Positions 1 through 64,000 of a stretch of 64,000 nt of DNA are shown here, piece by piece. The notes under the pieces were generated by a model that saw nothing but the letters and a program-made list of their open reading frames with translations, made no database searches and had not been told where the DNA came from. Made by a program: the position numbers and the translations under genes. How positions within the stretch are numbered: position 1 is the first letter of the stretch; every line of letters starts with the position of its first letter. The DNA is from Spirochaetales bacterium (GTDB lineage: Bacteria > Spirochaetota > Spirochaetia > JABEVK01): NCBI GenBank assembly GCA_037142615.1, contig JBAXAI010000001.1, forward strand, positions 256,001 through 320,000, written 5' to 3'.

Positions 1-758
1 CCTTCCACGTACGGTTGAGCCCCTCTCCGGCAGGGATGCAGTTGCGCGAACTCTGGCTGGCGAACGGAAAGCTCACAATCGCGTCTGACGGGGTTCTTAT
101 CTTTGGGGGCGAAGGACGTGAACTCCAGGAACCACTTCGCAACGGACTCTGCGGGATTCAGGATGGATCAAGCCAGAAATGTTTGCTCGGAATGGACTTA
201 CGGCCAGGACTCCGTGTGTGGGACGTGTGCGCTGGGAACGGGGGAAAGACCCTCCTCGCGGCGGAAGCGCTCGAAAATCGGGGCGTATTGGTGGCCACCG
301 ACATTGCATCCGGAAAACTGAAGAATCTGAAGGAGCGGGTAAGGCGCTCAGGCTGGCAAAACATCCGCCTGCAACACTGGGATGGCGAAAACCTGCCGGA
401 CTTCGGCCGAGAAGTCGAGAAGCGAGCCGGTTTCGACCGGGTCATCGTGGATGCACCGTGCAGCGCAACGGGGACTTGGAGGCGCGATCCCGAGGCTCGC
501 TACCGTATCACGCGCTCTGGCCTGTCGGAACTTACGCGCCACCAGTCACGTTTGCTGAGCCTAGGTTGGTCAGCCCTCAAGCCCGGCGGGCAGTTGGTCT
601 ACATCACCTGCTCGTGGCTTCCGGAAGAGAACGAAGCCCAAGTGGAAGCCTTCCTTGAAAGAAATCCCGGCCGTCTGCTGAACCAATCGGAGTGGGGACT
701 TCCCCACGACGACGCAAACTCGATGTTTTCGGCAGTCCTGCAGAAACCGCTTCGCTAG
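1..758 (+). CDS. RsmB/NOP2-family RNA m5C methyltransferase (5'-truncated by window edge)
   Basis: Motifs VWDVCAGNGGKT, DAPCS and YITCS; frame is open to the window start. Confidence 0.85.
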   Translation, partial: FHVRLSPSPAGMQLRELWLANGKLTIASDGVLIFGGEGRELQEPLRNGLCGIQDGSSQKCLLGMDLRPGLRVWDVCAGNGGKTLLAAEALENRGVLVATDIASGKLKNLKERVRRSGWQNIRLQHWDGENLPDFGREVEKRAGFDRVIVDAPCSATGTWRRDPEARYRITRSGLSELTRHQSRLLSLGWSALKPGGQLVYITCSWLPEENEAQVEAFLERNPGRLLNQSEWGLPHDDANSMFSAVLQKPLR

Positions 759-804
759 ATCGACACTGCGACCTCGTGGTACAAACGAGCTCCGGAGGGG
801 AACC

Positions 805-2094
805 ATGAACCTGCCTCATCTGCTCCAGAGCGTCATCGACCAACTTGAACACGAACCAGCGGTCGAAGCCATCGTTCTGGCCAGCTCCGACTACGAACTC
901 AACATCTACCTCACGCAGGAACTTCCTGTGCAACGCAGGGCGGAGATTCTCGCACCCGTGACGACAATCCTTGAACTCAATAACCTCTGGAGTGAGACCA
1001 AAGACATCGGCGTGCTGAGCGATGGCACCGAAGTGGAGCTGGTCTACAGGAACCTGACGCGGTTTCGGACCCAGCTCCAAAGTTCTATGCTCAGGTTCGA
1101 AGCCACACTGGGGTACTCGACCCGCGCCTGGGCCAACGTCGTTGACTCGCGCGCGCTGTTTGATCGCGGTGGAGAGTTCAGGGCTTTTCAGAAGGAATTG
1201 GACGTTCCTTATGCACACGACCTGACCAAGGCTATCGTTTCCAAGAATTGGTCGATGCTTGGCGAATCCTCCCTCGGACTTCGCGCTCACGTGAAGCGGG
1301 CCCTTTTGGCGCGCGACTGGGTGAGTGTGCAGCACCGGTGCACGGCCTTTCTGGCCAGTGTGTTCGATGTGGTTTTCGCCGTCAATCAAGTACGAAACCC
1401 TGGCGAAAAGCGCCTCTTGGAACGCTCGCTGCGATTGGCCGAGCTTCCCAAGGACTTCGAACCGCTCGTCAACGCCGTGGCCGGCCCGAAAGGTAGCGAT
1501 CCGGCGTATCAACTTACCTCGCTCGAGGCACTCGCGACCTCGCTCGGCACTTGGCTCGAGGCCAAAGGTCTGCTTGGCTCAAACCCAACAACTCCTCGTC
1601 GGCAAACCGCACCGGCCTTAGAGATGGTCGCGCGCCGGGTCGGTACGCACTTGACTGTCTACACTGATGGTGGGTGCATCGGAAATCCCGGCAAAGGGGC
1701 CTGGGCGTTCCTGGTCGAAGACGGAACCACAACGCTTGAGGGCAGTTCCGGCGAACCGCTGACCACCAACAATAAGATGGAGCTGCAAGCCGTGATTGAA
1801 GCCTTGAAGGCCATCTCGGAGCGCGAGGATTGGAAAGGGCTGTCCGTGGTGATCCACACGGACAGCCAGTACGTCCGCAACGGCATCACCACCTGGATCA
1901 AGAGCTGGGAAGCCAACGGGTGGAAAACGGCTGCCAAGGAACCTGTCAAGAACAAGGAACTCTGGCTCTCGCTCCAGGCTTGGGACAGAGCTTTGGCGCC
2001 CCAATGGAAGTGGGTCAAAGGCCACGCGGGCAACCCGCGGAACGAGCGCTGCGACGCCCTGGTCCGGCAGACGATGGACAAAATCCAGCCGTGA
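805..2094 (+). CDS. rnhA: Fusion: N-terminal nucleotidyltransferase/DUF4037-like domain plus C-terminal ribonuclease HI
   Basis: C-terminal YTDGGC.GNPG, TTNNKMEL, TDSQY, WVKGHAG and NERCD motifs. The N-terminal ~255 aa carry DUF4037-like motifs (VSVQHR..FLAS.FD, PGEKRL). SD GGAGG upstream. Confidence 0.85.
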   Translation: MNLPHLLQSVIDQLEHEPAVEAIVLASSDYELNIYLTQELPVQRRAEILAPVTTILELNNLWSETKDIGVLSDGTEVELVYRNLTRFRTQLQSSMLRFEATLGYSTRAWANVVDSRALFDRGGEFRAFQKELDVPYAHDLTKAIVSKNWSMLGESSLGLRAHVKRALLARDWVSVQHRCTAFLASVFDVVFAVNQVRNPGEKRLLERSLRLAELPKDFEPLVNAVAGPKGSDPAYQLTSLEALATSLGTWLEAKGLLGSNPTTPRRQTAPALEMVARRVGTHLTVYTDGGCIGNPGKGAWAFLVEDGTTTLEGSSGEPLTTNNKMELQAVIEALKAISEREDWKGLSVVIHTDSQYVRNGITTWIKSWEANGWKTAAKEPVKNKELWLSLQAWDRALAPQWKWVKGHAGNPRNERCDALVRQTMDKIQP

Positions 2095-2141
2095 CTTGAA
2101 GCAAACAGCCCATGTTTCCCGTTAGGAAGACGGAGGCCAAC

Positions 2142-3641
2142 ATGGAAGTTTTCGGCTACGCGCCTTGGGGATACGAGGGGCATCTGGTACGGGTGGAAAT
2201 TGATTTGCATAGGGGCATCCCTGGGCTTGAAATTGTGGGTCTGCCTGGCAGCGCGGTCAAAGAGGCCCGCGACCGAATCCGAATCGCTCTGCATCGCGCC
2301 GGCTTCGTCTATCCCCAGGATCGAATCCTGATCAACCTGAGCCCCGCGGATCTTCCCAAAACCGGATCGGGGTATGACTTGCCCTTGGCCTTGGCGCTTC
2401 TGGCGGCCTCGGGGCAGTGGACGGCGGGTGAGGTTTCGCTCCTGGCCCACGGAGAACTTTCCCTCGACGGGAGCTTAAGGAGGGTTCCAGGAACCTTGGC
2501 AGCTGCGGCCAGGGCACACGAGCTCGGGCTGCGCCACATCGCCGTGCCGGAGGCTGCCGTTGCCGAGGCCCGCGGGGTGCCAGGCCTGGAGCTGCACGCG
2601 GCCGCAACATTGACCGAGTTGCTTGCCTTTTGGGAGCAAAGCAGCACGACGGGCACGACGGAGACACACCACGAGCTTGCGCCAACCGAACCGTTCCTGT
2701 TGCGGGGACAACCTGAAGTTGTCAAAGCTCTTCAGGTTGGCGCAGCCGGTGGGCACTCGATGCTGCTCTACGGTCCTCCAGGGAGCGGCAAGACGTTAGC
2801 CGCACGAACCTTCGAGAGCCTCTTGCCACCCTTTGACGGTGACCTCTCGCTGGAGACTTCCCGTCTTTGGTCGTTGGCGGGAAAATCCCCCGATCCCCAG
2901 GGGTTGCTGGTATCCCGACCCTTCCGGGAGCCGCATCACAGTGCTTCCACGGAGGGCATTCTAGGGGGCGGGCCGCTGCTGTCGCCGGGTGAGATTTCCC
3001 TGGCCCACCATGGCACGCTCTTCCTGGACGAAGCCCCGGAGTTCTCACCCCGCCTGTTGCAGGCCCTGCGTGAGCCGCTGGAGTCCGGACGGATACAGGT
3101 GGTCCGCGCCGGTCGTTCTGCCTGGTATCCAGCCCGCTTTCTCCTGTTGATGACGGCCAATGGATGCCCTTGCGGGCAAACGGGTAGTCACAAGGGAACC
3201 TGCTTCTGTTCCGCACAGCAAGTTCGCCGCTATTGGGACCGTATCGGCAACGCGCTGATGGACCGCGTGGATCTGCGTGTCTTCATGACCCCAGCCGACC
3301 CTCAGGAAGTTCTCCAGGCACCAGCCTTGTCGTGGGAGGAGGTCCGCGATCCGGTGCTGGTGGCTCGCCAGCGCCAACGCGAGCGCGGGCAGGGGCCCTC
3401 GAGACCTAACAGCCTGCTTGGACTCGAGGAGCTCCGCGACCTTTCGGCGCTCAAGGCTGATAGTCACGATCTGCTGGCTCGTTGGGGCCACCGGGAGGAC
3501 TGGTCTACACGGGCTCTGGGATCTGTTCTTCGCGTGGCTCTCACCCTGGCTGACCTGGAGGCGAGTCCAGTGCTGCTGCGGCACCTTGAGGCGGCCTGTA
3601 ACCTTCGCAAACCTTCCGGAGGCGAACCCTGGAGGGACTGA
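2142..3641 (+). CDS. comM: YifB/ComM family Mg-chelatase-like AAA+ ATPase
   Basis: IVGLP..AVKE, INLSPADLPK.G..YDL, Walker A GPPGSGKT, PHH, GEISLAHHGTLFLDE, CPCG. ATG 2142 follows GGAGG. Confidence 0.9.
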   Translation: MEVFGYAPWGYEGHLVRVEIDLHRGIPGLEIVGLPGSAVKEARDRIRIALHRAGFVYPQDRILINLSPADLPKTGSGYDLPLALALLAASGQWTAGEVSLLAHGELSLDGSLRRVPGTLAAAARAHELGLRHIAVPEAAVAEARGVPGLELHAAATLTELLAFWEQSSTTGTTETHHELAPTEPFLLRGQPEVVKALQVGAAGGHSMLLYGPPGSGKTLAARTFESLLPPFDGDLSLETSRLWSLAGKSPDPQGLLVSRPFREPHHSASTEGILGGGPLLSPGEISLAHHGTLFLDEAPEFSPRLLQALREPLESGRIQVVRAGRSAWYPARFLLLMTANGCPCGQTGSHKGTCFCSAQQVRRYWDRIGNALMDRVDLRVFMTPADPQEVLQAPALSWEEVRDPVLVARQRQRERGQGPSRPNSLLGLEELRDLSALKADSHDLLARWGHREDWSTRALGSVLRVALTLADLEASPVLLRHLEAACNLRKPSGGEPWRD

Positions 3642-3662
3642 GTGGTCGAGCTCGTACTGGCT

Positions 3663-3671
3663 TGCTATATT
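3663..3671 (+). promoter_or_regulatory. Extended -10 promoter (TGcTATATT) 6 nt before the htrA ATG; probable leaderless start
   Basis: TGCTATATT-aggcag-ATG; no SD. Confidence 0.55.
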
Positions 3672-3677
3672 AGGCAG

Positions 3678-4895
3678 ATGAAACTCTACAGCCGATCCAC
3701 GCTGGTCTGGGCCTTGATTTCGGGTCTCCTTTTCTCGGCCGTTCTCGCTCTTGGGGGTTTTGTTTGGTATCTCAAGGCCGAAGAAGGGCATTCGGTCACC
3801 CAGACCGCGCAAAACTTGAAGTCGCCAGCCCTTCCCGCGGTTCAAACCGGGGTGAATGCCATTTCACTTCAAGACGATTTTTCTGCCGAGGAAAAACAGA
3901 ACATCAGCATTTACGAATCGCTCAACGCCGGCGTTGTCAACATCACCACCGAGGTGTTGGGGTACAACTGGTTTCTCGATGCGGTTCCCCAGTCAGGAGG
4001 AACCGGTTCCGGTTCGATCATCGACAAGAAGGGCTATGTTCTGACCAACCAGCATGTTGTGAACAACGCGGTGAAGGTCACAATCACGCTCGCGGACGGA
4101 ACCCAGTTTGACGGCGAGACTATCGGCAAGGACCCCGAGAACGACCTTGCCGTGGTCAAGTTTGACCCCAAAGGCCGTGAGCTGACGACCATTCCGATGG
4201 GCACCAGCACCAACTTGCGCGTGGGTCAGAAAGTTCTCGCGATCGGCAATCCCTTTGCACTGGACCGGACCCTGACCACAGGAATCGTCAGCGCGCTCGG
4301 AAGGCCGCTGAAGAACGACAATGGCGTCGTCCTGCACGAGCTCATACAGACCGATGCTTCCATCAATCCCGGCAATTCGGGTGGTCCACTTCTGAACACC
4401 AGGGGCCAGATCATCGGTATCAATACCATGATTTACTCTCCCACAGGCGGTTCAGTTGGAATCGGCTTTGCCGTGCCCGTTGACACTGCGCGGCGTGTTG
4501 TTCCGGAGCTCATTCAGTATGGAATGGTGAAACGAGGATGGATCGACGTGACGCCCGTCCAGCTATTCCCCCAGTTGGTACGCTATGCTCGGCTTCCCAT
4601 CGACAAAGGCATCCTTGTATCTAAGCTCGCCGCGGGAGGGTTGGCCGAAAAGTCGGGCCTCAAGGGGGGCGACCCAAGTCAGGGCGTGAGGTATGGAAAC
4701 TCAGTCCTCTACCTTGGTGGTGATATCATCACCTCGATCAACGGCACCGAGATTGCGGTCTTGGCCGACCTTTACACCGCGCTTGAATCGACCCGGGCAG
4801 GAGACAAGGTGAAGGTGACCGTCAACCGTGCAGGCCGCAAGGTTGACCTTTCGGTTACCCTTGCCGAGCGCACCGCCCAGGACCAGCTCGAGTGA
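3678..4895 (+). CDS. htrA: HtrA/DegP-like membrane-anchored trypsin serine protease with PDZ domain
   Basis: N-terminal TM; LTNQHV (His), NDLAV (Asp), INPGNSGGPL (Ser); C-terminal PDZ. Confidence 0.9.
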   Translation: MKLYSRSTLVWALISGLLFSAVLALGGFVWYLKAEEGHSVTQTAQNLKSPALPAVQTGVNAISLQDDFSAEEKQNISIYESLNAGVVNITTEVLGYNWFLDAVPQSGGTGSGSIIDKKGYVLTNQHVVNNAVKVTITLADGTQFDGETIGKDPENDLAVVKFDPKGRELTTIPMGTSTNLRVGQKVLAIGNPFALDRTLTTGIVSALGRPLKNDNGVVLHELIQTDASINPGNSGGPLLNTRGQIIGINTMIYSPTGGSVGIGFAVPVDTARRVVPELIQYGMVKRGWIDVTPVQLFPQLVRYARLPIDKGILVSKLAAGGLAEKSGLKGGDPSQGVRYGNSVLYLGGDIITSINGTEIAVLADLYTALESTRAGDKVKVTVNRAGRKVDLSVTLAERTAQDQLE

Positions 4896-6868
4896 GGTTC
4901 ACCGTCCAGGCTCCTTTTGAGCCTGCTGGGGACCAGGCCCAGGCCATCGCCAAGCTTTCCCAGGGCCTGCGAAACGGCCACAAGTTCCAGACCCTCAAAG
5001 GCGTCACGGGGTCGGGCAAGACGTACACCATGGCAAAGGTCATCGAGGAGCTTCAGACCCCGACACTGATCATGAGTCACAACAAGACACTAGCGGCCCA
5101 GCTCTACCGGGAGTTCAAGGACTTCTTCCCCGACAACGCCGTCGAGTATTTCGTGTCGTACTACGACTACTACCAGCCCGAAGCGTACGTCCCATCCAAG
5201 GACCTCTACATCGAAAAGGACTCTTCCATCAATGAAGAGATCGACCGTTTGCGCCTTTCGGCAACGACGTCGCTCGCCTCGCGCCGTGATGTCATCGTCG
5301 TAGCCACCGTCTCGGCCATCTACGGTTTGGGAAGCCCGGTCTCGTACCTGGAAATGGCGCAGGAAATCCGCAAAGGCCAGCGGCTCTCGATCGACGAACT
5401 CAAACGCACGCTTATCACCCTTCAATACGAGCGAAACGACGCCGTGCTCGAGCGGGGCAGTTTTCGGGTCCGAGGCGAGGTGCTCGAGATCTGGCCGGCC
5501 TACATGGAAGAAGGCTTCCGCATAGAGACCGAATGGGGTGACGTGAGCCGTTTGCGGCGGTTTGACTGTCTTACCGGCAACACCCGCGAGGAACTGGAAA
5601 TCCTTTCGATCTTTCCAGCCAAGCATTTTGTCCTCCCTGAGAGCCAGGTCAAGAGCGCCGTGGAGCGAATACGCGAGGAACTTGACGCCCAGCACGCGAA
5701 CTTCCTGGCCACGGGAAAGCCTCTTGAGGCCGAACGGATCAAGCAGCGCACCGAGTACGACCTCGAAATGATGTCGGAAATGGGCTATTGCTCGGGAATC
5801 GAAAACTATTCCCGTCAATTGACAGGCCGCAGAGAGGGCGAAAGACCGGCGGTTCTGCTCGACTACTTTCCCAAGCAGTTCCTGACGTTCGTCGATGAGT
5901 CCCACGTTTCTCTGTCACAGATTCGGGCCATGTATCTGGGCGACCGGAGCCGCAAACAGACGCTGGTTGACTTCGGATTTCGGCTGCCGTCGGCCCTCGA
6001 CAACCGCCCCTTGTTCTACGAGGAGTTTGAAGGGTTGCTCGACCGAACCATCTACGTGTCGGCCACGCCAGGCAAGGAAGAGGCCTCCAAAGCCGTTCAG
6101 GTTGTCGAGCAGATCATCCGACCAACGGGGCTTTTGGATCCCGTCATAGAAGTTCGCCCCACCGAAGGGCAGATTGAGAACCTTTATGGGGAAATCCGGC
6201 GACGGATCGCGAGCAATCAGCGCGTCATGGTGACCACCCTCACCAAGAAGATGTCGGAAGAGCTTTCGGCCTATTTCGCCCAAATGGGCCTGAAAGTTCG
6301 CTACCTGCATTCCGAAATTGAAACCTTCGAGCGCGTAGACATACTTCGCGACCTGCGGGCGGGAACCATCGATGTACTCGTCGGTATCAACCTGCTTCGG
6401 GAAGGCTTGGACACACCCGAGGTTTCGCTCGTGGCGATTCTCGACGCCGACAAGATCGGTTTTCTCCGTTCTGCCACTTCGTTGATCCAGACGATCGGAC
6501 GAGCGGCACGCAATTCTGACGGACTGGTACTGATGTACGCTGACCGCATCAGTCCGGCCATGGCCACGGCGATCGAGGAAACCCAAAATCGGCGTGACCG
6601 GCAAATGGCGTATAACACGCAACACGGCATCACGCCTGCAACCATCGTCAAGGCAGTCCAAGATATTCTCCACCGCGAAGCACCGACTCCGGCCGATCAG
6701 CACCGTCAAACTGTGGAACAAATGAAGCAGAAGTTCAACGTGCTGGTCCCGGCGCAGAAGAAAGCCTTGATCAGCGCGCTCGAAAAAGAGATGCTGGAGC
6801 TCGCCAAGAACCTCGAGTTCGAAAGCGCGGCGTTGATCCGCGACGAGATCCAGAAACTGAAGAAATGA
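4892..6868 (+). CDS. uvrB: Excinuclease ABC subunit B
   Basis: GVTGSGKT, FVSYYDYYQPEAY, DESH, GFRLPSA.DNRPL, QTIGRAARN, C-terminal UVR domain. Confidence 0.98.
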   Translation: MRFTVQAPFEPAGDQAQAIAKLSQGLRNGHKFQTLKGVTGSGKTYTMAKVIEELQTPTLIMSHNKTLAAQLYREFKDFFPDNAVEYFVSYYDYYQPEAYVPSKDLYIEKDSSINEEIDRLRLSATTSLASRRDVIVVATVSAIYGLGSPVSYLEMAQEIRKGQRLSIDELKRTLITLQYERNDAVLERGSFRVRGEVLEIWPAYMEEGFRIETEWGDVSRLRRFDCLTGNTREELEILSIFPAKHFVLPESQVKSAVERIREELDAQHANFLATGKPLEAERIKQRTEYDLEMMSEMGYCSGIENYSRQLTGRREGERPAVLLDYFPKQFLTFVDESHVSLSQIRAMYLGDRSRKQTLVDFGFRLPSALDNRPLFYEEFEGLLDRTIYVSATPGKEEASKAVQVVEQIIRPTGLLDPVIEVRPTEGQIENLYGEIRRRIASNQRVMVTTLTKKMSEELSAYFAQMGLKVRYLHSEIETFERVDILRDLRAGTIDVLVGINLLREGLDTPEVSLVAILDADKIGFLRSATSLIQTIGRAARNSDGLVLMYADRISPAMATAIEETQNRRDRQMAYNTQHGITPATIVKAVQDILHREAPTPADQHRQTVEQMKQKFNVLVPAQKKALISALEKEMLELAKNLEFESAALIRDEIQKLKK

Positions 6869-6875
6869 GGCCTGA

Positions 6876-7262
6876 ATGGTGCGCTGTTCCCTTCTCCTGA
6901 TTGTCTTGGCGGGCCTCTTGGGTTCGTGCAACCGCGTCGACAAGTACGAAGGGCTCACACTGCCTGCTACGCCCGTTCTCACGATTCAGACCTATTATGG
7001 CGTTGTAGACTTTGTGCTGGTGAGGGTACGTGAGAGTCCGGTTCAGGACGGCAATCTGGTCACTATGCTGCGTGCCGGGACAATCGTTGAAATTGTCACG
7101 TCCTCGAGCAGCGAAGAAACGATCGAGGGAAAAAACGACCGGTGGTATCAGATTCAGTTTCAAGGGAGGCGAGGGTGGGTTTTCGGCTCGTACCTCAAGA
7201 TCTTCGACAGCCTTGACAAGGCCCGCAACGCGGCAAAAGCCGCCCCCAAAGAAAAGCCCTAG
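6876..7262 (+). CDS. SH3-domain lipoprotein
   Basis: Lipobox LLGSC; SH3b-like VRVRESP...WYQI...GWVFGSYL. Confidence 0.75.
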   Translation: MVRCSLLLIVLAGLLGSCNRVDKYEGLTLPATPVLTIQTYYGVVDFVLVRVRESPVQDGNLVTMLRAGTIVEIVTSSSSEETIEGKNDRWYQIQFQGRRGWVFGSYLKIFDSLDKARNAAKAAPKEKP

Positions 7263-7837
7263 GTACGCACCAGCGAAACGAAGTACCGGTGCACAGCCGA
7301 AGACTCTGTCAACTCGGGATGGAAACTGGCCGCCAGAACATTCGCAGACCGCACCAAAACCGGTGAACCCTCATACTCGGCCAAGACTGTGACACCCTGC
7401 CCAAGGCGGACAATACGCGGGGCCCGGATGAAGATCGCGGGAATCGATTGTGGGTTTGGCCCACCAAGGTTTGCCGACAACTGGGTCTCGAAACTCTCGG
7501 TTTGACGGCCGTACGCGTTGCGTTCGACGCTGATGTCGAGCGCGCCCAGCAACGGCTGCTCGCGGCCAACGACTTCCACCGCGAGCAGAATCATTCCTGC
7601 GCAGGTCCCGAAAACCGGCAAGCCCTCGGCCATCCGCTTCAGCAAGGGGCTAGTCAGGCCCTGCAGGTTCAGCAGTTTGCCGATCGTTGTGCTTTCCCCA
7701 CCAGGGATCACCAAAGCGTCCACGGCCGCCAGATCGGCGACCGTGCGCACCAAAATCGTCGTGACACCTGACAAACCCGCGAGAGCTCGAAGGTGCGGAT
7801 CGTACCCACCCTGGAGGGCCAGAACTCCAACCGTCAC
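7259..7837 (-). CDS. pdxT: PLP synthase glutaminase subunit
   Basis: GVLALQG, PGGEST, GTCAG, RNAYGRQ, FIRAP, FHPE. Confidence 0.96.
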   Translation of the reverse strand: MTVGVLALQGGYDPHLRALAGLSGVTTILVRTVADLAAVDALVIPGGESTTIGKLLNLQGLTSPLLKRMAEGLPVFGTCAGMILLAVEVVGREQPLLGALDISVERNAYGRQTESFETQLSANLGGPNPQSIPAIFIRAPRIVRLGQGVTVLAEYEGSPVLVRSANVLAASFHPELTESSAVHRYFVSLVRT

Positions 7838-7838
7838 G

Positions 7839-8744
7839 CTACCAACCGCGAAGTGACAGCTTTTGGTTATCGCTCAGCTGGCGCACGTCCAGCCCGGGAA
7901 TGGCTTGTCCGAGACCGGTCGAGATGACCGCCAACTTTGCCGGATCCCGGAAGTTGGCCACAGCCTCGACAATGGCATGGGCCATCCGTTTTGGATCGGC
8001 TGACTTGAAAATTCCAGAGCCAACAAACACCGTTTCGGCTCCCAGTTGCATCATCAGTGCCGCGTCCGCTGGGGTTGCGACTCCGCCTGCCGAGAAGTTG
8101 GGAACCGGAAGTTTGCCGGTTGCCGCGACTTCCAAGACCAGCTCAAACGGAGCTCCCAGGTTTTTCGCGAAGGTCATCAATTCTTCTTTCGGGGTGAGGG
8201 TCAGTTGGCGGATCTGGTCCATCAGGGTTCGCATGTGGCGCACCGCTTCGATGACGTTTCCCGTTCCGGCTTCACCTTTGGTACGGATGAGGGCGGCACC
8301 TTCCCCGATGCGGCGCAGAGCCTCGCCCAGGTCCCGGCAACCACAGACAAAGGGAACCTTGAAATCACTTTTGTAGATATGGAACTGGTCGTCTGCGGGG
8401 GTGAGAACCTCGCTCTCATCGATGAAGTCCACGTTGAGCGCTTCGAGAATCTGAGCTTCCACAAGGTGCCCGATGCGGCACTTGGCCATCACGGGGATCG
8501 ATACCGAAGCCTGGATTTCCTGGATCATTTTGGGGTCTGACATGCGGGCAACGCCGCCTTGCACCCGAATGTCGGAGGGAACCCGTTCCAAGGCCATCAC
8601 GGCGATGGCACCAGCTTCTTCAGCGATCTTGGCTTCGGCAGCCGTGGTCACATCCATGATGACCCCGCCTTTGAGCATTTCCGCCAACCCGATCTTCGTT
8701 TTCCAAGTCGCCTTTTGGCGCTGGGACCACAATGTCTCGCTCAT
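7839..8744 (-). CDS. pdxS: PLP synthase lyase subunit
   Basis: [45 protein letters not shown]. Confidence 0.98.
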
Positions 8745-8768
8745 CGATCCGACCTCACTTTCCCTTGC

Positions 8769-8797
8769 AATTTATGCTTCTCAAGTGAAAGAGTCAA
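8769..8797 (-). promoter_or_regulatory. sigma70-type promoter of pdxST
   Basis: Minus strand TTGACT-17 nt-TAAATT. Confidence 0.6.
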
Positions 8798-8810
8798 TGC
8801 GCCCAGATGT

Positions 8811-8839
8811 CTGACACAGTCCGTTTCCGGGTGTATAAT
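8811..8839 (+). promoter_or_regulatory. sigma70-type promoter 7 nt before ATG 8847; probable leaderless start
   Basis: CTGACA-17 nt-TATAAT-gtcccca-ATG. Confidence 0.6.
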
Positions 8840-8846
8840 GTCCCCA

Positions 8847-9263
8847 ATGCGAGCAGTGCTGTTGGTTCTTTGTGTGACCGTTCCGCTGTCGGGAGAAGTC
8901 TTGGATTTTCCCGCGCTTTGGAGCCGGGACTACCCCGTAGCGAGCCCGAACGCCGTCGAAAACCCGCGCATCAGCGACGCCTGCGAGGCTCGCGCCCGGG
9001 CCTTGGCCACGTTGGGAGTACTTTCGCACGTCGATGCCGACGGTGCCCGCGTTGGGCAGCAGATGCTTGCGCGGGGTCTGGAACCCGGCGAGTGGGGCGA
9101 GATCCTCGGAGCGGGACCCGATTGGCCGTCCATTTTCCAAGGCTGGAAGGCCAGCGCGACACACCGCGAACTCCTGGAAGACACCCGTTGGGCTCAGGTC
9201 GGTTGGGGAAGTTCCAGGCGAGGAACTCAACTGGTTGTGGTGGTCAGGTTCTGGCGGCCTTGA
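8847..9263 (+). CDS. Secreted CAP (SCP-like) domain protein
   Basis: Signal peptide; LSH, GEIL, W..S..HR.LL, VGWG pattern of CAP domains. Confidence 0.65.
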   Translation: MRAVLLVLCVTVPLSGEVLDFPALWSRDYPVASPNAVENPRISDACEARARALATLGVLSHVDADGARVGQQMLARGLEPGEWGEILGAGPDWPSIFQGWKASATHRELLEDTRWAQVGWGSSRRGTQLVVVVRFWRP

Positions 9264-9587
9264 CTACGATTGCCGACGCTCGGGGATCGAGCTGACCTTC
9301 GCCGGATCCTTGCCCGCCGCCAGAAACAGCCCGCAGTAGCATTGTCCATAGTCAGCGATGTCCGCTGCCGAATAGCGGCAAGGGCAGATGATGTCAGCAT
9401 TTGCTTCTTCGGCACCCTCCAGGTCCCGGCACGGACAAAACGGCTTACCGGTTTCAAGCGATCGGCTCGAGAGGCCCTCCAGGATGGGCTGTGTCAGGTC
9501 TTTGTCGGTGTTGACCACCCACCCGCGCCTTTGGGCAACCTGCGAAACGTAGGCTTCGATCGAAGGCAGGTCGCCAAGCTTACTCAA
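9264..9587 (-). CDS. Ferredoxin:thioredoxin reductase catalytic-subunit-like protein
   Basis: CPC...CPC...CYCGLF motifs; probable TTG start at 9587 overlapping the upstream glutaredoxin stop. Confidence 0.85.
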   Translation of the reverse strand: MSKLGDLPSIEAYVSQVAQRRGWVVNTDKDLTQPILEGLSSRSLETGKPFCPCRDLEGAEEANADIICPCRYSAADIADYGQCYCGLFLAAGKDPAKVSSIPERRQS

Positions 9588-9927
9588 CGGGTTCCGCCTC
9601 GTCCGCCTCGTCCGCCTCGTCAGGATGAGGGAGTCCGAGGAACTCCTCCCAATAGCGCTGTATGTAGCCCAGGGTGTAGGCTTCACCGTCTTTGACGAGC
9701 GACGGGTAGGAAAGGTTGATCCCAAACTTCTGACGGAACTCATCCTTGCTCTTGAGTTTCAAGTCGGCCTCGACGAGGTCGAGATACACAAACTCGAAGG
9801 CAATTTCCTTCGTGCGGAGAAAATCCATTCCGCGTTTGCAAAAACCGCAGGTTGACAGCGCCAGCACTTGCAACCGACCCGAACTCTTGGGACCGGCAAC
9901 CTCGGTGAACGTCACTTGATCAAACAT
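9580..9927 (-). CDS. Glutaredoxin-like protein
   Basis: ALSTCGFCKR active site, cis-Pro motif SYP, acidic C-terminal tail. Confidence 0.85.
   Translation of the reverse strand: MFDQVTFTEVAGPKSSGRLQVLALSTCGFCKRGMDFLRTKEIAFEFVYLDLVEADLKLKSKDEFRQKFGINLSYPSLVKDGEAYTLGYIQRYWEEFLGLPHPDEADEADEAEPVE
9595..9621. repeat. 9-bp tandem repeat x3 (CGCCTCGTC) encoding (DEA)3 in the glutaredoxin tail
   Basis: Read directly from sequence. Confidence 0.85.
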
Positions 9928-9938
9928 TATCTTGCCCC

Positions 9939-10946
9939 TCAGTTGGCATTGAGTTTGGCGTAATTGCTGACCCCTTCGGTTCTGGTCTCAACCAGCCCTC
10001 GGAGGTCCGCTGCCTGCAGGAACTTTTTGAATTGCGAGTAACCCAGAGTCTTGAGGTCGATCTTGCGCTCCCGCATGCGGGAACTGATCAGGCTGTACTC
10101 ATGAAACTGGGCCTCGCGGCCCGAGTCAAGGTCGCCAAGCGACTCCACCAAAGCCTTGAGCGCCTTTTGCAGGTCGCCGCCCTTGTCGCGGACCTCGCGG
10201 TTTTCTTTGGCTTCGGCCAGAAGAATTTCGGGGTTGCCGTCTTTTTCAATCAACTGGATCACTCCGTGGCGCACAGCGGCCGAAATGAAGTCGCCCCATC
10301 GCTTGTAGCCCATGTGTTTTTCGTCAAAGTTGGGGTTCAGCATCTTCATCCGCATCTTCACATTGCCGACATTGACCGGTTTGCCTTCCTTGGCCAGGAT
10401 TCCAACCGCCTCGGTCAAGGCCGAGAACCAGAACTCCGGACCGACCTTCTGCGTGGGTGCCTGGACTGGGCCCGGGGCATCGTCCTCGTCCTCGTCAGCG
10501 GGCAGGATATCCCGATAGTCAATGAAACTGTCGGCGATGGAAAGTAGTTCTTGGCTTGCAGTCTTGATATCGCACACAATATGGGTCATTTTTCCGGCCC
10601 GCCGCAGGGTGAGCAAGAGAGGCCGGAAATCGCTGTCGCCAGTTACCAAAACGTAGGTGTCAATGTGCTCGTAGAGGCGAAGATTCTCGAGCGTGTCACT
10701 GACCAACTGGATGTCAACAGAGTTCTTCTTTTTCCGCTCCGAAGGAACATGGACAAGGTAGAACTGGTACTTCTTCAGTTGGAACGCCAGTTTGGCAAAA
10801 TTGGGGGCGCTCCAGTCAGCGTAAGCCTTGGCAGAAACAACCCGACCCAAGTTCTCGGCGTATTCCTGCAGGGAGTCAATGAAAAGTGAGTTATTCCCCG
10901 GGGGGGTCACGTTCTCCATGTCCCAGATGATGCAGATGTTTGACAT
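9939..10946 (-). CDS. NYN (LabA/DUF88, PIN-like) domain protein with C-terminal OST-HTH/LOTUS domains
   Basis: IWDMEN, KNSVDIQL, VTGDSDF, SFIDY; two LOTUS-like units (FDEKHMGY..W.DF and LGYSQFKKFL). Confidence 0.85.
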   Translation of the reverse strand: MSNICIIWDMENVTPPGNNSLFIDSLQEYAENLGRVVSAKAYADWSAPNFAKLAFQLKKYQFYLVHVPSERKKKNSVDIQLVSDTLENLRLYEHIDTYVLVTGDSDFRPLLLTLRRAGKMTHIVCDIKTASQELLSIADSFIDYRDILPADEDEDDAPGPVQAPTQKVGPEFWFSALTEAVGILAKEGKPVNVGNVKMRMKMLNPNFDEKHMGYKRWGDFISAAVRHGVIQLIEKDGNPEILLAEAKENREVRDKGGDLQKALKALVESLGDLDSGREAQFHEYSLISSRMRERKIDLKTLGYSQFKKFLQAADLRGLVETRTEGVSNYAKLNAN

Positions 10947-10952
10947 ACCACC

Positions 10953-10980
10953 ATTCTACCGTATGCGACCCGGTTGTCAA
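10953..10980 (-). promoter_or_regulatory. sigma70 promoter 6 nt before the NYN gene ATG; probable leaderless start
   Basis: Minus strand TTGACA-16 nt-TAGAAT-ggtggt-ATG. Confidence 0.7.
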
Positions 10981-10993
10981 ATTGGGAAACGCC

Positions 10994-11021
10994 TTGCAAG
11001 TTCAACAATCCTCACTAAACT
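10994..11021 (+). promoter_or_regulatory. sigma70 promoter of the che operon, 7 nt before ATG 11029
   Basis: TTGCAA-16 nt-TAAACT-gtaagag-ATG. Confidence 0.55.
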
Positions 11022-11028
11022 GTAAGAG

Positions 11029-12225
11029 ATGTTGCAGCGCCTGTTCCTCCCCATTCTCGTTGTCCTTTTTACCCTTCAGGTCGTAGGGATTGCACTCGCC
11101 GTGTTCCTATTGCCACCGCTGGCGACCGCCGTTGTCTGCCTGTTGAGTGCTGTCTTGCTGGTAGCCCTGTTCTTCTTCAAGCCCGCAACCTCCGTGCAGC
11201 CAACTCCGACCGCACCGCTTGAACCACCGATCCTTTCGCCCCCGACGGAGTCGGTCGTGGCTGCTCCCGTGGCCGTACTTGATACCGATCCCTTGCAAGA
11301 ACAGCAGGTGTCGCTTGACCTCGCGGGCCGGTTGTCCAATTTGGTGGCGAAGGACACCGAAGAGGCTGTCGTCGCATTGACCGAAAGTCTTTTCTCCTTG
11401 CTGGAATCCAGTCGGCAGGTTTCCCTCCATATCGAGGAATCGCTCGATTCGTTGACGAAAGGCGAAGCGGGACTAGGCAATACGGCCAAAAACCTTGAAA
11501 GCCACTGGCTTTCGTTTCGCAACCTGGGCGAAAACTTCGCCGCCCTGCAGCAGGCGCTTTCGGCGGATATCCAGGTGCTCACCCAGACGGTCAGTGCGAT
11601 CGATGAGTTTTCTGACAACATCTCTGACTTGGCGGATCAGACCAATGTTCTCGCTATCAACGCTTCCATCGAGGCCGCGAGAGTTGGACTCCACGGTAAG
11701 GGGTTCGCGGTGATCGCCAACCAGGTGCAGAGTCTCGCCAAGAGTTCCAAGCAAATCGCTGAGAAAATGGCGACAACAGTCAGTGATGTCGTGCGGACCG
11801 TAGAGGCGTCCTTTGACCGCCAGACTCAGCGTATCCAGGGATCGCAGGCGCTCATTCGACGATCGGAGACTGATCTGCGGACTTGGTCTTCCCTGGTAGA
11901 ACCTCAAGTCCTCAAAGTCGGCCAAATGATCGAGCAAAGCCGATCCGTCGCGTCGCTCGTGACCCAGGAGCTGAATCGCGTGACTGTTTCGTTGCAGTTT
12001 CAGGACCGGATTCGCCAGATTCTTGAGCACCTGAGAATCCTGACCGAAACAGCCGGCAAACAAATCGAAAGTTTCACCGAAGTTTCGCTTTCCGAGGTTC
12101 CGGGCCCGCTTCAGGAGCGTGCCCGGCGCGAGGCGCAGGCCCTGTTTACTGTCGATCAGGAATGGGCCCTGCTGGGTAGCGGTTCCGCCAAAAAAGACGG
12201 ACCGAAAATGGTTGAGTTGTTCTAG
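11029..12225 (+). CDS. Methyl-accepting chemotaxis protein without periplasmic sensor domain
   Basis: Two adjacent TM helices; hairpin LADQTNVLAINASIEAAR.G.HGKGFAVIA; LQFQD motif; ends MVELF. Confidence 0.9.
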   Translation: MLQRLFLPILVVLFTLQVVGIALAVFLLPPLATAVVCLLSAVLLVALFFFKPATSVQPTPTAPLEPPILSPPTESVVAAPVAVLDTDPLQEQQVSLDLAGRLSNLVAKDTEEAVVALTESLFSLLESSRQVSLHIEESLDSLTKGEAGLGNTAKNLESHWLSFRNLGENFAALQQALSADIQVLTQTVSAIDEFSDNISDLADQTNVLAINASIEAARVGLHGKGFAVIANQVQSLAKSSKQIAEKMATTVSDVVRTVEASFDRQTQRIQGSQALIRRSETDLRTWSSLVEPQVLKVGQMIEQSRSVASLVTQELNRVTVSLQFQDRIRQILEHLRILTETAGKQIESFTEVSLSEVPGPLQERARREAQALFTVDQEWALLGSGSAKKDGPKMVELF

Positions 12226-12233
12226 GGGGAAAC

Positions 12234-12599
12234 GTGGCGAAAAAAATCCTCTGTATCGATGATTCATCGACAATTCGAATGCTCGTCAAGAAAACCTTGG
12301 CGGGCTTGGATTACGTTGTACTCGAAGCGGATAATGGTCAGGCCGGGGTCGAAATCGCGGCCCGCGAGCCGATAGATCTCTTTCTCATCGACGTCAACAT
12401 GCCGGTGATGAATGGTTTTGAGTGCGTCGCAGCCCTGAAGGCAACGCCCAAGTACGGCAAGGTACCGATGGTATTTCTTACCACAGAGAGCAGTCAGGAA
12501 AAGAAGGACAAAGGTCGCCAGCTTGGGGTGGCGGGGTGGATTGTGAAACCTTTTGAGCCCGAAGCCCTTGTGAAAATTCTTCGGATGCTGGCTCCGTGA
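12234..12599 (+). CDS. cheY: CheY-like response regulator
   Basis: IDDS, DVNMP, LTTES, KPF; lies between MCP and cheA. Confidence 0.9.
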   Translation: MAKKILCIDDSSTIRMLVKKTLAGLDYVVLEADNGQAGVEIAAREPIDLFLIDVNMPVMNGFECVAALKATPKYGKVPMVFLTTESSQEKKDKGRQLGVAGWIVKPFEPEALVKILRMLAP

Positions 12600-14959
12600 A
12601 GAAACCCTCCGCCGCGACAGCAGCGCTTTTGCGAAGGTTACGAGCTTTTCGTCCGGGTGACTTGTTGGAATCTGCGGAACTGACCGAGGCGCTCGAAGCC
12701 CTCATTGTAGCTGACGAGACAAGTTTTGATGACTCCGCGATGCTCAGCAAGCTTCTCGAGGACTTCACGGTCGTAGTCCGCAGCGAGGCGGGTGTCGAAG
12801 CTGATGCCAGGTGGGAGGCGTTGCTGCAGACGTTGCCAGCAAAGAAATCCACCGGAAGGGGAGCCCCCAAGAGCACAAAGTCTGCTGAGCCGACTGCCCG
12901 GACCCTGGCGGGCTCGGATGGTCTTTGGGTTGACCTTGAGGTATTGGGTTCGTTCCTTAGCGAGGCCAGGGAGCACCTTGAGGAAATCGAACCGCGGATC
13001 CTGAGCCTCGAATCACAGTTTTCCCCACAGACCGTCAACGAGGTCTTCCGCGCTGTCCACACCATCAAGGGGGTCTCTGGCTTCCTTGATTTGGATCAAA
13101 TCAAGTCGCTCAGCCACGAACTCGAGTTCATTCTCGACGGGCTTCGCAGCGGTAAACTTGGGATCAGCTCGGCGGTGGTGGATCTCTTGCTTCAAGGATG
13201 CGATCAGTTGCAAAAGATGGTTCACGATGTCGGGGCTCAGGCAGACTCCATGAAGAAGGAAGCGGGTTTGGGCCTGTTGAAGCCGACCCCCTTTGACCTG
13301 GCTCCCTTGATGCAGCAGTTCCAGCGGATCCAAAACACGGCTCCAACCGGCTCCCCCGAAATCAGCGAACTGCTGCAGAACCCTGAACTCATCGCGAAGT
13401 TCGGTCAGGAAGCCGTCGATACACTCGAAACCGTCGAACAATGCATCTTGACGATGGAAAAAACCCGGAAAACCGGCGACTACCTTAACGAGGCGTTTCG
13501 TTCCATTCACACGCTCAAGGGAAATGCCGGTTTTTTTGGGTTTGCCCAGCTTGAGAGCCTTTGTATGGAGATGGAAAGTGATCTGGATTCGCTGCGCAAA
13601 GGTCAAACCCAGATCGGTGAGGATAGCATCCAGAGCCTTCTGCACTACCTTGACCGTCTACGTGGGTTGGTCCAGACCTCAACCGTGCCCAAGCCCGCTG
13701 TCCGGGAAGTTCGCGTAGAAGTCGCGGTTGTGCCCGAAGCTTTGGCCGAGCCGCCAAAGGCCGAAACCGAGACAGCGAAATACAGCGTCAAGAAGAAGGA
13801 TATCCGGGTCGACACCGAGAAACTCGACTCTCTGTTTGACCTCATTGGTGAATTGATCACGGCCGAGGCCATGGTGATCGACAGTCCCGATCTCAAAGGG
13901 CTCGACCTCGAGGGCTTCAGCAAGTCGGCGGCCTACCTGTCGAAGATCACGCGCGAGTTGCAGAACATCACGATGTCGATCCGCATGATTCCTCTCGAGG
14001 GGCTGTTCAGCAAGATGAACCGTTTGGTGCGGGATTTGGGACGCAAGTTCAACAAAGAGATAGAATTGGACATCAGCGGTGCCGAGACCGAGATGGACCG
14101 AAACATCATTGAAGAGATTTCAGACCCGCTGGTTCACATTATCCGGAACGCCGTTGACCACGGCATTGAAGACACCCCTATCCGCAAGGCCAAGGGAAAA
14201 AACCTCAACGGAAAGATCAGCTTGAACGCCCGCTACGAAGGCAATGAAATCTGGATCACCGTGTCGGACGATGGTGCCGGACTCAACCGCGAGCGGATCC
14301 TCGAAGTCGCGATTGAGAGGGGCTTGCTCACCAACGGTGATGAACTGACCGACGGCGAGGTCTGGAAGCTGGTTTTCGAGCCCGGTTTCTCTACCGCCAA
14401 GGAAGTTTCTGAAATTTCGGGCCGCGGTGTCGGCATGGATGTCGTCAAAAAGAATCTTGAGAAACTTCGCGGCCAAATTGACATTCAGACGGTGACAGAC
14501 AAAGGAACCGATTTTGTCCTGAAGATTCCGTTAACCTTGGCGATCATCGACGGGGTCACGTTGCGTTGTGGCAGCATGCTGTATTCCTTGCCGATTGGTG
14601 ACGTGGTTGAGTTTCAAAACTTTGACCCCGAGAAACTGACCAGCACCGACCCTCACCACAGCGTCATGAGGCTAAGAGGCGAAATCCTCCCTGTGATGGC
14701 TTTGTCGGACTTTTTCCAGAGCAGCAGCCAAAGTACCCAACTGGCTTCCGAAAAGCAGGTATCCATCATCCTGAAGAGCCAAAACCGCAAGATGGCCGTC
14801 ATTGTTGACGAGATTGTCGGCTACAAACAGATCGTGCTCAAAGCTCTTCCTGAGTTTATGGCCCATCTGAAGGGCGTCTCGGGCTGTACGATCATGGGAA
14901 ACGGCGAGGTGAGCCTCATTATTGACGTGAACGCACTGTTTCAAAGGTATCTCGATTGA
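12596..14959 (+). CDS. cheA: Chemotaxis histidine kinase with two Hpt domains
   Basis: FRAVHTIKG and FRSIHTLKG; IRVD.EKLD, HIIRNAVDHG, DDGAG, GRGVGMDVV; C-terminal CheW-like domain. Confidence 0.95.
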   Translation: MKKPSAATAALLRRLRAFRPGDLLESAELTEALEALIVADETSFDDSAMLSKLLEDFTVVVRSEAGVEADARWEALLQTLPAKKSTGRGAPKSTKSAEPTARTLAGSDGLWVDLEVLGSFLSEAREHLEEIEPRILSLESQFSPQTVNEVFRAVHTIKGVSGFLDLDQIKSLSHELEFILDGLRSGKLGISSAVVDLLLQGCDQLQKMVHDVGAQADSMKKEAGLGLLKPTPFDLAPLMQQFQRIQNTAPTGSPEISELLQNPELIAKFGQEAVDTLETVEQCILTMEKTRKTGDYLNEAFRSIHTLKGNAGFFGFAQLESLCMEMESDLDSLRKGQTQIGEDSIQSLLHYLDRLRGLVQTSTVPKPAVREVRVEVAVVPEALAEPPKAETETAKYSVKKKDIRVDTEKLDSLFDLIGELITAEAMVIDSPDLKGLDLEGFSKSAAYLSKITRELQNITMSIRMIPLEGLFSKMNRLVRDLGRKFNKEIELDISGAETEMDRNIIEEISDPLVHIIRNAVDHGIEDTPIRKAKGKNLNGKISLNARYEGNEIWITVSDDGAGLNRERILEVAIERGLLTNGDELTDGEVWKLVFEPGFSTAKEVSEISGRGVGMDVVKKNLEKLRGQIDIQTVTDKGTDFVLKIPLTLAIIDGVTLRCGSMLYSLPIGDVVEFQNFDPEKLTSTDPHHSVMRLRGEILPVMALSDFFQSSSQSTQLASEKQVSIILKSQNRKMAVIVDEIVGYKQIVLKALPEFMAHLKGVSGCTIMGNGEVSLIIDVNALFQRYLD

Positions 14960-15825
14960 GCAGCGTCGAGGAACTTCCTGAGGGTACGATTCTCGTCGAT
15001 ATTTCTGACTCGGAGTTCCAGTCTCTTTCTGCACTCGTCTATCAGCAGTTCGGCATCAACCTGACCGACAAGAAGAAAGCCTTGGTTCGCGGACGCCTCA
15101 ATCGGGTGCTCCGGAACCGCAACCTGAAGACTTTTCGTGAGTACCTCGACCTCGTTCAGCACGACCCCACCGGACTGAGCCTCATCGAGCTCATTGACCG
15201 GATCTCGACCAACCACACGTTCTTCTTCCGCGAGGCTGACCATTTTACTTTCCTCATCGAAGAAGTGCTTCCCGGTCTTCTGCAGCAGGTTGCCAGGGAA
15301 TCAGCAACCAAGGAGATCCGTCTCTGGTGCGCTGGGTGCGCTACAGGCGAGGAGGCCTACACGTTGGCAATGCTTTGCCATGACTTTGCCCAGTCCCACG
15401 GTTTCGCCGGCACGATCAAGCTGCTGGCCACTGACATTTCGGTGACGGCCCTGGAAGCTGCCTCGAAGGGACAGTACAACGACGAACGCATTCGTCTGAT
15501 ACCAGAAACCCTGAAGAAGAAATATCTCACCAAGCTCAGTGAAGATCTTTGGGCCATCAATCCGGTCCTGAAGTCGATGGTCTTGTTCAAGCGTCTGAAC
15601 TTCATGGATCAGAGTTTTCCCTTCAAGAACCGTTTCCACGTGATCTTCTGCCGAAACGTGATGATCTACTTTGACCGTCCAACGAAGAATGACCTGGTAT
15701 CGCGGTTGAGTAGTTGTTTGTACCCCGGACACTACTTTTTCATCGGGCATTCGGAAACTCTGGGGCGTGACTCGTTTGATCTGGACTATGTGAAGCCATC
15801 TGTCTACAAGAAGCGCGTACCGTGA
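14956..15825 (+). CDS. cheR: Chemotaxis protein methyltransferase
   Basis: TN.T.FFRE, WCAGCATGEEAY, FCRNVMIYFD, GHSE. Confidence 0.96.
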   Translation: MSSVEELPEGTILVDISDSEFQSLSALVYQQFGINLTDKKKALVRGRLNRVLRNRNLKTFREYLDLVQHDPTGLSLIELIDRISTNHTFFFREADHFTFLIEEVLPGLLQQVARESATKEIRLWCAGCATGEEAYTLAMLCHDFAQSHGFAGTIKLLATDISVTALEAASKGQYNDERIRLIPETLKKKYLTKLSEDLWAINPVLKSMVLFKRLNFMDQSFPFKNRFHVIFCRNVMIYFDRPTKNDLVSRLSSCLYPGHYFFIGHSETLGRDSFDLDYVKPSVYKKRVP

Positions 15826-16874
15826 AGCGGATCAAAGTCCTCATCGTGGATGATTCGGCCGTTGTCCGTGAGATTCTGTCAAACGGCCTTTCCCGCTACC
15901 CGGAAATTGAGGTCGTTGGAACGGCTGGCGATGTGTTTCGCGCCCGCGAGGTTATTCTGTCCAAGTCTCCCGATGTCTTGACGCTCGACATTGAGATGCC
16001 TCGCATGGACGGCTTGATGTTCTTGAAGAAACTCATGCCCCAGTACCCTATCCCCGTGATCATGCTGTCCGCGCTCGCTGGCCCCGGAGCAGCGGCCTCG
16101 TTGGAAGCCCTCAAGTACGGCGCCGTAGAAGTGGTCACGAAGCCGGCTGCCAACTTGCGTCAGGAACTTGGTGTGATGCTCGACGACCTGGCCGAGAAGA
16201 TAAAGGCTGCGGCGCTGGTCGATGTGAGCAAGTGGAAAAGTGACAGTTGGAAAGATCCAGTCGCCCGGATTCGAGCCGGATCGTTGGCGAGGTCGACTGA
16301 TAAAGTGGTTGTCATTGGTGCGTCGACCGGTGGAACGGTAGCCCTGCACACTGTGATCACCGCGTTTCCGCCCGACATGGCAGGAACCGTGATTGTGCAG
16401 CATATGCCACCTGTGTTCACGCGCCTGTTTGCCGAAAAACTCGACTCCGAGTCTCAGGTTCAGGTCAAAGAGGCCGTCAACGGGGATCGGATCATTCAGG
16501 GGCGGGTCCTGATTGCTCCTGGAGGGTTCCAAACTACGGTCTTCCGGTCTGGAGGAGAATATCTGGTGCGGGTTGCCGAGGGAGACAAGGTCAACGGACA
16601 CGCACCTTCGGTGGATGTTCTTTTCGATTCGGTTGCCGAAACCGTGGGGGCCAATGCCGTGGGCGTTGTGCTGACGGGAATGGGTCGCGACGGCGCGCAG
16701 GGCCTTCTCAACATGAAGAAAGCCGGTGCCCGCACGTTAAGCCAGGACGAAAAGACTTCGCTCATCTACGGAATGCCCAAAGAAGCTTGGGAATACGGCG
16801 GTTCCGAGTTGCAGGTGCCAATTCAGAACGTCCCGGCTGAAATTATTCGTTCGCTCAAGAGAATGCAAGGATGA
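15822..16874 (+). CDS. cheB: Chemotaxis methylesterase response regulator
   Basis: REC domain plus GASTGG, QHMP, PSVDVLF, LTGMGRDGA. Confidence 0.97.
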   Translation: MKRIKVLIVDDSAVVREILSNGLSRYPEIEVVGTAGDVFRAREVILSKSPDVLTLDIEMPRMDGLMFLKKLMPQYPIPVIMLSALAGPGAAASLEALKYGAVEVVTKPAANLRQELGVMLDDLAEKIKAAALVDVSKWKSDSWKDPVARIRAGSLARSTDKVVVIGASTGGTVALHTVITAFPPDMAGTVIVQHMPPVFTRLFAEKLDSESQVQVKEAVNGDRIIQGRVLIAPGGFQTTVFRSGGEYLVRVAEGDKVNGHAPSVDVLFDSVAETVGANAVGVVLTGMGRDGAQGLLNMKKAGARTLSQDEKTSLIYGMPKEAWEYGGSELQVPIQNVPAEIIRSLKRMQG

Positions 16875-17347
16875 CCAGGATCGACGTCGGAATAGGGGAC
16901 TTGAGCGTCACTGGCGGAGACAAAGAGATCAAGACCTACGCTCTGGGGTCATGCGTGGCGCTGGTGGTTTGGGACAGCAGCCTCAAGGCCGGCGGGATGG
17001 TTCATATCGCTTTGCCGGAAAGCCAGATCAACCCAGAAAAGGCCCGCGACAAACCGGGCTACTTTGCCGATACCGGACTCCCGCTTCTGTTTTCTGAATT
17101 GAAGAAGCTGGGAGCCAACCGCAAGACCTGCTGGGTCAAGATGATTGGTGGCTCGAGCATTCTCGATGAAAACAACACCTTTGATATTGGGCGGAGAAAC
17201 GCGCTGGCCGTGAAAAAGTTCCTTTGGAAGATCGGTCTGGCTCTGACAGCCGAGGACTGCGGCGGCAATATTTCCAGAACAGTGTCTTTGGCAGTGCCGA
17301 CTGGTGAACTTGTCATAGCCAACGGCAACTCTCGATGGAGCATCTAG
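16871..17347 (+). CDS. cheD: Chemoreceptor glutamine deamidase
   Basis: LGSCVA, GGMVH..LP, FADTG, IGRRN, EDCGG..SR. Confidence 0.93.
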   Translation: MTRIDVGIGDLSVTGGDKEIKTYALGSCVALVVWDSSLKAGGMVHIALPESQINPEKARDKPGYFADTGLPLLFSELKKLGANRKTCWVKMIGGSSILDENNTFDIGRRNALAVKKFLWKIGLALTAEDCGGNISRTVSLAVPTGELVIANGNSRWSI

Positions 17348-17355
17348 GAGGCATC

Positions 17356-17751
17356 ATGTATGACAACATTCTGATTGTTGATGATTCGGAAACTTCCCGC
17401 ATGATCATCAAGAAATGCCTTTTGATGTCCGGTCACGAAGCGGCTTCCTACTGGGAGGCCGAGGATGGCATTAAGGCCATGTCTATCCTTGGTTCTCACC
17501 CCGTTGATCTGGTCGTGACAGATCTCAACATGCCCAGGATGGACGGGCTGACCTTGGTTCGTAAGCTACGCAAAGGAGACGCGACCCGTGAACTCAAGGT
17601 TGTTGTTATTTCCAGCATGGGGAACCAACAGATTGATAGCGAACTGCAGAATCTGGGGGTCTTTTCGATCATCCGCAAGCCCGTGACTCCCGCCAAGATC
17701 CTTCAGGCTGTCGGGGCCGAGACGGGCTCGGCAGAAGGGGGAGAGTTTTGA
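17356..17751 (+). CDS. CheY-like single-domain response regulator
   Basis: ILIVDDS, TDLNMP, KP; SD AGGAGG before ATG 17356. Confidence 0.9.
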   Translation: MYDNILIVDDSETSRMIIKKCLLMSGHEAASYWEAEDGIKAMSILGSHPVDLVVTDLNMPRMDGLTLVRKLRKGDATRELKVVVISSMGNQQIDSELQNLGVFSIIRKPVTPAKILQAVGAETGSAEGGEF

Positions 17752-18194
17752 TCATGACGGAAGACTCGGTTCTCAGTGTCGTTCGCGCGACTTTCGAGGA
17801 AATGACCTTTCTGGACGTCGGGCCAGCCGGACCTAACCCTGCCAAGGTAGAGTCCGGCCCGATCTTGTTCCTGCCGTATTCCCACCCACGCGTTGGCAGC
17901 CTTTCCCTCAGCATGCCCAAGGAAATCAAGTTTCTATCCTCCGAGAATATCTACGGTGAGTCTTGGAAGGAACTCTCGTCGGAACAGATCGACGACAGCC
18001 TGCTGGAATTGCTGAACGTTCTGGTCGGGCGGTTGCTCACTTTGCACTTCGGTGAGCAGTCTGGCTATGTGATGGGCCTTCCCACGGTACTGTTTGACGA
18101 GCCGATTGCTGATCACGGCGCTGAAACCCAAGATTTCGTTTTTCAGATCGACGCTTATCAATTCCACCTCACGTGGAGCGAGGTGGTACCATGA
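17748..18194 (+). CDS. cheX: CheX/CheC-like phosphatase
   Basis: DSLLELLN..(x)..LP matches the CheC-family E-x2-N motif; operon context. Confidence 0.65.
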   Translation: MIMTEDSVLSVVRATFEEMTFLDVGPAGPNPAKVESGPILFLPYSHPRVGSLSLSMPKEIKFLSSENIYGESWKELSSEQIDDSLLELLNVLVGRLLTLHFGEQSGYVMGLPTVLFDEPIADHGAETQDFVFQIDAYQFHLTWSEVVP

Positions 18195-18598
18195 AGATCC
18201 TGATTGTCGAGGACGAACTTGCGGGACAGAAGCTGCTTCAGTTGTTTCTCAAGGGTCTCGGGGAAATCGAGGTGACTGGTGACGGGGAATCAGCCCTCGC
18301 CAGGTTTCAGAAAACGCTCGAAGCCAAGGAGCCATTTGACCTGGTGCTTCTCGACATCATGCTCCCCCAACTCAGCGGGCTTCAGGTTTTGGCGGGTATT
18401 CGAAGTTTGGAAAGTTCGAAAGGAATCGGTGGACTCGATTGCGTAAAAGTCATTATGTTGACTGCGTTGCATGATTCCGAGAACATCATGAAGTCGTTCC
18501 GGCTCCAAGCCGAGGCCTATATTTCGAAACCTATCGACAAGGAAAAATTGCTTCAGGAGATCCGCAAGCTGGGCTTCTCCTTGAAATCCACACCATGA
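18191..18598 (+). CDS. Single-domain response regulator
   Basis: ILIVEDE, LLDIMLP, KP. Confidence 0.9.
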   Translation: MKILIVEDELAGQKLLQLFLKGLGEIEVTGDGESALARFQKTLEAKEPFDLVLLDIMLPQLSGLQVLAGIRSLESSKGIGGLDCVKVIMLTALHDSENIMKSFRLQAEAYISKPIDKEKLLQEIRKLGFSLKSTP

Positions 18599-19434
18599 AC
18601 CAGGAACAGACGAAAGACCTCCTTCTCCAGATCGAACCAACTGCCCCCGAGTTCTTCCTGCTGTTTACAGGCAAGGCGAGCAAAAAGGTGAACGGACTCT
18701 ATAAGCCGGAAACCCGTGAAATACTGCTCCACAACCGAAACTTTCAATCCGACGAGGAACTGGTCTATACGGCGGTCCACGAGTTTGCCCACCACCTGCA
18801 TTTCTGCTCAGAGCAGCGACCGACGACCATCCGCTCGCACACCGCCGCGTACTGGAGCCTTTTTCACCGCCTGCTGGGGCGAGCAGAGCAGCTTGGTGTT
18901 TACCGAAACGTCTTCCGGGCAGAGCCGGAGTTCCTCGAACTCACCGCGACGATCGAAAAGAAGTTCCTCCACAACAACGGGCAGACGATGAAGGACTTTG
19001 GGCAGGCACTCTTGCAGGCCGTGCAGCTGTGCACCAAGTATCATGTCCGTTTTGAGGACTACATGGACCGTGTCCTCTGTATTCCGAGAAACACCGCCAA
19101 GACGGTCATGGCATCGTTCGCGCAGGATGTGACGCCCGACTTCGGGTACGACCACCTCAAGCTGATGACGACCGTCAAAGACCCGGAGATTCGGCGTGAA
19201 ATGGAAATCAAGCGCAAGGAAGGCTATAGCCCCGAAATGCTCCGTCAGGAACTGCGGGGTGACCCGGTACCCGGACCGTTCATTTCGGGTCCGCTCGATC
19301 GTGAGTCGCTCGAGCGCGATGTTCTGGAACGCAACCGGGAGGCTCTGCAGAAGAAGATCGCAGAGTACAGTCGAAAACTAACCGAAATTGAGTCCAAGCT
19401 CGAACGGCTAGGGCTAGAAGGTCCCGACGAGTGA
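18595..19434 (+). CDS. Conserved hypothetical protein with HExxH (SprT/zincin-like) motif and C-terminal coiled coil
   Basis: VNGLY, TAVHEFAHH, downstream SH..YW. Confidence 0.6.
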   Translation: MNQEQTKDLLLQIEPTAPEFFLLFTGKASKKVNGLYKPETREILLHNRNFQSDEELVYTAVHEFAHHLHFCSEQRPTTIRSHTAAYWSLFHRLLGRAEQLGVYRNVFRAEPEFLELTATIEKKFLHNNGQTMKDFGQALLQAVQLCTKYHVRFEDYMDRVLCIPRNTAKTVMASFAQDVTPDFGYDHLKLMTTVKDPEIRREMEIKRKEGYSPEMLRQELRGDPVPGPFISGPLDRESLERDVLERNREALQKKIAEYSRKLTEIESKLERLGLEGPDE

Positions 19435-19820
19435 GTTCTCAAACCCCGGATTTTGCCAAACGCGGGGGCTTGCTTCCCGTTGTCGTGCAGGATTACGTAT
19501 CGCGGGAGGTGCTCCTGGTGGCTTCCATGAACGAGGTCGCGTGGGAGCAAACGCTCTCCACGCGACGAGCCACCTTCTGGAGCACCAGCCGTAACGAACT
19601 GTGGGTCAAGGGCCAGACCAGCGGTGATTTCCTTGTGGTGCGCGAAGTTCGGCTCGACTGCGACCTTGACGCCATACTTCTGCTTGTCATTGCTGCCGGA
19701 GAGGGTGCCTGCCACACCAAGAACTCAGCCGGCGTCGCCCGTCCGTCGTGCTTTTTCCATCAAGCGAGTGTGTCCGTCGACCCGGGCACACCACTCGAAT
19801 GGAGCAACCTCGACCCTTGA
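19431..19820 (+). CDS. hisI: Phosphoribosyl-AMP cyclohydrolase
   Basis: LLPVVVQD, WS.SR.ELW.KG.TSG, DCDLD, ACHT, SCF. Confidence 0.93.
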   Translation: MSSQTPDFAKRGGLLPVVVQDYVSREVLLVASMNEVAWEQTLSTRRATFWSTSRNELWVKGQTSGDFLVVREVRLDCDLDAILLLVIAAGEGACHTKNSAGVARPSCFFHQASVSVDPGTPLEWSNLDP

Positions 19821-19826
19821 AGGTTC

Positions 19827-22322
19827 TCAAGGCTTGGGCGGGGAAAAGAGGTTCAGCAAGTCGGCCCGTCCGGCTTCTTTCGCAAGGTCTGCTGCCGTCT
19901 TCCCATCCTTGTTTCGGATCTCCAGATCCGCACCGATGCCCATGAGGTACTGAACCGCCTGGGCTGAAACTCCCGAGGTCGCCGCGAGGTGCACGGCGGT
20001 GAGTCCCTGATTATTCTGTCCATTGACGTTTTTTGCATTGAAGAAGAGTTTCCAGGTTTCGGGAGTTCCCTTGAGGGCGATGACGGCAGGGGTCAGACCC
20101 ACACCATTCTCGGCGAACAGGTCGGCGCTGTTGGCGAGCAACAGATCAATGATGCTCTTCGGCGAGGCGACGGCCGCCTGATGCATGATGGTGCTCCCGG
20201 AAGCGTCGCGAATGTTCACAGCGGCCCCCTGACTCAACAGCAACTGGACGATTTCCTGGTTGGTGTTTTGGACGGCATCGAACAAAGAGGTGCGGCCCAA
20301 ATTGTCGCGAGAGTTGGGATCGGCCTTCTTTTTGAGCAGGTAGGTTGCGAGTTTGGTTTCGCTCCGCCTCACCGCTTCCTGCAACGTCGATCGGCCTTCC
20401 TTGTTTCGGAGGTTGATCGGTGCCCCCGCGGCCAACAGCAAGTCACCCAAGTCGGTGGAATCCCAGAAGATCAGATTGTGGAAAGGACTGTTGCCAAGGT
20501 TGTCGACCACGGTGACCGAAGCGCCACCCTTGAGCAAGAGTCCGGCTGCATCAAGGTTTCCAAGCCGCACGGCTTCGTGCAAAGGTGTGCTTCCGGATAG
20601 ATTCTGGGTTTTGAGCGATGCCCCTTTCTTCAACAGCAACTGGAGGACCGGTAAGTTACCTGCAAAGACGGCATGAAAGAGGGGGGTGCTCTTGCTTGAG
20701 TCCCTCAACTCCAAGACATCGGGCTGGAAAAAGGATTCCTGAAAAGCCGCCGGCGACTGGAAAGCCATCACCAAAGGGGACAGTCCGGCGTTGTTGAGGA
20801 GATAAATGTCAGCACCAGCCTTGAGAAGCGTCTGACACAGAACGAGATTCTGGTCGTTCAGGGCCAGGTGAAGCGGACTCTGACCGGCCTTGTTGCGCTC
20901 GTTGGGGCTCGTGCCGATCGAAAGCAGGTAGCCAACGGCGGCGGGGAACTTGGCCAACTTCACGGCAAGGTGAAGGGCTGAATCGCCGTTGTCATCACGC
21001 AAACCCTTGTTCGAGGCATTGATCAGCCAGGAAAGTGAATCGCCACCTTGCCGGATCGCCACCGTCAACGGTGAGTCTTCGGTGTTGTTGACCGCGAAAG
21101 GGTTGGCTCCCGAAACAAGGAGTGCCTGAACAAGTTCCTGCTTCTTCTGTTTGACCGACTCCAGCAGCGCGGTGTTTCCGAGTTTGTTGCGTGCATTCAC
21201 GTCGGCGCCCTTTTGGATCAGCAAAGTAGCCATCGGGGCCGGGAGGTTGAGGGCGACAACCAGGTGTAGCGGGGTGTCACCAAAGTTGTTCTTGGCGCTA
21301 GGAATCGCCTTCCGGTCGAGAAGGAAGGTTGCCATCTCCTGGGGAATCTTGCTCGTGAGGGCGAGATGCAGCGTCGTATTGTTGTTGAAATCCTTGGCGT
21401 TGATGTCGGACGCAGCATCGAGCAGCCAGGCAGCGGCCTCCAGATTTCCGTTTTCGACAGCCCGGTGAAGGGGAGTGTTTCCAGGTTGGTCGATGGCGGT
21501 CACACTGGCTCCGAGTCCAGTGAGAACCTTCAGGAAGCCGGTATGGCCACGGGAAGCCGCGTAGTGAAGGGGCGTATTTCCCTGCTCAAAGGTAAGGTTC
21601 GGGTTGTCGGCCTGAGCCGCTTTCCAAAAGTAGTCCGCCGTTTTGTCGTTAGGCGAAGGTGCGCCTTGGCGAATCAACTTCCAGGCGATCTTCGCATGCG
21701 GCAAACTTTGTGAAAACTGCAGGGCTTCGTCGAGCGGAGTCAGTCCGGCAGCGTTGCGCACGCTGGTGCTGGCTCCGAGCTTGAGCAGAATGTCGGCCAG
21801 ACCTTCCAGTCCCTGGGAAGCCGCCAGGTGCAGCACCGTGTTGCCGTCGAGGTCGACCGCTGCGACGTTGGCTTTGGTGATCAGTTGGCTGATCAACTCC
21901 GGATTCTGCTGCAGCGCAGTTTGCAAGGGCGACTTGCCTTGTTTGTCAGTGACAAACAGCGACGCATTGTATTGAATGAGCACAGGCAGGATTCCGACCG
22001 AGCCGCTCTTGACCGCCAAATGCAGCGGCGTGTTGCCCAGCTTGTCCTGAAGATCAACCACAGCACCCCGGGCCAAAAGCACGGCTGCGATGTCGGCCAA
22101 GTCCTTGGTCGCTGCGATGTGTAGAGCCGACTGGCCTGCTGCATTGACGCTGTTGATGTCGGTATTGAGCCCGAAGATATCGCGTATCTTGTCGAGGTTT
22201 TGGTTTTCGACAAGATCGAGAAGACTCTCCTTGGCAGGCGGCGGAGTCGCAACCGGCGGGGTCTGACAGGCAGTCAAAAAAAGGAAACTGACGGATAGCG
22301 CAAGGGTCGAAGTGTGTTTCAT
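19827..22322 (-). CDS. Ankyrin-repeat lipoprotein (about 20 or more repeats)
   Basis: Lipobox LTAC; recurring G.TPLH.A...G...GA.VN units of ~33 aa. Confidence 0.92.
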   Translation of the reverse strand: MKHTSTLALSVSFLFLTACQTPPVATPPPAKESLLDLVENQNLDKIRDIFGLNTDINSVNAAGQSALHIAATKDLADIAAVLLARGAVVDLQDKLGNTPLHLAVKSGSVGILPVLIQYNASLFVTDKQGKSPLQTALQQNPELISQLITKANVAAVDLDGNTVLHLAASQGLEGLADILLKLGASTSVRNAAGLTPLDEALQFSQSLPHAKIAWKLIRQGAPSPNDKTADYFWKAAQADNPNLTFEQGNTPLHYAASRGHTGFLKVLTGLGASVTAIDQPGNTPLHRAVENGNLEAAAWLLDAASDINAKDFNNNTTLHLALTSKIPQEMATFLLDRKAIPSAKNNFGDTPLHLVVALNLPAPMATLLIQKGADVNARNKLGNTALLESVKQKKQELVQALLVSGANPFAVNNTEDSPLTVAIRQGGDSLSWLINASNKGLRDDNGDSALHLAVKLAKFPAAVGYLLSIGTSPNERNKAGQSPLHLALNDQNLVLCQTLLKAGADIYLLNNAGLSPLVMAFQSPAAFQESFFQPDVLELRDSSKSTPLFHAVFAGNLPVLQLLLKKGASLKTQNLSGSTPLHEAVRLGNLDAAGLLLKGGASVTVVDNLGNSPFHNLIFWDSTDLGDLLLAAGAPINLRNKEGRSTLQEAVRRSETKLATYLLKKKADPNSRDNLGRTSLFDAVQNTNQEIVQLLLSQGAAVNIRDASGSTIMHQAAVASPKSIIDLLLANSADLFAENGVGLTPAVIALKGTPETWKLFFNAKNVNGQNNQGLTAVHLAATSGVSAQAVQYLMGIGADLEIRNKDGKTAADLAKEAGRADLLNLFSPPKP

Positions 22323-22343
22323 GACACTACGAGTATCGGTGGT

Positions 22344-23366
22344 TCAGGAAAAAACCTTTTCCTTAATCCGTTTTCTCACTTCAGGAGAGCAAAAAGCCGC
22401 GTTCCAGGCGTTTTGTTGAACCCCTTTGAGGTGTTCGATCGAGAGGCCAAAGGTTGTTTGGGCCAATTCCAGTTCCTTGGTCAGAGTTGTATCACTCACC
22501 AACCGGTTGTCGGTGCAGAGACAGACAGCGAGCCCGGCCTGCATAAACTCTCCAAACGGGTGTGCCGCCGCACTTTCTACCGCTTTGGTCTGAAGGTTCG
22601 ACGTCAGGCAGAGTTCCAGCGGGATCTGGCGATCGCGGATCCAGGCGGTAAGCGACCCGCTGCCGGGCAAGCTCCGTGCGGGGCCCCACTCCTGGATCAA
22701 CTGGGTACCGTGACCAATGCGCAAGGAGCGACAGGCCAAGAGCGCTTCCCGGATGTAGCCCGGCGAGGTGACTTCGCCGGCGTGGCAGGTCGTGTTCAGG
22801 TAGTTCTCTGCCGCGAACTCGTAGGCTTCACGGTGAATGGAGGGCCGGAACGGGGCCTCTGCTCCGGCGATATCAAAGGCGACGACCCCGTCGTTGCGGT
22901 AGTCACGGACCAGTTTGACGGTCTCAAGCGAGGGAGGTCCCGAGCGCATGGTACACAAGATCAAACCCGTGGCGACTCCTGTTGTCCTCGAACCCGCTTC
23001 CAACCCCCGCAACACGGCCTCGACAATCTGCGGTCGGCCCAGACCTCGTTCCTGGTGGAGTTCGGGAGCGAATCTCACCTCGCCATAGACGACTCCGTCG
23101 GCGTGCCAGTCTTCCACCGTCTCGCGGGCGACCCGCTCGAGCGAAGCTACCGTCTGCAGGACGCTCAGCGTGACCGAAAACGCTCTGAGATAGGTTTCGA
23201 GGCTGGATGGTCCAGGAGTCAGAATTGCCCGCAACTCCTCAAGGTTGCCGGAGGGAAGGCGCACCCCGTCTTGGGAACCCAAGTCAAGAATGCTAGCCAA
23301 ACGAACACTCCCGTCCAAGTGCTCGTGCAGTTCGATTTTCGGGAGAGCCTTAAGCGTATCGATCAT
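22344..23366 (-). CDS. add: Adenosine deaminase
   Basis: PKIELHEHLDG, E.RFAP, HAGE, RIGHG, ELCLTSN, TDN. Confidence 0.93.
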   Translation of the reverse strand: MIDTLKALPKIELHEHLDGSVRLASILDLGSQDGVRLPSGNLEELRAILTPGPSSLETYLRAFSVTLSVLQTVASLERVARETVEDWHADGVVYGEVRFAPELHQERGLGRPQIVEAVLRGLEAGSRTTGVATGLILCTMRSGPPSLETVKLVRDYRNDGVVAFDIAGAEAPFRPSIHREAYEFAAENYLNTTCHAGEVTSPGYIREALLACRSLRIGHGTQLIQEWGPARSLPGSGSLTAWIRDRQIPLELCLTSNLQTKAVESAAAHPFGEFMQAGLAVCLCTDNRLVSDTTLTKELELAQTTFGLSIEHLKGVQQNAWNAAFCSPEVRKRIKEKVFS

Positions 23367-23372
23367 CCGTTG

Positions 23373-23414
23373 AATCTAACTTTGGTTTCGAAAAATGTCC
23401 AACTCAGGTATAAT
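23373..23414. promoter_or_regulatory. Divergent promoter pair for add and tdk, each with the -10 box 6 nt before ATG
   Basis: Minus: TGGACA-17 nt-TAGATT-caacgg-ATG. Plus: TATAAT(23409-23414)-ggagtc-ATG. Confidence 0.65.
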
Positions 23415-23420
23415 GGAGTC

Positions 23421-24530
23421 ATGGTTCCACCGAGCGATTCGTCCTTCCTTAAGTCCTTGGGTTTTCCGAGCCTAAAGGTTCATCATGCTTCCAACCACTT
23501 TGATTTCCGGATTCCAAGGCGGAGGATTCTCGTTATCGGTCCCATGGGCTCTGGCAAGACCGAGTTTTCTGCGCGGGTTTGGCGCGACTCCCGCATCCTG
23601 TTGAAGAAGAGCTCCAAAGTGGACCTCGTCATGCGCACAGGCTTGGCCGATCGGCGCGAGGTCTTCTTTGTCAGGACAGCGCTGGATTCCGCTCGTTTTC
23701 CCGATGTTCCGTCTGACGCGCTGGCCTACCGTTCCGGCTACGAACGACTAGGCTCCAATCTGGCCAGCATTCGCAACTCCTTTGAACTGGAGCAACTCAT
23801 GGCTGAGCACCCTGAATGTGGCACCTGGATCATCGATGAGGCCTCGTTCTACGAGGAGCGCATGGTGTACGTGATCCGGCAGGCGAGCGAGCAGCGCGAC
23901 CTGAGTTTCATTTTTCCCACGCTGGTGCTCAACTTCCGCAGTGATATTTTCAATGCGACCGCCCGCCTGTTGCTGGACGCCGCCACCGATGTCTTCCCGT
24001 TGACGGCCTACTGCGAGCACCCTGACTGTGCCCAAGACTCCTTCTACACCTACCGGTGGTATCAGATCGATGGGCAGGAATGTCCGGCACCGTTTTTTGA
24101 CCCGCTGATTATCATCGGTGGCGACCGGTCGGCCAGTTCGCCTTGGGAGCCCAACTACTGCACGCGCTGCGACCTGCATCACTATCTGCCCGGAAAAGAG
24201 TACACCTACCTTACCCTGACTCCGCTGGGTGAGGCTTTCGTCCACGCAAGACCGCAGGGTCTGCAGCACGAGCTGGAACTGCTGCAAAATGCTCCACAAC
24301 AGTCGCTTCTCGCCCAAAGCCTGGCTGGCGAGTCGGAGGTTTGCCGGGCGACACTGCTTGTTCCCTTTCTGGCCGAGCGGGCAGTGGTCTACCTGTACGC
24401 GGAGCGTAATCTCTTGTCTGAGCTGCAATTGCATTCCCTCGTCGCAAGCCTCGATCTCGACCGGCCTTTCTTGAACCGTCGCCTCGCCGATAACGGCAAA
24501 GTTCTCACTCGATCCCTGGAGGAAGCATGA
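23421..24530 (+). CDS. tdk: Thymidine kinase (long form)
   Basis: GPMGSGKT, IIDEA, Zn-type Cys pairs CEHPDC and CTRC, IIGG; context with deoC/deoB. The ORF-track start at 22314 is a shadow extension. Confidence 0.8.
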   Translation: MVPPSDSSFLKSLGFPSLKVHHASNHFDFRIPRRRILVIGPMGSGKTEFSARVWRDSRILLKKSSKVDLVMRTGLADRREVFFVRTALDSARFPDVPSDALAYRSGYERLGSNLASIRNSFELEQLMAEHPECGTWIIDEASFYEERMVYVIRQASEQRDLSFIFPTLVLNFRSDIFNATARLLLDAATDVFPLTAYCEHPDCAQDSFYTYRWYQIDGQECPAPFFDPLIIIGGDRSASSPWEPNYCTRCDLHHYLPGKEYTYLTLTPLGEAFVHARPQGLQHELELLQNAPQQSLLAQSLAGESEVCRATLLVPFLAERAVVYLYAERNLLSELQLHSLVASLDLDRPFLNRRLADNGKVLTRSLEEA

Positions 24531-25216
24531 CTGCAAAAGAACTCGCCCCCTACTTTGACCACACTCTCCTGAAGGCTACCGCCCGCGAAGCTGACATCGT
24601 TCAGTTGTGCCGCGAAGCCAGGGAATCACACTTCGCCACGGTGTGCATCCAGCCCGTTTGGGTCCCCCGTTGCGCCGACGAATTACGTGGCTCAGGCGTG
24701 GGAGTCTGCACGGTCATCGGCTTCCCCCTCGGCGCCAACACCACGGCGGTCAAAGTGGCAGAGACCAAACTGGCGGTCGAACAAGGTGCCACCGAGGTCG
24801 ACATGGTGATCAACGTCGGCTGGGCCCTCGACGAGCGCTGGGCTGATGTCACCGAAGAGATCCGGCAGATCCGCGTGGCGGCCGGCAAAACTCCGCTCAA
24901 GGTCATCCTCGAAACCTGTTACCTGACCGATGAGGCCATTGGCAAGGCGTGCGACGCGAGCGCCAAAGCTGGGGCGGCGTTTGTGAAAACCTCAACCGGG
25001 TTCGGGACTGGGGGGGCAACCGAGAGTCATATACGTCTGATGCGTTCCCGTGTCCCGGCGTCCATGAAAGTGAAAGCCTCCGGTGGCATCCGCACCCTGG
25101 CCGACGCGGTGACCATGATCGAGGCCGGTGCTTCCCGGCTGGGTGCCAGCGCTTCGGTCGCTATCCTGAAGGAGTTGAAGGGGGAAGCCGATGCGGGCGT
25201 TTCTTCTGGTTATTGA
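24527..25216 (+). CDS. deoC: Deoxyribose-phosphate aldolase
   Basis: DHTLLK, VIGFPLG, EVDMVIN, KVILET, KTSTGF, KASGGIR. Confidence 0.97.
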   Translation: MTAKELAPYFDHTLLKATAREADIVQLCREARESHFATVCIQPVWVPRCADELRGSGVGVCTVIGFPLGANTTAVKVAETKLAVEQGATEVDMVINVGWALDERWADVTEEIRQIRVAAGKTPLKVILETCYLTDEAIGKACDASAKAGAAFVKTSTGFGTGGATESHIRLMRSRVPASMKVKASGGIRTLADAVTMIEAGASRLGASASVAILKELKGEADAGVSSGY

Positions 25217-26384
25217 TAGCTTTGGGATCGGAGAACTGGGAGATGCGGCGCAATACGGCGATGTAGGAAGCAATACTGCCTTGCACATCGCGCAAGCAGT
25301 GGGGGGCGCCAGATGGCCGAACTTGCAGGCCCTCGGCTTGGGCAATGCCGCCGAGTTGCTCGGTTTTTCGCTCCCAGGGTGTCCGGCGGCACTCCATCCG
25401 GGCGGTTGCTGGGGTGTGATGGAAGAGGTATCTCCGGGCAAAGACACGACGACGGGCCACTGGGAACTTGCCGGCTTTCAGCTGGAAGAGGCCTTTCCCG
25501 TCTTTCGGCCCGACTTTCCCTCGTTTCCCCCTGAACTCCTGCACCGGCTCACTGCGGTTTCGGGCCTGGAGTTCCTGGGAAACTGTGCCGCGAGCGGTAC
25601 GCAGGTCATCGAAGACTTCGGTGCTGAGCATCTCCGTACGGGCAAACCTATTGTCTACACTTCGAGCGATTCGGTGTTCCAGATCGCGGCCCATGAGGAC
25701 GTGCTGAGCCAAGTTGAATTGTACGAACTGTGCGCCAAGGCTCGCGTGATCTGCAACGACTGGACAGTCGGGCGGGTGATTGCGCGGCCATTCCGTGGAA
25801 CCCCAGGCGCCTTTGAGCGAACTTCAGGGCGCCACGACTACAGCTATCAGCTTCCGGGCCCAAGCATCATCGATCACCTGGCGAGTTTCGGAGTCGAAAC
25901 CATCGCCGTTGGCAAGATCTCGGATATCTTCAATGGGCAGGGCTTTTCGCAAAGTTACCCCGACAAGGGAAATCCGGCCTGTTTGGCGCGAACCGTCGAG
26001 CTGGTCCGGGCCCCAACAGCGAAGTCCCAACTGGTCTTTGTGAATCTGGTCGACACTGACATGATTTACGGACACCGACGGGACCCCAAGGGGTACCACG
26101 ATTGCGTCGCACAAACAGACGAAGTGCTCGGCGAGTTGTTGCCCTTGCTGCGGGACGATGACGTCCTGATGATCACCGCTGACCACGGTTGCGACCCGAC
26201 TTACCGGGGCAGCGACCACACGCGCGAGCACGTGCCGCTGCTCTTGTGGTCGCGCAAGCAGGCGCCGCGAAGTCTCGGGATACGTTCATCCTTCGCCGAT
26301 GTGGCTCAAAGCTTGGCAAAGGCCTTCGGTGCGGCGGACTACCCCTCAGCGCACTCCCCGAGGGGCAAGTCGTTCTGGGTCTAG
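25191..26384 (+). CDS. deoB: Phosphopentomutase
   Basis: VIDSFGIG, GKDTTTGHWE, YTS.DSVFQIAAHE, RVIARPF, YGHRRD, TADHGCDP, DHTRE. Confidence 0.96.
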   Translation: MRAFLLVIDSFGIGELGDAAQYGDVGSNTALHIAQAVGGARWPNLQALGLGNAAELLGFSLPGCPAALHPGGCWGVMEEVSPGKDTTTGHWELAGFQLEEAFPVFRPDFPSFPPELLHRLTAVSGLEFLGNCAASGTQVIEDFGAEHLRTGKPIVYTSSDSVFQIAAHEDVLSQVELYELCAKARVICNDWTVGRVIARPFRGTPGAFERTSGRHDYSYQLPGPSIIDHLASFGVETIAVGKISDIFNGQGFSQSYPDKGNPACLARTVELVRAPTAKSQLVFVNLVDTDMIYGHRRDPKGYHDCVAQTDEVLGELLPLLRDDDVLMITADHGCDPTYRGSDHTREHVPLLLWSRKQAPRSLGIRSSFADVAQSLAKAFGAADYPSAHSPRGKSFWV

Positions 26385-26400
26385 GCCGCCTTTGTGAAGG

Positions 26401-27348
26401 TCAGCGCTTTCCTTTCTCGTAGGGTTCCCCAACGGCGCGGGGGGCCTGTGATTTCTTGGAAAAGAGCACCAAGGCGATCAAAGTGACGACGTAGGGGAAG
26501 ACCTTCAAGATAATTTCGGGAACCACCTTGAACGCTGGTTCGGCCTGAGAAGCGTTGGCTATGGTCGCGGCGAAGCCAAAGAAGAGGGCCGACCCGAGGA
26601 TTCCCAAGGGCTTCCATTGGCCGAAGATCAAGGCCGCCAAGGCGAGAAACCCCAACCCTGCCACCGAACCGTTGAACTCGCCCGAGTAGGTGACAAGGAT
26701 CGTGGCCCCACCGAGGCCCGCGAGTCCTCCCGAAATCATCACGGCGATGTAGCGGATCACCGCAACGTTGACCCCTGCTGCATCAGCGGCATGCGGATGC
26801 TCGCCACAGGCTCGAAGTCGAAGTCCGAAGGGCGTCTTGTAGAGGATGACCCACGCCAGTGCCAACAATCCCAGTGCCACCCAAGTCGTGGCGTAGGTCT
26901 GCCGGAAAAGAAGCGGACCGAGTACAGGAATGTCGGAGAGCCAGGGAATGTCGCCCCGAATCAGGCCCTGTTTCAGCTGGATGTTGCCACTGCCGCTCAG
27001 GATGCGGGCGACGAACACGGTCAAGGCTCCGGCAATCATGTTGATGGCGGTGCCGCTGATCACCTGGTTGGCGCCCAGATTGATGCTCGCGAAAGCGTGG
27101 AGAAGTGAGAATATGGCCCCACCGGCGACAGCGGCCAGCAGACCAACCCATACGGCACTGGCTCCCAGCGACGGGCTCAGCGCGACGATGACGGCTGCGC
27201 TGACGAAAGAACCGACGACCATGAGGCCCTCGAGTCCAATGTTGACAACGCCACTGCGCTCGCTGAAAAGTCCCCCCAGGGCCGTGATGAGCAGGGGGAT
27301 TGTAAAGGCAATTGCATAGGGAAAAATGTGGAGGATGATGTCAAACAC
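26401..27348 (-). CDS. Nucleoside-type ABC transporter permease
   Basis: SERSGVVNIGLEG, GLRLRACGEHP.AA, G.GFLALAALIFG; GTG start 27348 after GGAGG. Confidence 0.92.
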   Translation of the reverse strand: MFDIILHIFPYAIAFTIPLLITALGGLFSERSGVVNIGLEGLMVVGSFVSAAVIVALSPSLGASAVWVGLLAAVAGGAIFSLLHAFASINLGANQVISGTAINMIAGALTVFVARILSGSGNIQLKQGLIRGDIPWLSDIPVLGPLLFRQTYATTWVALGLLALAWVILYKTPFGLRLRACGEHPHAADAAGVNVAVIRYIAVMISGGLAGLGGATILVTYSGEFNGSVAGLGFLALAALIFGQWKPLGILGSALFFGFAATIANASQAEPAFKVVPEIILKVFPYVVTLIALVLFSKKSQAPRAVGEPYEKGKR

Positions 27349-28405
27349 CGGTCTTACCTCCCCGTGACTTCTTTCGAAAGTGGTCGTAGACCCGCTCAAT
27401 CAGAACACTGGTCGCCGCAAAGTAGATGATCGTGGCGATGATGGTGTCGCCGATTTCGGGTGGGATGTTGGTCATCGCGTTCATGAAACCCTTGCCTGTC
27501 TGAAGAATGCCGAAAAAGAAGGCCGAGCCGACGACGCCGACCGGGGAGTTGGCCGCCAAGAGAGCCACGGCAATTCCATCGAACCCGATCGAAGGAAGTA
27601 CCCCCAGTTGCATCGACGAAGCGTAGCCTATGTAGAGGCACGCCCCGCCCAGACCGGCCAGGGCCCCTGCGATCATCATCGACAAGACGATATTGCGGTT
27701 CACATTGATTCCGGCGTACTCAGCGCCGTAGCGGTTGAAGCCCACAGCCTTGAGCTGGTAGCCGAGCACGGTCTTGTTCAGCACGATCGCAATCACAACC
27801 ACGCTGGCCGCCGCGACCAATACGCCGAGGTTGATATACGACCCTGCGAACAGGTCCGTCAACTGCGGAATCTTCAGCGAGGCGGCCGGCGGAATCATCC
27901 TCGACTCGGTCTCAAAGCTGCCTTTGAAAAAGGCTGGAACGGTGTAGTACACCACCCAGTACGCAATCCAGTTCATCATGATGGTCGAGACAACCTCGTG
28001 CACATTGAAGCGGGCCTTCAGCAAACCCGGAACCACCGCCCAGACAGCACCGCCCAAAGCGGCCGCCACGAGCAGAATTGGCAGTAGTACAGGCTGGGGC
28101 AAGCCGAGGGTCAGTCCCAGCGCGCTGGCGCACAGACCACCGATAAGCACCTGTCCGGAGGCACCAATGTTGAACAGGCCTGTTCGAAAGGCAAAGGCGA
28201 CCGACAAACCCGTCAGCACAAGTGGGGTCGCCATCGCCAGGGTGTTGCCCAAGCGCTCCATGTTCATGAGGCCGCCGGCAAAGAGATACAGATAGCCATC
28301 AATGGGATTGTTGCCCGTGAGTAGCATCAAGATAGCGCCGGCCAACAGCCCTAATGCCACCGCAGTCAGCCCGACAGTCAGTTCTCTTCCTGAGCGGAAC
28401 TTCAT
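27341..28405 (-). CDS. Nucleoside-type ABC transporter permease
   Basis: GLFNIGA.GQ, HEVVSTIMMN, GFDGIAVALL. Confidence 0.92.
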   Translation of the reverse strand: MKFRSGRELTVGLTAVALGLLAGAILMLLTGNNPIDGYLYLFAGGLMNMERLGNTLAMATPLVLTGLSVAFAFRTGLFNIGASGQVLIGGLCASALGLTLGLPQPVLLPILLVAAALGGAVWAVVPGLLKARFNVHEVVSTIMMNWIAYWVVYYTVPAFFKGSFETESRMIPPAASLKIPQLTDLFAGSYINLGVLVAAASVVVIAIVLNKTVLGYQLKAVGFNRYGAEYAGINVNRNIVLSMMIAGALAGLGGACLYIGYASSMQLGVLPSIGFDGIAVALLAANSPVGVVGSAFFFGILQTGKGFMNAMTNIPPEIGDTIIATIIYFAATSVLIERVYDHFRKKSRGGKTGV

Positions 28406-29925
28406 GCGGTAATCTCCTGTCGGACGCCAGCCATCAGCAGTCCAATCTCATTTTCGTTAGTCGTTTTGGCCTCGACAAGGCCAACCAATTCTCCGCGGCA
28501 GATCACCGCGATCCGGTCTGAAAGGTCAAGAATCTCGTCGAGTTCCAGCGAAACGAGCAGCACTGCCTTCCCCTTGTCCCGTTGTTCAACAAGTCGCTTG
28601 TGGATGTATTCGATGCTACCTACGTCGAGCCCTCGGGTTGGCTGTACAGCGATCAGCACATCAGGGTTCGAATCAATCTCGCGCCCCACGATGGCTTTCT
28701 GCTGGTTGCCTCCTGAAAGTCCTCGAGCCTTCGAACTGGCTCCTTCGCCGGATCGAACGTCAAAGGCCGTGATCAACCGCTGGGCGTTCGCGAGAATGGC
28801 AGCCGGCTGGAGGAAGCCGTTTCGGGAAAAGGGCGCCCGGTCGTGGGTTTCGAGAATGAAGTTGTCGGCCAGCGAGTAGTCGAGGATGAGCCCTCGCTTC
28901 TGCCGGTCCTCGGGAATGTGGGCCATCCCGGCCAGAATGCGGTCGCGGATCTTGGTTTTGGTGATGTCCCTGCCATCCAGGAGAATAGTACCCGACTCCG
29001 CGCTCCGAAGCCCGGTGAGCGCCTCCACCAGTTCGGTCTGACCGTTTCCTTCGACCCCCGCCACGCCGACGATTTCGCCGGCACGGACACTGAGGCTGAG
29101 GTCGCGCAGCGCTTGGATGTTGCGGCTGTTGCGAACCGTCAAGTTCCGTACTTCGAGCAACACGGCACCCGGGTTCGAGGCCGCTTTTTCCACCGAGAAT
29201 GAGACCTCGCGTCCGACCATCAGTTCGGCCATCCTCGACTCCGTCGTCGTGGCCACGTCAACGGTATCGATGACCCGGCCCCGGCGGATGACGACGCACC
29301 GGTCTGCGATGGCCTTGATCTCTTTGAGCTTGTGCGTAATGAGGATGATTGACTTCCCTTCGTGCTGGAGGTTGCGGATGATCTTGACTAGTTCCTGAAT
29401 CTCCTGGGGCGTAAGGACCGCCGTTGGCTCGTCAAAAATCAGCACGTCGGAGTTGCGGTACAGCATTTTGAGGATCTCGACGCGTTGTTGCATTCCGACC
29501 GAAATATCCTGGATCTTGGCTTCAGGATCGACGTTGAGCCCATACTTTTCCGACAGCTCACGGATCCGCCGCGAGGTGGCCGCCAAAGTGAGAACAAAAC
29601 CGATTTGGGGTTCCAGGCCGAGGATGATGTTTTCGGTCACCGTGAAGTTGTGAACCAGCTTGAAGTGCTGGTGGACCATGCCGATACCCAGGGCGTTGGC
29701 CACGTTGGGGTTGCCGATCTGCACTTCTTTGCCGCGGACGCGAATCGTGCCTTTTTCGGGCTTGTAGAGCCCGAAAAGTACGCTCATGAGCGTGCTCTTG
29801 CCGGCGCCGTTTTCGCCCAGCAGGGCCAAGACCTCACCCTTGCCCAGCGATAGGCTGATATCGTCATTGGCGACGATCCCCGGAAACTCTTTGCGGATGT
29901 GCAGCATTTCGACAACGGGTTCCAT
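28402..29925 (-). CDS. Nucleoside/sugar ABC transporter ATP-binding protein (two ABC domains)
   Basis: GENGAGKS, GMVHQHF, DEPT, LSGGNQQK, QPTRGLD. Confidence 0.95.
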   Translation of the reverse strand: MEPVVEMLHIRKEFPGIVANDDISLSLGKGEVLALLGENGAGKSTLMSVLFGLYKPEKGTIRVRGKEVQIGNPNVANALGIGMVHQHFKLVHNFTVTENIILGLEPQIGFVLTLAATSRRIRELSEKYGLNVDPEAKIQDISVGMQQRVEILKMLYRNSDVLIFDEPTAVLTPQEIQELVKIIRNLQHEGKSIILITHKLKEIKAIADRCVVIRRGRVIDTVDVATTTESRMAELMVGREVSFSVEKAASNPGAVLLEVRNLTVRNSRNIQALRDLSLSVRAGEIVGVAGVEGNGQTELVEALTGLRSAESGTILLDGRDITKTKIRDRILAGMAHIPEDRQKRGLILDYSLADNFILETHDRAPFSRNGFLQPAAILANAQRLITAFDVRSGEGASSKARGLSGGNQQKAIVGREIDSNPDVLIAVQPTRGLDVGSIEYIHKRLVEQRDKGKAVLLVSLELDEILDLSDRIAVICRGELVGLVEAKTTNENEIGLLMAGVRQEITA

Positions 29926-29961
29926 GGGAACCTCCCGGAACCATCATAAGGGCGAAATCTC

Positions 29962-29991
29962 AAAAAAAACAGGGGCATTGCTGCCCCTGTT
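29962..29991 (-). terminator. Intrinsic terminator between the BMP gene and the ATPase gene
   Basis: Minus strand AACAGGGGCA-GCAA-TGCCCCTGTT followed by a T run. Confidence 0.85.
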
Positions 29992-30022
29992 AAGAATGAA
30001 TTCCTGACGCCGGGAGTCTTGC

Positions 30023-31090
30023 TTACTTGATCAGATTGCCCTTTTCGGCGGCGACCTTGATGGTTCCCTTCTTGAGGAGGGCGAACACTTCGGCAACTTT
30101 CTTGGCGGTATCAGCCGAGAGGTTGGGGTTAATTGCGGGGATTCCCACGCCGTCGTTGGCGGCGTTGAAGGTCAACGTCTGGCCACCGGGGAACTTGCCG
30201 GCCAAGTTGGCCTTGACCATGTCGTAGGCTGCCTGGTCAATGCGCTTCATCGCCGAAGTCAAGATGATCGACTTGCTGCCCGAATAGATGCCCTGGTTGA
30301 ATTGGTCGGTATCGACGCCGACGAGCCACGCCCCCTTGGACGCGCGGGCCTTGGCCTCGTTGATCGCACCGACACCGACACCGCCAGCGGCCGCGAAAAT
30401 CACCTTGACGCCCTTGTCGTACATCTGCGCGGCGAGCTGCTGACCGGCGGCCACATCGCTGAACGTTCCCTGATAGATCACGTTCTCGGCCTTGATGCTG
30501 ACCGAAGTCTTGTAGGTCTTGTTCGCATAGTCCACACCCTGCTGGAAACCCCAGTTGAACTTCTGCACCGGGGGAATCTCCATTCCGCCGATGAATCCGA
30601 AGTCACCGGTCTTGATCTCGAGCGCAGCTGCGACGCCAGCGAGGAAGCCAGCCTCATGTTCGGCGAAGAAGATCGACACGGTGTTGGTTCCGACTTTTTC
30701 CTTGCGGGTCGCATCGAAGGCACCGTTGTTGGGGCTGCCGTCAATGAGAACGAACTTCGCGTCCTTGTACTTGTCCTGGGCGACGAAAATAGCGGTCTCA
30801 AACTTGAAGCCAGGGGTCACGATGAGCTTGTAGCCGGCATCGTTCAGGTTACCGATTTCCTTGACGTAGTCGGCCTCGGTGGTGCCGGTGGGCTTCAGGT
30901 ACTTGGGGGTATCGATCCCAAGATCGGTCTTGGCCTTGAGAATCCCTTCCCAGGTTCCTTGGTTGAACGACTTGTCGTCGATCGTGCCGGAGTCGGTCAC
31001 CATGCCTACTTTCTTGCTCTGGGCTCCGAGGGGAACCAAGGCCAACGACAGGACTGCAAAAGCCGCAAGGGCGAGTGCCATTTTCTTCAT
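30023..31090 (-). CDS. BMP/PnrA-family nucleoside-binding protein
   Basis: IDDKSFNQ..WEG, FAEHEAGFLAG, GFIGG, AAGGVG.G, GVD.DQ, TSAMK; SD AAGGAG. Confidence 0.93.
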   Translation of the reverse strand: MKKMALALAAFAVLSLALVPLGAQSKKVGMVTDSGTIDDKSFNQGTWEGILKAKTDLGIDTPKYLKPTGTTEADYVKEIGNLNDAGYKLIVTPGFKFETAIFVAQDKYKDAKFVLIDGSPNNGAFDATRKEKVGTNTVSIFFAEHEAGFLAGVAAALEIKTGDFGFIGGMEIPPVQKFNWGFQQGVDYANKTYKTSVSIKAENVIYQGTFSDVAAGQQLAAQMYDKGVKVIFAAAGGVGVGAINEAKARASKGAWLVGVDTDQFNQGIYSGSKSIILTSAMKRIDQAAYDMVKANLAGKFPGGQTLTFNAANDGVGIPAINPNLSADTAKKVAEVFALLKKGTIKVAAEKGNLIK

Positions 31091-31126
31091 AGATGCTCCT
31101 TTATCCTTTACAGGACATGTGGCCAC

Positions 31127-31155
31127 ATTCTAGAAACGCAGGGGTTGTGGGTCAA
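31127..31155 (-). promoter_or_regulatory. sigma70 promoter of the BMP-ABC operon
   Basis: Minus strand TTGACC-17 nt-TAGAAT. Confidence 0.7.
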
Positions 31156-31251
31156 GCGTCCTACCTATACCGTTTCAACAGTTTCTCGGGCATGAAAACT
31201 TGTTTACAAGGCTTCGTGGATGCTTCAAACTGACCACAGGAGAAACCCGCC

Positions 31252-32526
31252 ATGATGGAAGATACGATTTGTTTGATCCTCGGAGGGGGACAGGGAAGCC
31301 GCCTGTTTCCGCTGACCAAAGACCGTTCCAAACCCGCAGTTCCGATCGGTGGCAAGTTCCGCCTGATCGACATCCCGATTTCCAACAGCCTGAACTCTGA
31401 GATCTTCAAGATTCTGATCCTCACACAGTTCAACTCCGCGTCGCTCAACCAGCACATTAATCAGACCTATCGTTTTGACAGCTTCCACGATGGCTTTGTC
31501 GATATTTTGGCGGCCGAGCAGACCATGGAGAACGCCGACTGGTATCAAGGCACCGCCGATGCTGTCCGCAAGACCATCAAGCACTTCACCTCGTTCAAGA
31601 ATGTCAAGCACGTGCTCATTCTTTCGGGCGACCAGATCTACACGATGGACTTCCGCGAGATGTTCCGCTATCACGAGCAGACCAATGCCAACCTCACGGT
31701 TTCCGTGCTTCCGTGCAACCGTGACGACGCCAAGGGCTTTGGCATCGTCAAAATGCGCGACGGGCTCATCAATGAGTTTGTGGAAAAACCCAAGGAAGAC
31801 CGACTGCTTGACAGTCTGAAGACCACCGACTTCATCCGGCAGACCTTTCCCAAGATCGAGCCCGGCAAAGAATGGCTGGCCTCCATGGGCATCTATCTGT
31901 TCAACGTCGAAACTCTTCTTGAGCTCCTCGACAACGATCACAAGGACTTTGGAAAGGAAGTCATTCCCAAGGCCATCAAAACCAAGCGGGTCGGTGGGTA
32001 CCTGTTCAATGGTTATTGGGAAGACGTGGGGACCATCCATTCGTTCTGGAAAGCCAACCTCGACTTTGCCAGCAACTCGCCGCAATTCGATTTCTACAAC
32101 AACCAGATTTACACCCACGCCAGGTACCTGCCTTCCAGCCGGTTCGGCGACTGCACGGTGGACGAATCGTTGGTCTGCGACGGAACAATTTTGAACAAGA
32201 CCCGCCTCAAAGAAACTGTCATCGGTATACGCACCATCATCACTCACGGCGCCGACATCGAAAAGACCATCATCATGGGGGCGGACCACTACGAATCCAC
32301 TGCTGACAAAGTGGCCAACAAGAAGAAGGGGATCCCTGACATCGGCATCGGGGCCGGTACCGTGATCCGCAACGCCATCGTCGACAAAAACGCCCGCATC
32401 GGCAAGAACTGCACTATCCACAACAAAGACAAGGTCGATCACTTCGACGGTGGAAACTACTTCATCCGAGACGGCATTGTGATCATCCCCAAGAACGCGG
32501 TCATAGCCGACAGCACGGTGATCTAG
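31252..32526 (+). CDS. glgC: Glucose-1-phosphate adenylyltransferase
   Basis: GGGQGSRLFPLT..RSKPAV, QFNSASLN, WYQGTADAV, FVEKP, YWEDVGT. Confidence 0.97.
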   Translation: MMEDTICLILGGGQGSRLFPLTKDRSKPAVPIGGKFRLIDIPISNSLNSEIFKILILTQFNSASLNQHINQTYRFDSFHDGFVDILAAEQTMENADWYQGTADAVRKTIKHFTSFKNVKHVLILSGDQIYTMDFREMFRYHEQTNANLTVSVLPCNRDDAKGFGIVKMRDGLINEFVEKPKEDRLLDSLKTTDFIRQTFPKIEPGKEWLASMGIYLFNVETLLELLDNDHKDFGKEVIPKAIKTKRVGGYLFNGYWEDVGTIHSFWKANLDFASNSPQFDFYNNQIYTHARYLPSSRFGDCTVDESLVCDGTILNKTRLKETVIGIRTIITHGADIEKTIIMGADHYESTADKVANKKKGIPDIGIGAGTVIRNAIVDKNARIGKNCTIHNKDKVDHFDGGNYFIRDGIVIIPKNAVIADSTVI

Positions 32527-32528
32527 CC

Positions 32529-33185
32529 TTGTCCCCGGCTCCCGGACTTTCTCCCGTCACGATAACCAGGCGGGAGCTTTGGGGGCCGGAGACTTGGCTT
32601 GTGCGTTGGACTCGCAACTGGCCGTTTCGCGCGGGGCAGGTGGTCTCGCTGGCTCTGGTCGAGGGTGGGCCTCAACGTATGTACAGCCTGGCGACCGGGT
32701 CCGGGCAGGGCGAGGCCGGTATCTTGTTCAACCGCGTGGAAGCCGGAGAACTCACTCCCTCGATGGCCGAACTGGAACCTGGAGCCACAGTTTGGGTGAG
32801 CGAGCCCTTTGGGAGTTTCCCCGGAAGCGCAGGTCCTGCGGTGTGGATTGCCACCGGTACCGGTGTGGCACCCTTCCTTTCGATGGTTTTGTCCGGACTC
32901 GGCGCAGGCAAAACTCTCATTCACGGAGCACGAACTCTTGATTCCTTTTACGGACAGGATCTCCTGGCAGAACACTTGGGAACTGGTTATGTGCGCTGTT
33001 GCACGACAGAAGCCGCCCCAGGGGTATTCTCGGGACGCCTGACCCGCTATCTTGAAGCCCAACCGTGGACCGCCGATCGACCTTACCTCCTGTGCGGGAG
33101 CGCTCCCATGATCGTCGATGTCCGGGAAATCCTTTTTCGCAAAGGTGTTCCTTTCCGGTCAATTCTGGCGGAGGTCTTCTTTTGA
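32529..33185 (+). CDS. Ferredoxin/flavodoxin-NADP+ reductase-like flavoprotein (paralog 1)
   Basis: FRAGQ, RMYS, G..T, ATGTGVAPF, LCGS, C-terminal EVFF. Confidence 0.88.
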   Translation: MSPAPGLSPVTITRRELWGPETWLVRWTRNWPFRAGQVVSLALVEGGPQRMYSLATGSGQGEAGILFNRVEAGELTPSMAELEPGATVWVSEPFGSFPGSAGPAVWIATGTGVAPFLSMVLSGLGAGKTLIHGARTLDSFYGQDLLAEHLGTGYVRCCTTEAAPGVFSGRLTRYLEAQPWTADRPYLLCGSAPMIVDVREILFRKGVPFRSILAEVFF

Positions 33186-34225
33186 GTGTTCTTCTTCCTG
33201 TGCTCTACGGAAAAACTCTGGGCGAACTGCGTGAAATTGCCAAGACTCTTGACGCGCCGGCCCATACGGGTAACCAACTGGCTTCCTGGCTCTACCAAAA
33301 GAGCGCGTCGTCGTTCGATTCCATGACCGACCTGCCCAAAGTTTTGAGGCAGCGGCTTGCCGAGAGTTATTCGTTGGGACTCGTGGCACCCTCGCGGGTC
33401 GACTCTTCCGTGGATGGCACCAAGAAGTATCTTTTTCCCGTGGCGGGAAAGTTTGTCGAAGCCGCTTACATCCCGGATTCTGACCGCAAGACTCTTTGCC
33501 TGAGTTCCCAGGTTGGTTGCAAGATGGGCTGTCTGTTTTGCATGACCGCGAGGCAGGGCTTTCAGGCCCACCTCACCGCGGCCGAGATTCTCAACCAGAT
33601 CCGCAGTCTTCCTGAACGCGAAGAACTGACGAACATCGTCTACATGGGGATGGGAGAACCTCTCGACAATCTGGAAAACACCTTGGCCAGTCTTGAGATT
33701 CTTACCTCGGACTGGGGCCTGGGGTTCGGAAACCAAAAAGTCACCGTGTCTTCAATCGGTATGCTTCCCGCGCTGCAGACTTTCTTCGAACGCACGAAAG
33801 TCCGGTTTGCTCTGTCACTTCATTCGCCGTTCGACGAGGAGCGAAGACAATTGATGCCGGTGCAGTTGGTTCACCCGTTGGCGTCGGTGCTCGAGTACCT
33901 CAAGGTCGCTCAGGAGCAGGATGCCCGGCGTCTGTCGGTAGAGTACATTTGCTTTGCCGGGGTCAACGATAGCGCCCGCCACGTCAAGGAATTGGTCCGC
34001 ATTCTTCATGGTCTGAAGATCCGAATCAACCTGATCCGGTTTCACCCGATTCCAGAGACTCCCCTGGTGGGCTCCGACGAGCGGGCCATGGTTCGCATGC
34101 GAGACGCTCTGATTGAAAAGGGCCTACAGGCGACCATCCGCAAGTCCCGTGGCCAAGATATCTACGCGGCCTGCGGCATGCTGTCGACCAAAGCCCTGCT
34201 CAAGCCGACCGCTACCGACTACTGA
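33182..34225 (+). CDS. rlmN: Radical-SAM 23S rRNA/tRNA C2 methyltransferase
   Basis: CLSSQVGCKMGCLFC, MGMGEPL, SLH, AACGML; TTG start overlaps the upstream TGA. Confidence 0.95.
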   Translation: MSVLLPVLYGKTLGELREIAKTLDAPAHTGNQLASWLYQKSASSFDSMTDLPKVLRQRLAESYSLGLVAPSRVDSSVDGTKKYLFPVAGKFVEAAYIPDSDRKTLCLSSQVGCKMGCLFCMTARQGFQAHLTAAEILNQIRSLPEREELTNIVYMGMGEPLDNLENTLASLEILTSDWGLGFGNQKVTVSSIGMLPALQTFFERTKVRFALSLHSPFDEERRQLMPVQLVHPLASVLEYLKVAQEQDARRLSVEYICFAGVNDSARHVKELVRILHGLKIRINLIRFHPIPETPLVGSDERAMVRMRDALIEKGLQATIRKSRGQDIYAACGMLSTKALLKPTATDY

Positions 34226-34857
34226 TCTCCCCAGCCACGAACCCAAAGGGGGCGTCCGTTTTCGGAGGTCCGCACGAAACCGACCCGCTTCAGGTAGGCT
34301 TCATGGGCCTTGACCCGGGTTTCGGCGACGAACTTGCCGTTCTTCTCCCAGTCCAGTTCCCGGACGCCTTCGTTGAAGAAGAACCTCGCGGTCTGAAAAT
34401 CTCTCCAGGCGGGAATCGCATAGTCCAAGAGTATCCGCTGTGTGTCGCCTTCTTTCCTGCATACAAAGAGTGACACCGGAAGTACTTCCCTGAGCAGGAA
34501 AATGACCCGGCTACCCTTGAGGTCTTCGGCGGTAAACTCGGGCTGAAACCTGAGAATATCCTGCGAATGATGGGCAAGGAATTGACCTAGCAGGGCGTCA
34601 GACTCGGGAAACTTCACCTCGAGCAGCGAGAAATTGTCCTTCTGACGGGCCAACTGCACGAGGTAGTAGGTGTTGATCACCACGATGAAGGCATTGAGGC
34701 CGAAGACCGGCCAGGACTGGATCAGCAGCCCGTAGACCGAAAAGAACAGCGCCCCGACCAAGTTGACCGTCCGCAACCAGCGGAGATTCTTCATGGTCAG
34801 AGAAATGGCCACCACGACCGAACTGAAGGTCCCGAGAATCTCGATGTAGGGGTTCAT
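34219..34857 (-). CDS. YgjV-like inner membrane protein with soluble C-terminal domain
   Basis: Three or four short TM segments with LR.VN..G..F..YG; C-terminal LDYAIP.WRDF; SD GGAGG. Confidence 0.6.
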   Translation of the reverse strand: MNPYIEILGTFSSVVVAISLTMKNLRWLRTVNLVGALFFSVYGLLIQSWPVFGLNAFIVVINTYYLVQLARQKDNFSLLEVKFPESDALLGQFLAHHSQDILRFQPEFTAEDLKGSRVIFLLREVLPVSLFVCRKEGDTQRILLDYAIPAWRDFQTARFFFNEGVRELDWEKNGKFVAETRVKAHEAYLKRVGFVRTSENGRPLWVRGWGDQ

Positions 34858-34895
34858 GGACAAGCCTCCAAAGTTTCAGTATAAGGGGAATCACA

Positions 34896-35825
34896 ATGAC
34901 CTGGACAACCTTTTTCAAGATCGTCGAACTGCGAACCAAAATCGTCAGTGTGTCAACTTTCCTCTTGGCAACCCTTTCAACTGCGTGGTTGTACGGCGAA
35001 CTTCCTTGGGTCCTGGTGGTCTTCTTGCTTCTCGCCGTCTTGGCCATCGACATGGGAACAACGGCGTTCAACTCTTTTTTTGACTTTGAAAAGGGCGTTG
35101 ACACGTCGGGAACCAACCAGGAATCGGACAAAGTTCTGGTTCATCAAAGGATTCCCACGGGCTATGCGCTACTGACCGCACTGGCACTATTTGCATTTGC
35201 CGCCGTTCTCGGACTGTTCTTGGCCTTGTGGAAGGGCTGGCCGCTGCTCGTTCTCGGCGGGCTGAGCCTGCTTGTCGGCTATCGGTATTCCGGGGGGAGG
35301 GTTCCTATCAGTTCCACTCCCTGGGGTGAGGCCTTTGCCGGCTTCTTTCTGGGCTCGGTGCTTTGGCTCGTTGTTTCCTTCACGCTGGCACCCGCCGGAA
35401 CACCCTCGCCGGTCTGGGATCCCCAATTCTGGGGGCTTCACTTTCTGCACAGCTTGCCCTCACTCCTGTTCATCGCGAGCATCCTAACTGTGAACAACTG
35501 CTGCGATCGCGAAGGGGACTCGGCAGCCGGACGAAAAACACTGTCGCTTCTTCTGGGACCACCAGCAGATCTCCTGATCGTGCTTCTACCCCTGGCGGCC
35601 TACGTGCTGACAATCGCGCTTTCGCTGGGAGGCCTTCTTCCGTTTCCGCTGGCGTTCAGTTCGCTCGCAGGCCTGCTGTTCACGGTTCCCCTTTGGCGGG
35701 GCATGTTCCAACGTGGCTTCTCGCACCAGACAAAGGGACCCAACATGGGGGCAGTCTCCCAGACCTTCCTCGCCTATACCCTATTTTCAACCCTCGGCTG
35801 GGTTGCGGGTCTGCTGCTCCGTTGA
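34896..35825 (+). CDS. menA: MenA/UbiA-family prenyltransferase
   Basis: N..FD..KG.D and NN..D...D..AG.KTL aspartate motifs; YSGG..P; multiple TMs. Confidence 0.75.
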   Translation: MTWTTFFKIVELRTKIVSVSTFLLATLSTAWLYGELPWVLVVFLLLAVLAIDMGTTAFNSFFDFEKGVDTSGTNQESDKVLVHQRIPTGYALLTALALFAFAAVLGLFLALWKGWPLLVLGGLSLLVGYRYSGGRVPISSTPWGEAFAGFFLGSVLWLVVSFTLAPAGTPSPVWDPQFWGLHFLHSLPSLLFIASILTVNNCCDREGDSAAGRKTLSLLLGPPADLLIVLLPLAAYVLTIALSLGGLLPFPLAFSSLAGLLFTVPLWRGMFQRGFSHQTKGPNMGAVSQTFLAYTLFSTLGWVAGLLLR

Positions 35826-36511
35826 AGCGGGGTTGTTTTCTTCTCAGTCTGGCGCTGGCCTTTCCGATGGCGGCCGAAGTGCCGGTGCCCGCGGCGCTTG
35901 AAACCGCTCATTTGCTCGGCAAGGGGCGTCCAGCCGGAGCACCCCCTGTGTCTCTTCAGGATGAACTGTTCGTTCTCGCGATGGGAAGCAACAACCAAAT
36001 GGGCTATCTGGAGCGAGTCTCGATGCCTGGTGAGTCCTGGCTGTTTCGGGCTCGTGTTGTCGATCTCGTCGATGACAGCTTGATTTGGGAACAAATCTGG
36101 GTCACCGACGAGGAAATTGACCGCTGGTGGCCTGAGCAGGGGGGGGGCGTCATGCGGTCACTGAAAAGCCATCACCTGGAACCGGTCGATTTTCAGATGG
36201 GTGAGTTTCCGGTGATTCTCGACGACCAATTCTATACGGCAACCTTGCGTCGTACGGCGTCTGCCTCTGACCCGGCCTTGTTCGGGCGTCTCGAGGTCGT
36301 CGTACAGTCAACTGGCCAGGGAATCAAGACCGTCTGCGACCTGTCGGGGGCCTGGCGGTGGGCTTCCGTACTCGGGTTTATCCCTTCGCCTTTCGAGAAC
36401 CGTCTGGCTATTATTCTGCTCGTTCAGCCGGAAGGTTGGAGCGGTCCACAGCAACCTCTGAGGTTCCTTGTCGCCGGGGCCAGTCTCAAGGCCGGTTTTG
36501 CCCAGCCTTGA
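35822..36511 (+). CDS. Exported hypothetical protein
   Basis: TTG start overlaps the menA stop; signal-peptide-like MKRGCFLLSLALAFPMAA. Confidence 0.6.
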   Translation: MKRGCFLLSLALAFPMAAEVPVPAALETAHLLGKGRPAGAPPVSLQDELFVLAMGSNNQMGYLERVSMPGESWLFRARVVDLVDDSLIWEQIWVTDEEIDRWWPEQGGGVMRSLKSHHLEPVDFQMGEFPVILDDQFYTATLRRTASASDPALFGRLEVVVQSTGQGIKTVCDLSGAWRWASVLGFIPSPFENRLAIILLVQPEGWSGPQQPLRFLVAGASLKAGFAQP

Positions 36512-36557
36512 CGGAAGCCCCCGATACGCCGTTTAATACGCACTAAAGAGGGTATCC

Positions 36558-38003
36558 TTGGGGCTTCTCGCCGTTTCCGAAAATCTCCAGTATAGGCGTC
36601 TCATAGAGAGCCTCGAGAATGAGCTCGCCTTGTCGCGGGGCAAGATCGACAAGTTGACCCAGAAGCTCGAGGTCAACGAAGATACCGGCTTGCCCAACGC
36701 CGTGGTCATGAACCGCGAAATGGAAGGACTTCTCAAGGCGACTCCCGATTCGAAGGCCGTTCTCTTCCTGTCGTTGACCGACCAGTACACCACGCTCAAG
36801 CGAACCTCGCCGAGCAAGCCCCAGTGGATTCTCTTCAACACCGCAATCCGCATCATGACCGTCGTCGCCGAGCACGGTCGGGTCTACCACACCCGCGAAG
36901 AAGAGTTTCTGATTCTTCTGGAAGACTTGCACGACCCCGTCGCTGTGACGCAATTGGCCTCCGAAATCGTGAAGCAGGTGAAGGAAGCCTACGTGCTCAA
37001 CGGGCAGACGATTTCTCTTGGCGTCAACATTGGGATCGCACTCTACCCCGAACAAGGTGAAAGCAAGTCCATTCTGCTGCGGCACGCCGACATCGCCCTC
37101 AGCGAGTCGATCAAGAACAAGAGCATGTACCAGCTCTTCACGCCCGAACTGCGGGACCGAATGATCGAAAAAGATGAGCTGCAGAAAAAGATCCTCAAAG
37201 CGCTCGAAGTGAACAACTCCGATGAGCGCCCCCAACTGATGTTGTACTTCCAACCCCAAGTCGAGATCCGCAACTGGAACACACCAGAAGTACAGGGCAG
37301 GGTGGTCGGCGCGGAAGTGCTCATCCGTTGGAATCACCCGACTGACGGCTTCATCCCACCCGGAAAGTTCATTCCGGTAGCCGAAGAGACGGGCTTGATT
37401 GTCCACATGGGCACCTGGATTCTGCACACGGCCATCAGCTGCCTCCAGGATCTGGCCCTGCAGGGGTATGGCACCATCACGGTTTCGGTCAACATTTCCA
37501 GCGTGCAGATGAACATGGACGACTTTATACCCCGCATGAAAGAGATCGTTCGCCGCCTCAAGACTGCCGACCATCCCATGAAACTGGAGCTCACTGAAAG
37601 CGGCATGGTGAACATCGAAGACACCATCAAGAAGATCGGTGACATGAAAGAGATGGGCTTTAAGATTCTGCTCGATGACTTCGGCACCGGTTACTCGTCG
37701 CTCAGTTACCTCAAGGATCTGCCGATCGACGTCGTCAAGATCGACAAGTCTTTTGTCGATGGGGTACCTGCCGGTGAAAAAGATACCGCCATGACTCGCA
37801 CTATCATCACTTTGGCGAAGGAACTCCGGAAAGACATCATTGTGGAGGGCACCGAACACCGAGAGCAGATCGACTGGCTCTTCGATCATGGTTGCACGGT
37901 CTATCAGGGCTACTACTTCAGCAAGCCCTTGCCCTATAGCGACTTTGTTCAGTACCTCAAGAACTTCCCTGCCATCTTTGAAGAGAAATCCCGACCCAAC
38001 TAG
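36558..38003 (+). CDS. c-di-GMP phosphodiesterase: degenerate GGDEF plus intact EAL domain
   Basis: DTGLPN, REEEF in place of GGDEF; FQPQ, EVLIRW, VNIS, ELTES, DDFGTGYSSL, KIDKSF, EG.E, QGY. Confidence 0.92.
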   Translation: MGLLAVSENLQYRRLIESLENELALSRGKIDKLTQKLEVNEDTGLPNAVVMNREMEGLLKATPDSKAVLFLSLTDQYTTLKRTSPSKPQWILFNTAIRIMTVVAEHGRVYHTREEEFLILLEDLHDPVAVTQLASEIVKQVKEAYVLNGQTISLGVNIGIALYPEQGESKSILLRHADIALSESIKNKSMYQLFTPELRDRMIEKDELQKKILKALEVNNSDERPQLMLYFQPQVEIRNWNTPEVQGRVVGAEVLIRWNHPTDGFIPPGKFIPVAEETGLIVHMGTWILHTAISCLQDLALQGYGTITVSVNISSVQMNMDDFIPRMKEIVRRLKTADHPMKLELTESGMVNIEDTIKKIGDMKEMGFKILLDDFGTGYSSLSYLKDLPIDVVKIDKSFVDGVPAGEKDTAMTRTIITLAKELRKDIIVEGTEHREQIDWLFDHGCTVYQGYYFSKPLPYSDFVQYLKNFPAIFEEKSRPN

Positions 38004-38944
38004 CTTTTGATTTCGTGGCTTTCGGGTATCAATCGGTGCGCCTCGTCATGATGGCTCTGGGTTTCCAGATGAGTTGTGACTACCGCATCGGGAAAGACCG
38101 CCACCAGTTCGCCTTCAATCTTGGTGGCGATGTCATGGGCCTCGACGAGCAGGACACGGTCATCAAAAATCAGATGAAACTGAAACCAATAGCGACTGCC
38201 AGAGTTTCGTGTCCGTAATTCGTGCATTGAGACCCCATGGGTCTGACACAACTTCGCCAGGAGTGTCTCGATCTTAGTCTCTTCGGCCTCGGGAACCGTG
38301 TCCATGAGACCCCGGAACGAGCGGTTGACCAGGCTCAAGCCTTCCTTGAGGATGTTGAGCGCCGCCAGAATAGCGAAGATCGGGTCGAAGTACAGACTGC
38401 TGAACCAAGGATTCTGGGCAAACATGCAAAGGAGCAACCCGATCAGAACGCCAAGTGAAGTCACGCTGTCCGTCAGAACGTGACGGCCGTTGGCTTCTAC
38501 GATCAGCGAGGAGTTCTTTTTGCCGAAGAAGATCAACGACAGGCCCAGAGCGCCGTTGATCACAACCACCAGTGCCGAAATGGCCGTGCCGAGCCCCAGT
38601 TCCTGGATAGTGGGACCCGCAATGATCTTCTTGACTGCTTCCATGATGATATAGCCTGCAGCCAGAATGATCATGGCCCCCTCAAACCCGGCCGAAAAGA
38701 AAGTGATCCGGTCGTAGCCAAACTGATGGGACTTATCGGAGCGCTTGCGGGCCAGGCGCAGGCTCCAGGCGGCGAAGGTGACCGCCACGACATGCACAAC
38801 GGATTCTGCGGCGTCCGAAAGTATCGCGGCCGACCCGGTGATCACCGTGGCGTAGCTCTTGATCGCCAGCATGAAGAAGCCCGTAACCAGTGAAATGTTC
38901 ATCATCAGGTCGAGTTGCTTGTCTTTGGCCATTTGCGCAGTCAT
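38000..38944 (-). CDS. Cation diffusion facilitator (FieF-like) transporter
   Basis: SDAAES, H.FGY.R, ANGRHVLTD, H.LRTR.SG, H.E; ATG 38944 overlaps the rarA TGA (alternative start 38989). Confidence 0.9.
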   Translation of the reverse strand: MTAQMAKDKQLDLMMNISLVTGFFMLAIKSYATVITGSAAILSDAAESVVHVVAVTFAAWSLRLARKRSDKSHQFGYDRITFFSAGFEGAMIILAAGYIIMEAVKKIIAGPTIQELGLGTAISALVVVINGALGLSLIFFGKKNSSLIVEANGRHVLTDSVTSLGVLIGLLLCMFAQNPWFSSLYFDPIFAILAALNILKEGLSLVNRSFRGLMDTVPEAEETKIETLLAKLCQTHGVSMHELRTRNSGSRYWFQFHLIFDDRVLLVEAHDIATKIEGELVAVFPDAVVTTHLETQSHHDEAHRLIPESHEIKS

Positions 38945-41088
38945 CTTTTTCCTTTGCTTCGGGACCCTATCCACCAGCTTTGTGGCCATGGTACAGGAAT
39001 CGCCGGGGGCAAGTCGCTCATCGACTTAAGAACAGGGGCCCAGTTCTGTGATTTTTCGATGAGGAATTCCGGCCAGCTTCCAGGGCGGCCCAGAGTCCAC
39101 CAGGACTTCCACTGTTGGGGCGTCACCTTTCTCGTGCCCGGAACAGTAACCTCGCGGATCTCGAAACCCCAGCCACGAAGGCGCCCCAGATGGTCGCGCC
39201 GATGGAGGAACTCGTCTTCCAGCGCACTGAGTGCCTCGAAATCGTCTCGCGAAACCAAGTCTCCGGTTAGTTGCCCGAGTGCAGAACAAAGGCGAGGCCC
39301 TCCCAGATCATTGGGGTCGGCGACAACCAGCCGGCCTCCCTCCTCGATACGTGACATCAGCAACTCGGAGTCGGCCCAACCCGGCGGCAGGCTGTCGGTT
39401 CCGATCGCGAGAATACAATCGACCTTCCCGTCGAACTCTGCCACTCCCCAACCGGACGACAGAACGACGGGCCGATGCAACTCCGGCAGAAAGCTCACCG
39501 ACTCCGCCAAGTCGGCCGCGCGGTCCGGATCCGAACAGCTGACCAGCACCTGCCCTTCGGGCACCAACTTCAAAGCCGCGAAGAGCAGGCGACCACCGAT
39601 GTCGCGGGCAATCCAGACCCGATGATGCCGTGCCAGCGCCGCGATACGAAGCAACTCGTCGACAAGCGCCTGAACTTGTCCCGGATCCTCACGTTCCAAA
39701 CGCCGCAGCCACGGAGTCTCCTGCGGCTTTGTATAGGTCAGATTGCCCCCATCGTCTGCCCAGGTGCTCTGCAGAACCTGGGCTCTGCGTTCCAGAACTG
39801 TCTCACGGATCTGCCCCTCATAGCCTTGGTCGGAGGGACGATAAAACACCTGCGTGCTCATTCCCGCAGGAAGGTACTGCTGATTGACCCAATGCTGATC
39901 GTGCTCGTGAGGGTACACGTACCCTTTGCCGTGGCCCATGGCCGGGCCATCGCGGCTGGCGTCCTTGAGCGCAGAAGGAACTTCCCCTGTGCGACTGCGC
40001 TCAAGGGTCGCCAAGGCCTCGAAGTACCCCCCCACGCTGTTACTCTTGGGGCAGGTCGCCAGATACAACGCGGCATGGGCCAGGAAATACTGCCCCTCGG
40101 GCAGTCCCACCTTCCGGAAAGCCTCGGCTGCGGCCTGGGTCACCACCAGAGCTTGTGGATCGGCGAGGCCCACGTCTTCGCTCGCCAAAATGAGCATCCT
40201 GCGGAACAGGAATGCTGGGTCTTCCCCGGCCTGAACCATACGGGCCAGCCAGTAAACCGCCGCGTCGGGGTCGCTTCCCCTGAGTGACTTGATGAAGGCA
40301 GAAATCGTGTCGTAGTGGTAGTCGCCGTCCTTGTCGTAGAGCACGGCCTTCTTTTGGATGCTCTCTTCTGCCGCCGTCAAGGAAATCCAGATTCGTTCTC
40401 CCGAAGCGGGAGGAAACGGAACGCACGAACTCTCCACGGCGAGTTCCAGCGCGTTGAGTAGGCTCCGTGCGTCCCCCGAGGCCATCTTCACCAAGTGCTC
40501 CAAGGCGCCTGGTTCCCATTCCACCCGAAAGGCCCCGTAACCCCGCCGGGCGTCGTCGAGAGCCTGAGCAGCAATCTGGCCGAGTTCTTCCTCGGTCAAC
40601 GGGAGCAGGGTAAATACTCGGCTCCGGGACACCAGGGCGGCATTTACTTCAAAGAACGGGTTTTCCGTGGTCGCTCCGATCAAAATGAAGGTACCGTTTT
40701 CGACCCAGGGCAACAGGGCATCCTGCTGACTCTTGTTCCACCGATGCACCTCATCGACAAACAAGATGGTCTTCCGGCCCTGAAGTTGGCGGGTCTCCTG
40801 CGCTTTTTCGATGAGTTCTCGGATCTCTTTGACCCCGGAAAGCACGGCATTCACCGACAGGAAGGCACCTTTGGTTGCTTGGGCGACCACGCGGGCCAAG
40901 GTTGTCTTGCCGGTACCGGGCGGTCCCGAGAGAATCAAGCTGGTGAGTTTGTCGCTCTCGATGGAACGCCGCAAGAGCCGACCGGGTCCCAGAATATGGC
41001 TCTGGCCGATGTACTGGTCGAGGGATGTAGGTCGCATCCGGCTGGCGAGAGGTTCGTAGGTGCGGGAGTTCGTCTCGAAAAGGTTCAC
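38941..41088 (-). CDS. rarA: Replication-associated recombination protein A (MgsA) with ~270 aa C-terminal extension
   Basis: PLASRMRP, GPPGTGKTT, DEVHR, GATTENP, SAFIKSLRGSDPDAA, ASEDVGLA, Y.YPH; GTG start 41088. Confidence 0.93.
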   Translation of the reverse strand: MNLFETNSRTYEPLASRMRPTSLDQYIGQSHILGPGRLLRRSIESDKLTSLILSGPPGTGKTTLARVVAQATKGAFLSVNAVLSGVKEIRELIEKAQETRQLQGRKTILFVDEVHRWNKSQQDALLPWVENGTFILIGATTENPFFEVNAALVSRSRVFTLLPLTEEELGQIAAQALDDARRGYGAFRVEWEPGALEHLVKMASGDARSLLNALELAVESSCVPFPPASGERIWISLTAAEESIQKKAVLYDKDGDYHYDTISAFIKSLRGSDPDAAVYWLARMVQAGEDPAFLFRRMLILASEDVGLADPQALVVTQAAAEAFRKVGLPEGQYFLAHAALYLATCPKSNSVGGYFEALATLERSRTGEVPSALKDASRDGPAMGHGKGYVYPHEHDQHWVNQQYLPAGMSTQVFYRPSDQGYEGQIRETVLERRAQVLQSTWADDGGNLTYTKPQETPWLRRLEREDPGQVQALVDELLRIAALARHHRVWIARDIGGRLLFAALKLVPEGQVLVSCSDPDRAADLAESVSFLPELHRPVVLSSGWGVAEFDGKVDCILAIGTDSLPPGWADSELLMSRIEEGGRLVVADPNDLGGPRLCSALGQLTGDLVSRDDFEALSALEDEFLHRRDHLGRLRGWGFEIREVTVPGTRKVTPQQWKSWWTLGRPGSWPEFLIEKSQNWAPVLKSMSDLPPAIPVPWPQSWWIGSRSKGKR

Positions 41089-41094
41089 AAAAAA

Positions 41095-41123
41095 AGTGTA
41101 CTCGGTCTTTTCTTTTTCCACAA
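41095..41123 (-). promoter_or_regulatory. Promoter 6 nt before the rarA GTG; probable leaderless start
   Basis: Minus strand TTGTGG-17 nt-TACACT-tttttt-GTG. Confidence 0.55.
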
Positions 41124-41161
41124 ATGTCCTAGGATTAAATACGCATGCGAGGAGTGACACT

Positions 41162-43381
41162 ATGAAATCTTCCGAAGGAATCCGTTTCGGAATCGGCACG
41201 AAATTAATCTTGGGCTTGGGCGCCCTTATCGCCCTGTCGGTCTTGATTGGTACGATAGCCATGGTCAGCATGCTGTCGATCCAAACGACTTCGAATGAGC
41301 TTTCGGAGCAGTTTTTGCCTGAGGCACTGATCGCCAACGAAGTAGAGCGGCAAACCTTGACCCTGATGTACAACGTTCGGGGCTACTGGCTCAGCGGAGA
41401 AAGCAAGTACTACGATCAGGCGTTGCTAAACCAGCAGGCACTCCAAAAAGCGCTGGCGGACATTCAAGTCCTGCTAGACAAGTCGCCCAAGCTGGTCAAA
41501 CTGAAGGAAGCGCTTCCCAAGGCACAGGCCGCCTTTGCGACGTACTCGGAATTGATTAAGCAGACCAAGATTGGCACCGATGGCATCGTCAAAGCTCGCG
41601 ACGCCATGAATGCGGCCGCCGGAGATTTTGTCACTTCGATCACGAAGTATATCGACAACCAAAACGAATCCATGGCCAAAGACATTGCCGCCGGTGCCAA
41701 GGCGGCCGCACTCAGCCAGCGGGTCTCCAAGATCAATGAGGGAAATCTCATTATGGACCTCGGCAATGCCATCCGTATTGCCAACTTCAAGACTCAGGCG
41801 CTGCGCGATGTCAGCTATATCAACCAGCTGATGGGCAACTTCACAATCATCGACGACAAGGTGAAGGCGCTGCTTTCGATTACCGTCCAGCAACTCAACA
41901 AGGACCAGTTGAATGAGGTGACGAACTCAGTCGGCGCCTACAAGACAGCCGTGACCGACTGGCTTGCTCACAATGCCACCCTCGACAGTCTGGCAACCCA
42001 ACGTGCTACCGTCGCCACCGAGTTGGGCGACCTCGCTCAGGCTACCAGCCTCGCGGGCGTGACCATCAGTCAGGAAAAAGCCACCGCAAACTCGGTGATC
42101 ATCAGCGTCGCCAACTGGACCATCATTGCGGGACTGCTGATCTCGATCCTACTGGGAATTGGGGTCGCCTTCGTGTTGATCCGCGCCATCACAGTGCCGC
42201 TTTCATTGGTTACGGTGCTGTCGCGCAAGGTCACCGGCGGCGATTTCGCCATCGAGCGGACCACGGTGAAGAGCCGCGACGAACTCGGGGCCCTGATCGA
42301 GTCGTTCTACGACATGGTGGACGGTCTCAAGGCCAAGGCCGCGATTATCGAGAACATCGCCAACGGAAACCTGACCAACACCATTCCCTTGGCCAGCGAC
42401 GACGACAACTTGGGGCGTTCGTTGCAACTGATGCAGAAATCGCTCAATGAGATCCTGACCCAGGTCAATATTGCCGTGGAGCAGATCGCCAGTGGTTCGG
42501 ATCAGGTATCAACGGCAGCCCAGAGTCTCAGCCAAGGAGCCACCGAGCAGGCCTCAAGCCTCGAGGAAATCACGGCCAGTTCCAACGAGATTCACGGCCA
42601 GTCCAAGCAGAATGCCGAAAATGCCACAACAGCCAATCAACTGGCCAAGGTTGCCTCGAAGAACGCGCAGGAAGGTGATCAGCGCATGCAAGGCTTGATG
42701 GTTCTCATCGAGTCGATGACCAAGAGTTCGGAAGACACCAAGAAAATCGTCAAGACCATCGACGACATTGCCTTCCAGGTCAATCTGCTGGCCCTGAATG
42801 CGAACGTGGAAGCGGCGCGGGCCGGCAAGTACGGCAAGGGTTTTGCGGTCGTTGCCGAAGAAGTTCGAAACCTTGCCGTTCGGTCGGGCAACGCGGTGCG
42901 CGAGACGACGCAAATGGTTGAACAGCAGATCCTGAATATCCAGCAGGTCAACCAAACGGCCGAGGCCACTGGCGGACAGCTCAATGAAATCCTGACAAAT
43001 GCCAACAAGGTCGCCGACTTCCTCGAAGAAATCGCGGCCTCCAGCCATGAACAGGCCACCGCCATGGGGCAAATCAACGGCGGGCTCGACCAGATCGATC
43101 AGGTCACCCAGTCGAACACCGCCAGCGCCGAAGAAAGCGCCTCGGCAGCCGAGGAGCTCAGTGGCCAAGCTCAACAGCTCAAGGTCATGGTTTCTCGCTT
43201 CCAGTTGACGAAAGACGGAACCTCGGCCCGGCCGGTGGCGGCTCCACCGACCGCGCGTCACACTCTGGCAAAGGCGACCCCTCATTCGTCGGCGCCGAAA
43301 CCCTCAACTTCGAAGCCCTATACGCCCCCGGCGGGGAGCAAGCCAGACATCTTGCTGAACGACGACTTCGATACCTTCTGA
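41162..43381 (+). CDS. Methyl-accepting chemotaxis protein (large helical periplasmic sensor, HAMP)
   Basis: Two TMs; [32 protein letters not shown]; methylation helices QASSLEE/AEESASAAEE; C-terminal DFDTF. Confidence 0.95.
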   Translation: MKSSEGIRFGIGTKLILGLGALIALSVLIGTIAMVSMLSIQTTSNELSEQFLPEALIANEVERQTLTLMYNVRGYWLSGESKYYDQALLNQQALQKALADIQVLLDKSPKLVKLKEALPKAQAAFATYSELIKQTKIGTDGIVKARDAMNAAAGDFVTSITKYIDNQNESMAKDIAAGAKAAALSQRVSKINEGNLIMDLGNAIRIANFKTQALRDVSYINQLMGNFTIIDDKVKALLSITVQQLNKDQLNEVTNSVGAYKTAVTDWLAHNATLDSLATQRATVATELGDLAQATSLAGVTISQEKATANSVIISVANWTIIAGLLISILLGIGVAFVLIRAITVPLSLVTVLSRKVTGGDFAIERTTVKSRDELGALIESFYDMVDGLKAKAAIIENIANGNLTNTIPLASDDDNLGRSLQLMQKSLNEILTQVNIAVEQIASGSDQVSTAAQSLSQGATEQASSLEEITASSNEIHGQSKQNAENATTANQLAKVASKNAQEGDQRMQGLMVLIESMTKSSEDTKKIVKTIDDIAFQVNLLALNANVEAARAGKYGKGFAVVAEEVRNLAVRSGNAVRETTQMVEQQILNIQQVNQTAEATGGQLNEILTNANKVADFLEEIAASSHEQATAMGQINGGLDQIDQVTQSNTASAEESASAAEELSGQAQQLKVMVSRFQLTKDGTSARPVAAPPTARHTLAKATPHSSAPKPSTSKPYTPPAGSKPDILLNDDFDTF

Positions 43382-43383
43382 CC

Positions 43384-43417
43384 AAAACGGTCGCCTTGAC
43401 GGCGGCCGTTTTTTTTT
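43384..43417 (+). terminator. Intrinsic terminator after the MCP gene
   Basis: AAAACGGTCGCC-TTGAC-GGCGGCCGTTTT followed by a T run. Confidence 0.85.
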
Positions 43418-43432
43418 CTATTTTTGACGGCT

Positions 43433-44089
43433 ATGACCGTCAGCCAAGCAACCAACCGCGTTCTGGGCGTTGAACGACTGGCGCCCGGGATTTTTGTCCT
43501 GCGCTTTGAAAGAAAGGGCCTGAAGTTCGAGACAGGGCAATACCTGAGCTTGGGACTGCCAGGGCTGCGGAAAGAGCGCGAATACTCGATTTACTCCGGC
43601 GAAGCGGACCCTGAACTGAGCGTGCTTGTGAAAGAAGTTCCTTCCGGCGAAATATCCCCCCAACTTGCCAAGTTGAAGCCCGGCGACGCCTTGAACGTGT
43701 CGGGGCCGTTCGGCTATTTCCTGCTACGGCCCACCATCGGCCCCGGGTATCCATTGCTGTGGATCGCTACCGGAACCGGAATTTCGCCTTTCCGCTCCTT
43801 CGCAAGGTCCTTGCCCGAAACAGATTACGTGTTGTTGCACGGCACGAGAAGTCTGGAGGAAACCGTGCTTTCGTCGGGCTTTGCTCGCAGTCAAACGGTA
43901 TCCTGCGTTTCAGGCAGCCCAGGGGGTACCTACCATGGGCGGGTAACCGGGTATCTTTCGACCATGGAGCTTTCACCCCTAACCAGAGTCTTCCTCTGTG
44001 GGAACTGCGACATGATCTATGACGCCTTCGACTTGTTGCAGGCCAAAGGGATTCCGGCAGGCCAGATCTTCACCGAAGTGTATTACTAG
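43433..44089 (+). CDS. Ferredoxin/flavodoxin-NADP+ reductase-like flavoprotein (paralog 2)
   Basis: FETGQY, REYS, G..S, GPFG.F, ATGTGISPF, LCGN, C-terminal EVYY. Confidence 0.9.
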   Translation: MTVSQATNRVLGVERLAPGIFVLRFERKGLKFETGQYLSLGLPGLRKEREYSIYSGEADPELSVLVKEVPSGEISPQLAKLKPGDALNVSGPFGYFLLRPTIGPGYPLLWIATGTGISPFRSFARSLPETDYVLLHGTRSLEETVLSSGFARSQTVSCVSGSPGGTYHGRVTGYLSTMELSPLTRVFLCGNCDMIYDAFDLLQAKGIPAGQIFTEVYY

Positions 44090-44096
44090 GAGCCTC

Positions 44097-45410
44097 ATGA
44101 AGTACTACATCCTGAATCTGGGCTGCCAGATGAACCAGGCCGACTCGGAGCGCATTCAGTCGGTATTGGAAACCATGGGGCTCCAGAAGACCGACGACGA
44201 GGCCCAAGCTTCCGTTCTTGGCCTGGTCGCCTGTTCCGTGCGTCAGAAAGCGATCGACCGGGTCCACACCAAGATCCACGAATGGAACGAACGCAAGGCG
44301 CAAGAAAACGTCGTGACCTTTCTTTCGGGCTGCGTACTACCAGCGGATGAAGACGCTTTTCTGAAGAAGTTCGACCTGATGTTCTCGATTGCCGACCTCG
44401 GCAAGTTGCCGGAACTCCTGAGGGGGCACGGAATCGTAACGCCCCTGAGTCAGACCTTGCCCGCTGGCAACGGTCTGGATCACTTCTGGAACGTGGTTCC
44501 CCAGTATTCCAGCACCTTCGAAGCGTATGTCCCCATTCAAAACGGGTGCGACAAGTTCTGTACGTTCTGCGCCGTTCCCTACACCCGAGGCCGTGAGGTC
44601 TCGCGGCCTTCAGCAGCCATCCTGCAAGAGGTGAGGGACCTTGTCGACAAGGGATTCAAAAGTATTACCCTGCTGGGACAAAACGTGAACAGCTATGGCC
44701 TCGACAAGCCCGGTGAAGAACTTTCGTTCGTCAATCTGCTGACCCAGATCGGCGAATACGGTCGTTCAACCGGCCGGGAGTTCTGGGTCTACTTCACTTC
44801 GCCGCATCCCCGAGATATGGGAACCGATATCCTCGAGGCCATCCGGGACTTTCCGGTACTCGCAAAACATATTCACTTGCCCTTGCAGTCGGGTGATGAC
44901 AAGGTTCTGATCCGGATGAACCGCAATCATTCGATGGACCGTTACCGATCTCTCGTCGGCACCTTGCGCGAACTACTCCCGGAGGCGACGCTGGTTACCG
45001 ACATCATCGTAGGCTTCACAGGAGAGTCAGTCGAACAGTTCGAGAATACACGGTTGGCGATGCGGGAGTTTGGCTACCAAATGGCTTTTGTCGCTGCCTA
45101 CAGCCCACGACCCGGCGCGGCCTCGGCCCGCTGGAACGACGATGTTCCTCTGGGCGAGAAGAAGCGTCGCTTGCAAGTTTTGACCGAAGAGCTTCACCTG
45201 AGCTCGCTGGAGTTTAACCGCAAGCTTTTGGGAAGAAACCTTCGGGTGCTCGTGGAACGCCAAGACAAGAAGGCCGGCTATTTGGCCGCAAGAACCGAGG
45301 GCAAGATCCCGATCCGGTTTGCTTCTTCCGATCTTTCACTCATCGGATCCTTCGTGTCGGTTGTCGTTGAGTCGGTGGTTCCCCTTTCGATAGAGGGCAG
45401 ACTCGTCTGA
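44097..45410 (+). CDS. miaB: Radical-SAM tRNA methylthiotransferase
   Basis: GCQMN.ADSE, CSVR, GC; GCDKFCTFC.VPYTRGRE.SR; LLGQNVNSY; FTSPHP; DIIVGF.GE; TRAM-like C-terminus. Confidence 0.93.
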   Translation: MKYYILNLGCQMNQADSERIQSVLETMGLQKTDDEAQASVLGLVACSVRQKAIDRVHTKIHEWNERKAQENVVTFLSGCVLPADEDAFLKKFDLMFSIADLGKLPELLRGHGIVTPLSQTLPAGNGLDHFWNVVPQYSSTFEAYVPIQNGCDKFCTFCAVPYTRGREVSRPSAAILQEVRDLVDKGFKSITLLGQNVNSYGLDKPGEELSFVNLLTQIGEYGRSTGREFWVYFTSPHPRDMGTDILEAIRDFPVLAKHIHLPLQSGDDKVLIRMNRNHSMDRYRSLVGTLRELLPEATLVTDIIVGFTGESVEQFENTRLAMREFGYQMAFVAAYSPRPGAASARWNDDVPLGEKKRRLQVLTEELHLSSLEFNRKLLGRNLRVLVERQDKKAGYLAARTEGKIPIRFASSDLSLIGSFVSVVVESVVPLSIEGRLV

Positions 45411-45461
45411 AAACAGGGTTGTTTCCTCAACGGTTGGCACTAGAATGAAAGGGGGGACGAA

Positions 45462-46607
45462 ATGGCGGAGAACGAACATCCCAGGATTCTCGTGGTCGAT
45501 GACGTTGCTGCAAACGTGGCTATGGTGGGAGCCGTCTTGAGGGCCGAGGGCTTTCTGGTCAGCGGTGCGCAGGGAGCGGTCGAGGCGATGGAAGTCCTAC
45601 AGAGTCAGAGCGTTGATTTGATCCTGCTCGACGTGATGATGCCGGTAACGAACGGGTTCGATTTTTCTCGGCGCCTCCACGCAATGCCGGAGACCGCCGA
45701 TCTTCCTGTAATCTTCCTGTCGGCGCTGTCGAATGAGCACGAGATTGTTCAGGGCTTTGAGGCGGGCGGCGTCGACTATGTCTCCAAGCCGTTTCATAAG
45801 CAGGAACTCTTGTCGCGGGTGCGTACCCATTTGACACTTCGGAAGGCACGCCAGGACCTCAAGGAGCAGAACCTCGTGCTGGCCCGCACGTCGCGTGAAC
45901 TGAAGGAATCCAATCTGGCCCGGGACAAGTTCCTTTCGATCCTCGCACACGACCTGAGGAACCCTTTTGCTGGAATCATGTCTTTGCAAGGTGAAATCCG
46001 CGACAATCTGGAAACCTTCAGTGCCGGGGAACTTCGCTCGGCGGTAGATGCCATCCAGACCTCGACGCAGGCTATCTATAACCTACTCACTACGCTCCTT
46101 GAGTGGGGCAAGGCCCAGACCGGCGTAGCCGTCTTTCAGTTTTCTTCCTTTTCCGTCAGTTCGGCGGTCGAGCAGGCCTTGGCGCCCCTTCAGTCGATGC
46201 TGGCACTCAAGGAACTCACCCTCCGCGTGGAAGTGGGGGCAACTCAGGTGTGGGCCGAACTGGCAAGCGTGGTTTCGATCATTCGAAATCTGCTTTCCAA
46301 CGCGGTGAAGTTTACCAAACGAAGTGGGCTGATCACCGTCGTTGCCCGAACAGAGGGCGACCAAACTGTGATAGAAGTGAAGGACACGGGGTTAGGCATG
46401 ACGCCCGAAATGCAGGATCAACTCTTCCGGCTCGACGTGAAGGTATCGACTCTCGGTACCGAAAAAGAGTCCGGGACGGGCCTGGGGCTCCTGCTGTGCA
46501 GGGAGTTTGCGGACCGAAACAGCGGGAGTCTGGATGTGGAGAGCGTATCGGGAGTAGGAACGGTCTTCCGGCTGAGACTTCCCTCCAACAAGGATGGTGG
46601 AACATGA
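45462..46607 (+). CDS. Hybrid response regulator-sensor histidine kinase (REC-HisKA-HATPase)
   Basis: [40 protein letters not shown]. Confidence 0.93.
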
Positions 46608-48385
46608 GATGGAAGTTGAGGATAGGTCAACGAATCTTCGGAATGGTCGGGCTGAACGCGGTGTTGTTGACCCTTTTTGCGGCACTTTCACTGGCGTTTG
46701 TTCCGCAGGTCAACGACCTCTTCGAGCATTCGAGACAAATCATGGAACAGGAGAAGCTTGTCCAGAACCTCCAACTGGAGACTTCGAACATGTGGCAGTT
46801 CCTCACCGATGCCTCGCTGACGCGGAATCTCGATGCGATAGAGATCGATGCACAGAGTGCTTACGAGCGGTGTAAAACCTACCTTGAGAAGCTGCTCTTT
46901 CTTACTCAAAGTGCCGAAGCGTTTCGCAACGACCTGACCCAATACAAGGCTCATCTTGACGAGTTCTTTTCGGCAGGGAGAGACATGTTTACCTCGTATG
47001 GCACGAACACCGCATCCGGAAATGTGGCGATGACGAAGTTCGATGCCCAAGGTGCCAAGCTGCTTGATGACTTGAGTATCATTGTCCGTGACAGCAATGC
47101 TCTGGAAACAGGCCTTGACTCCGACTTCAAGGCGGGAGTTTCCTGGTACACGCTGCAGATTCTGGGAATCTTCGCGGCCGTACTCCTGATTCTGCTGGTT
47201 ACCGGTTTTTCACTTTCCACCATGTTGCGGCGCCCACTGGCTGACCTGAAGGAGAGCCTGCGTCTGTTGTCGCGTGACGGCGCTGCCCATGCCTTTGAGC
47301 TGACTCGGACCGGAAGCGATGAGCTGGGGCAGGTGACCGGTTTCTACAACTTGTTCCTGACGGGCATCAAGGAACGTGACCGCAGCCTGACCGACGTTGC
47401 CACGGCGGCGACGATGATTTCGGAGCGCTCCGAGCGCAAGGTGATGTTCCTGGAAGAGCTTTACCGAGCCATTGCCGACAACATCGAGAAGATCTTCCAG
47501 TCTCGCACCATGTCGCAGAACATTCTCGAGAACTACGTCGATTCCTTCCGTGACATCCGCAAGACCTTGAACCAGTCCATCATGAAGACCAAGAACCAGA
47601 ACTACTCCGTTCAGCAAGGTACCCAGACGGTAGTTGGGATTGTGAAGCAACTTGCGAGCATCGAAGCCTCGACAGCGGATCATCTGGCGGAGATGATGCA
47701 GCTTCGACAGCGTTCCGAGGATGGAACCCTAATTCTGCAAGAAAGCCGCCGAACTATCGACGGGATTCGTGAATCCACCAAAGAGCTCGAAAAAATAGCC
47801 GAAATCATCAACGACGTCTCGCAGAAGACAAACCTCTTGGCGATGAATGCCGCGATCGAAGCCGCCCACGCGGGCAATTCGGGCAAGGGTTTTGCCGTTG
47901 TTGCCGACGAGATACGGCGACTGGCCGAGACGACACAACTCAATGCGGAAATCATCACCGCCAACTCGCAGGTGATCACCAAAAAACTCTTGGTGGCCTC
48001 GGGGTTGAACAGCAAGGGAGTCGACGCGTTCCAAGACCTCAGGGATGAGTTCTTCCGCCTTTCGGAAGAGTTCTCCGCAATTACCCGGGACCTGGTTTCC
48101 ACTTCGCAGGATGCGGGTTCAATAGGCAACCAACTGACGGGTCTGAGCGAATCCACACAAACCCTGGAAGACACTACCCAAGGAGTTTCCCTCGGCACGG
48201 CGGGTATCGAAACGGCTCTTGCAGGGATTGCTGACCTCCTGAAGTCAACGAACAAAGACTATCTCGAAATCGAGCGCTACCTTTTCGACTTTGGAAAGGA
48301 ACTTCAAGAACTCAAAGACGCCGTTCTCGAAGAGAGGGAGAAGCAGACCCTCATGGAAGCTCAGATCAAGGCGGTTCGAAGGTGA
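46604..48385 (+). CDS. Methyl-accepting chemotaxis protein
   Basis: Two TMs, HAMP (SDELGQ), [32 protein letters not shown]; ATG 46604 overlaps the kinase stop. Confidence 0.9.
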
Positions 48386-49302
48386 TCAAGGTTAAGTCCT
48401 CGCGTGGAGACAAGGAGTACCTGATTGCCAGAGCGCGCGACAGGATGACGCAGTTTCTGATCGCGGATGGCACAGTTCGAGGAACCTGGGTTCAGGCCAA
48501 TCTGGTGCTGGAGGAAATGGCCCTCAACCATGCACTGGGCCCCTTTGAGACGCTCATTCTCGGACAGGCTTATGTTGCAGCATTGCTGATCTCGTCGACT
48601 CTGAAAGGGGAGGACCGTTTCCACCTGAGCATTTCGGTAGACGGCCCCGTGCGTGGATTCTCCGTTGAAGCCAACGCGTTCGGCGCGGTAAGGGGCTACC
48701 TGCTCGAGAATCCGATCAGGATTCCTGCCGAGTGGGGCGAAGCCACTTTGGCGCAGGTTTTGGGAAACGGGTCACTAACGGTGACCAGATACCTCGAGAA
48801 GAACACCCAACCCATGATGGGCACTGTCGAGTACCTTCCCAACTCGCTGGCCGAAAGTCTTGCCTACTACTATCAACAGTCCGAGCAGACCTCGACTGCC
48901 TTCTTGCTAAGTCTTCCTTTTGATCGGGAAGGCCACCTGCTCGGAGCCGGCGGGTTGATGCTGCAGGCGATGCCCGGGGTGAAGGCGGAGGTTTGGGACT
49001 CCATGGTGAGCCGGTTGAGTACTTTGCCCAGCGTTGGCGAAAACGCTGCCGAAAGTCACGATCCGTCGGCCCTGCTCCAATTTTGGTTTTCGGACGCTCA
49101 CCCTCAGATCCTTGACTCGAAACGTGTCGAGTTCTTTTGTCAGTGTTCCAAGGACAGGTTCTCTCAGGTGATGAAAACCTTGCCTGCGGACGACAGGGAA
49201 GAGATCCTCTCCCAAGGGCCTTTCCCGATGGAAACTAAATGCCACCACTGCAATTCTGCTTACTGGTTCAAGAAGACTGAGCTGGAGCAACTGTGGGCCT
49301 GA
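48382..49302 (+). CDS. hslO: Hsp33 redox-regulated chaperone
   Basis: [25 protein letters not shown]...CHHC zinc switch. Confidence 0.92.
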
Positions 49303-50288
49303 GCGCGAGGGGACTCTTTCACGTAGCTCCTCTGCAGGTAGAAGTCCGTCCCGTCGAACTTCGGCCTTTGAGCTCTGTGAGTCTGACGCTGAAGACTGAT
49401 TTCTCGGCGATCAGCTCAGGAACAGAGCGCCTTCTTTTCACGGGTCAGTTTCCCGAGGAACTCGAGCTCGATGCTGTGATCCCAGAGCTCCAAAGGGCAA
49501 TCGGCTATCCGTTTGCCTATGGTTATAGCCTTGTGGGACGTTGTGTCGAAGTCGGGACGAAGGTTGACCCGGTACTTCTGGGAAAGAGTTTCTTCGCCTT
49601 TCATCCCCATCAGGACGTCTGCCGTTTGCCGCTGGAGAGGGTCATGCCGGTTCCCGACGAGATTCCCCTGCGAAGGGCGCTGTTTTACCCCTTTCTTGAG
49701 ACCGCAATAACCCTGGTGCTCGACGCGGCGCCTCTCTGGGGTGAACGGGTTGCTGTTTTCGGTCTGGGAACGATAGGACTGCTGGTGACACGTATCTTGA
49801 GCAAGTTCCCACTGGCCAATCTCACGGCTTTTGAGCCACAATCTGCCCGCAGGACCCGTGGACTCGCAGCCGGGGCCTCGGTCTGCCTGTCAGGACCTCA
49901 CGAATCTGGCACCGACAACTTTGACGTGGTGATCGAACTGTCGGGGACACAACAAGGACTGAGCGAGGCTTTCAGGGTCGTTGGCTTTTCGGGCAGGATT
50001 GTTTCAGGGTCTTGGCACGGCCAGTCCCCGGTGGATTCCGGAGCACGAACCGCGTTTCATCGCAAACGGGTCACGCTCATTTCCAGTCAAGTCAGCACAA
50101 TCGCGCCTGCCTTGAGTGCGCGCTGGACCAAGGAACGACGGGCCGCCCAAACTTGGCAACTGCTTGCCATCACGGACTTGGAGTCCGACATCGCGGCTGA
50201 AGTCCCGTTCGAGGATTCCGCTGAAGCGTTCCGTTCACTGATCTCCGGAGCAGCTTCGGGGCAGATCGTTCTGACCTACCCCGAATGA
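49293..50288 (+). CDS. MDR-superfamily oxidoreductase lacking catalytic Zn ligands
   Basis: SAISSGTE, YGYS.VG, FHPHQ, G.G.IG Rossmann motif, SSQVS. Confidence 0.8.
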   Translation: MGLSARGLFHVAPLQVEVRPVELRPLSSVSLTLKTDFSAISSGTERLLFTGQFPEELELDAVIPELQRAIGYPFAYGYSLVGRCVEVGTKVDPVLLGKSFFAFHPHQDVCRLPLERVMPVPDEIPLRRALFYPFLETAITLVLDAAPLWGERVAVFGLGTIGLLVTRILSKFPLANLTAFEPQSARRTRGLAAGASVCLSGPHESGTDNFDVVIELSGTQQGLSEAFRVVGFSGRIVSGSWHGQSPVDSGARTAFHRKRVTLISSQVSTIAPALSARWTKERRAAQTWQLLAITDLESDIAAEVPFEDSAEAFRSLISGAASGQIVLTYPE

Positions 50289-50292
50289 CCTG

Positions 50293-51642
50293 CTAACGGA
50301 GTTCGTTCACAACGTCGACGACCGACTTAGGCGCCAACGTTGTGGTTTTTCCAGCAACGACGGTGACCTTGGCCTCAACAGCGACGGGACCCGCTTCGAG
50401 CCGGATCTTATAGGTTCCTTGGGGGAGGCCCAGAAGTAAAGGCTTGTCTTTCTGTTCCACATCGTTCACGAAGACCCTTACCAAGCGCTGATTAGCGGCC
50501 TGGATCCAACCATCGGTCTTGATTTGGATGGTTCCAAGCTCGGGTATCAGGCCAACGCTGATCGAGGTCGGATTGGCAGGCATGTCAAACTGCTGGTTAT
50601 ACATCTGGTATCCCAATGCGGTCACAACCAGATTATGGATTCCAGGAGTAACCGAAACCGGGTTTGAAACCACCTGCTGGTTGTCGATCGTGATAAGCGC
50701 ACCAGGGACGTTCACGGCAACATTCAGGGCGAACAAGGCGGGAACCAAAGTGATGTTCAGGATGTTGGGCTGGGCCTGCATCGTGAATTGTAGCGAGTAA
50801 GGTTGGTACCCTGGGGCGGTGACGAGAAGAGTGTGGTTACCTTGGGCAAGGGCGACGGGAAATGCCGGTACCGGTGTATTATCAATCTGCACGTTGGCCC
50901 CGTTCACGTTGGTCCGCACCGTCAACGGAAAGCTGGCCGGCTGAAGCGTCACCGTCATGTTGATGCCGCGGGCACCCATCGAGATATTCTGGGTGAAGGG
51001 CTGAAAACCGGGCGCAGTGACGGTCAAAGTATGGGGCCCAGCGCTGATCATCGAGGGGATGGTGATTGCCGTGTTGTCGACGAGGATTGTGGCTCCGGGT
51101 ACGTTGACGCTGACATTGAGCGGGAATCCAGCGGCCTGCAACGTGACATTGATGGTTTGGGCGCCTGCGGGCATGTTGAACGACTGATTCCACGGGCTGA
51201 AGCCCATCGCAGTTACGGTGAGCGTGTGGTTGCCCGCCGTCAGCGCGACAGGGTTGGAGGCTATGGCCTGGTTGTCAATCAGAATCTGAGCCCCCGGAAC
51301 ATTGACGGCGATACTCAGGGGGAAGGACCTCACCACAGGGGCCGCAGGAAGCACCGGATTGTAGGGTATTGTCGTATCACCGTTGATCTTGGCGTTGACG
51401 GTATTGACCGGCTGCCCAGGGACCAGGAAGCCCAGCACGTGCTGACCAGGCTTGACGTAAACCGTGAACGGGATAGTTCCGGCATCCTGTCCGTCGATGG
51501 TGACCTGCACGTTGGCCAAATTGGATTGAAACTCAAGTTTGAAAAGGCCTAGGGCCTTCTGGGACGAAAAGGCCTGACCGGCCAAGCCAACCGAGCAGAA
51601 CAACACGGTCAGAGCGGCAAGCATCAAAACGGGTTTTTTCAT
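50293..51642 (-). CDS. Exported PEGA-repeat protein (about 6 domains)
   Basis: Signal peptide; four central ~63 aa repeats F.L.V.VNV.GA.I.IDN...G.HTL.VTA.G[FY]; SD AGGAG. Confidence 0.85.
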   Translation of the reverse strand: MKKPVLMLAALTVLFCSVGLAGQAFSSQKALGLFKLEFQSNLANVQVTIDGQDAGTIPFTVYVKPGQHVLGFLVPGQPVNTVNAKINGDTTIPYNPVLPAAPVVRSFPLSIAVNVPGAQILIDNQAIASNPVALTAGNHTLTVTAMGFSPWNQSFNMPAGAQTINVTLQAAGFPLNVSVNVPGATILVDNTAITIPSMISAGPHTLTVTAPGFQPFTQNISMGARGINMTVTLQPASFPLTVRTNVNGANVQIDNTPVPAFPVALAQGNHTLLVTAPGYQPYSLQFTMQAQPNILNITLVPALFALNVAVNVPGALITIDNQQVVSNPVSVTPGIHNLVVTALGYQMYNQQFDMPANPTSISVGLIPELGTIQIKTDGWIQAANQRLVRVFVNDVEQKDKPLLLGLPQGTYKIRLEAGPVAVEAKVTVVAGKTTTLAPKSVVDVVNELR

Positions 51643-51698
51643 GGACACTCCTTGGACAAACAATTCAGCTTCTTATTATACCTTTGCGGCCGAGAAAA

Positions 51699-52517
51699 TC
51701 AAGGAACAGGAAGTTCAACAGGCCGCAGAGTCCCGGTACCTTTGGAGGTCCAATCAATATTGGAATACCGTGCATACGCCCATTGATCGGCTCGTTCTGT
51801 CTCGGCAGGGCCAAGGTTCGAAGGCTCAAGAAGGATTCCCAGACACAATTCGAGGTTACTGGCCAAGCGATCCCCTAGCGCGTCTGTCGCCTCACGATAG
51901 CCCAGGGAATCCAGATCGGTCACTTTTTCTGGAACCGGGAGAAACTCTGGGGCGAAGAGAGTTCCCAGGGCTGACCAATCCAGTCGGAAAGGGATCGAGC
52001 CGTGCTGGAAAACGAACCCGCGCTCGCGCCTCTGGGCGTTGCCGCCAAGTTTTCGGCCGTCCACAAGAATGTCGTACGCTTCGGTTCCCGCGAAACAGGC
52101 GGGAGTCACAGCGCCAAGACTAGGGGCAGGCCCGAGGTCCTTCGCGAAACCGGCCTCGTAGCCCAATTCCTTCCAAGTAGCGAGAAGGAAACCGCACAGG
52201 CGCTCATAAGTCGCCTTGACCCCGGAGGTGTCCAAGTCCTCGGCGCGAAACCCCAGACTATAGGTCAATTCCCGGTCGTGCCAGATGGCGCCGCCTCCGG
52301 TACTGCGCCGAACGACCGGAAACCGGTCGAGCACTCCCGGCAATAATCCCGTCGAGGTGTTCTGAAACCGCCCCAGCGAGAGGCAGGCAGGTTCCCAAGT
52401 GTAGAGGCGAAAAAAGGGTTGGAACTGCCGGGACATCGACTCGAGCAGTGTGTGATCGACCGCCATGTTCCACGCCCCGGAAGCGGAGCCGGAACGCAGG
52501 AAGCGCCATTTCGTCAT
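51699..52517 (-). CDS. Lipoate-protein ligase family protein (single-domain, LipM-like octanoyltransferase)
   Basis: NMAVD, RLY.W...LSLG.FQ, RRSTGGGA..HD, CF, KLGGNAQ, QHGSI; ATG 52517 overlaps the gcvH stop. Confidence 0.88.
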   Translation of the reverse strand: MTKWRFLRSGSASGAWNMAVDHTLLESMSRQFQPFFRLYTWEPACLSLGRFQNTSTGLLPGVLDRFPVVRRSTGGGAIWHDRELTYSLGFRAEDLDTSGVKATYERLCGFLLATWKELGYEAGFAKDLGPAPSLGAVTPACFAGTEAYDILVDGRKLGGNAQRRERGFVFQHGSIPFRLDWSALGTLFAPEFLPVPEKVTDLDSLGYREATDALGDRLASNLELCLGILLEPSNLGPAETERADQWAYARYSNIDWTSKGTGTLRPVELPVP

Positions 52518-52882
52518 TCCCGATGGACCTTTGCTCTCCAGGCCACCTCGGTAAGGAGGGGTTCGAGGTCTCCTGGAACAACGTTTGCCAGCTCGATGAG
52601 CCATGCCTCACCTTCGGGGTCCTGATTGAGCAGTCCAGGGTTTCCAGACACCGCGGCGTTTACCAAGCGGACGGTTCCCGAGACCGGCGGGTGAAAGTCC
52701 GTGGCTGCCTTTACGGCTTCGATGACTGCTGCGGGGGAGTCGGGAGCAACTCTGGTGCCGACGAGAGGCAACTCTATGAACGTGACGTCGCCAAGATCGC
52801 TGACATTTTCGACGGAAAGTCCGACGCGCCAGCCCGATTCCACGGCTTCGACCCATTCTCCGGAGAGCGAGAAAAGCTTCAT
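52514..52882 (-). CDS. gcvH: Glycine cleavage H-like lipoyl carrier protein
   Basis: EWV, LGDVTFIELP, IEAVKA (lipoyl-Lys), PVSG.V..VN, N.DP...AWL. Confidence 0.9.
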   Translation of the reverse strand: MKLFSLSGEWVEAVESGWRVGLSVENVSDLGDVTFIELPLVGTRVAPDSPAAVIEAVKAATDFHPPVSGTVRLVNAAVSGNPGLLNQDPEGEAWLIELANVVPGDLEPLLTEVAWRAKVHRE

Positions 52883-53757
52883 AGGTCTTGTACCTCCGAG
52901 GCACGGTAGGAGCTTCTTACCAGCGGACCCGAAGCGACGTGCCGGAAACCCAGCGAAAGGGCACTTCGCTTCAGCTGAACAAACTCCTCAGGCGTGTAGA
53001 ATTTACGCACCTCGAGGTGATGAACGGTCGGTTGCAAGTACTGCCCCAAGGTCAGGAAATCTGTGCCGACGGTGCGGAGGTCCTTCATTGCCTCCAAAAG
53101 TTCCTCCGTGGATTCACCAAGTCCCACCATCAGGCTGGACTTGGTCTTCAGACCACGGGACTTGTAAAAAGAAAGGCAAGCCAGAGTCTTTTCGTAACCG
53201 GCCCGCACGTCGCGCACAGGATGGGTCAGGCGCCGCACGGTCTCGAGATTCTGGGCGGCGATGTAGGGTTGGCTATCGGCTAGGATCGCCATTCTCGCCG
53301 GATCCGCGCCGAAGTCGGGCACCAAAGCTTCCACTTTTGTCGCAGGGTGTGCCCGGTGCACCGCGTCAATCACGTCGGCAAAATGCTGGGCACCGTGGTC
53401 GGGTAGATCGTCACGGTCGACGCTGGTGATGACCACATGCGACAATCCCATGAAAGTAACCAACTCCACCGTGGATTGCACTTCCCGGGCCTCAACGAGT
53501 CCTGCCGGGTGCCCTGTCTTGACGTGGCAGAAGCGGCAACCCCGGGTGCACGTGTCCCCCAAGATCATGATTGTGGCCGTGTGACTGCTCCAGCATTCGT
53601 TGAGGTTCGGGCATGAAGCTTCGACACAAACGGTGTGTAGTCCCTTTTCCCTCAAATTGGACCTCAGATCGTGAAACTCATCGCTGCGTCTTCCCTGAAC
53701 TTTGAGCCAGTCAGGTTTTCGAAGTTGGGCAAGTTCAGACAAAGAAGCTCTCCTCAT
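52879..53757 (-). CDS. lipA: Lipoyl synthase (radical SAM)
   Basis: KPDWLK, CVEASCPN..EC, CTRGCRFC, TSVDRDDL, GQYLQP, RSSY. Confidence 0.96.
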   Translation of the reverse strand: MRRASLSELAQLRKPDWLKVQGRRSDEFHDLRSNLREKGLHTVCVEASCPNLNECWSSHTATIMILGDTCTRGCRFCHVKTGHPAGLVEAREVQSTVELVTFMGLSHVVITSVDRDDLPDHGAQHFADVIDAVHRAHPATKVEALVPDFGADPARMAILADSQPYIAAQNLETVRRLTHPVRDVRAGYEKTLACLSFYKSRGLKTKSSLMVGLGESTEELLEAMKDLRTVGTDFLTLGQYLQPTVHHLEVRKFYTPEEFVQLKRSALSLGFRHVASGPLVRSSYRASEVQDL

Positions 53758-54367
53758 GGATGCGTGCTGGTTCTATCCCGAGCGTAGCCAATTGCTCGCT
53801 GCAACTCTGGATCATCCGGGGGTTCCCGCAAAGATAATACTGATGACCGGGTCCAATCGGAAAGCTCTCGTTCACACGGATGTGGCGTCGAGGCTCTTCC
53901 CGTGAGAAGTACCACTGAACGTCACATCGACTTTCCAGAAACTCGCTGAAAAGGGCTTCTGCCCGACTTCTGACCCCGAAGTACAGCCTGGGCCTGAAGT
54001 TCGAGGGGCCGCGCAGGCAGGCGACAAATGGCGAAATACCAGTTCCCGTCGCCAGCCAGACCTCGGATTCGGATTGGCCAGGCGCAAACCCGCCAAAGGG
54101 TGTCCCCAAACCTACGAGGTCACCAGGCCTGCGACTAGCCAGCCAGGTACTGAACTGCCCCTCTGACGGGACGGTGGCAGGACTCCGGATCAAGAAGCGA
54201 AGCTCCGACTGCGAAGGGTGGGACGAAAAACTGTAGGGCCTCGAGTCTACCCCGTCGTCGCGAATCAGCAGGGTGCAGTCGCCCGCACGATACTCCAAAC
54301 CCTCCCGGCTCACTACCAGCTCAAAGACCTCGGTTGTCAGCCAATGGGTAGAACGGACAATCGCCAA
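53735..54367 (-). CDS. Ferredoxin/flavodoxin-NADP+ reductase-like flavoprotein (paralog 3)
   Basis: YRAGD, RPYS, G..S, PFG.F, ATGTGISPF, LCGN, C-terminal ESFFV. Confidence 0.85.
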   Translation of the reverse strand: MAIVRSTHWLTTEVFELVVSREGLEYRAGDCTLLIRDDGVDSRPYSFSSHPSQSELRFLIRSPATVPSEGQFSTWLASRRPGDLVGLGTPFGGFAPGQSESEVWLATGTGISPFVACLRGPSNFRPRLYFGVRSRAEALFSEFLESRCDVQWYFSREEPRRHIRVNESFPIGPGHQYYLCGNPRMIQSCSEQLATLGIEPARIHEESFFV

Positions 54368-54373
54368 TCGGGC

Positions 54374-54652
54374 CTACTCACGCTTTCCGGTCACTTTGAT
54401 CACGTGGTAGCCGAAACTTGTCGAAACCACGTCGCTCAGGCTCCCAACGCCCAGGCGCCGAACTGCCGCCTCAAAGGCGGGCACCATTTTGCCTGCGCCA
54501 AACCAACCCAGATCGCCACCGGAAGTCCGTGAAGGGCAGGTCGAATGTTCGCGGGCCAGCGATTCAAAGGACGCGCCCTGCTTAAGCCGCTTGAGCACCT
54601 CCGTTGCGAGATTTCTATCCCTAACGAGGATATGACTGGCTTTCCACTCCAT
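54374..54652 (-). CDS. ppiC: Parvulin-type peptidyl-prolyl isomerase
   Basis: ASHILV, F..LA..HS.CPS...GGDLGWF..G.MV..FE, FGYHVI; 92 aa. Confidence 0.93.
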   Translation of the reverse strand: MEWKASHILVRDRNLATEVLKRLKQGASFESLAREHSTCPSRTSGGDLGWFGAGKMVPAFEAAVRRLGVGSLSDVVSTSFGYHVIKVTGKRE

Positions 54653-55917
54653 TACAGTGCCTCCAACACGCAAGTCGAAGGAACGAGGAGAAACTCGGGC
54701 CCTTCAAAGTTCTCCCAGCTCCCAATTTCGCGCGAGAACTGGGCCCGTGACAGCGCATCACGTAGGTTTCCCTTCAGAGCGAAGCCGAAGACGGGCGTCT
54801 TGTGTGAACCTGAATGAAAGTCCGCTAGTTCCACTTCCGCCACAAACTCGCCTGTGCTTTCCTCAATGTCCGCTGTCCTGAGCCGATGAACTTCGAGAAC
54901 CTCTTGGCCGGCAAGTTGCCGGAGGTCCGCTGTACCGGGGGAAACAGCGAGATTGCGGTTGAGCCCGGTGAGGGGCACGCCAAGCCAGTGGGCCGTTTCC
55001 TGATTGGTCAGGAAGTTCTGCACAACGCCGTCTTTGACGAGCGATTGGGTTTTGAGGATGGTCCCCTGATCATCAAAGAGCGCAGTTTCCGGTGAATCAT
55101 ACAAGAGCACCAGCGCGTTGAGAGTCACCAGATCCCCCGTCGATTCGCGACCCCAGAGCGTTTGAGCCCTCGTCAGGGTTGAAGCTCCGGAATAGAGGGA
55201 CGGCCCTCTTAGTTGACGCATCACATAGGCGAAAACCTGCTGTACGGCCTGCCCACGGATCACTACCGGGAACTCCTTTCGGGGTCGGGCAAAAGGAACC
55301 GCTCGCGAGGTTCCCAGCGTCAAGCGCCCTTGCTCTTTGAGGAAGTTCGAAAAAAGGGCCGGCGAAAACTCAGAAAAGTGAAGCTCCCCATGGAAAGGGT
55401 GAGCTTCCGGTTGCCCTTTCGGCAACAGGAACACCTCGAGATACCCCACATAGCGAATGTCGTCGAGCTCGTGGCCGGACGAATCTCGATACCTCAATTC
55501 CTGTCGGCTCAGGCGTATGAATTCATTCTGGAGCTCGAAATCGTTGCCGGCCACCGCCTCGAGAAGGGTCTGACGAATGGGCTCTATCCAGTCGGTCAGG
55601 GCCTGCTTTGAGAGGCTGGAGGTCTTGGAAGGCAGGGAACCCGGACGCTCCAAACTGACTGGATACCAAGGGTCACTACCCAACTCGGCCCGTTGTTCCG
55701 CCTCCGCCAATTGCTGGCCAGGAGGGAATCTCAGGTCTGATCCAGGCACTTCAAAAGAGGCCTTTCCTGTGAACTTTCTCCCGTCGCGAAAAAAATCACG
55801 ATACACCGTGAAGGTGGTGTCAACCGCCGTCTCTTCGTGGACCGACAGACCCTCCACCTTCGGGTGCGAGGCATGAACCGTCGAGGAATAGGTACTCAGG
55901 CTTTTCCAAGGATTCAT
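54652..55917 (-). CDS. Divergent TldD/PmbA-family protein (PmbA/TldE-like)
   Basis: Length ~420 aa; FDDQG..(x)..LVKDGV, TG...NL.V.PG, D..TGEF, GNL.D; no HExxxH. Confidence 0.6.
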   Translation of the reverse strand: MNPWKSLSTYSSTVHASHPKVEGLSVHEETAVDTTFTVYRDFFRDGRKFTGKASFEVPGSDLRFPPGQQLAEAEQRAELGSDPWYPVSLERPGSLPSKTSSLSKQALTDWIEPIRQTLLEAVAGNDFELQNEFIRLSRQELRYRDSSGHELDDIRYVGYLEVFLLPKGQPEAHPFHGELHFSEFSPALFSNFLKEQGRLTLGTSRAVPFARPRKEFPVVIRGQAVQQVFAYVMRQLRGPSLYSGASTLTRAQTLWGRESTGDLVTLNALVLLYDSPETALFDDQGTILKTQSLVKDGVVQNFLTNQETAHWLGVPLTGLNRNLAVSPGTADLRQLAGQEVLEVHRLRTADIEESTGEFVAEVELADFHSGSHKTPVFGFALKGNLRDALSRAQFSREIGSWENFEGPEFLLVPSTCVLEAL

Positions 55918-55980
55918 GGGGGCCTCCCTTTTGAGCATGGTCCGGGTATGCGACCTTGGTCAAGAGCACCAAAATTGCGG

Positions 55981-55986
55981 TATACT
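55981..55986 (+). promoter_or_regulatory. -10 box 6 nt before ATG 55993; probable leaderless start
   Basis: TATACT-caccag-ATG; no SD. Confidence 0.55.
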
Positions 55987-55992
55987 CACCAG

Positions 55993-56658
55993 ATGCCAAC
56001 TGTCTTGCCGCGCCCCTATGTAACCGTCAGCTACGGGCAGTCCCTCGACGGTCGGATCGCCACCCGTACCGGAGACAGCCAATGGATCGGGGGAGCCCTG
56101 AGCCTTCAGTTGGCGCACGAACTACGACGCGACAATGAGGTCATTTTGGTCGGCATTGGCACGGTTCTGCGCGACAATCCGCGGCTGACCTGCCGGCTTC
56201 CCGGCGGGCGAAACCCCACCCGTGTCGTGCTTGACTCGGACTTGCGGATTCCGGTGAACAGCGCATTGGTCACAGGGATAGCCGAGGCACCGACCTGGGT
56301 CATCTGCCGAGCAGGCGCCGATGCGGATCGCCGCCGGACTCTCGAATCGCTGGGAGTGGACGTCCACGAGATGGCGGACCTGCCTGCGCTGCTGGCGTGG
56401 CTGACTTCGCGGGGGATTTCAACCGTGTTCGTGGAAGGCGGCGCCCAGGTGATAACAGCCTTTCTCGGAGCCCGTTTGGTGGACCGACTTCTTGTGGTCA
56501 CGGCCCCGTTTGTGATCGGAACAGGCATCGAAGCGATTGGAAACTTGAACTCAACCGTGCTGGCCGAGGTTGAGCGCCCCTTGCGTTGGCGGCGCTGGGA
56601 ACTCGGAGACGACCTGGCTACTGAGTTGATCTACCGGGAGTTTCCTGGAACCTCGTAG
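55993..56658 (+). CDS. Stand-alone RibD C-terminal (pyrimidine reductase-like) protein
   Basis: QSLDGRIA, H.LR, VGIGTVL.DNP.LT.R, P.RVVLD, VEGGA; no deaminase domain. Confidence 0.88.
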   Translation: MPTVLPRPYVTVSYGQSLDGRIATRTGDSQWIGGALSLQLAHELRRDNEVILVGIGTVLRDNPRLTCRLPGGRNPTRVVLDSDLRIPVNSALVTGIAEAPTWVICRAGADADRRRTLESLGVDVHEMADLPALLAWLTSRGISTVFVEGGAQVITAFLGARLVDRLLVVTAPFVIGTGIEAIGNLNSTVLAEVERPLRWRRWELGDDLATELIYREFPGTS

Positions 56659-57202
56659 CGAAGAACCCGAAAAGGCTTCCCAGCACGCCTCCGACAATGT
56701 GGGCGAACTGGCTGACGTTGTCGTTCTTGAACGCGTCCATCACTTCTTTGCCAAGGTAGAGCACGATGACACCAACGAAGGTCAACGGGATTTCGCCGGC
56801 ACGGATGTTCGCAAACGAAGCCAGAATGATGAACAGGAAGACGATACCCGACGCCCCCAAGAGCGAAGTAGGAAACAAGAAGGTGTTGATCAGGCCCGTC
56901 GTTACGGCGGTAATGGCTGCCATCACGAGAATGGTGGGAGTCTGGTACTTTTCCTCGAGAATCGGTCCGAGCAAGAGCAAGAAGGCCAGGTTGCCCAGAA
57001 AGTGATCCCAGCCGGAGTGGCCCACCGAGTAGCCGACCAACCGCCAGTACGACCATACGTCATCGGCTCGGAACGAGCCTTGGCCTCCAACGGTGAAGTA
57101 GTTGGCGACCAGGTGCGGAACCAAGAACTGGTCGAGCACCAGAACGGCGGCACAGGCCAGGGAAAAGGTCAGGGTGAACGGTGCGTTATATCGGATTCTC
57201 AT
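56618..57202 (-). CDS. Rhomboid family intramembrane serine protease
   Basis: H....H..GN, G..LE, GASG, SQFAHIVGG. Confidence 0.88.
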   Translation of the reverse strand: MRIRYNAPFTLTFSLACAAVLVLDQFLVPHLVANYFTVGGQGSFRADDVWSYWRLVGYSVGHSGWDHFLGNLAFLLLLGPILEEKYQTPTILVMAAITAVTTGLINTFLFPTSLLGASGIVFLFIILASFANIRAGEIPLTFVGVIVLYLGKEVMDAFKNDNVSQFAHIVGGVLGSLFGFFATRFQETPGRSTQ

Positions 57203-57235
57203 GGTTTCTCCTGCCTGCTGATCCTAAACAGGAAA

Positions 57236-57263
57236 TTGACAAGAATCCAGTAGCGGCTAGAAT
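57236..57263 (+). promoter_or_regulatory. sigma70 promoter upstream of plsC-parE-parC
   Basis: TTGACA-16 nt-TAGAAT, followed by GGAGG and ATG 57280. Confidence 0.65.
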
Positions 57264-57279
57264 GGGGTTGGGAGGGGCA

Positions 57280-58023
57280 ATGGTCTACTTTTCTTTGGTC
57301 TACTGGCTGGCGTTCTGGTTGTTCCTCTCCGTCTGCATGGCCGGGTTCATCCCCATCCACATTTTGAAACTTCTGGGTTTTCCCGAAGAGGCAAGCCGAT
57401 ACCTCGGGCGCTACGGCCGTTTTGTGACCCGCTGTATTTTGAAGGGAACAGGAGCCCGTTTGTATGTGGAAGGCTTGGAAAACGTGCCGGTCGGCAAGCC
57501 CTACTGCTACATATCCAACCATCAGGCGAATGCCGATGTCCTGTTGTTGATGGCCACGGTTCCCGAGGCAACCGGGTTTATCGCCAAGGTGGAACTCAGG
57601 AATCTTCCCCTTGTCAGGAATTGGATGCATCATATGGGTTGCTACTTCCTCAAGCGGGACAGTCTCAAGGACGGGCTCAAGGCCATCCTGTACGGTGCGG
57701 CCGAGGTCAAGAAAGGTCACCCGATGATCATATTTCCAGAAGGAACTCGAAGTCAGGGGCCCGTCATGCTTCCTTTCCGCAGGGGAGGGGTCAAACTCGC
57801 CACAAAGGCCAAGGCCCTGGCCGTCCCCGTTTCTGTGCACGGGACTTTCCGTGTCTTTGAGCAAAAGGGCTACTTCCGGCCAGCATGGATTGGGATACGC
57901 TTCCATCCTCCGCTGGACACTGCGCGACTGCGCGGGGCCGACGAGGACGCCTTTGCTGATCAAGTCCGTTCTACCATCGAGCAGGGGGTTTCCCATCTGC
58001 GATCTCTCGAGATTCCAAGGTAA
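57280..58023 (+). CDS. plsC: 1-acyl-sn-glycerol-3-phosphate acyltransferase
   Basis: NHQANAD (HxxxxD), FIAK.EL, IFPEGTRS. Confidence 0.9.
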   Translation: MVYFSLVYWLAFWLFLSVCMAGFIPIHILKLLGFPEEASRYLGRYGRFVTRCILKGTGARLYVEGLENVPVGKPYCYISNHQANADVLLLMATVPEATGFIAKVELRNLPLVRNWMHHMGCYFLKRDSLKDGLKAILYGAAEVKKGHPMIIFPEGTRSQGPVMLPFRRGGVKLATKAKALAVPVSVHGTFRVFEQKGYFRPAWIGIRFHPPLDTARLRGADEDAFADQVRSTIEQGVSHLRSLEIPR

Positions 58024-58025
58024 CC

Positions 58026-59825
58026 ATGGCAAAAGAAGCTTCCCCTCCCATTTATGACGAAAATACCATCAAAACCCTCAGTTCGCTGGAGCACATCCGT
58101 TTGCGCTCGGGCATGTACATCGGTCGGCTCGGCGATGGCAGCAATCTTGACGACGGTATTTACATCCTGCTTAAGGAAGTGGTTGACAACTCCATTGACG
58201 AGTACATCATGGGGCACGGAAAAAGGATCGATGTTTCCCTGGACGGCGAAAAGGCCACGATCCGCGACTATGGACGCGGGATTCCGCTGGGAAAAGTGGT
58301 GGCTGCCGTATCGATCATCAACACGGGAGCAAAGTACAACGACGACGTTTTTCAGTTCTCGGTGGGTCTCAACGGGGTTGGTACAAAGGCGGTCAACGCG
58401 CTTTCAAGCCACTTCCTGGTTCGTTCCCATCGAGAGGGAGAGTTCTTTCAGGCGACCTTCAGCCAAGGGAAGCTCCTGGCCGAAGAGTCGGGTAAAAGCG
58501 AGGAGCCTAACGGAACCTACGTCGAGTTCGTCCCCGACCGTGATATCTTCCATGAGTTCAAGTTCAACACAGAGTTTATTCAGCAGCGGATGTGGAACTA
58601 CGCCTGCCTCAACTCGGGGCTTAAGCTGTATTTCAACAAAGAGAAGTTCGAGGCCAAGAACGGTTTGCTTGACCTTTTGGGTGCCGAAATCGGTGACAAG
58701 ATGGCGTACCCGATCTGCTGGTATAAGGGCCAACAAATCGAGTTTGCCTTTACCCACACCGAGAGTTACGGCGAAACGTACTTCAGCTTTGTCAACGGGC
58801 AGTACACCAGCGACGGGGGCACCCACCTGTCGGCCTTCCGGGAGGCCCAACTCAAGGGTATCAACGACTTCTACAAAGAAGCCTACAACGGGCTGGACGT
58901 TCGCGAAGGAATTGCCGCCGCCGTGTCAATCAAAGTGAAGAATCCTATCTTTGAGAGCCAAACCAAGAACAAGCTTGGCAACACGGATATTCGGGCCTGG
59001 ATACTCCAGGAAGTCCGGGAAGCCGTAGTGGACTTCTTGCATAAGGCTCCGGAAACGGCCCGCATCCTGAAGGATCGGATCATCTCGAACGAGAAACTCC
59101 GCAAGGAACTCAATTCGGTCAAGAAAGAAGCCAAGGAAGCCGCCAAGAAGATCGCGCTCAACATCCCCAAGCTCAAGGACTGCAAGTACCACGTCGAGGA
59201 CGGCGAAAAAGGCGCCAATTCGGTGATCTTCATCACCGAGGGACAATCCGCAGCCGGTTCGATGGTCACGTGCCGCGATGTCTATACTCAGGCCATTTAT
59301 GCTCTGCGCGGCAAACCCGAGAACCTTCATGGCAAGAAGCGGACCGAGATCTACAAGAACGAGGAACTCTTCAACCTCATGATGGCCTTGGGAATTGAAA
59401 ACGATGTCGAAACCCTGCGCTATGGAAAGATCATCATCGCCACCGATGCCGATACCGACGGCTTCCACATCCGCAACCTGCTGATGAGTTTCTTCCTGAA
59501 CTTTTTCGAGGAAATTGTTGTGGCCGGAAAAGTGTTCATCCTCGAAACGCCCCTGTTCCGGGTGCGCAACAAGAAGGTGACCCGCTACGCCTACAACGCA
59601 AAAGAGCGCGACGCCGCGCTTTCCGAGATTTCCAGTGCGGAAGTGACCCGCTTCAAGGGCCTTGGCGAAATCAGTCCCAGCGAGTTCGGTCAGTTCATCG
59701 GCAGCGACATCCGCCTCATCGACGTCAACATCCAAACGATCAAGACCATCGGCGAGACGCTCGACTTTTACATGGGCAAGAACACGCCCACCCGACGGCA
59801 ATTCATTATGGAGAACATGCGGTAA
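58026..59825 (+). CDS. parE: DNA topoisomerase IV subunit B
   Basis: EHIRLR.GMYIG, EVVDNSIDE, GLNGVG, TEG.SA, LRGK, ATDADTDG, RFKGLGE; 599 aa. Confidence 0.88.
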   Translation: MAKEASPPIYDENTIKTLSSLEHIRLRSGMYIGRLGDGSNLDDGIYILLKEVVDNSIDEYIMGHGKRIDVSLDGEKATIRDYGRGIPLGKVVAAVSIINTGAKYNDDVFQFSVGLNGVGTKAVNALSSHFLVRSHREGEFFQATFSQGKLLAEESGKSEEPNGTYVEFVPDRDIFHEFKFNTEFIQQRMWNYACLNSGLKLYFNKEKFEAKNGLLDLLGAEIGDKMAYPICWYKGQQIEFAFTHTESYGETYFSFVNGQYTSDGGTHLSAFREAQLKGINDFYKEAYNGLDVREGIAAAVSIKVKNPIFESQTKNKLGNTDIRAWILQEVREAVVDFLHKAPETARILKDRIISNEKLRKELNSVKKEAKEAAKKIALNIPKLKDCKYHVEDGEKGANSVIFITEGQSAAGSMVTCRDVYTQAIYALRGKPENLHGKKRTEIYKNEELFNLMMALGIENDVETLRYGKIIIATDADTDGFHIRNLLMSFFLNFFEEIVVAGKVFILETPLFRVRNKKVTRYAYNAKERDAALSEISSAEVTRFKGLGEISPSEFGQFIGSDIRLIDVNIQTIKTIGETLDFYMGKNTPTRRQFIMENMR

Positions 59826-61777
59826 TGGCGTACGTCCAAAAACTCTTCAACGACAACTTTCTGGAATACGCGAGCTACGTCATCAAGGAACGGGCTATTC
59901 CGCATCTGGACGACGGGTTGAAGCCGGTACAGCGGCGAATCGTGCACTCCCTGCTCGAGATGGACGACGGCAAGTTCCACAAGGTAGCCAACGTGGTGGG
60001 TCACACCATGAAGTACCATCCCCACGGCGACGCGTCGATCTACGAGGCTCTGGTGAACTTGGGTCAGAAGGACATGTTCATCGACCGGCAAGGGAACTTC
60101 GGCAACATCTTCACCGGCGACTCGGCCGCCGCAGGCCGCTACATTGAGTGTCGCTTGCTGCCGCTGGCCAAGGAAATTTTGTACAACCCCGAGATCACCG
60201 AGTTTGTCGATTCTTACGACGGTCGAAACCAGGAACCGGTGGTCTTCCCGGCTAAACTTCCGGTCGTGTTGCTTCAAGGCGTTGACGGAATCGCGGTCGG
60301 GATGTCGACGACGATTCTGCCCCATAACTTCCGCGAGGTTGTTCAGGCGCTGCAAGCGTGTCTCCGGGGTGAGAACTTTCAACTGCTGCCGGATTTTCCC
60401 ACTGGAGGCATGATGGACGCCACAGCCTACCAGGATGGCATGGGCAGCGTTCTTGTCCGGGCCAAGCTGGACACCTCCGACGAAAAACGCATCGTGGTCC
60501 GTGAGCTGCCCTTTGGCGCCACCACAGCAAGCTTGATTGATTCCATCGAGACAGCGGCCAAGAAAGGCAAACTCAAGATTGCGGGCTTGTCGGACTTCAC
60601 CACCGACAAGGTCGAGATCGAAATCAAGCTTCCCCGAGGGGTCTATACCTCCGAAGTCGTCGAGGCGTTGTACGCTTTCACTGACTGCCAGATCAACCAT
60701 CACGTCAATCTTCTGGTGATTCATGATGACCTTCCTGTTCTGATGACCGTCACCGAGGTCGTTGAGTATCACGCCAAGCATCTGGTTGAAGTGCTCAAGA
60801 AGGAGCTCGAGCTCGAACAGCGCAAACTGCTCGACAAGCTCCATCTGCGTACGCTCGAACGGATCTTCATCGAAGAGCGTATCTACAAGCGCATGGAAGA
60901 GATGAAGACGCAGGAGGCAGTTTACGAAGCGGTTCTGACCGGCTTCGAGCCCTTCGCCAAAGAGCTCATCCGCCCGGTGACCGATGACGACATCAAACAC
61001 CTACTCGAAATCCCCATCCGCCGTATTTCGCTGTACGACATCAGCAAAAATCGGCAGGAGGTCGAGGCCATCAACAAGCGGCTGAAAGAAATCAAGTACC
61101 ACTTGGCTCACCTGACCGAGTACGCCCTTGGTTTCCTCGACGAACTGCTGAAAAAGCCGGCTTCGCAAACACCCCGACTGACCAAGGCGAGCACGTTCCG
61201 AAAACTCGGTGCACGCGAAGTTGCCGCACGCGACAAGAAACTTCGATACGACAAGGCCTCCGGTTATCTGGGCTATTCACTGTCCACAGGTGATGTCAAG
61301 CTCGAAGTTTCTGACCTCGACAAGGTGCTTCTCATTCACAAAGACCTGACCTACTCGGTGATCCGTGTTCCCGAAAAGAAGTTTGCAGGCAAGGGCTTGC
61401 TGGGGATCTGGGACGCCGACAAGGATGAACTCGACAAGGTGACGTTTTCGGTGTTGTACAAAGACAACTCGACAGGAAACCTCTACCTCAAGCGCTTCAA
61501 GATCGAGGGCTACATTCTCGACAAAGTGTACGAGTTCATGCCGGAGGACTCGCAGTTTCTGAAGATGACCACCAAGGTCAACGTAAGCATCCACGTTGAC
61601 TACAAGCAGAAGCCGCTGTTGAGGGTCCTGGAAGAAGCCTTTCCCGTGAACAAGTATCTGGTAAAGGGTGTCAAGGCGTTGGGGGTGCGGATCACGAACA
61701 AGGACTTCAACAGCGCCAAGTTCGTCCGGACCGGTTCGGCAGGTTCCGAAGACGAGCCCGAAGGAGAAGAAGAATGA
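59825..61777 (+). CDS. parC: DNA topoisomerase IV subunit A
   Basis: DGLKPVQRR, YHPHGD, AA.RY (catalytic Tyr), GIAVG, PDFPTGG; short CTD without GyrA box. Confidence 0.88.
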   Translation: MAYVQKLFNDNFLEYASYVIKERAIPHLDDGLKPVQRRIVHSLLEMDDGKFHKVANVVGHTMKYHPHGDASIYEALVNLGQKDMFIDRQGNFGNIFTGDSAAAGRYIECRLLPLAKEILYNPEITEFVDSYDGRNQEPVVFPAKLPVVLLQGVDGIAVGMSTTILPHNFREVVQALQACLRGENFQLLPDFPTGGMMDATAYQDGMGSVLVRAKLDTSDEKRIVVRELPFGATTASLIDSIETAAKKGKLKIAGLSDFTTDKVEIEIKLPRGVYTSEVVEALYAFTDCQINHHVNLLVIHDDLPVLMTVTEVVEYHAKHLVEVLKKELELEQRKLLDKLHLRTLERIFIEERIYKRMEEMKTQEAVYEAVLTGFEPFAKELIRPVTDDDIKHLLEIPIRRISLYDISKNRQEVEAINKRLKEIKYHLAHLTEYALGFLDELLKKPASQTPRLTKASTFRKLGAREVAARDKKLRYDKASGYLGYSLSTGDVKLEVSDLDKVLLIHKDLTYSVIRVPEKKFAGKGLLGIWDADKDELDKVTFSVLYKDNSTGNLYLKRFKIEGYILDKVYEFMPEDSQFLKMTTKVNVSIHVDYKQKPLLRVLEEAFPVNKYLVKGVKALGVRITNKDFNSAKFVRTGSAGSEDEPEGEEE

Positions 61778-62037
61778 TCTTCCGGCAACCCGAATGGCCC
61801 TGTCCGCTCGACGATTCGTCCGAGGCGGCGCTGTTCTCTGGTCTCCTTCAAGAAGAGGGCATCCCACATAAAGTGGTGCGACACGGCGACTCGCTCTGGG
61901 GTTTCTCGGAGGAACTCAGTATCGGGTGGGGGCATGTCGAAACCACGCAAGAGTTTCAGGAGAGGCTGGAAGCCCTCTATGCGGAGTTCCGCGCCGCCGA
62001 TTCCCCCCCTGCCGAAGACGTCGATCAGGAACTCTAG
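61774..62037 (+). CDS. Small hypothetical protein (DUF2007-like)
   Basis: EA.L...LL.EEGIP pattern; ATGA overlap with parC. Confidence 0.55.
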   Translation: MIFRQPEWPCPLDDSSEAALFSGLLQEEGIPHKVVRHGDSLWGFSEELSIGWGHVETTQEFQERLEALYAEFRAADSPPAEDVDQEL

Positions 62038-62786
62038 CTTTCGGCTCTGGCTTGATCGAGGAGTTGCTCGTTGGCAACGACACGCCAGGGAGCCAGGTTC
62101 GACTCGCGGGCACGGTTTTCGCGCTGTTCCCAAAGTTCCCGGAACTTCAATTGTTGCTTGGGTAGCAGTGCTCCGGCACCCTTGACCTTTCGCCAGGGTT
62201 GATCAGTGTCGTCGTACACAAAGGCCTCGACAGCGCGCATGCGCTGGTCAAATGGCGATCTCTGTTTCTTTTCGTCGAGCGCACTCTCGAGCGCAGCACC
62301 GAGCGGCAAGAGGTAACGAACATCCTTTTCTGCGTAGGCAAGTTGTTGAGCGCGAAGGGGCCTGATATTCCAGTCGGAGGTCTGCCATTTTTCTTCCTTG
62401 ACGAGTTCGACCCCGAGCAGGCGACTGGCCAACAAAGGGAGCGAGGGTTTTGGGAATCCGGTCAGCCTCGCCGCATCGAAGAGGTCGAACAAGCCGCGCA
62501 ACGGGATGCCATAGCAGAACTTAAGGGCACGGACATCATTCTGGGCGGCCCAGATCACCTTGCGGATGCTCGGATCTTCCAAAACGCTTTGCCATTCAGC
62601 GAACTCGCTTTCGCTTTCAAAGGAATGCTCCAACGGGTCGAGCAGGACGGCAGTTCCATCTTCCAAGGACACCTGGAACAGACAGATCCGCCTGCCGTAG
62701 CGGTGCAGGTTGAAGTCACCCTCCAGGTCAAAGCCAAGTTTCCGGCTTGAGAGAATACGCTCGCGAACAACAGCCCACCTGTGCAT
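62034..62786 (-). CDS. RNase D-like 3'-5' exonuclease with HRDC domain
   Basis: FDLE, ICLFQ, AQND, FD, SDW..RPL...QL.YA..DV, then HRDC-like W..RE..AR..N. Confidence 0.85.
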   Translation of the reverse strand: MHRWAVVRERILSSRKLGFDLEGDFNLHRYGRRICLFQVSLEDGTAVLLDPLEHSFESESEFAEWQSVLEDPSIRKVIWAAQNDVRALKFCYGIPLRGLFDLFDAARLTGFPKPSLPLLASRLLGVELVKEEKWQTSDWNIRPLRAQQLAYAEKDVRYLLPLGAALESALDEKKQRSPFDQRMRAVEAFVYDDTDQPWRKVKGAGALLPKQQLKFRELWEQRENRARESNLAPWRVVANEQLLDQARAES

Positions 62787-63229
62787 CAACGGCCGAGCTG
62801 CTTCTTGATCTTCTGAAAGGCCTCGCCGATCTTCTGCGACTGCGCCGTAGCCTTGCGCATGTTGCCTTCGTGACCAGCGTGGCGGTCTGGATGATGCTTT
62901 TTGAGAAGGGTGCGATGGGCTGCCGTGATTTCTTCCCAGGTGGCGTCCGTCTTTACGCCCAGCACGGCGTAGGCGGCGATCAGTTCCGGGTCCAGTCCGG
63001 GTGTTGCCGGATGGGGACGGGCGTTCTGGTTCTGCTCGCGGAAGCCGTGAGTACTCTGTTGAGGGCGTGCGGGCCTTGGGCCGGAACCCTGCTTTCCCAA
63101 ACCCTCGGATTCGAGTTCTTCCCAAGCAGCCTGCAAGTCGTCGTCTTCGGGTGTCACGGGTCTTGCCGGGGCCGAATCCACACCAAAGGAACGGATCAGC
63201 CGTCCCAGACGGTCAAAAATCGGATCCAT
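62786..63229 (-). CDS. J-domain (DnaJ-like) protein
   Basis: C-terminal AY.VLGV, HPD motif, I.EAF..I. Confidence 0.88.
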   Translation of the reverse strand: MDPIFDRLGRLIRSFGVDSAPARPVTPEDDDLQAAWEELESEGLGKQGSGPRPARPQQSTHGFREQNQNARPHPATPGLDPELIAAYAVLGVKTDATWEEITAAHRTLLKKHHPDRHAGHEGNMRKATAQSQKIGEAFQKIKKQLGR

Positions 63230-64000
63230 TTAGGCCTCCTTGGCCGGGAAAAAAACATCGTGAATCGCAGCCACACAGTGGTCCAGGTCACCGGCGCCCA
63301 CCACAAAGGAGAGGTTGATTTCTGAGGCGCCCAGCGAGATCAGATGGACCTGGACTTCGGGAATGGCCTGAAACACGCGGGCAATCCCACGGTTGTCCTT
63401 CCAGACGTCCTGCCCGACGAGGCAGATAATGGCGCAGTCTTCCTCAACTTTCACGGTTCCCAGCTCTCCAAGCGAGGCGACGAGTTCGCGGATATCACGC
63501 TTGCCTTCGATCGTGGTCGAAACCGACACCTCTGAAGTGGCTACGAGATCTACTGAAACCTTGTGGCGGTCAAAGATTTCGAAGATTCGTTTCAGAAAAC
63601 CGTAGGCGTTCAGCATTCGGCTCGAAGTGACCGTGACCACCGTGACGCCCTTTCTTCCGGCGATTGCGCGCAGACCGCTGCCTGGGGCCTCCTGAACGAT
63701 GCGTGTCCCGGGGTGAGAAGAGTTTCGGGTGTTTTTGACTAGGACGGGAATCTGACGCTCGACAGCGGGCTGAATCGTGGCGGGGTGCACGACTTTCGCT
63801 CCGAAAAAGGCCAACTCCGCCGCTTCGGCGTAGGTTATCGCGGGAATAGACTGGGCGTGGGGGACTTTACGGGGATCGGTGGTCATGATGCCGTCGACAT
63901 CGGTCCAGATCTGAACTTCCTCGGCACCGAGCGCTGCACCGAACAACGCCGCCGAATAGTCCGAGCCGCCCCGTCCCAACACGGTTGTGACTCCTGCCAG
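63230..64000 (-). CDS. lysC: Aspartate kinase (5'-truncated by window edge)
   Basis: TVLGRGGSDYSA, IWTDVDG..T.DPR, EAAELA.FGAKV.HP, ACT domains (TSEVSVS). Confidence 0.95.
   Translation of the reverse strand: MAGVTTVLGRGGSDYSAALFGAALGAEEVQIWTDVDGIMTTDPRKVPHAQSIPAITYAEAAELAFFGAKVVHPATIQPAVERQIPVLVKNTRNSSHPGTRIVQEAPGSGLRAIAGRKGVTVVTVTSSRMLNAYGFLKRIFEIFDRHKVSVDLVATSEVSVSTTIEGKRDIRELVASLGELGTVKVEEDCAIICLVGQDVWKDNRGIARVFQAIPEVQVHLISLGASEINLSFVVGAGDLDHCVAAIHDVFFPAKEA

What the first reader, a model, noticed from the sequence alone, without database searches (positions are those of the whole stretch)
32529..54367. Each radical-SAM gene (rlmN, miaB, lipA) has its own coupled FNR-like reductase immediately upstream
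Seen: three separate loci share one architecture. FNR1 (32529-33185) has a 4-nt TTGA overlap with rlmN. FNR2 (43433-44089) has a stop that is part of the miaB SD (TAGGAG), 7 nt before the ATG. FNR3 (54367-53735, minus) overlaps lipA by 23 nt. These are the only FNR-like genes and the only radical-SAM genes I recognise in the window, so the pairing is 3 of 3. The ~210-220 aa paralogs keep RxYS, ATGTG.xPF, LCG and an aromatic C-terminus but are otherwise divergent, so they are not recent copies. Established: radical-SAM [4Fe-4S] clusters need one-electron reduction, supplied in E. coli by shared flavodoxin/Fpr/NADPH. Inference: this lineage may use partner-specific NAD(P)H flavoreductases, possibly reducing each enzyme directly, since no flavodoxin or ferredoxin gene lies at these loci. 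I am not aware of this arrangement being described.
Basis: partly seen in the sequence, partly recalled or inferred. Interest (0 to 1): 0.88.

Follow-up and report, generated by a model that had tools for sequence, protein, structure and literature searches.

The report
Private reductases beside three radical-SAM genes
Three housekeeping radical-SAM enzymes (RlmN, MiaB, LipA) each have a small flavin reductase gene directly upstream, a pairing also seen in several bacterial phyla, which gives a testable candidate for how these enzymes get their activating electron in cells.

Summary
Three 210-218 aa two-domain FNR-type genes sit directly upstream of rlmN (4-nt TTGA overlap), miaB (7-nt spacer) and lipA (23-nt overlap).

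The pairing is not chance and not lineage-specific.
- Family relatives: FNR-miaB in 10 of 10 assessable genomes, FNR-rlmN in 9 of 11, FNR-lipA in 9 of 12.
- 80 homologues from at least six phyla: 61 of 76 assessable lie next to a radical-SAM gene.
- Five cultured strains: 11 of 13 mini-FNRs flank RlmN, MiaB or LipA, out of 133 radical-SAM hits.

Further results:
- rlmN-linked FNRs form one clade; miaB- and lipA-linked ones intermix.
- The fold is nearest to bacterial flavodoxin/ferredoxin-NADP+ reductases.
- A complex model puts the flavin-side face of FNR1 on RlmN's CX3CX2C loop: ipSAE 0.85, best control 0.47.

Caveats:
- A fourth paralog precedes a PlsC-like acyltransferase.
- Nine other radical-SAM genes have no FNR.
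- Flavodoxin and ferredoxin genes exist elsewhere in the genome.
- Nothing is shown biochemically.

Nine literature searches found no description. Best reading: dedicated NAD(P)H-linked reductases, probably docking directly on the partner.

The parts
31252..32526 (+). glgC (glucose-1-phosphate adenylyltransferase). It is the first gene of the glgC-FNR1-rlmN string, and its stop lies 2 nt before the FNR1 start.
   Evidence: NCBIfam NF002772, 593 bits, cut-off 537. Junction sequence read. An RNA-library contig spans 32425-32619 (record 11).
32529..33185 (+). FNR1, a 218-aa stand-alone two-domain FNR/FPR-type flavoprotein of the rlmN-linked clade.
   Evidence: Translation. Pfam and NCBIfam. AF2 model with pLDDT 94.7. 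Nearest folds are bacterial FPRs. Tree.
33182..34225 (+). rlmN, the radical-SAM 23S rRNA/tRNA m2A methyltransferase. TTG start in a 4-nt TTGA overlap with the FNR1 stop; GGAGG 7 nt upstream.
   Evidence: TIGR00048, 320 bits, cut-off 290. Junction. CX3CX2C at residues 113/117/120 of the 347-aa protein.
43433..44089 (+). FNR2, 218 aa (221 aa if it starts at the TTG at 43424), the miaB-linked mini-FNR.
   Evidence: A 218-aa form with 100% identity is on record in the protein collection (P0007).
44097..45410 (+). miaB, the tRNA ms2i6A methylthiotransferase. Its ATG is 7 nt after the FNR2 stop, which is part of TAGGAG.
   Evidence: TIGR00089, 372 bits, cut-off 251. TIGR01574, 351 bits, cut-off 355.3. 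Junction.
53735..54367 (-). FNR3, 210 aa, the lipA-linked mini-FNR on a divergent long-branch clade.
52879..53757 (-). lipA, lipoyl synthase. Its ATG lies 23 nt inside the end of FNR3.
   Evidence: TIGR00510, 343 bits, cut-off 310. Junction.
51699..52604 (-). Lipoate-protein-ligase-like gene, 275 nt downstream of lipA on the same strand. Context only.
   Evidence: Weak NCBIfam hits to LplA models, 62 bits and far below cut-offs.

Best explanation
Each of the three small FNR-type flavoproteins is a dedicated NAD(P)H-dependent reductase for the radical-SAM enzyme encoded directly behind it.

Proposed mechanism:
1. The pair is made together, from tightly coupled or overlapping reading frames.
2. 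The reductase takes a hydride from NAD(P)H onto its flavin.
3. It docks with the face that carries its flavin-motif and C-terminal aromatic residues against the CX3CX2C loop of its partner.
4. It passes single electrons to the [4Fe-4S]2+ cluster, which must reach the 1+ state before it can cleave SAM.
5. No flavodoxin or ferredoxin acts as a go-between.

Shown here: the gene pairing, its conservation within and across phyla, the FPR-type fold and motifs, and a controlled structural model of the FNR1-RlmN complex.

Inferred: flavin and NAD(P)H binding, electron transfer itself, its directness, and preference for the cognate partner.
For: 1. Coupling in the window. The junctions are a 4-nt overlap, a 7-nt spacer and a 23-nt overlap.

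2. Conservation in the window's own family of 12 genomes (coordinates compared across).
- FNR-miaB in 10 of 10 assessable genomes.
- FNR-rlmN in 9 of 11.
- FNR-lipA in 9 of 12.

3. Other families of the class. G015 has FNR-miaB. G034 has FNR-rlmN plus an FNR divergent from lipA. G039 has FNR-rlmN.

4. Cross-phylum sample: 80 FNR genes in 79 loci (classified).
- rlmN directly downstream: 33.
- miaB directly downstream: 11.
- A B12-type radical-SAM gene directly downstream: 2.
- lipA immediately adjacent: 10, in three different orientations.
- rlmN as the second gene downstream: 5.
- At a contig end: 4.
- Other contexts: 15.
- Total: 61 of 76 assessable.

5. Whole-genome census in five cultured strains. 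Of 13 mini-FNRs, 11 flank RlmN (5), MiaB (4) or LipA (2), out of 133 PF04055 hits. Two strains carry all three pairs.

6. Tree of 98 FNRs. All 36 rlmN-linked genes fall in one clade of 54 rows (SH-aLRT 84). Partner labels need 24 changes, against a shuffled mean of 55.6 (as low in 0 of 200 shuffles).

7. Complex model of RlmN + 4Fe-4S + FAD + FNR1, using my own alignments A3 and A2.
- ipSAE 0.85, 0.85 and 0.86; best of 3 controls 0.47.
- In the tool's calibration the mark was reached by 58 of 80 solved complexes and 2 of 110 mismatched pairs. The tool says these counts hold only roughly here, because own alignments were used and ligands rode along.
- The runs agree in at least 92% of contacts; partner pLDDT is 92.
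- The interface includes RlmN 113-116 and 118, inside C113-x3-C117-x2-C120. On FNR1 it includes residue 51 (within RxYS), 94-97, 191-200 and 212-218, including E215 and the C-terminal F218.

8. Clade-specific interface residues. Position 199 is Arg in 100% of rlmN-linked FNRs but Phe or Thr in the others. Position 51 is Ile/Met versus Glu in 93-100%. Clade-discriminating positions make up 6 of 35 interface positions against 9 of 174 others (Fisher p = 0.023).

9. Fold and profile are nearest to bacterial FPRs, including E. coli flavodoxin reductase 1fdr (TMq 0.87).

10. No flavodoxin gene and no ferredoxin motif lies in the window.

11. G015 has FNR-miaB but no PF00258 flavodoxin match (96% complete).
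Against: - A fourth close paralog (FNR4, G000:C8:71150-71818) is coupled by a 1-nt overlap to a PlsC-like acyltransferase, which has no Fe-S cluster. The pair is kept in G002.
- Nine of the 12 radical-SAM genes in this genome have no FNR: MoaA, RimO, HemW, NrdG, an RlmN/Cfr-like paralog, MnmL/YtqA and three glycyl-radical activases. RimO is a close MiaB paralog.
- miaB- and lipA-linked FNRs are intermixed in the tree, so partner specificity is not shown for them.
- FNR3-type genes in three family relatives (G006, G007, G009) lie after a HAD hydrolase or an amylase gene rather than next to lipA.
- The genome has a flavodoxin, a clostridial-type ferredoxin and a PFOR.
- All 12 genomes of the family, all of which have mini-FNRs, also have a stand-alone flavodoxin. 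That fits a relay just as well.
- One control in the complex job scored 0.47, and the tool states that close cousins of a true partner also pass. The model therefore says nothing about paralog specificity.
- FNR flavin potentials are usually higher than those of radical-SAM clusters (recalled, not computed).
- No fused FNR-radical-SAM protein was found.
Confidence: 0.5

Rival explanations
1. The mini-FNRs are ordinary flavodoxin/ferredoxin-NADP+ reductases. They reduce the cell's shared flavodoxin or ferredoxin, which in turn reduces RlmN, MiaB and LipA, as in the E. coli Fpr/FldA relay. Placing them in these operons only matches electron supply to enzyme synthesis.
For: - The nearest solved structures are FPRs, including E. 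coli flavodoxin reductase.
- These are the only stand-alone two-domain FNRs in the genome. The other seven FNR-domain genes are multidomain, so any Fpr function would have to come from them.
- One flavodoxin and one small ferredoxin are encoded.
- A stand-alone flavodoxin is present in 12 of 12 family genomes.
- The Fpr/FldA relay and a T. maritima ferredoxin plus FNR supporting MiaB are the documented precedents (passages of PMC10470005).
Against: - A shared relay does not explain three to four divergent paralogs per genome, each kept beside a particular enzyme across phyla.
- It does not explain an rlmN-specific clade with clade-specific residues at the predicted interface.
- The complex model places RlmN against the FNR1 face that carries the flavin-motif and C-terminal aromatic residues.
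- No carrier gene lies at the three window loci. I did not screen the other loci for carrier genes.
- G015 has FNR-miaB but no PF00258 match, although ferredoxins were not surveyed there.
Confidence: 0.27
2. The FNRs serve a different redox need of these enzymes rather than SAM cleavage. One candidate is re-reducing or repairing oxidised or degraded clusters after oxygen exposure, for example [3Fe-4S] back to [4Fe-4S], or the auxiliary clusters that MiaB and LipA consume. Another is keeping catalytic cysteines reduced.
For: - One homologue precedes an aconitase gene, another enzyme with a labile [4Fe-4S] cluster (L082).
- The carriers come from anoxic or micro-oxic habitats. This genome has NrdG, glycyl-radical activases and a PFOR.
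- In two strains with two LipA paralogs, only one is FNR-linked. That would fit a condition-specific role.
Against: - RlmN has no auxiliary cluster (recalled), yet it is the commonest partner.
- The modelled interface is at the radical-SAM cluster loop.
- Repair and activation would both mean electron delivery to the same cluster, so this rival overlaps with the main reading.
Confidence: 0.13
3. There is no functional link. The pairing is operon hitch-hiking inherited by descent or moved together by chance.
For: - 15 of 76 assessable homologues have other neighbours: LolA-like, MurB, a metallo-beta-lactamase-fold hydrolase and others.
- FNR4 pairs with an acyltransferase.
Against: - The same three enzyme types recur in at least six phyla.
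- lipA is found upstream of, downstream of and divergent from the FNR, so the pairing was re-created several times.
- 11 of 13 mini-FNRs flank these enzymes in five independent genomes, where radical-SAM genes number 133 in total.
Confidence: 0.05

Closest known systems
E. coli flavodoxin reductase Fpr with flavodoxin FldA, the standard NADPH-driven reducing system for radical-SAM enzymes
   Same: - Same two-domain FAD/NAD(P) fold: 1fdr has TMq 0.87 and a profile E-value of 3e-24.
- Same RxYS, GTGxxP and CG motifs and aromatic C-terminus.
- Same presumed purpose, moving NAD(P)H electrons towards radical-SAM clusters (passages of PMC10470005).
   Different: - About 30-40 residues shorter: 210-222 aa against 248 aa for the 1fdr chain.
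- Only 23-26% identical in the structural alignments.
- Far below the NCBIfam Fpr cut-off: 26-58 bits against 390.
- Present as several paralogs, each encoded beside one client enzyme.
- No flavodoxin gene at the three window loci.
- Modelled as binding the client directly.
Eukaryotic TYW1, a radical-SAM enzyme with a fused flavodoxin-like FMN domain
   Same: A flavin module is dedicated to one radical-SAM enzyme and lets NAD(P)H alone drive it. [quoted passage not shown]
   Different: - There the module is a fused flavodoxin-type FMN domain. Here it is a separate FNR-type protein with its own NAD(P)-binding domain.
- The clients differ: RlmN, MiaB and LipA here.
- No fusion was found.
Thermotoga maritima MiaB supported by ferredoxins plus a ferredoxin-NADP+ oxidoreductase (Arcinas et al. 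2019). I saw this only as cited in PMC10470005 and PMC8896826.
   Same: MiaB is activated with NADPH as the ultimate electron source through an FNR (passages).
   Different: There, five interchangeable ferredoxins act as carriers (passage) and no dedicated operon partner is described. Here a specific mini-FNR gene directly precedes miaB and no carrier gene is nearby in the window.
FNR modules of BenC, MmoC, phthalate dioxygenase reductase and NqrF-type reductases
   Same: These are the best NCBIfam hits (BenC 54-80 bits). In them the FNR module hands electrons straight to an Fe-S centre.
   Different: Those proteins carry their own [2Fe-2S] ferredoxin domain and score above 430 bits. The mini-FNRs have no Fe-S domain, and the Fe-S centre would belong to the partner enzyme.

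Membership tests
FNR superfamily (two-domain FAD_binding_6 + NAD_binding_1 flavoprotein) | An FAD-binding beta-barrel followed by a Rossmann-type NAD(P)-binding domain | tested here: met
   - Pfam hits. FNR1 reaches the cut-off only for NAD_binding_1; FNR3's FAD_binding_6 is below cut-off.
- AF2 model with pLDDT 94.7 and pTM 0.91.
- 320 PDB chains at E <= 0.001, the listed best ones FNR-fold proteins.
FNR superfamily | RxYS flavin motif, GTGxxP nucleotide motif, CG motif and a C-terminal aromatic residue | tested here: met
   - Invariant in the five paralogs: R50, S53, G110, T111, G112, P115, F116, C189, G190 and E215.
- Also invariant in 33 rlmN-linked members: R50, S53, G110-T111-G112, P115, F116, C189, G190, E215 and F218.
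- The functional meaning of these motifs is recalled.
Bacterial flavodoxin/ferredoxin-NADP+ reductase, Fpr/FPR equivalog (NCBIfam NF008178) | Score above the curated cut-off of 390 bits | tested here: not met
   26.1, 58.0 and 29.6 bits for FNR1, FNR2 and FNR3, and 54.6 bits for FNR4. They are structural relatives, not orthologues.
Bacterial FPR | Reduces flavodoxin or ferredoxin with NADPH | not testable with these tools
   Needs an enzyme assay.
NAD(P)H-flavin reductase Fre/LuxG (NF005963, NF052252) | Score above the curated cut-offs (230 and 340 bits) | tested here: not met
   Not listed at E <= 0.01 for FNR1. 23.5 bits for FNR2 and 18.1 bits for FNR3.
BenC/MmoC-type oxygenase reductases | A plant-type [2Fe-2S] ferredoxin domain fused to the FNR module | tested here: not met
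   The proteins are 210-222 aa and only the FNR module aligns, for example BenC profile positions 132-330 of 333. No Fer2 hit.
RlmN (TIGR00048) | Score above cut-off, CX3CX2C motif and the two conserved mechanistic cysteines | tested here: met
   - 320.1 bits against a cut-off of 290.
- C113, C117 and C120, plus invariant C106 and C331.
- The roles of C106 and C331 are recalled by analogy with E. coli Cys118 and Cys355.
MiaB (TIGR01574) / MiaB-RimO family (TIGR00089) | UPF0004 + Radical_SAM + TRAM architecture, with a score above cut-off | tested here: inconclusive
   - The family model is met: 372.4 bits against 251.
- The MiaB equivalog scores 351.2 against a cut-off of 355.3, just below.
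- Pfam finds UPF0004 and Radical_SAM; TRAM is at 19.6 bits, below its cut-off of 21.
- A separate RimO exists elsewhere in the genome, so MiaB is the likely assignment.
Lipoyl synthase LipA (TIGR00510) | Score above cut-off | tested here: met
   342.6 bits against a cut-off of 310.25; NF004019 363 bits against 203.

The most novel reading that the evidence does not exclude
RlmN, MiaB and LipA of many anaerobes are two-protein, self-sufficient radical-SAM systems. A miniaturised FNR binds its own enzyme at the cluster loop and injects NAD(P)H-derived electrons directly, with no flavodoxin or ferredoxin. Because the pair carries its own electron supply, it moves between phyla as a unit. That would explain why RlmN is patchy in the window's class (16 of 41 genomes) and is next to an FNR in 11 of those 16.
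Probability: 0.4. Interest if true: 0.85.

Novelty: new variant of a known kind. Interest (0 to 1): 0.72.

Why it matters
- Every radical-SAM enzyme needs its [4Fe-4S] cluster reduced before it can act. What does this in cells is still called 'enigmatic', and the E. coli Fpr/FldA pair is used as a stand-in for nearly all enzymes (passages of PMC10470005; introduction of PMC8941971).
- A partner reductase encoded by the genome, conserved across phyla for three near-universal housekeeping enzymes, gives a concrete physiological candidate. It can be tested with a few purified proteins.
- The genes occur in cultured strains, among them Roseimarinus sediminis DSM 28824 and Sunxiuqinia indica, which carry all three pairs.
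- If reduction is direct, this would be a minimal NAD(P)H-to-radical-SAM chain.
- Such a chain would be useful for heterologous expression of Fe-S enzymes, where incompatible electron-transfer partners are a known barrier (PMC8896826 passages).
- It would also show how electron-donor specificity evolves by paralogy.

Tried and rejected
- Fusions. A search for longer relatives of FNR1 found none at E <= 1e-10 among 4936 candidates. The tool itself calls this weak evidence. The best 150 of 350 strong representatives are all 285 aa or shorter. So there is no Rosetta-stone support.
- Expression. Two metatranscriptome runs hold small parts of the region. Only one RNA-library contig bridges glgC and FNR1 (32425-32619). 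Nothing was laid over the FNR-radical-SAM junctions, and DNA carry-over cannot be excluded. I draw no conclusion on co-transcription.
- Charge complementarity. The pI values of the FNRs (medians 5.9-6.4) and the net charge at the modelled interface (+2 and -1) do not discriminate between direct docking and carrier binding.
- Flavodoxin absence as a correlate. Rejected, because PF00258 is found in 37 of 41 relatives, including all FNR carriers except G015.
- Partner identity of FNR3-type genes outside genera g1 and g2. Their neighbours are a HAD hydrolase or an amylase gene, so no Fe-S partner was seen.
- FNR4 locus. The 444-aa gene upstream and the ORFs downstream of the acyltransferase have no Pfam or NCBIfam family, so I have no explanation for this pair.
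- Earlier notes of this scan. Three look-ups returned nothing.
- Cognate versus non-cognate complex models. These could not be run, because only one complex job is allowed per session.
- Supplementary files of the papers were not seen.

Full report
**What is in the window**

- FNR1 is at 32529-33185(+), FNR2 at 43433-44089(+) and FNR3 at 54367-53735(-). They encode 218, 218 and 210 residues.
- Pfam finds the FNR-type FAD_binding_6 and/or NAD_binding_1 domains at modest scores. NCBIfam places them nearest to the FNR modules of BenC, MmoC and Fpr, but far below every curated cut-off.
- The genes behind them are RlmN (TIGR00048, 320 bits, cut-off 290), a MiaB/RimO-family methylthiotransferase, and LipA (TIGR00510, 343 bits, cut-off 310). 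The methylthiotransferase is best read as MiaB: TIGR00089 scores 372 bits, and the MiaB equivalog scores 351.2, just under its 355.3 cut-off.
- The junctions are as described. There is a TTGA overlap with a GGAGG 7 nt upstream of the rlmN TTG. The FNR2 stop lies inside TAGGAG, 7 nt before the miaB ATG. FNR3 and lipA overlap by 23 nt.
- FNR1 itself starts 2 nt after the stop of glgC.
- The paralogs share RxYS, GTGxxPF, CG and an aromatic C-terminus, but they are only 27-37% identical to FNR1.

**The whole genome**

The genome (4.27 Mb, 76 contigs, 96.7% complete) has 12 PF04055 radical-SAM matches and 12 PF00175 matches.
- Only the three window pairs are adjacent.
- The other nine radical-SAM genes have no FNR beside them. 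They are MoaA, RimO, HemW, NrdG, an RlmN/Cfr-like paralog, MnmL/YtqA and three glycyl-radical activases.
- Seven of the other FNR-domain genes are multidomain proteins: PyrK-like, MOSC-FNR-Fer2, Fer2-FNR, two FAD_binding_8 proteins, an amine-oxidase fusion and a 587-aa protein.
- Stand-alone mini-FNRs therefore number five: FNR1-3, FNR4 and FNR5.
- FNR4 (C8:71150-71818) scores 190 bits against the three-paralog HMM. It overlaps by 1 nt a PlsC-like acyltransferase gene downstream.
- FNR5 (C18) is distant. It follows an adenylate-cyclase-domain gene and serves as outgroup in the tree.
- Elsewhere the genome encodes one flavodoxin, a NifJ-type PFOR and one 55-aa 2x[4Fe-4S] ferredoxin. None of these is in the window.

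**Conservation in relatives**

I compared coordinates from four searches over the 12 genomes of the window's family.
- FNR-miaB is adjacent in 10 of 10 assessable genomes. G011's MiaB is cut at a contig end, and G007 has no MiaB orthologue.
- FNR-rlmN is adjacent in 9 of 11 genomes with RlmN. It is not adjacent in G006 and G009, and RlmN was not found in G010 (78% complete).
- FNR-lipA is adjacent in 9 of 12. It is not adjacent in G006, G007 and G009.
- In G009 the rlmN-type FNR still follows glgC, but an AbiEii toxin-antitoxin gene sits where rlmN would be.
- In other families of the class, FNR2-like genes were found in 5 of 29 genomes. G015 has FNR-miaB. G034 has FNR-rlmN plus a second FNR divergent from lipA. 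G039 has FNR-rlmN. G021 has an FNR after a fumarase gene. G035's match is a longer protein (376-aa open frame) whose surroundings I did not examine.

**Beyond the lineage**

A scan of one genome per species returned 80 loci. They come mostly from Bacteroidota (Marinilabiliales and Bacteroidales). Others come from Spirochaetota, Kiritimatiellota (Pontiella), Planctomycetota, Fibrobacterota, Cloacimonadota, Pseudomonadota and further phyla. The tool ranked them by similarity to FNR1, so rlmN-type genes are over-represented.

I classified 80 FNR genes in 79 loci. L046 holds two FNR genes. L083 was dropped because it has only a 102-aa fragment, although that too is followed by an rlmN-like ORF.

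| Neighbour | Count |
|---|---|
| rlmN directly downstream | 33 |
| miaB directly downstream | 11 |
| B12-binding radical-SAM gene directly downstream | 2 |
| lipA immediately adjacent | 10 |
| rlmN as the second gene downstream | 5 |
| At a contig end | 4 |
| Other | 15 |

- The lipA cases split into lipA upstream on the same strand in 6 and lipA divergent in 4. In the window's family, by contrast, lipA lies downstream of the FNR.
- The 15 'other' cases comprise eight with a LolA-like gene, plus MurB, an aconitase, a metallo-beta-lactamase-fold hydrolase, a divergently placed rlmN-like gene and three with no assignable partner (an unassigned 1150-aa ORF, a 346-aa ORF without a Pfam family, and no same-strand neighbour).
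- In total, 61 of 76 assessable genes lie next to a radical-SAM gene.
- The three different lipA arrangements argue that the pairing was made more than once.

**An unbiased within-genome census**

I searched the complete records of five cultured strains: Pontiella sulfatireligans, Alkaliflexus imshenetskii, Breznakibacter xylanolyticus, Roseimarinus sediminis and Sunxiuqinia indica.
- They hold 13 mini-FNR genes (E <= 1e-25) and 133 PF04055 hits.
- Eleven of the 13 flank RlmN (5), MiaB (4) or LipA (2).
- The other two are a Pontiella copy with an in-frame TGA and a Breznakibacter copy on a contig with no radical-SAM hit.
- Roseimarinus and Sunxiuqinia repeat the window's full three-pair pattern.
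- Both of these strains have two LipA paralogs, and only one of them is FNR-linked.

**Phylogeny**

I built a tree of 98 mini-FNRs (IQ-TREE quick search, SH-aLRT support only).
- All 36 directly rlmN-linked genes, and the 5 with rlmN as second gene downstream, fall in one clade of 54 rows (support 84). That clade also holds the LolA-linked Draconibacterium group.
- A second clade of 35 rows (support 92) mixes all 16 miaB-linked genes, 11 of the 13 lipA-linked genes, FNR4 and its G002 orthologue, the two B12-radical-SAM-linked genes and the aconitase-linked one.
- FNR3 and its G002 orthologue sit on a long branch with four genes of other context (support 99).
- Partner labels need 24 changes on the tree, against a shuffled mean of 55.6 (as low in 0 of 200 shuffles). 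Related rows inflate this measure.
- So 'clades sort by partner' holds for rlmN but not for miaB versus lipA.

**Structure and the complex model**

- FNR1 folds with confidence: pLDDT 94.7 and pTM 0.91, from a 33-row alignment.
- Its nearest solved folds and profile matches are bacterial flavodoxin/ferredoxin-NADP+ reductases. Examples are Brucella 6rr3, Azotobacter 1a8p and E. coli 1fdr (TMq 0.87), at 23-26% identity.
- In one controlled complex job I gave RlmN (alignment A3), a 4Fe-4S cluster, FAD and FNR1 (alignment A2). ipSAE was 0.85, 0.85 and 0.86, against a best control of 0.47 among three controls.
- In the tool's calibration this mark was reached by 58 of 80 solved complexes and 2 of 110 mismatched pairs. 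The tool warns that these counts hold only roughly here. The runs agree in at least 92% of contacts, and the partner's pLDDT is 92.
- On RlmN the confident interface includes residues 113-116 and 118, inside the C113-x3-C117-x2-C120 motif. It also includes 218-232, 292-295 and the C-terminus.
- On FNR1 it includes residue 51 (inside RxYS), 94-97, 191-200, 212-218 (with E215 and F218) and some NAD(P)-domain residues (133, 135, 157, 159, 170-172).
- I had no coordinates. The flavin-to-cluster distance, and whether NAD(P)H and RlmN could be bound at once, are therefore unknown.
- I know of no solved FNR-radical-SAM complex (recalled). None of the best 60 PDB matches names one.
- Several interface positions are fixed in rlmN-linked FNRs and different in the others: Arg199 at 100% versus Phe/Thr, and position 51 Ile/Met versus Glu at 93-100%.
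- Clade-discriminating positions are enriched at the interface: 6 of 35 against 9 of 174 (p = 0.023). This is modest support.

**What it most likely is**

The best-supported reading is that these are dedicated NAD(P)H-linked reductases that supply the activating electron to the enzyme they are made with, probably by direct docking (confidence 0.5).
- The main rival is the classical relay through the organism's flavodoxin or ferredoxin (0.27). It explains the FPR-like fold and the universal presence of a flavodoxin in the family. It does not explain the paralog-per-enzyme pattern.
- A repair or maintenance role for the clusters is a further possibility (0.13).
- Chance association is disfavoured (0.05).
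- The FNR4-acyltransferase pair, the nine FNR-less radical-SAM genes (RimO among them) and the mixed miaB/lipA clade are the main observations that the favoured model does not explain.

**Distribution hint**

RlmN is patchy in the window's class: 16 of 41 genomes at E <= 1e-60. It is FNR-adjacent in 11 of those 16. The window's FNR1 nests within the clade of 54 rlmN-type FNRs, most of them from Bacteroidota. This is compatible with the pair moving as a unit, but I did not test it.

**Comparison with what is known**

- The system works like the Fpr/FldA/NADPH system and like eukaryotic TYW1 with its fused flavodoxin domain (PMC10470005 passages; PMC8941971 abstract and introduction).
- It is a member of the FNR superfamily, but not an Fpr, Fre or BenC orthologue by curated thresholds.
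- Databases name these proteins only 'ferredoxin--NADP reductase', 'FAD-binding oxidoreductase' or 'hypothetical protein'.
- The family is compact: 350 representatives at E <= 1e-30 among 1.84 billion proteins.
- Nine full-text searches and term searches ('find') within PMC2836569 and PMC8896826 turned up no description of an FNR gene paired with rlmN, miaB or lipA.
- Subscription journals and supplementary files were not searched.

**Verdict**

This is a real, conserved and apparently undescribed gene pairing with a plausible mechanism that can be tested directly. I rate it a new variant of a known kind of system, with interest 0.72.

Noticed in passing
G000:C8:70461-71818 (locus L001:4462-5819, minus strand): A fourth close mini-FNR paralog (FNR4) overlaps by 1 nt a PlsC-like acyltransferase gene downstream. 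The pair is kept in G002 (L098). The flanking 444-aa and 252/408-aa ORFs have no Pfam or NCBIfam family. This is an FNR partner without an obvious redox need.
   Followed up: partly
window 31252-34225; L107 (G009:C98): glgC-FNR1-rlmN form one tightly packed string. In G009, glgC-FNR is kept but is followed by a 213-aa ORF of unknown family and an AbiEii toxin gene, with rlmN on another short contig. This looks like an insertion that split the pair.
   Followed up: partly
G000:C1:436053-437012 (L016:4053-5012, minus strand): An MnmL/YtqA-type radical-SAM gene (TIGR01212, 248 bits) lies in a 319-codon open frame. That frame has no ATG, GTG or TTG in its first 119 or so codons, although the family match starts at residue 21. 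The start may be unusual, or there may be a sequence error.
   Followed up: partly
G044 (Roseimarinus sediminis) C12:120313-121861 and C6:303899-304723; G045 (Sunxiuqinia indica) C11:596836-598338 and C34:314873-315703: Both strains have two LipA paralogs (43-47% identical to the window's LipA), and only one of them is next to a mini-FNR.
   Followed up: no
L082:3914-6619; L066:117-2366; L086:3908-6348: Mini-FNR homologues also lie directly upstream of an aconitase gene (a Bacteroidales MAG) and of B12-binding radical-SAM genes (two Pseudomonadota MAGs). The partner range may therefore be wider than RlmN, MiaB and LipA.
   Followed up: partly
relatives G012-G040: RlmN is found in only 16 of 41 genomes of the window's class at E <= 1e-60. 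That is patchy for an enzyme usually regarded as near-universal in bacteria.
   Followed up: no
G041 (Pontiella sulfatireligans) C1:1353991-1354626: This is a third mini-FNR copy with an in-frame TGA and no radical-SAM neighbour. It may be a pseudogene.
   Followed up: no
L083:4358-4663 (Cloacimonadaceae MAG): Only a 102-aa FNR fragment followed by a 149-aa rlmN-like ORF. This may be a decayed or frameshifted copy of the pair.
   Followed up: no
L117 (G034:C2:373000-385000): lipA, an FNR, rlmN and a second FNR lie within about 3.3 kb. One FNR is directly upstream of rlmN. The other is divergent from lipA and convergent with rlmN. In the window's genus the three pairs also lie within about 22 kb of one another.
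   Followed up: partly
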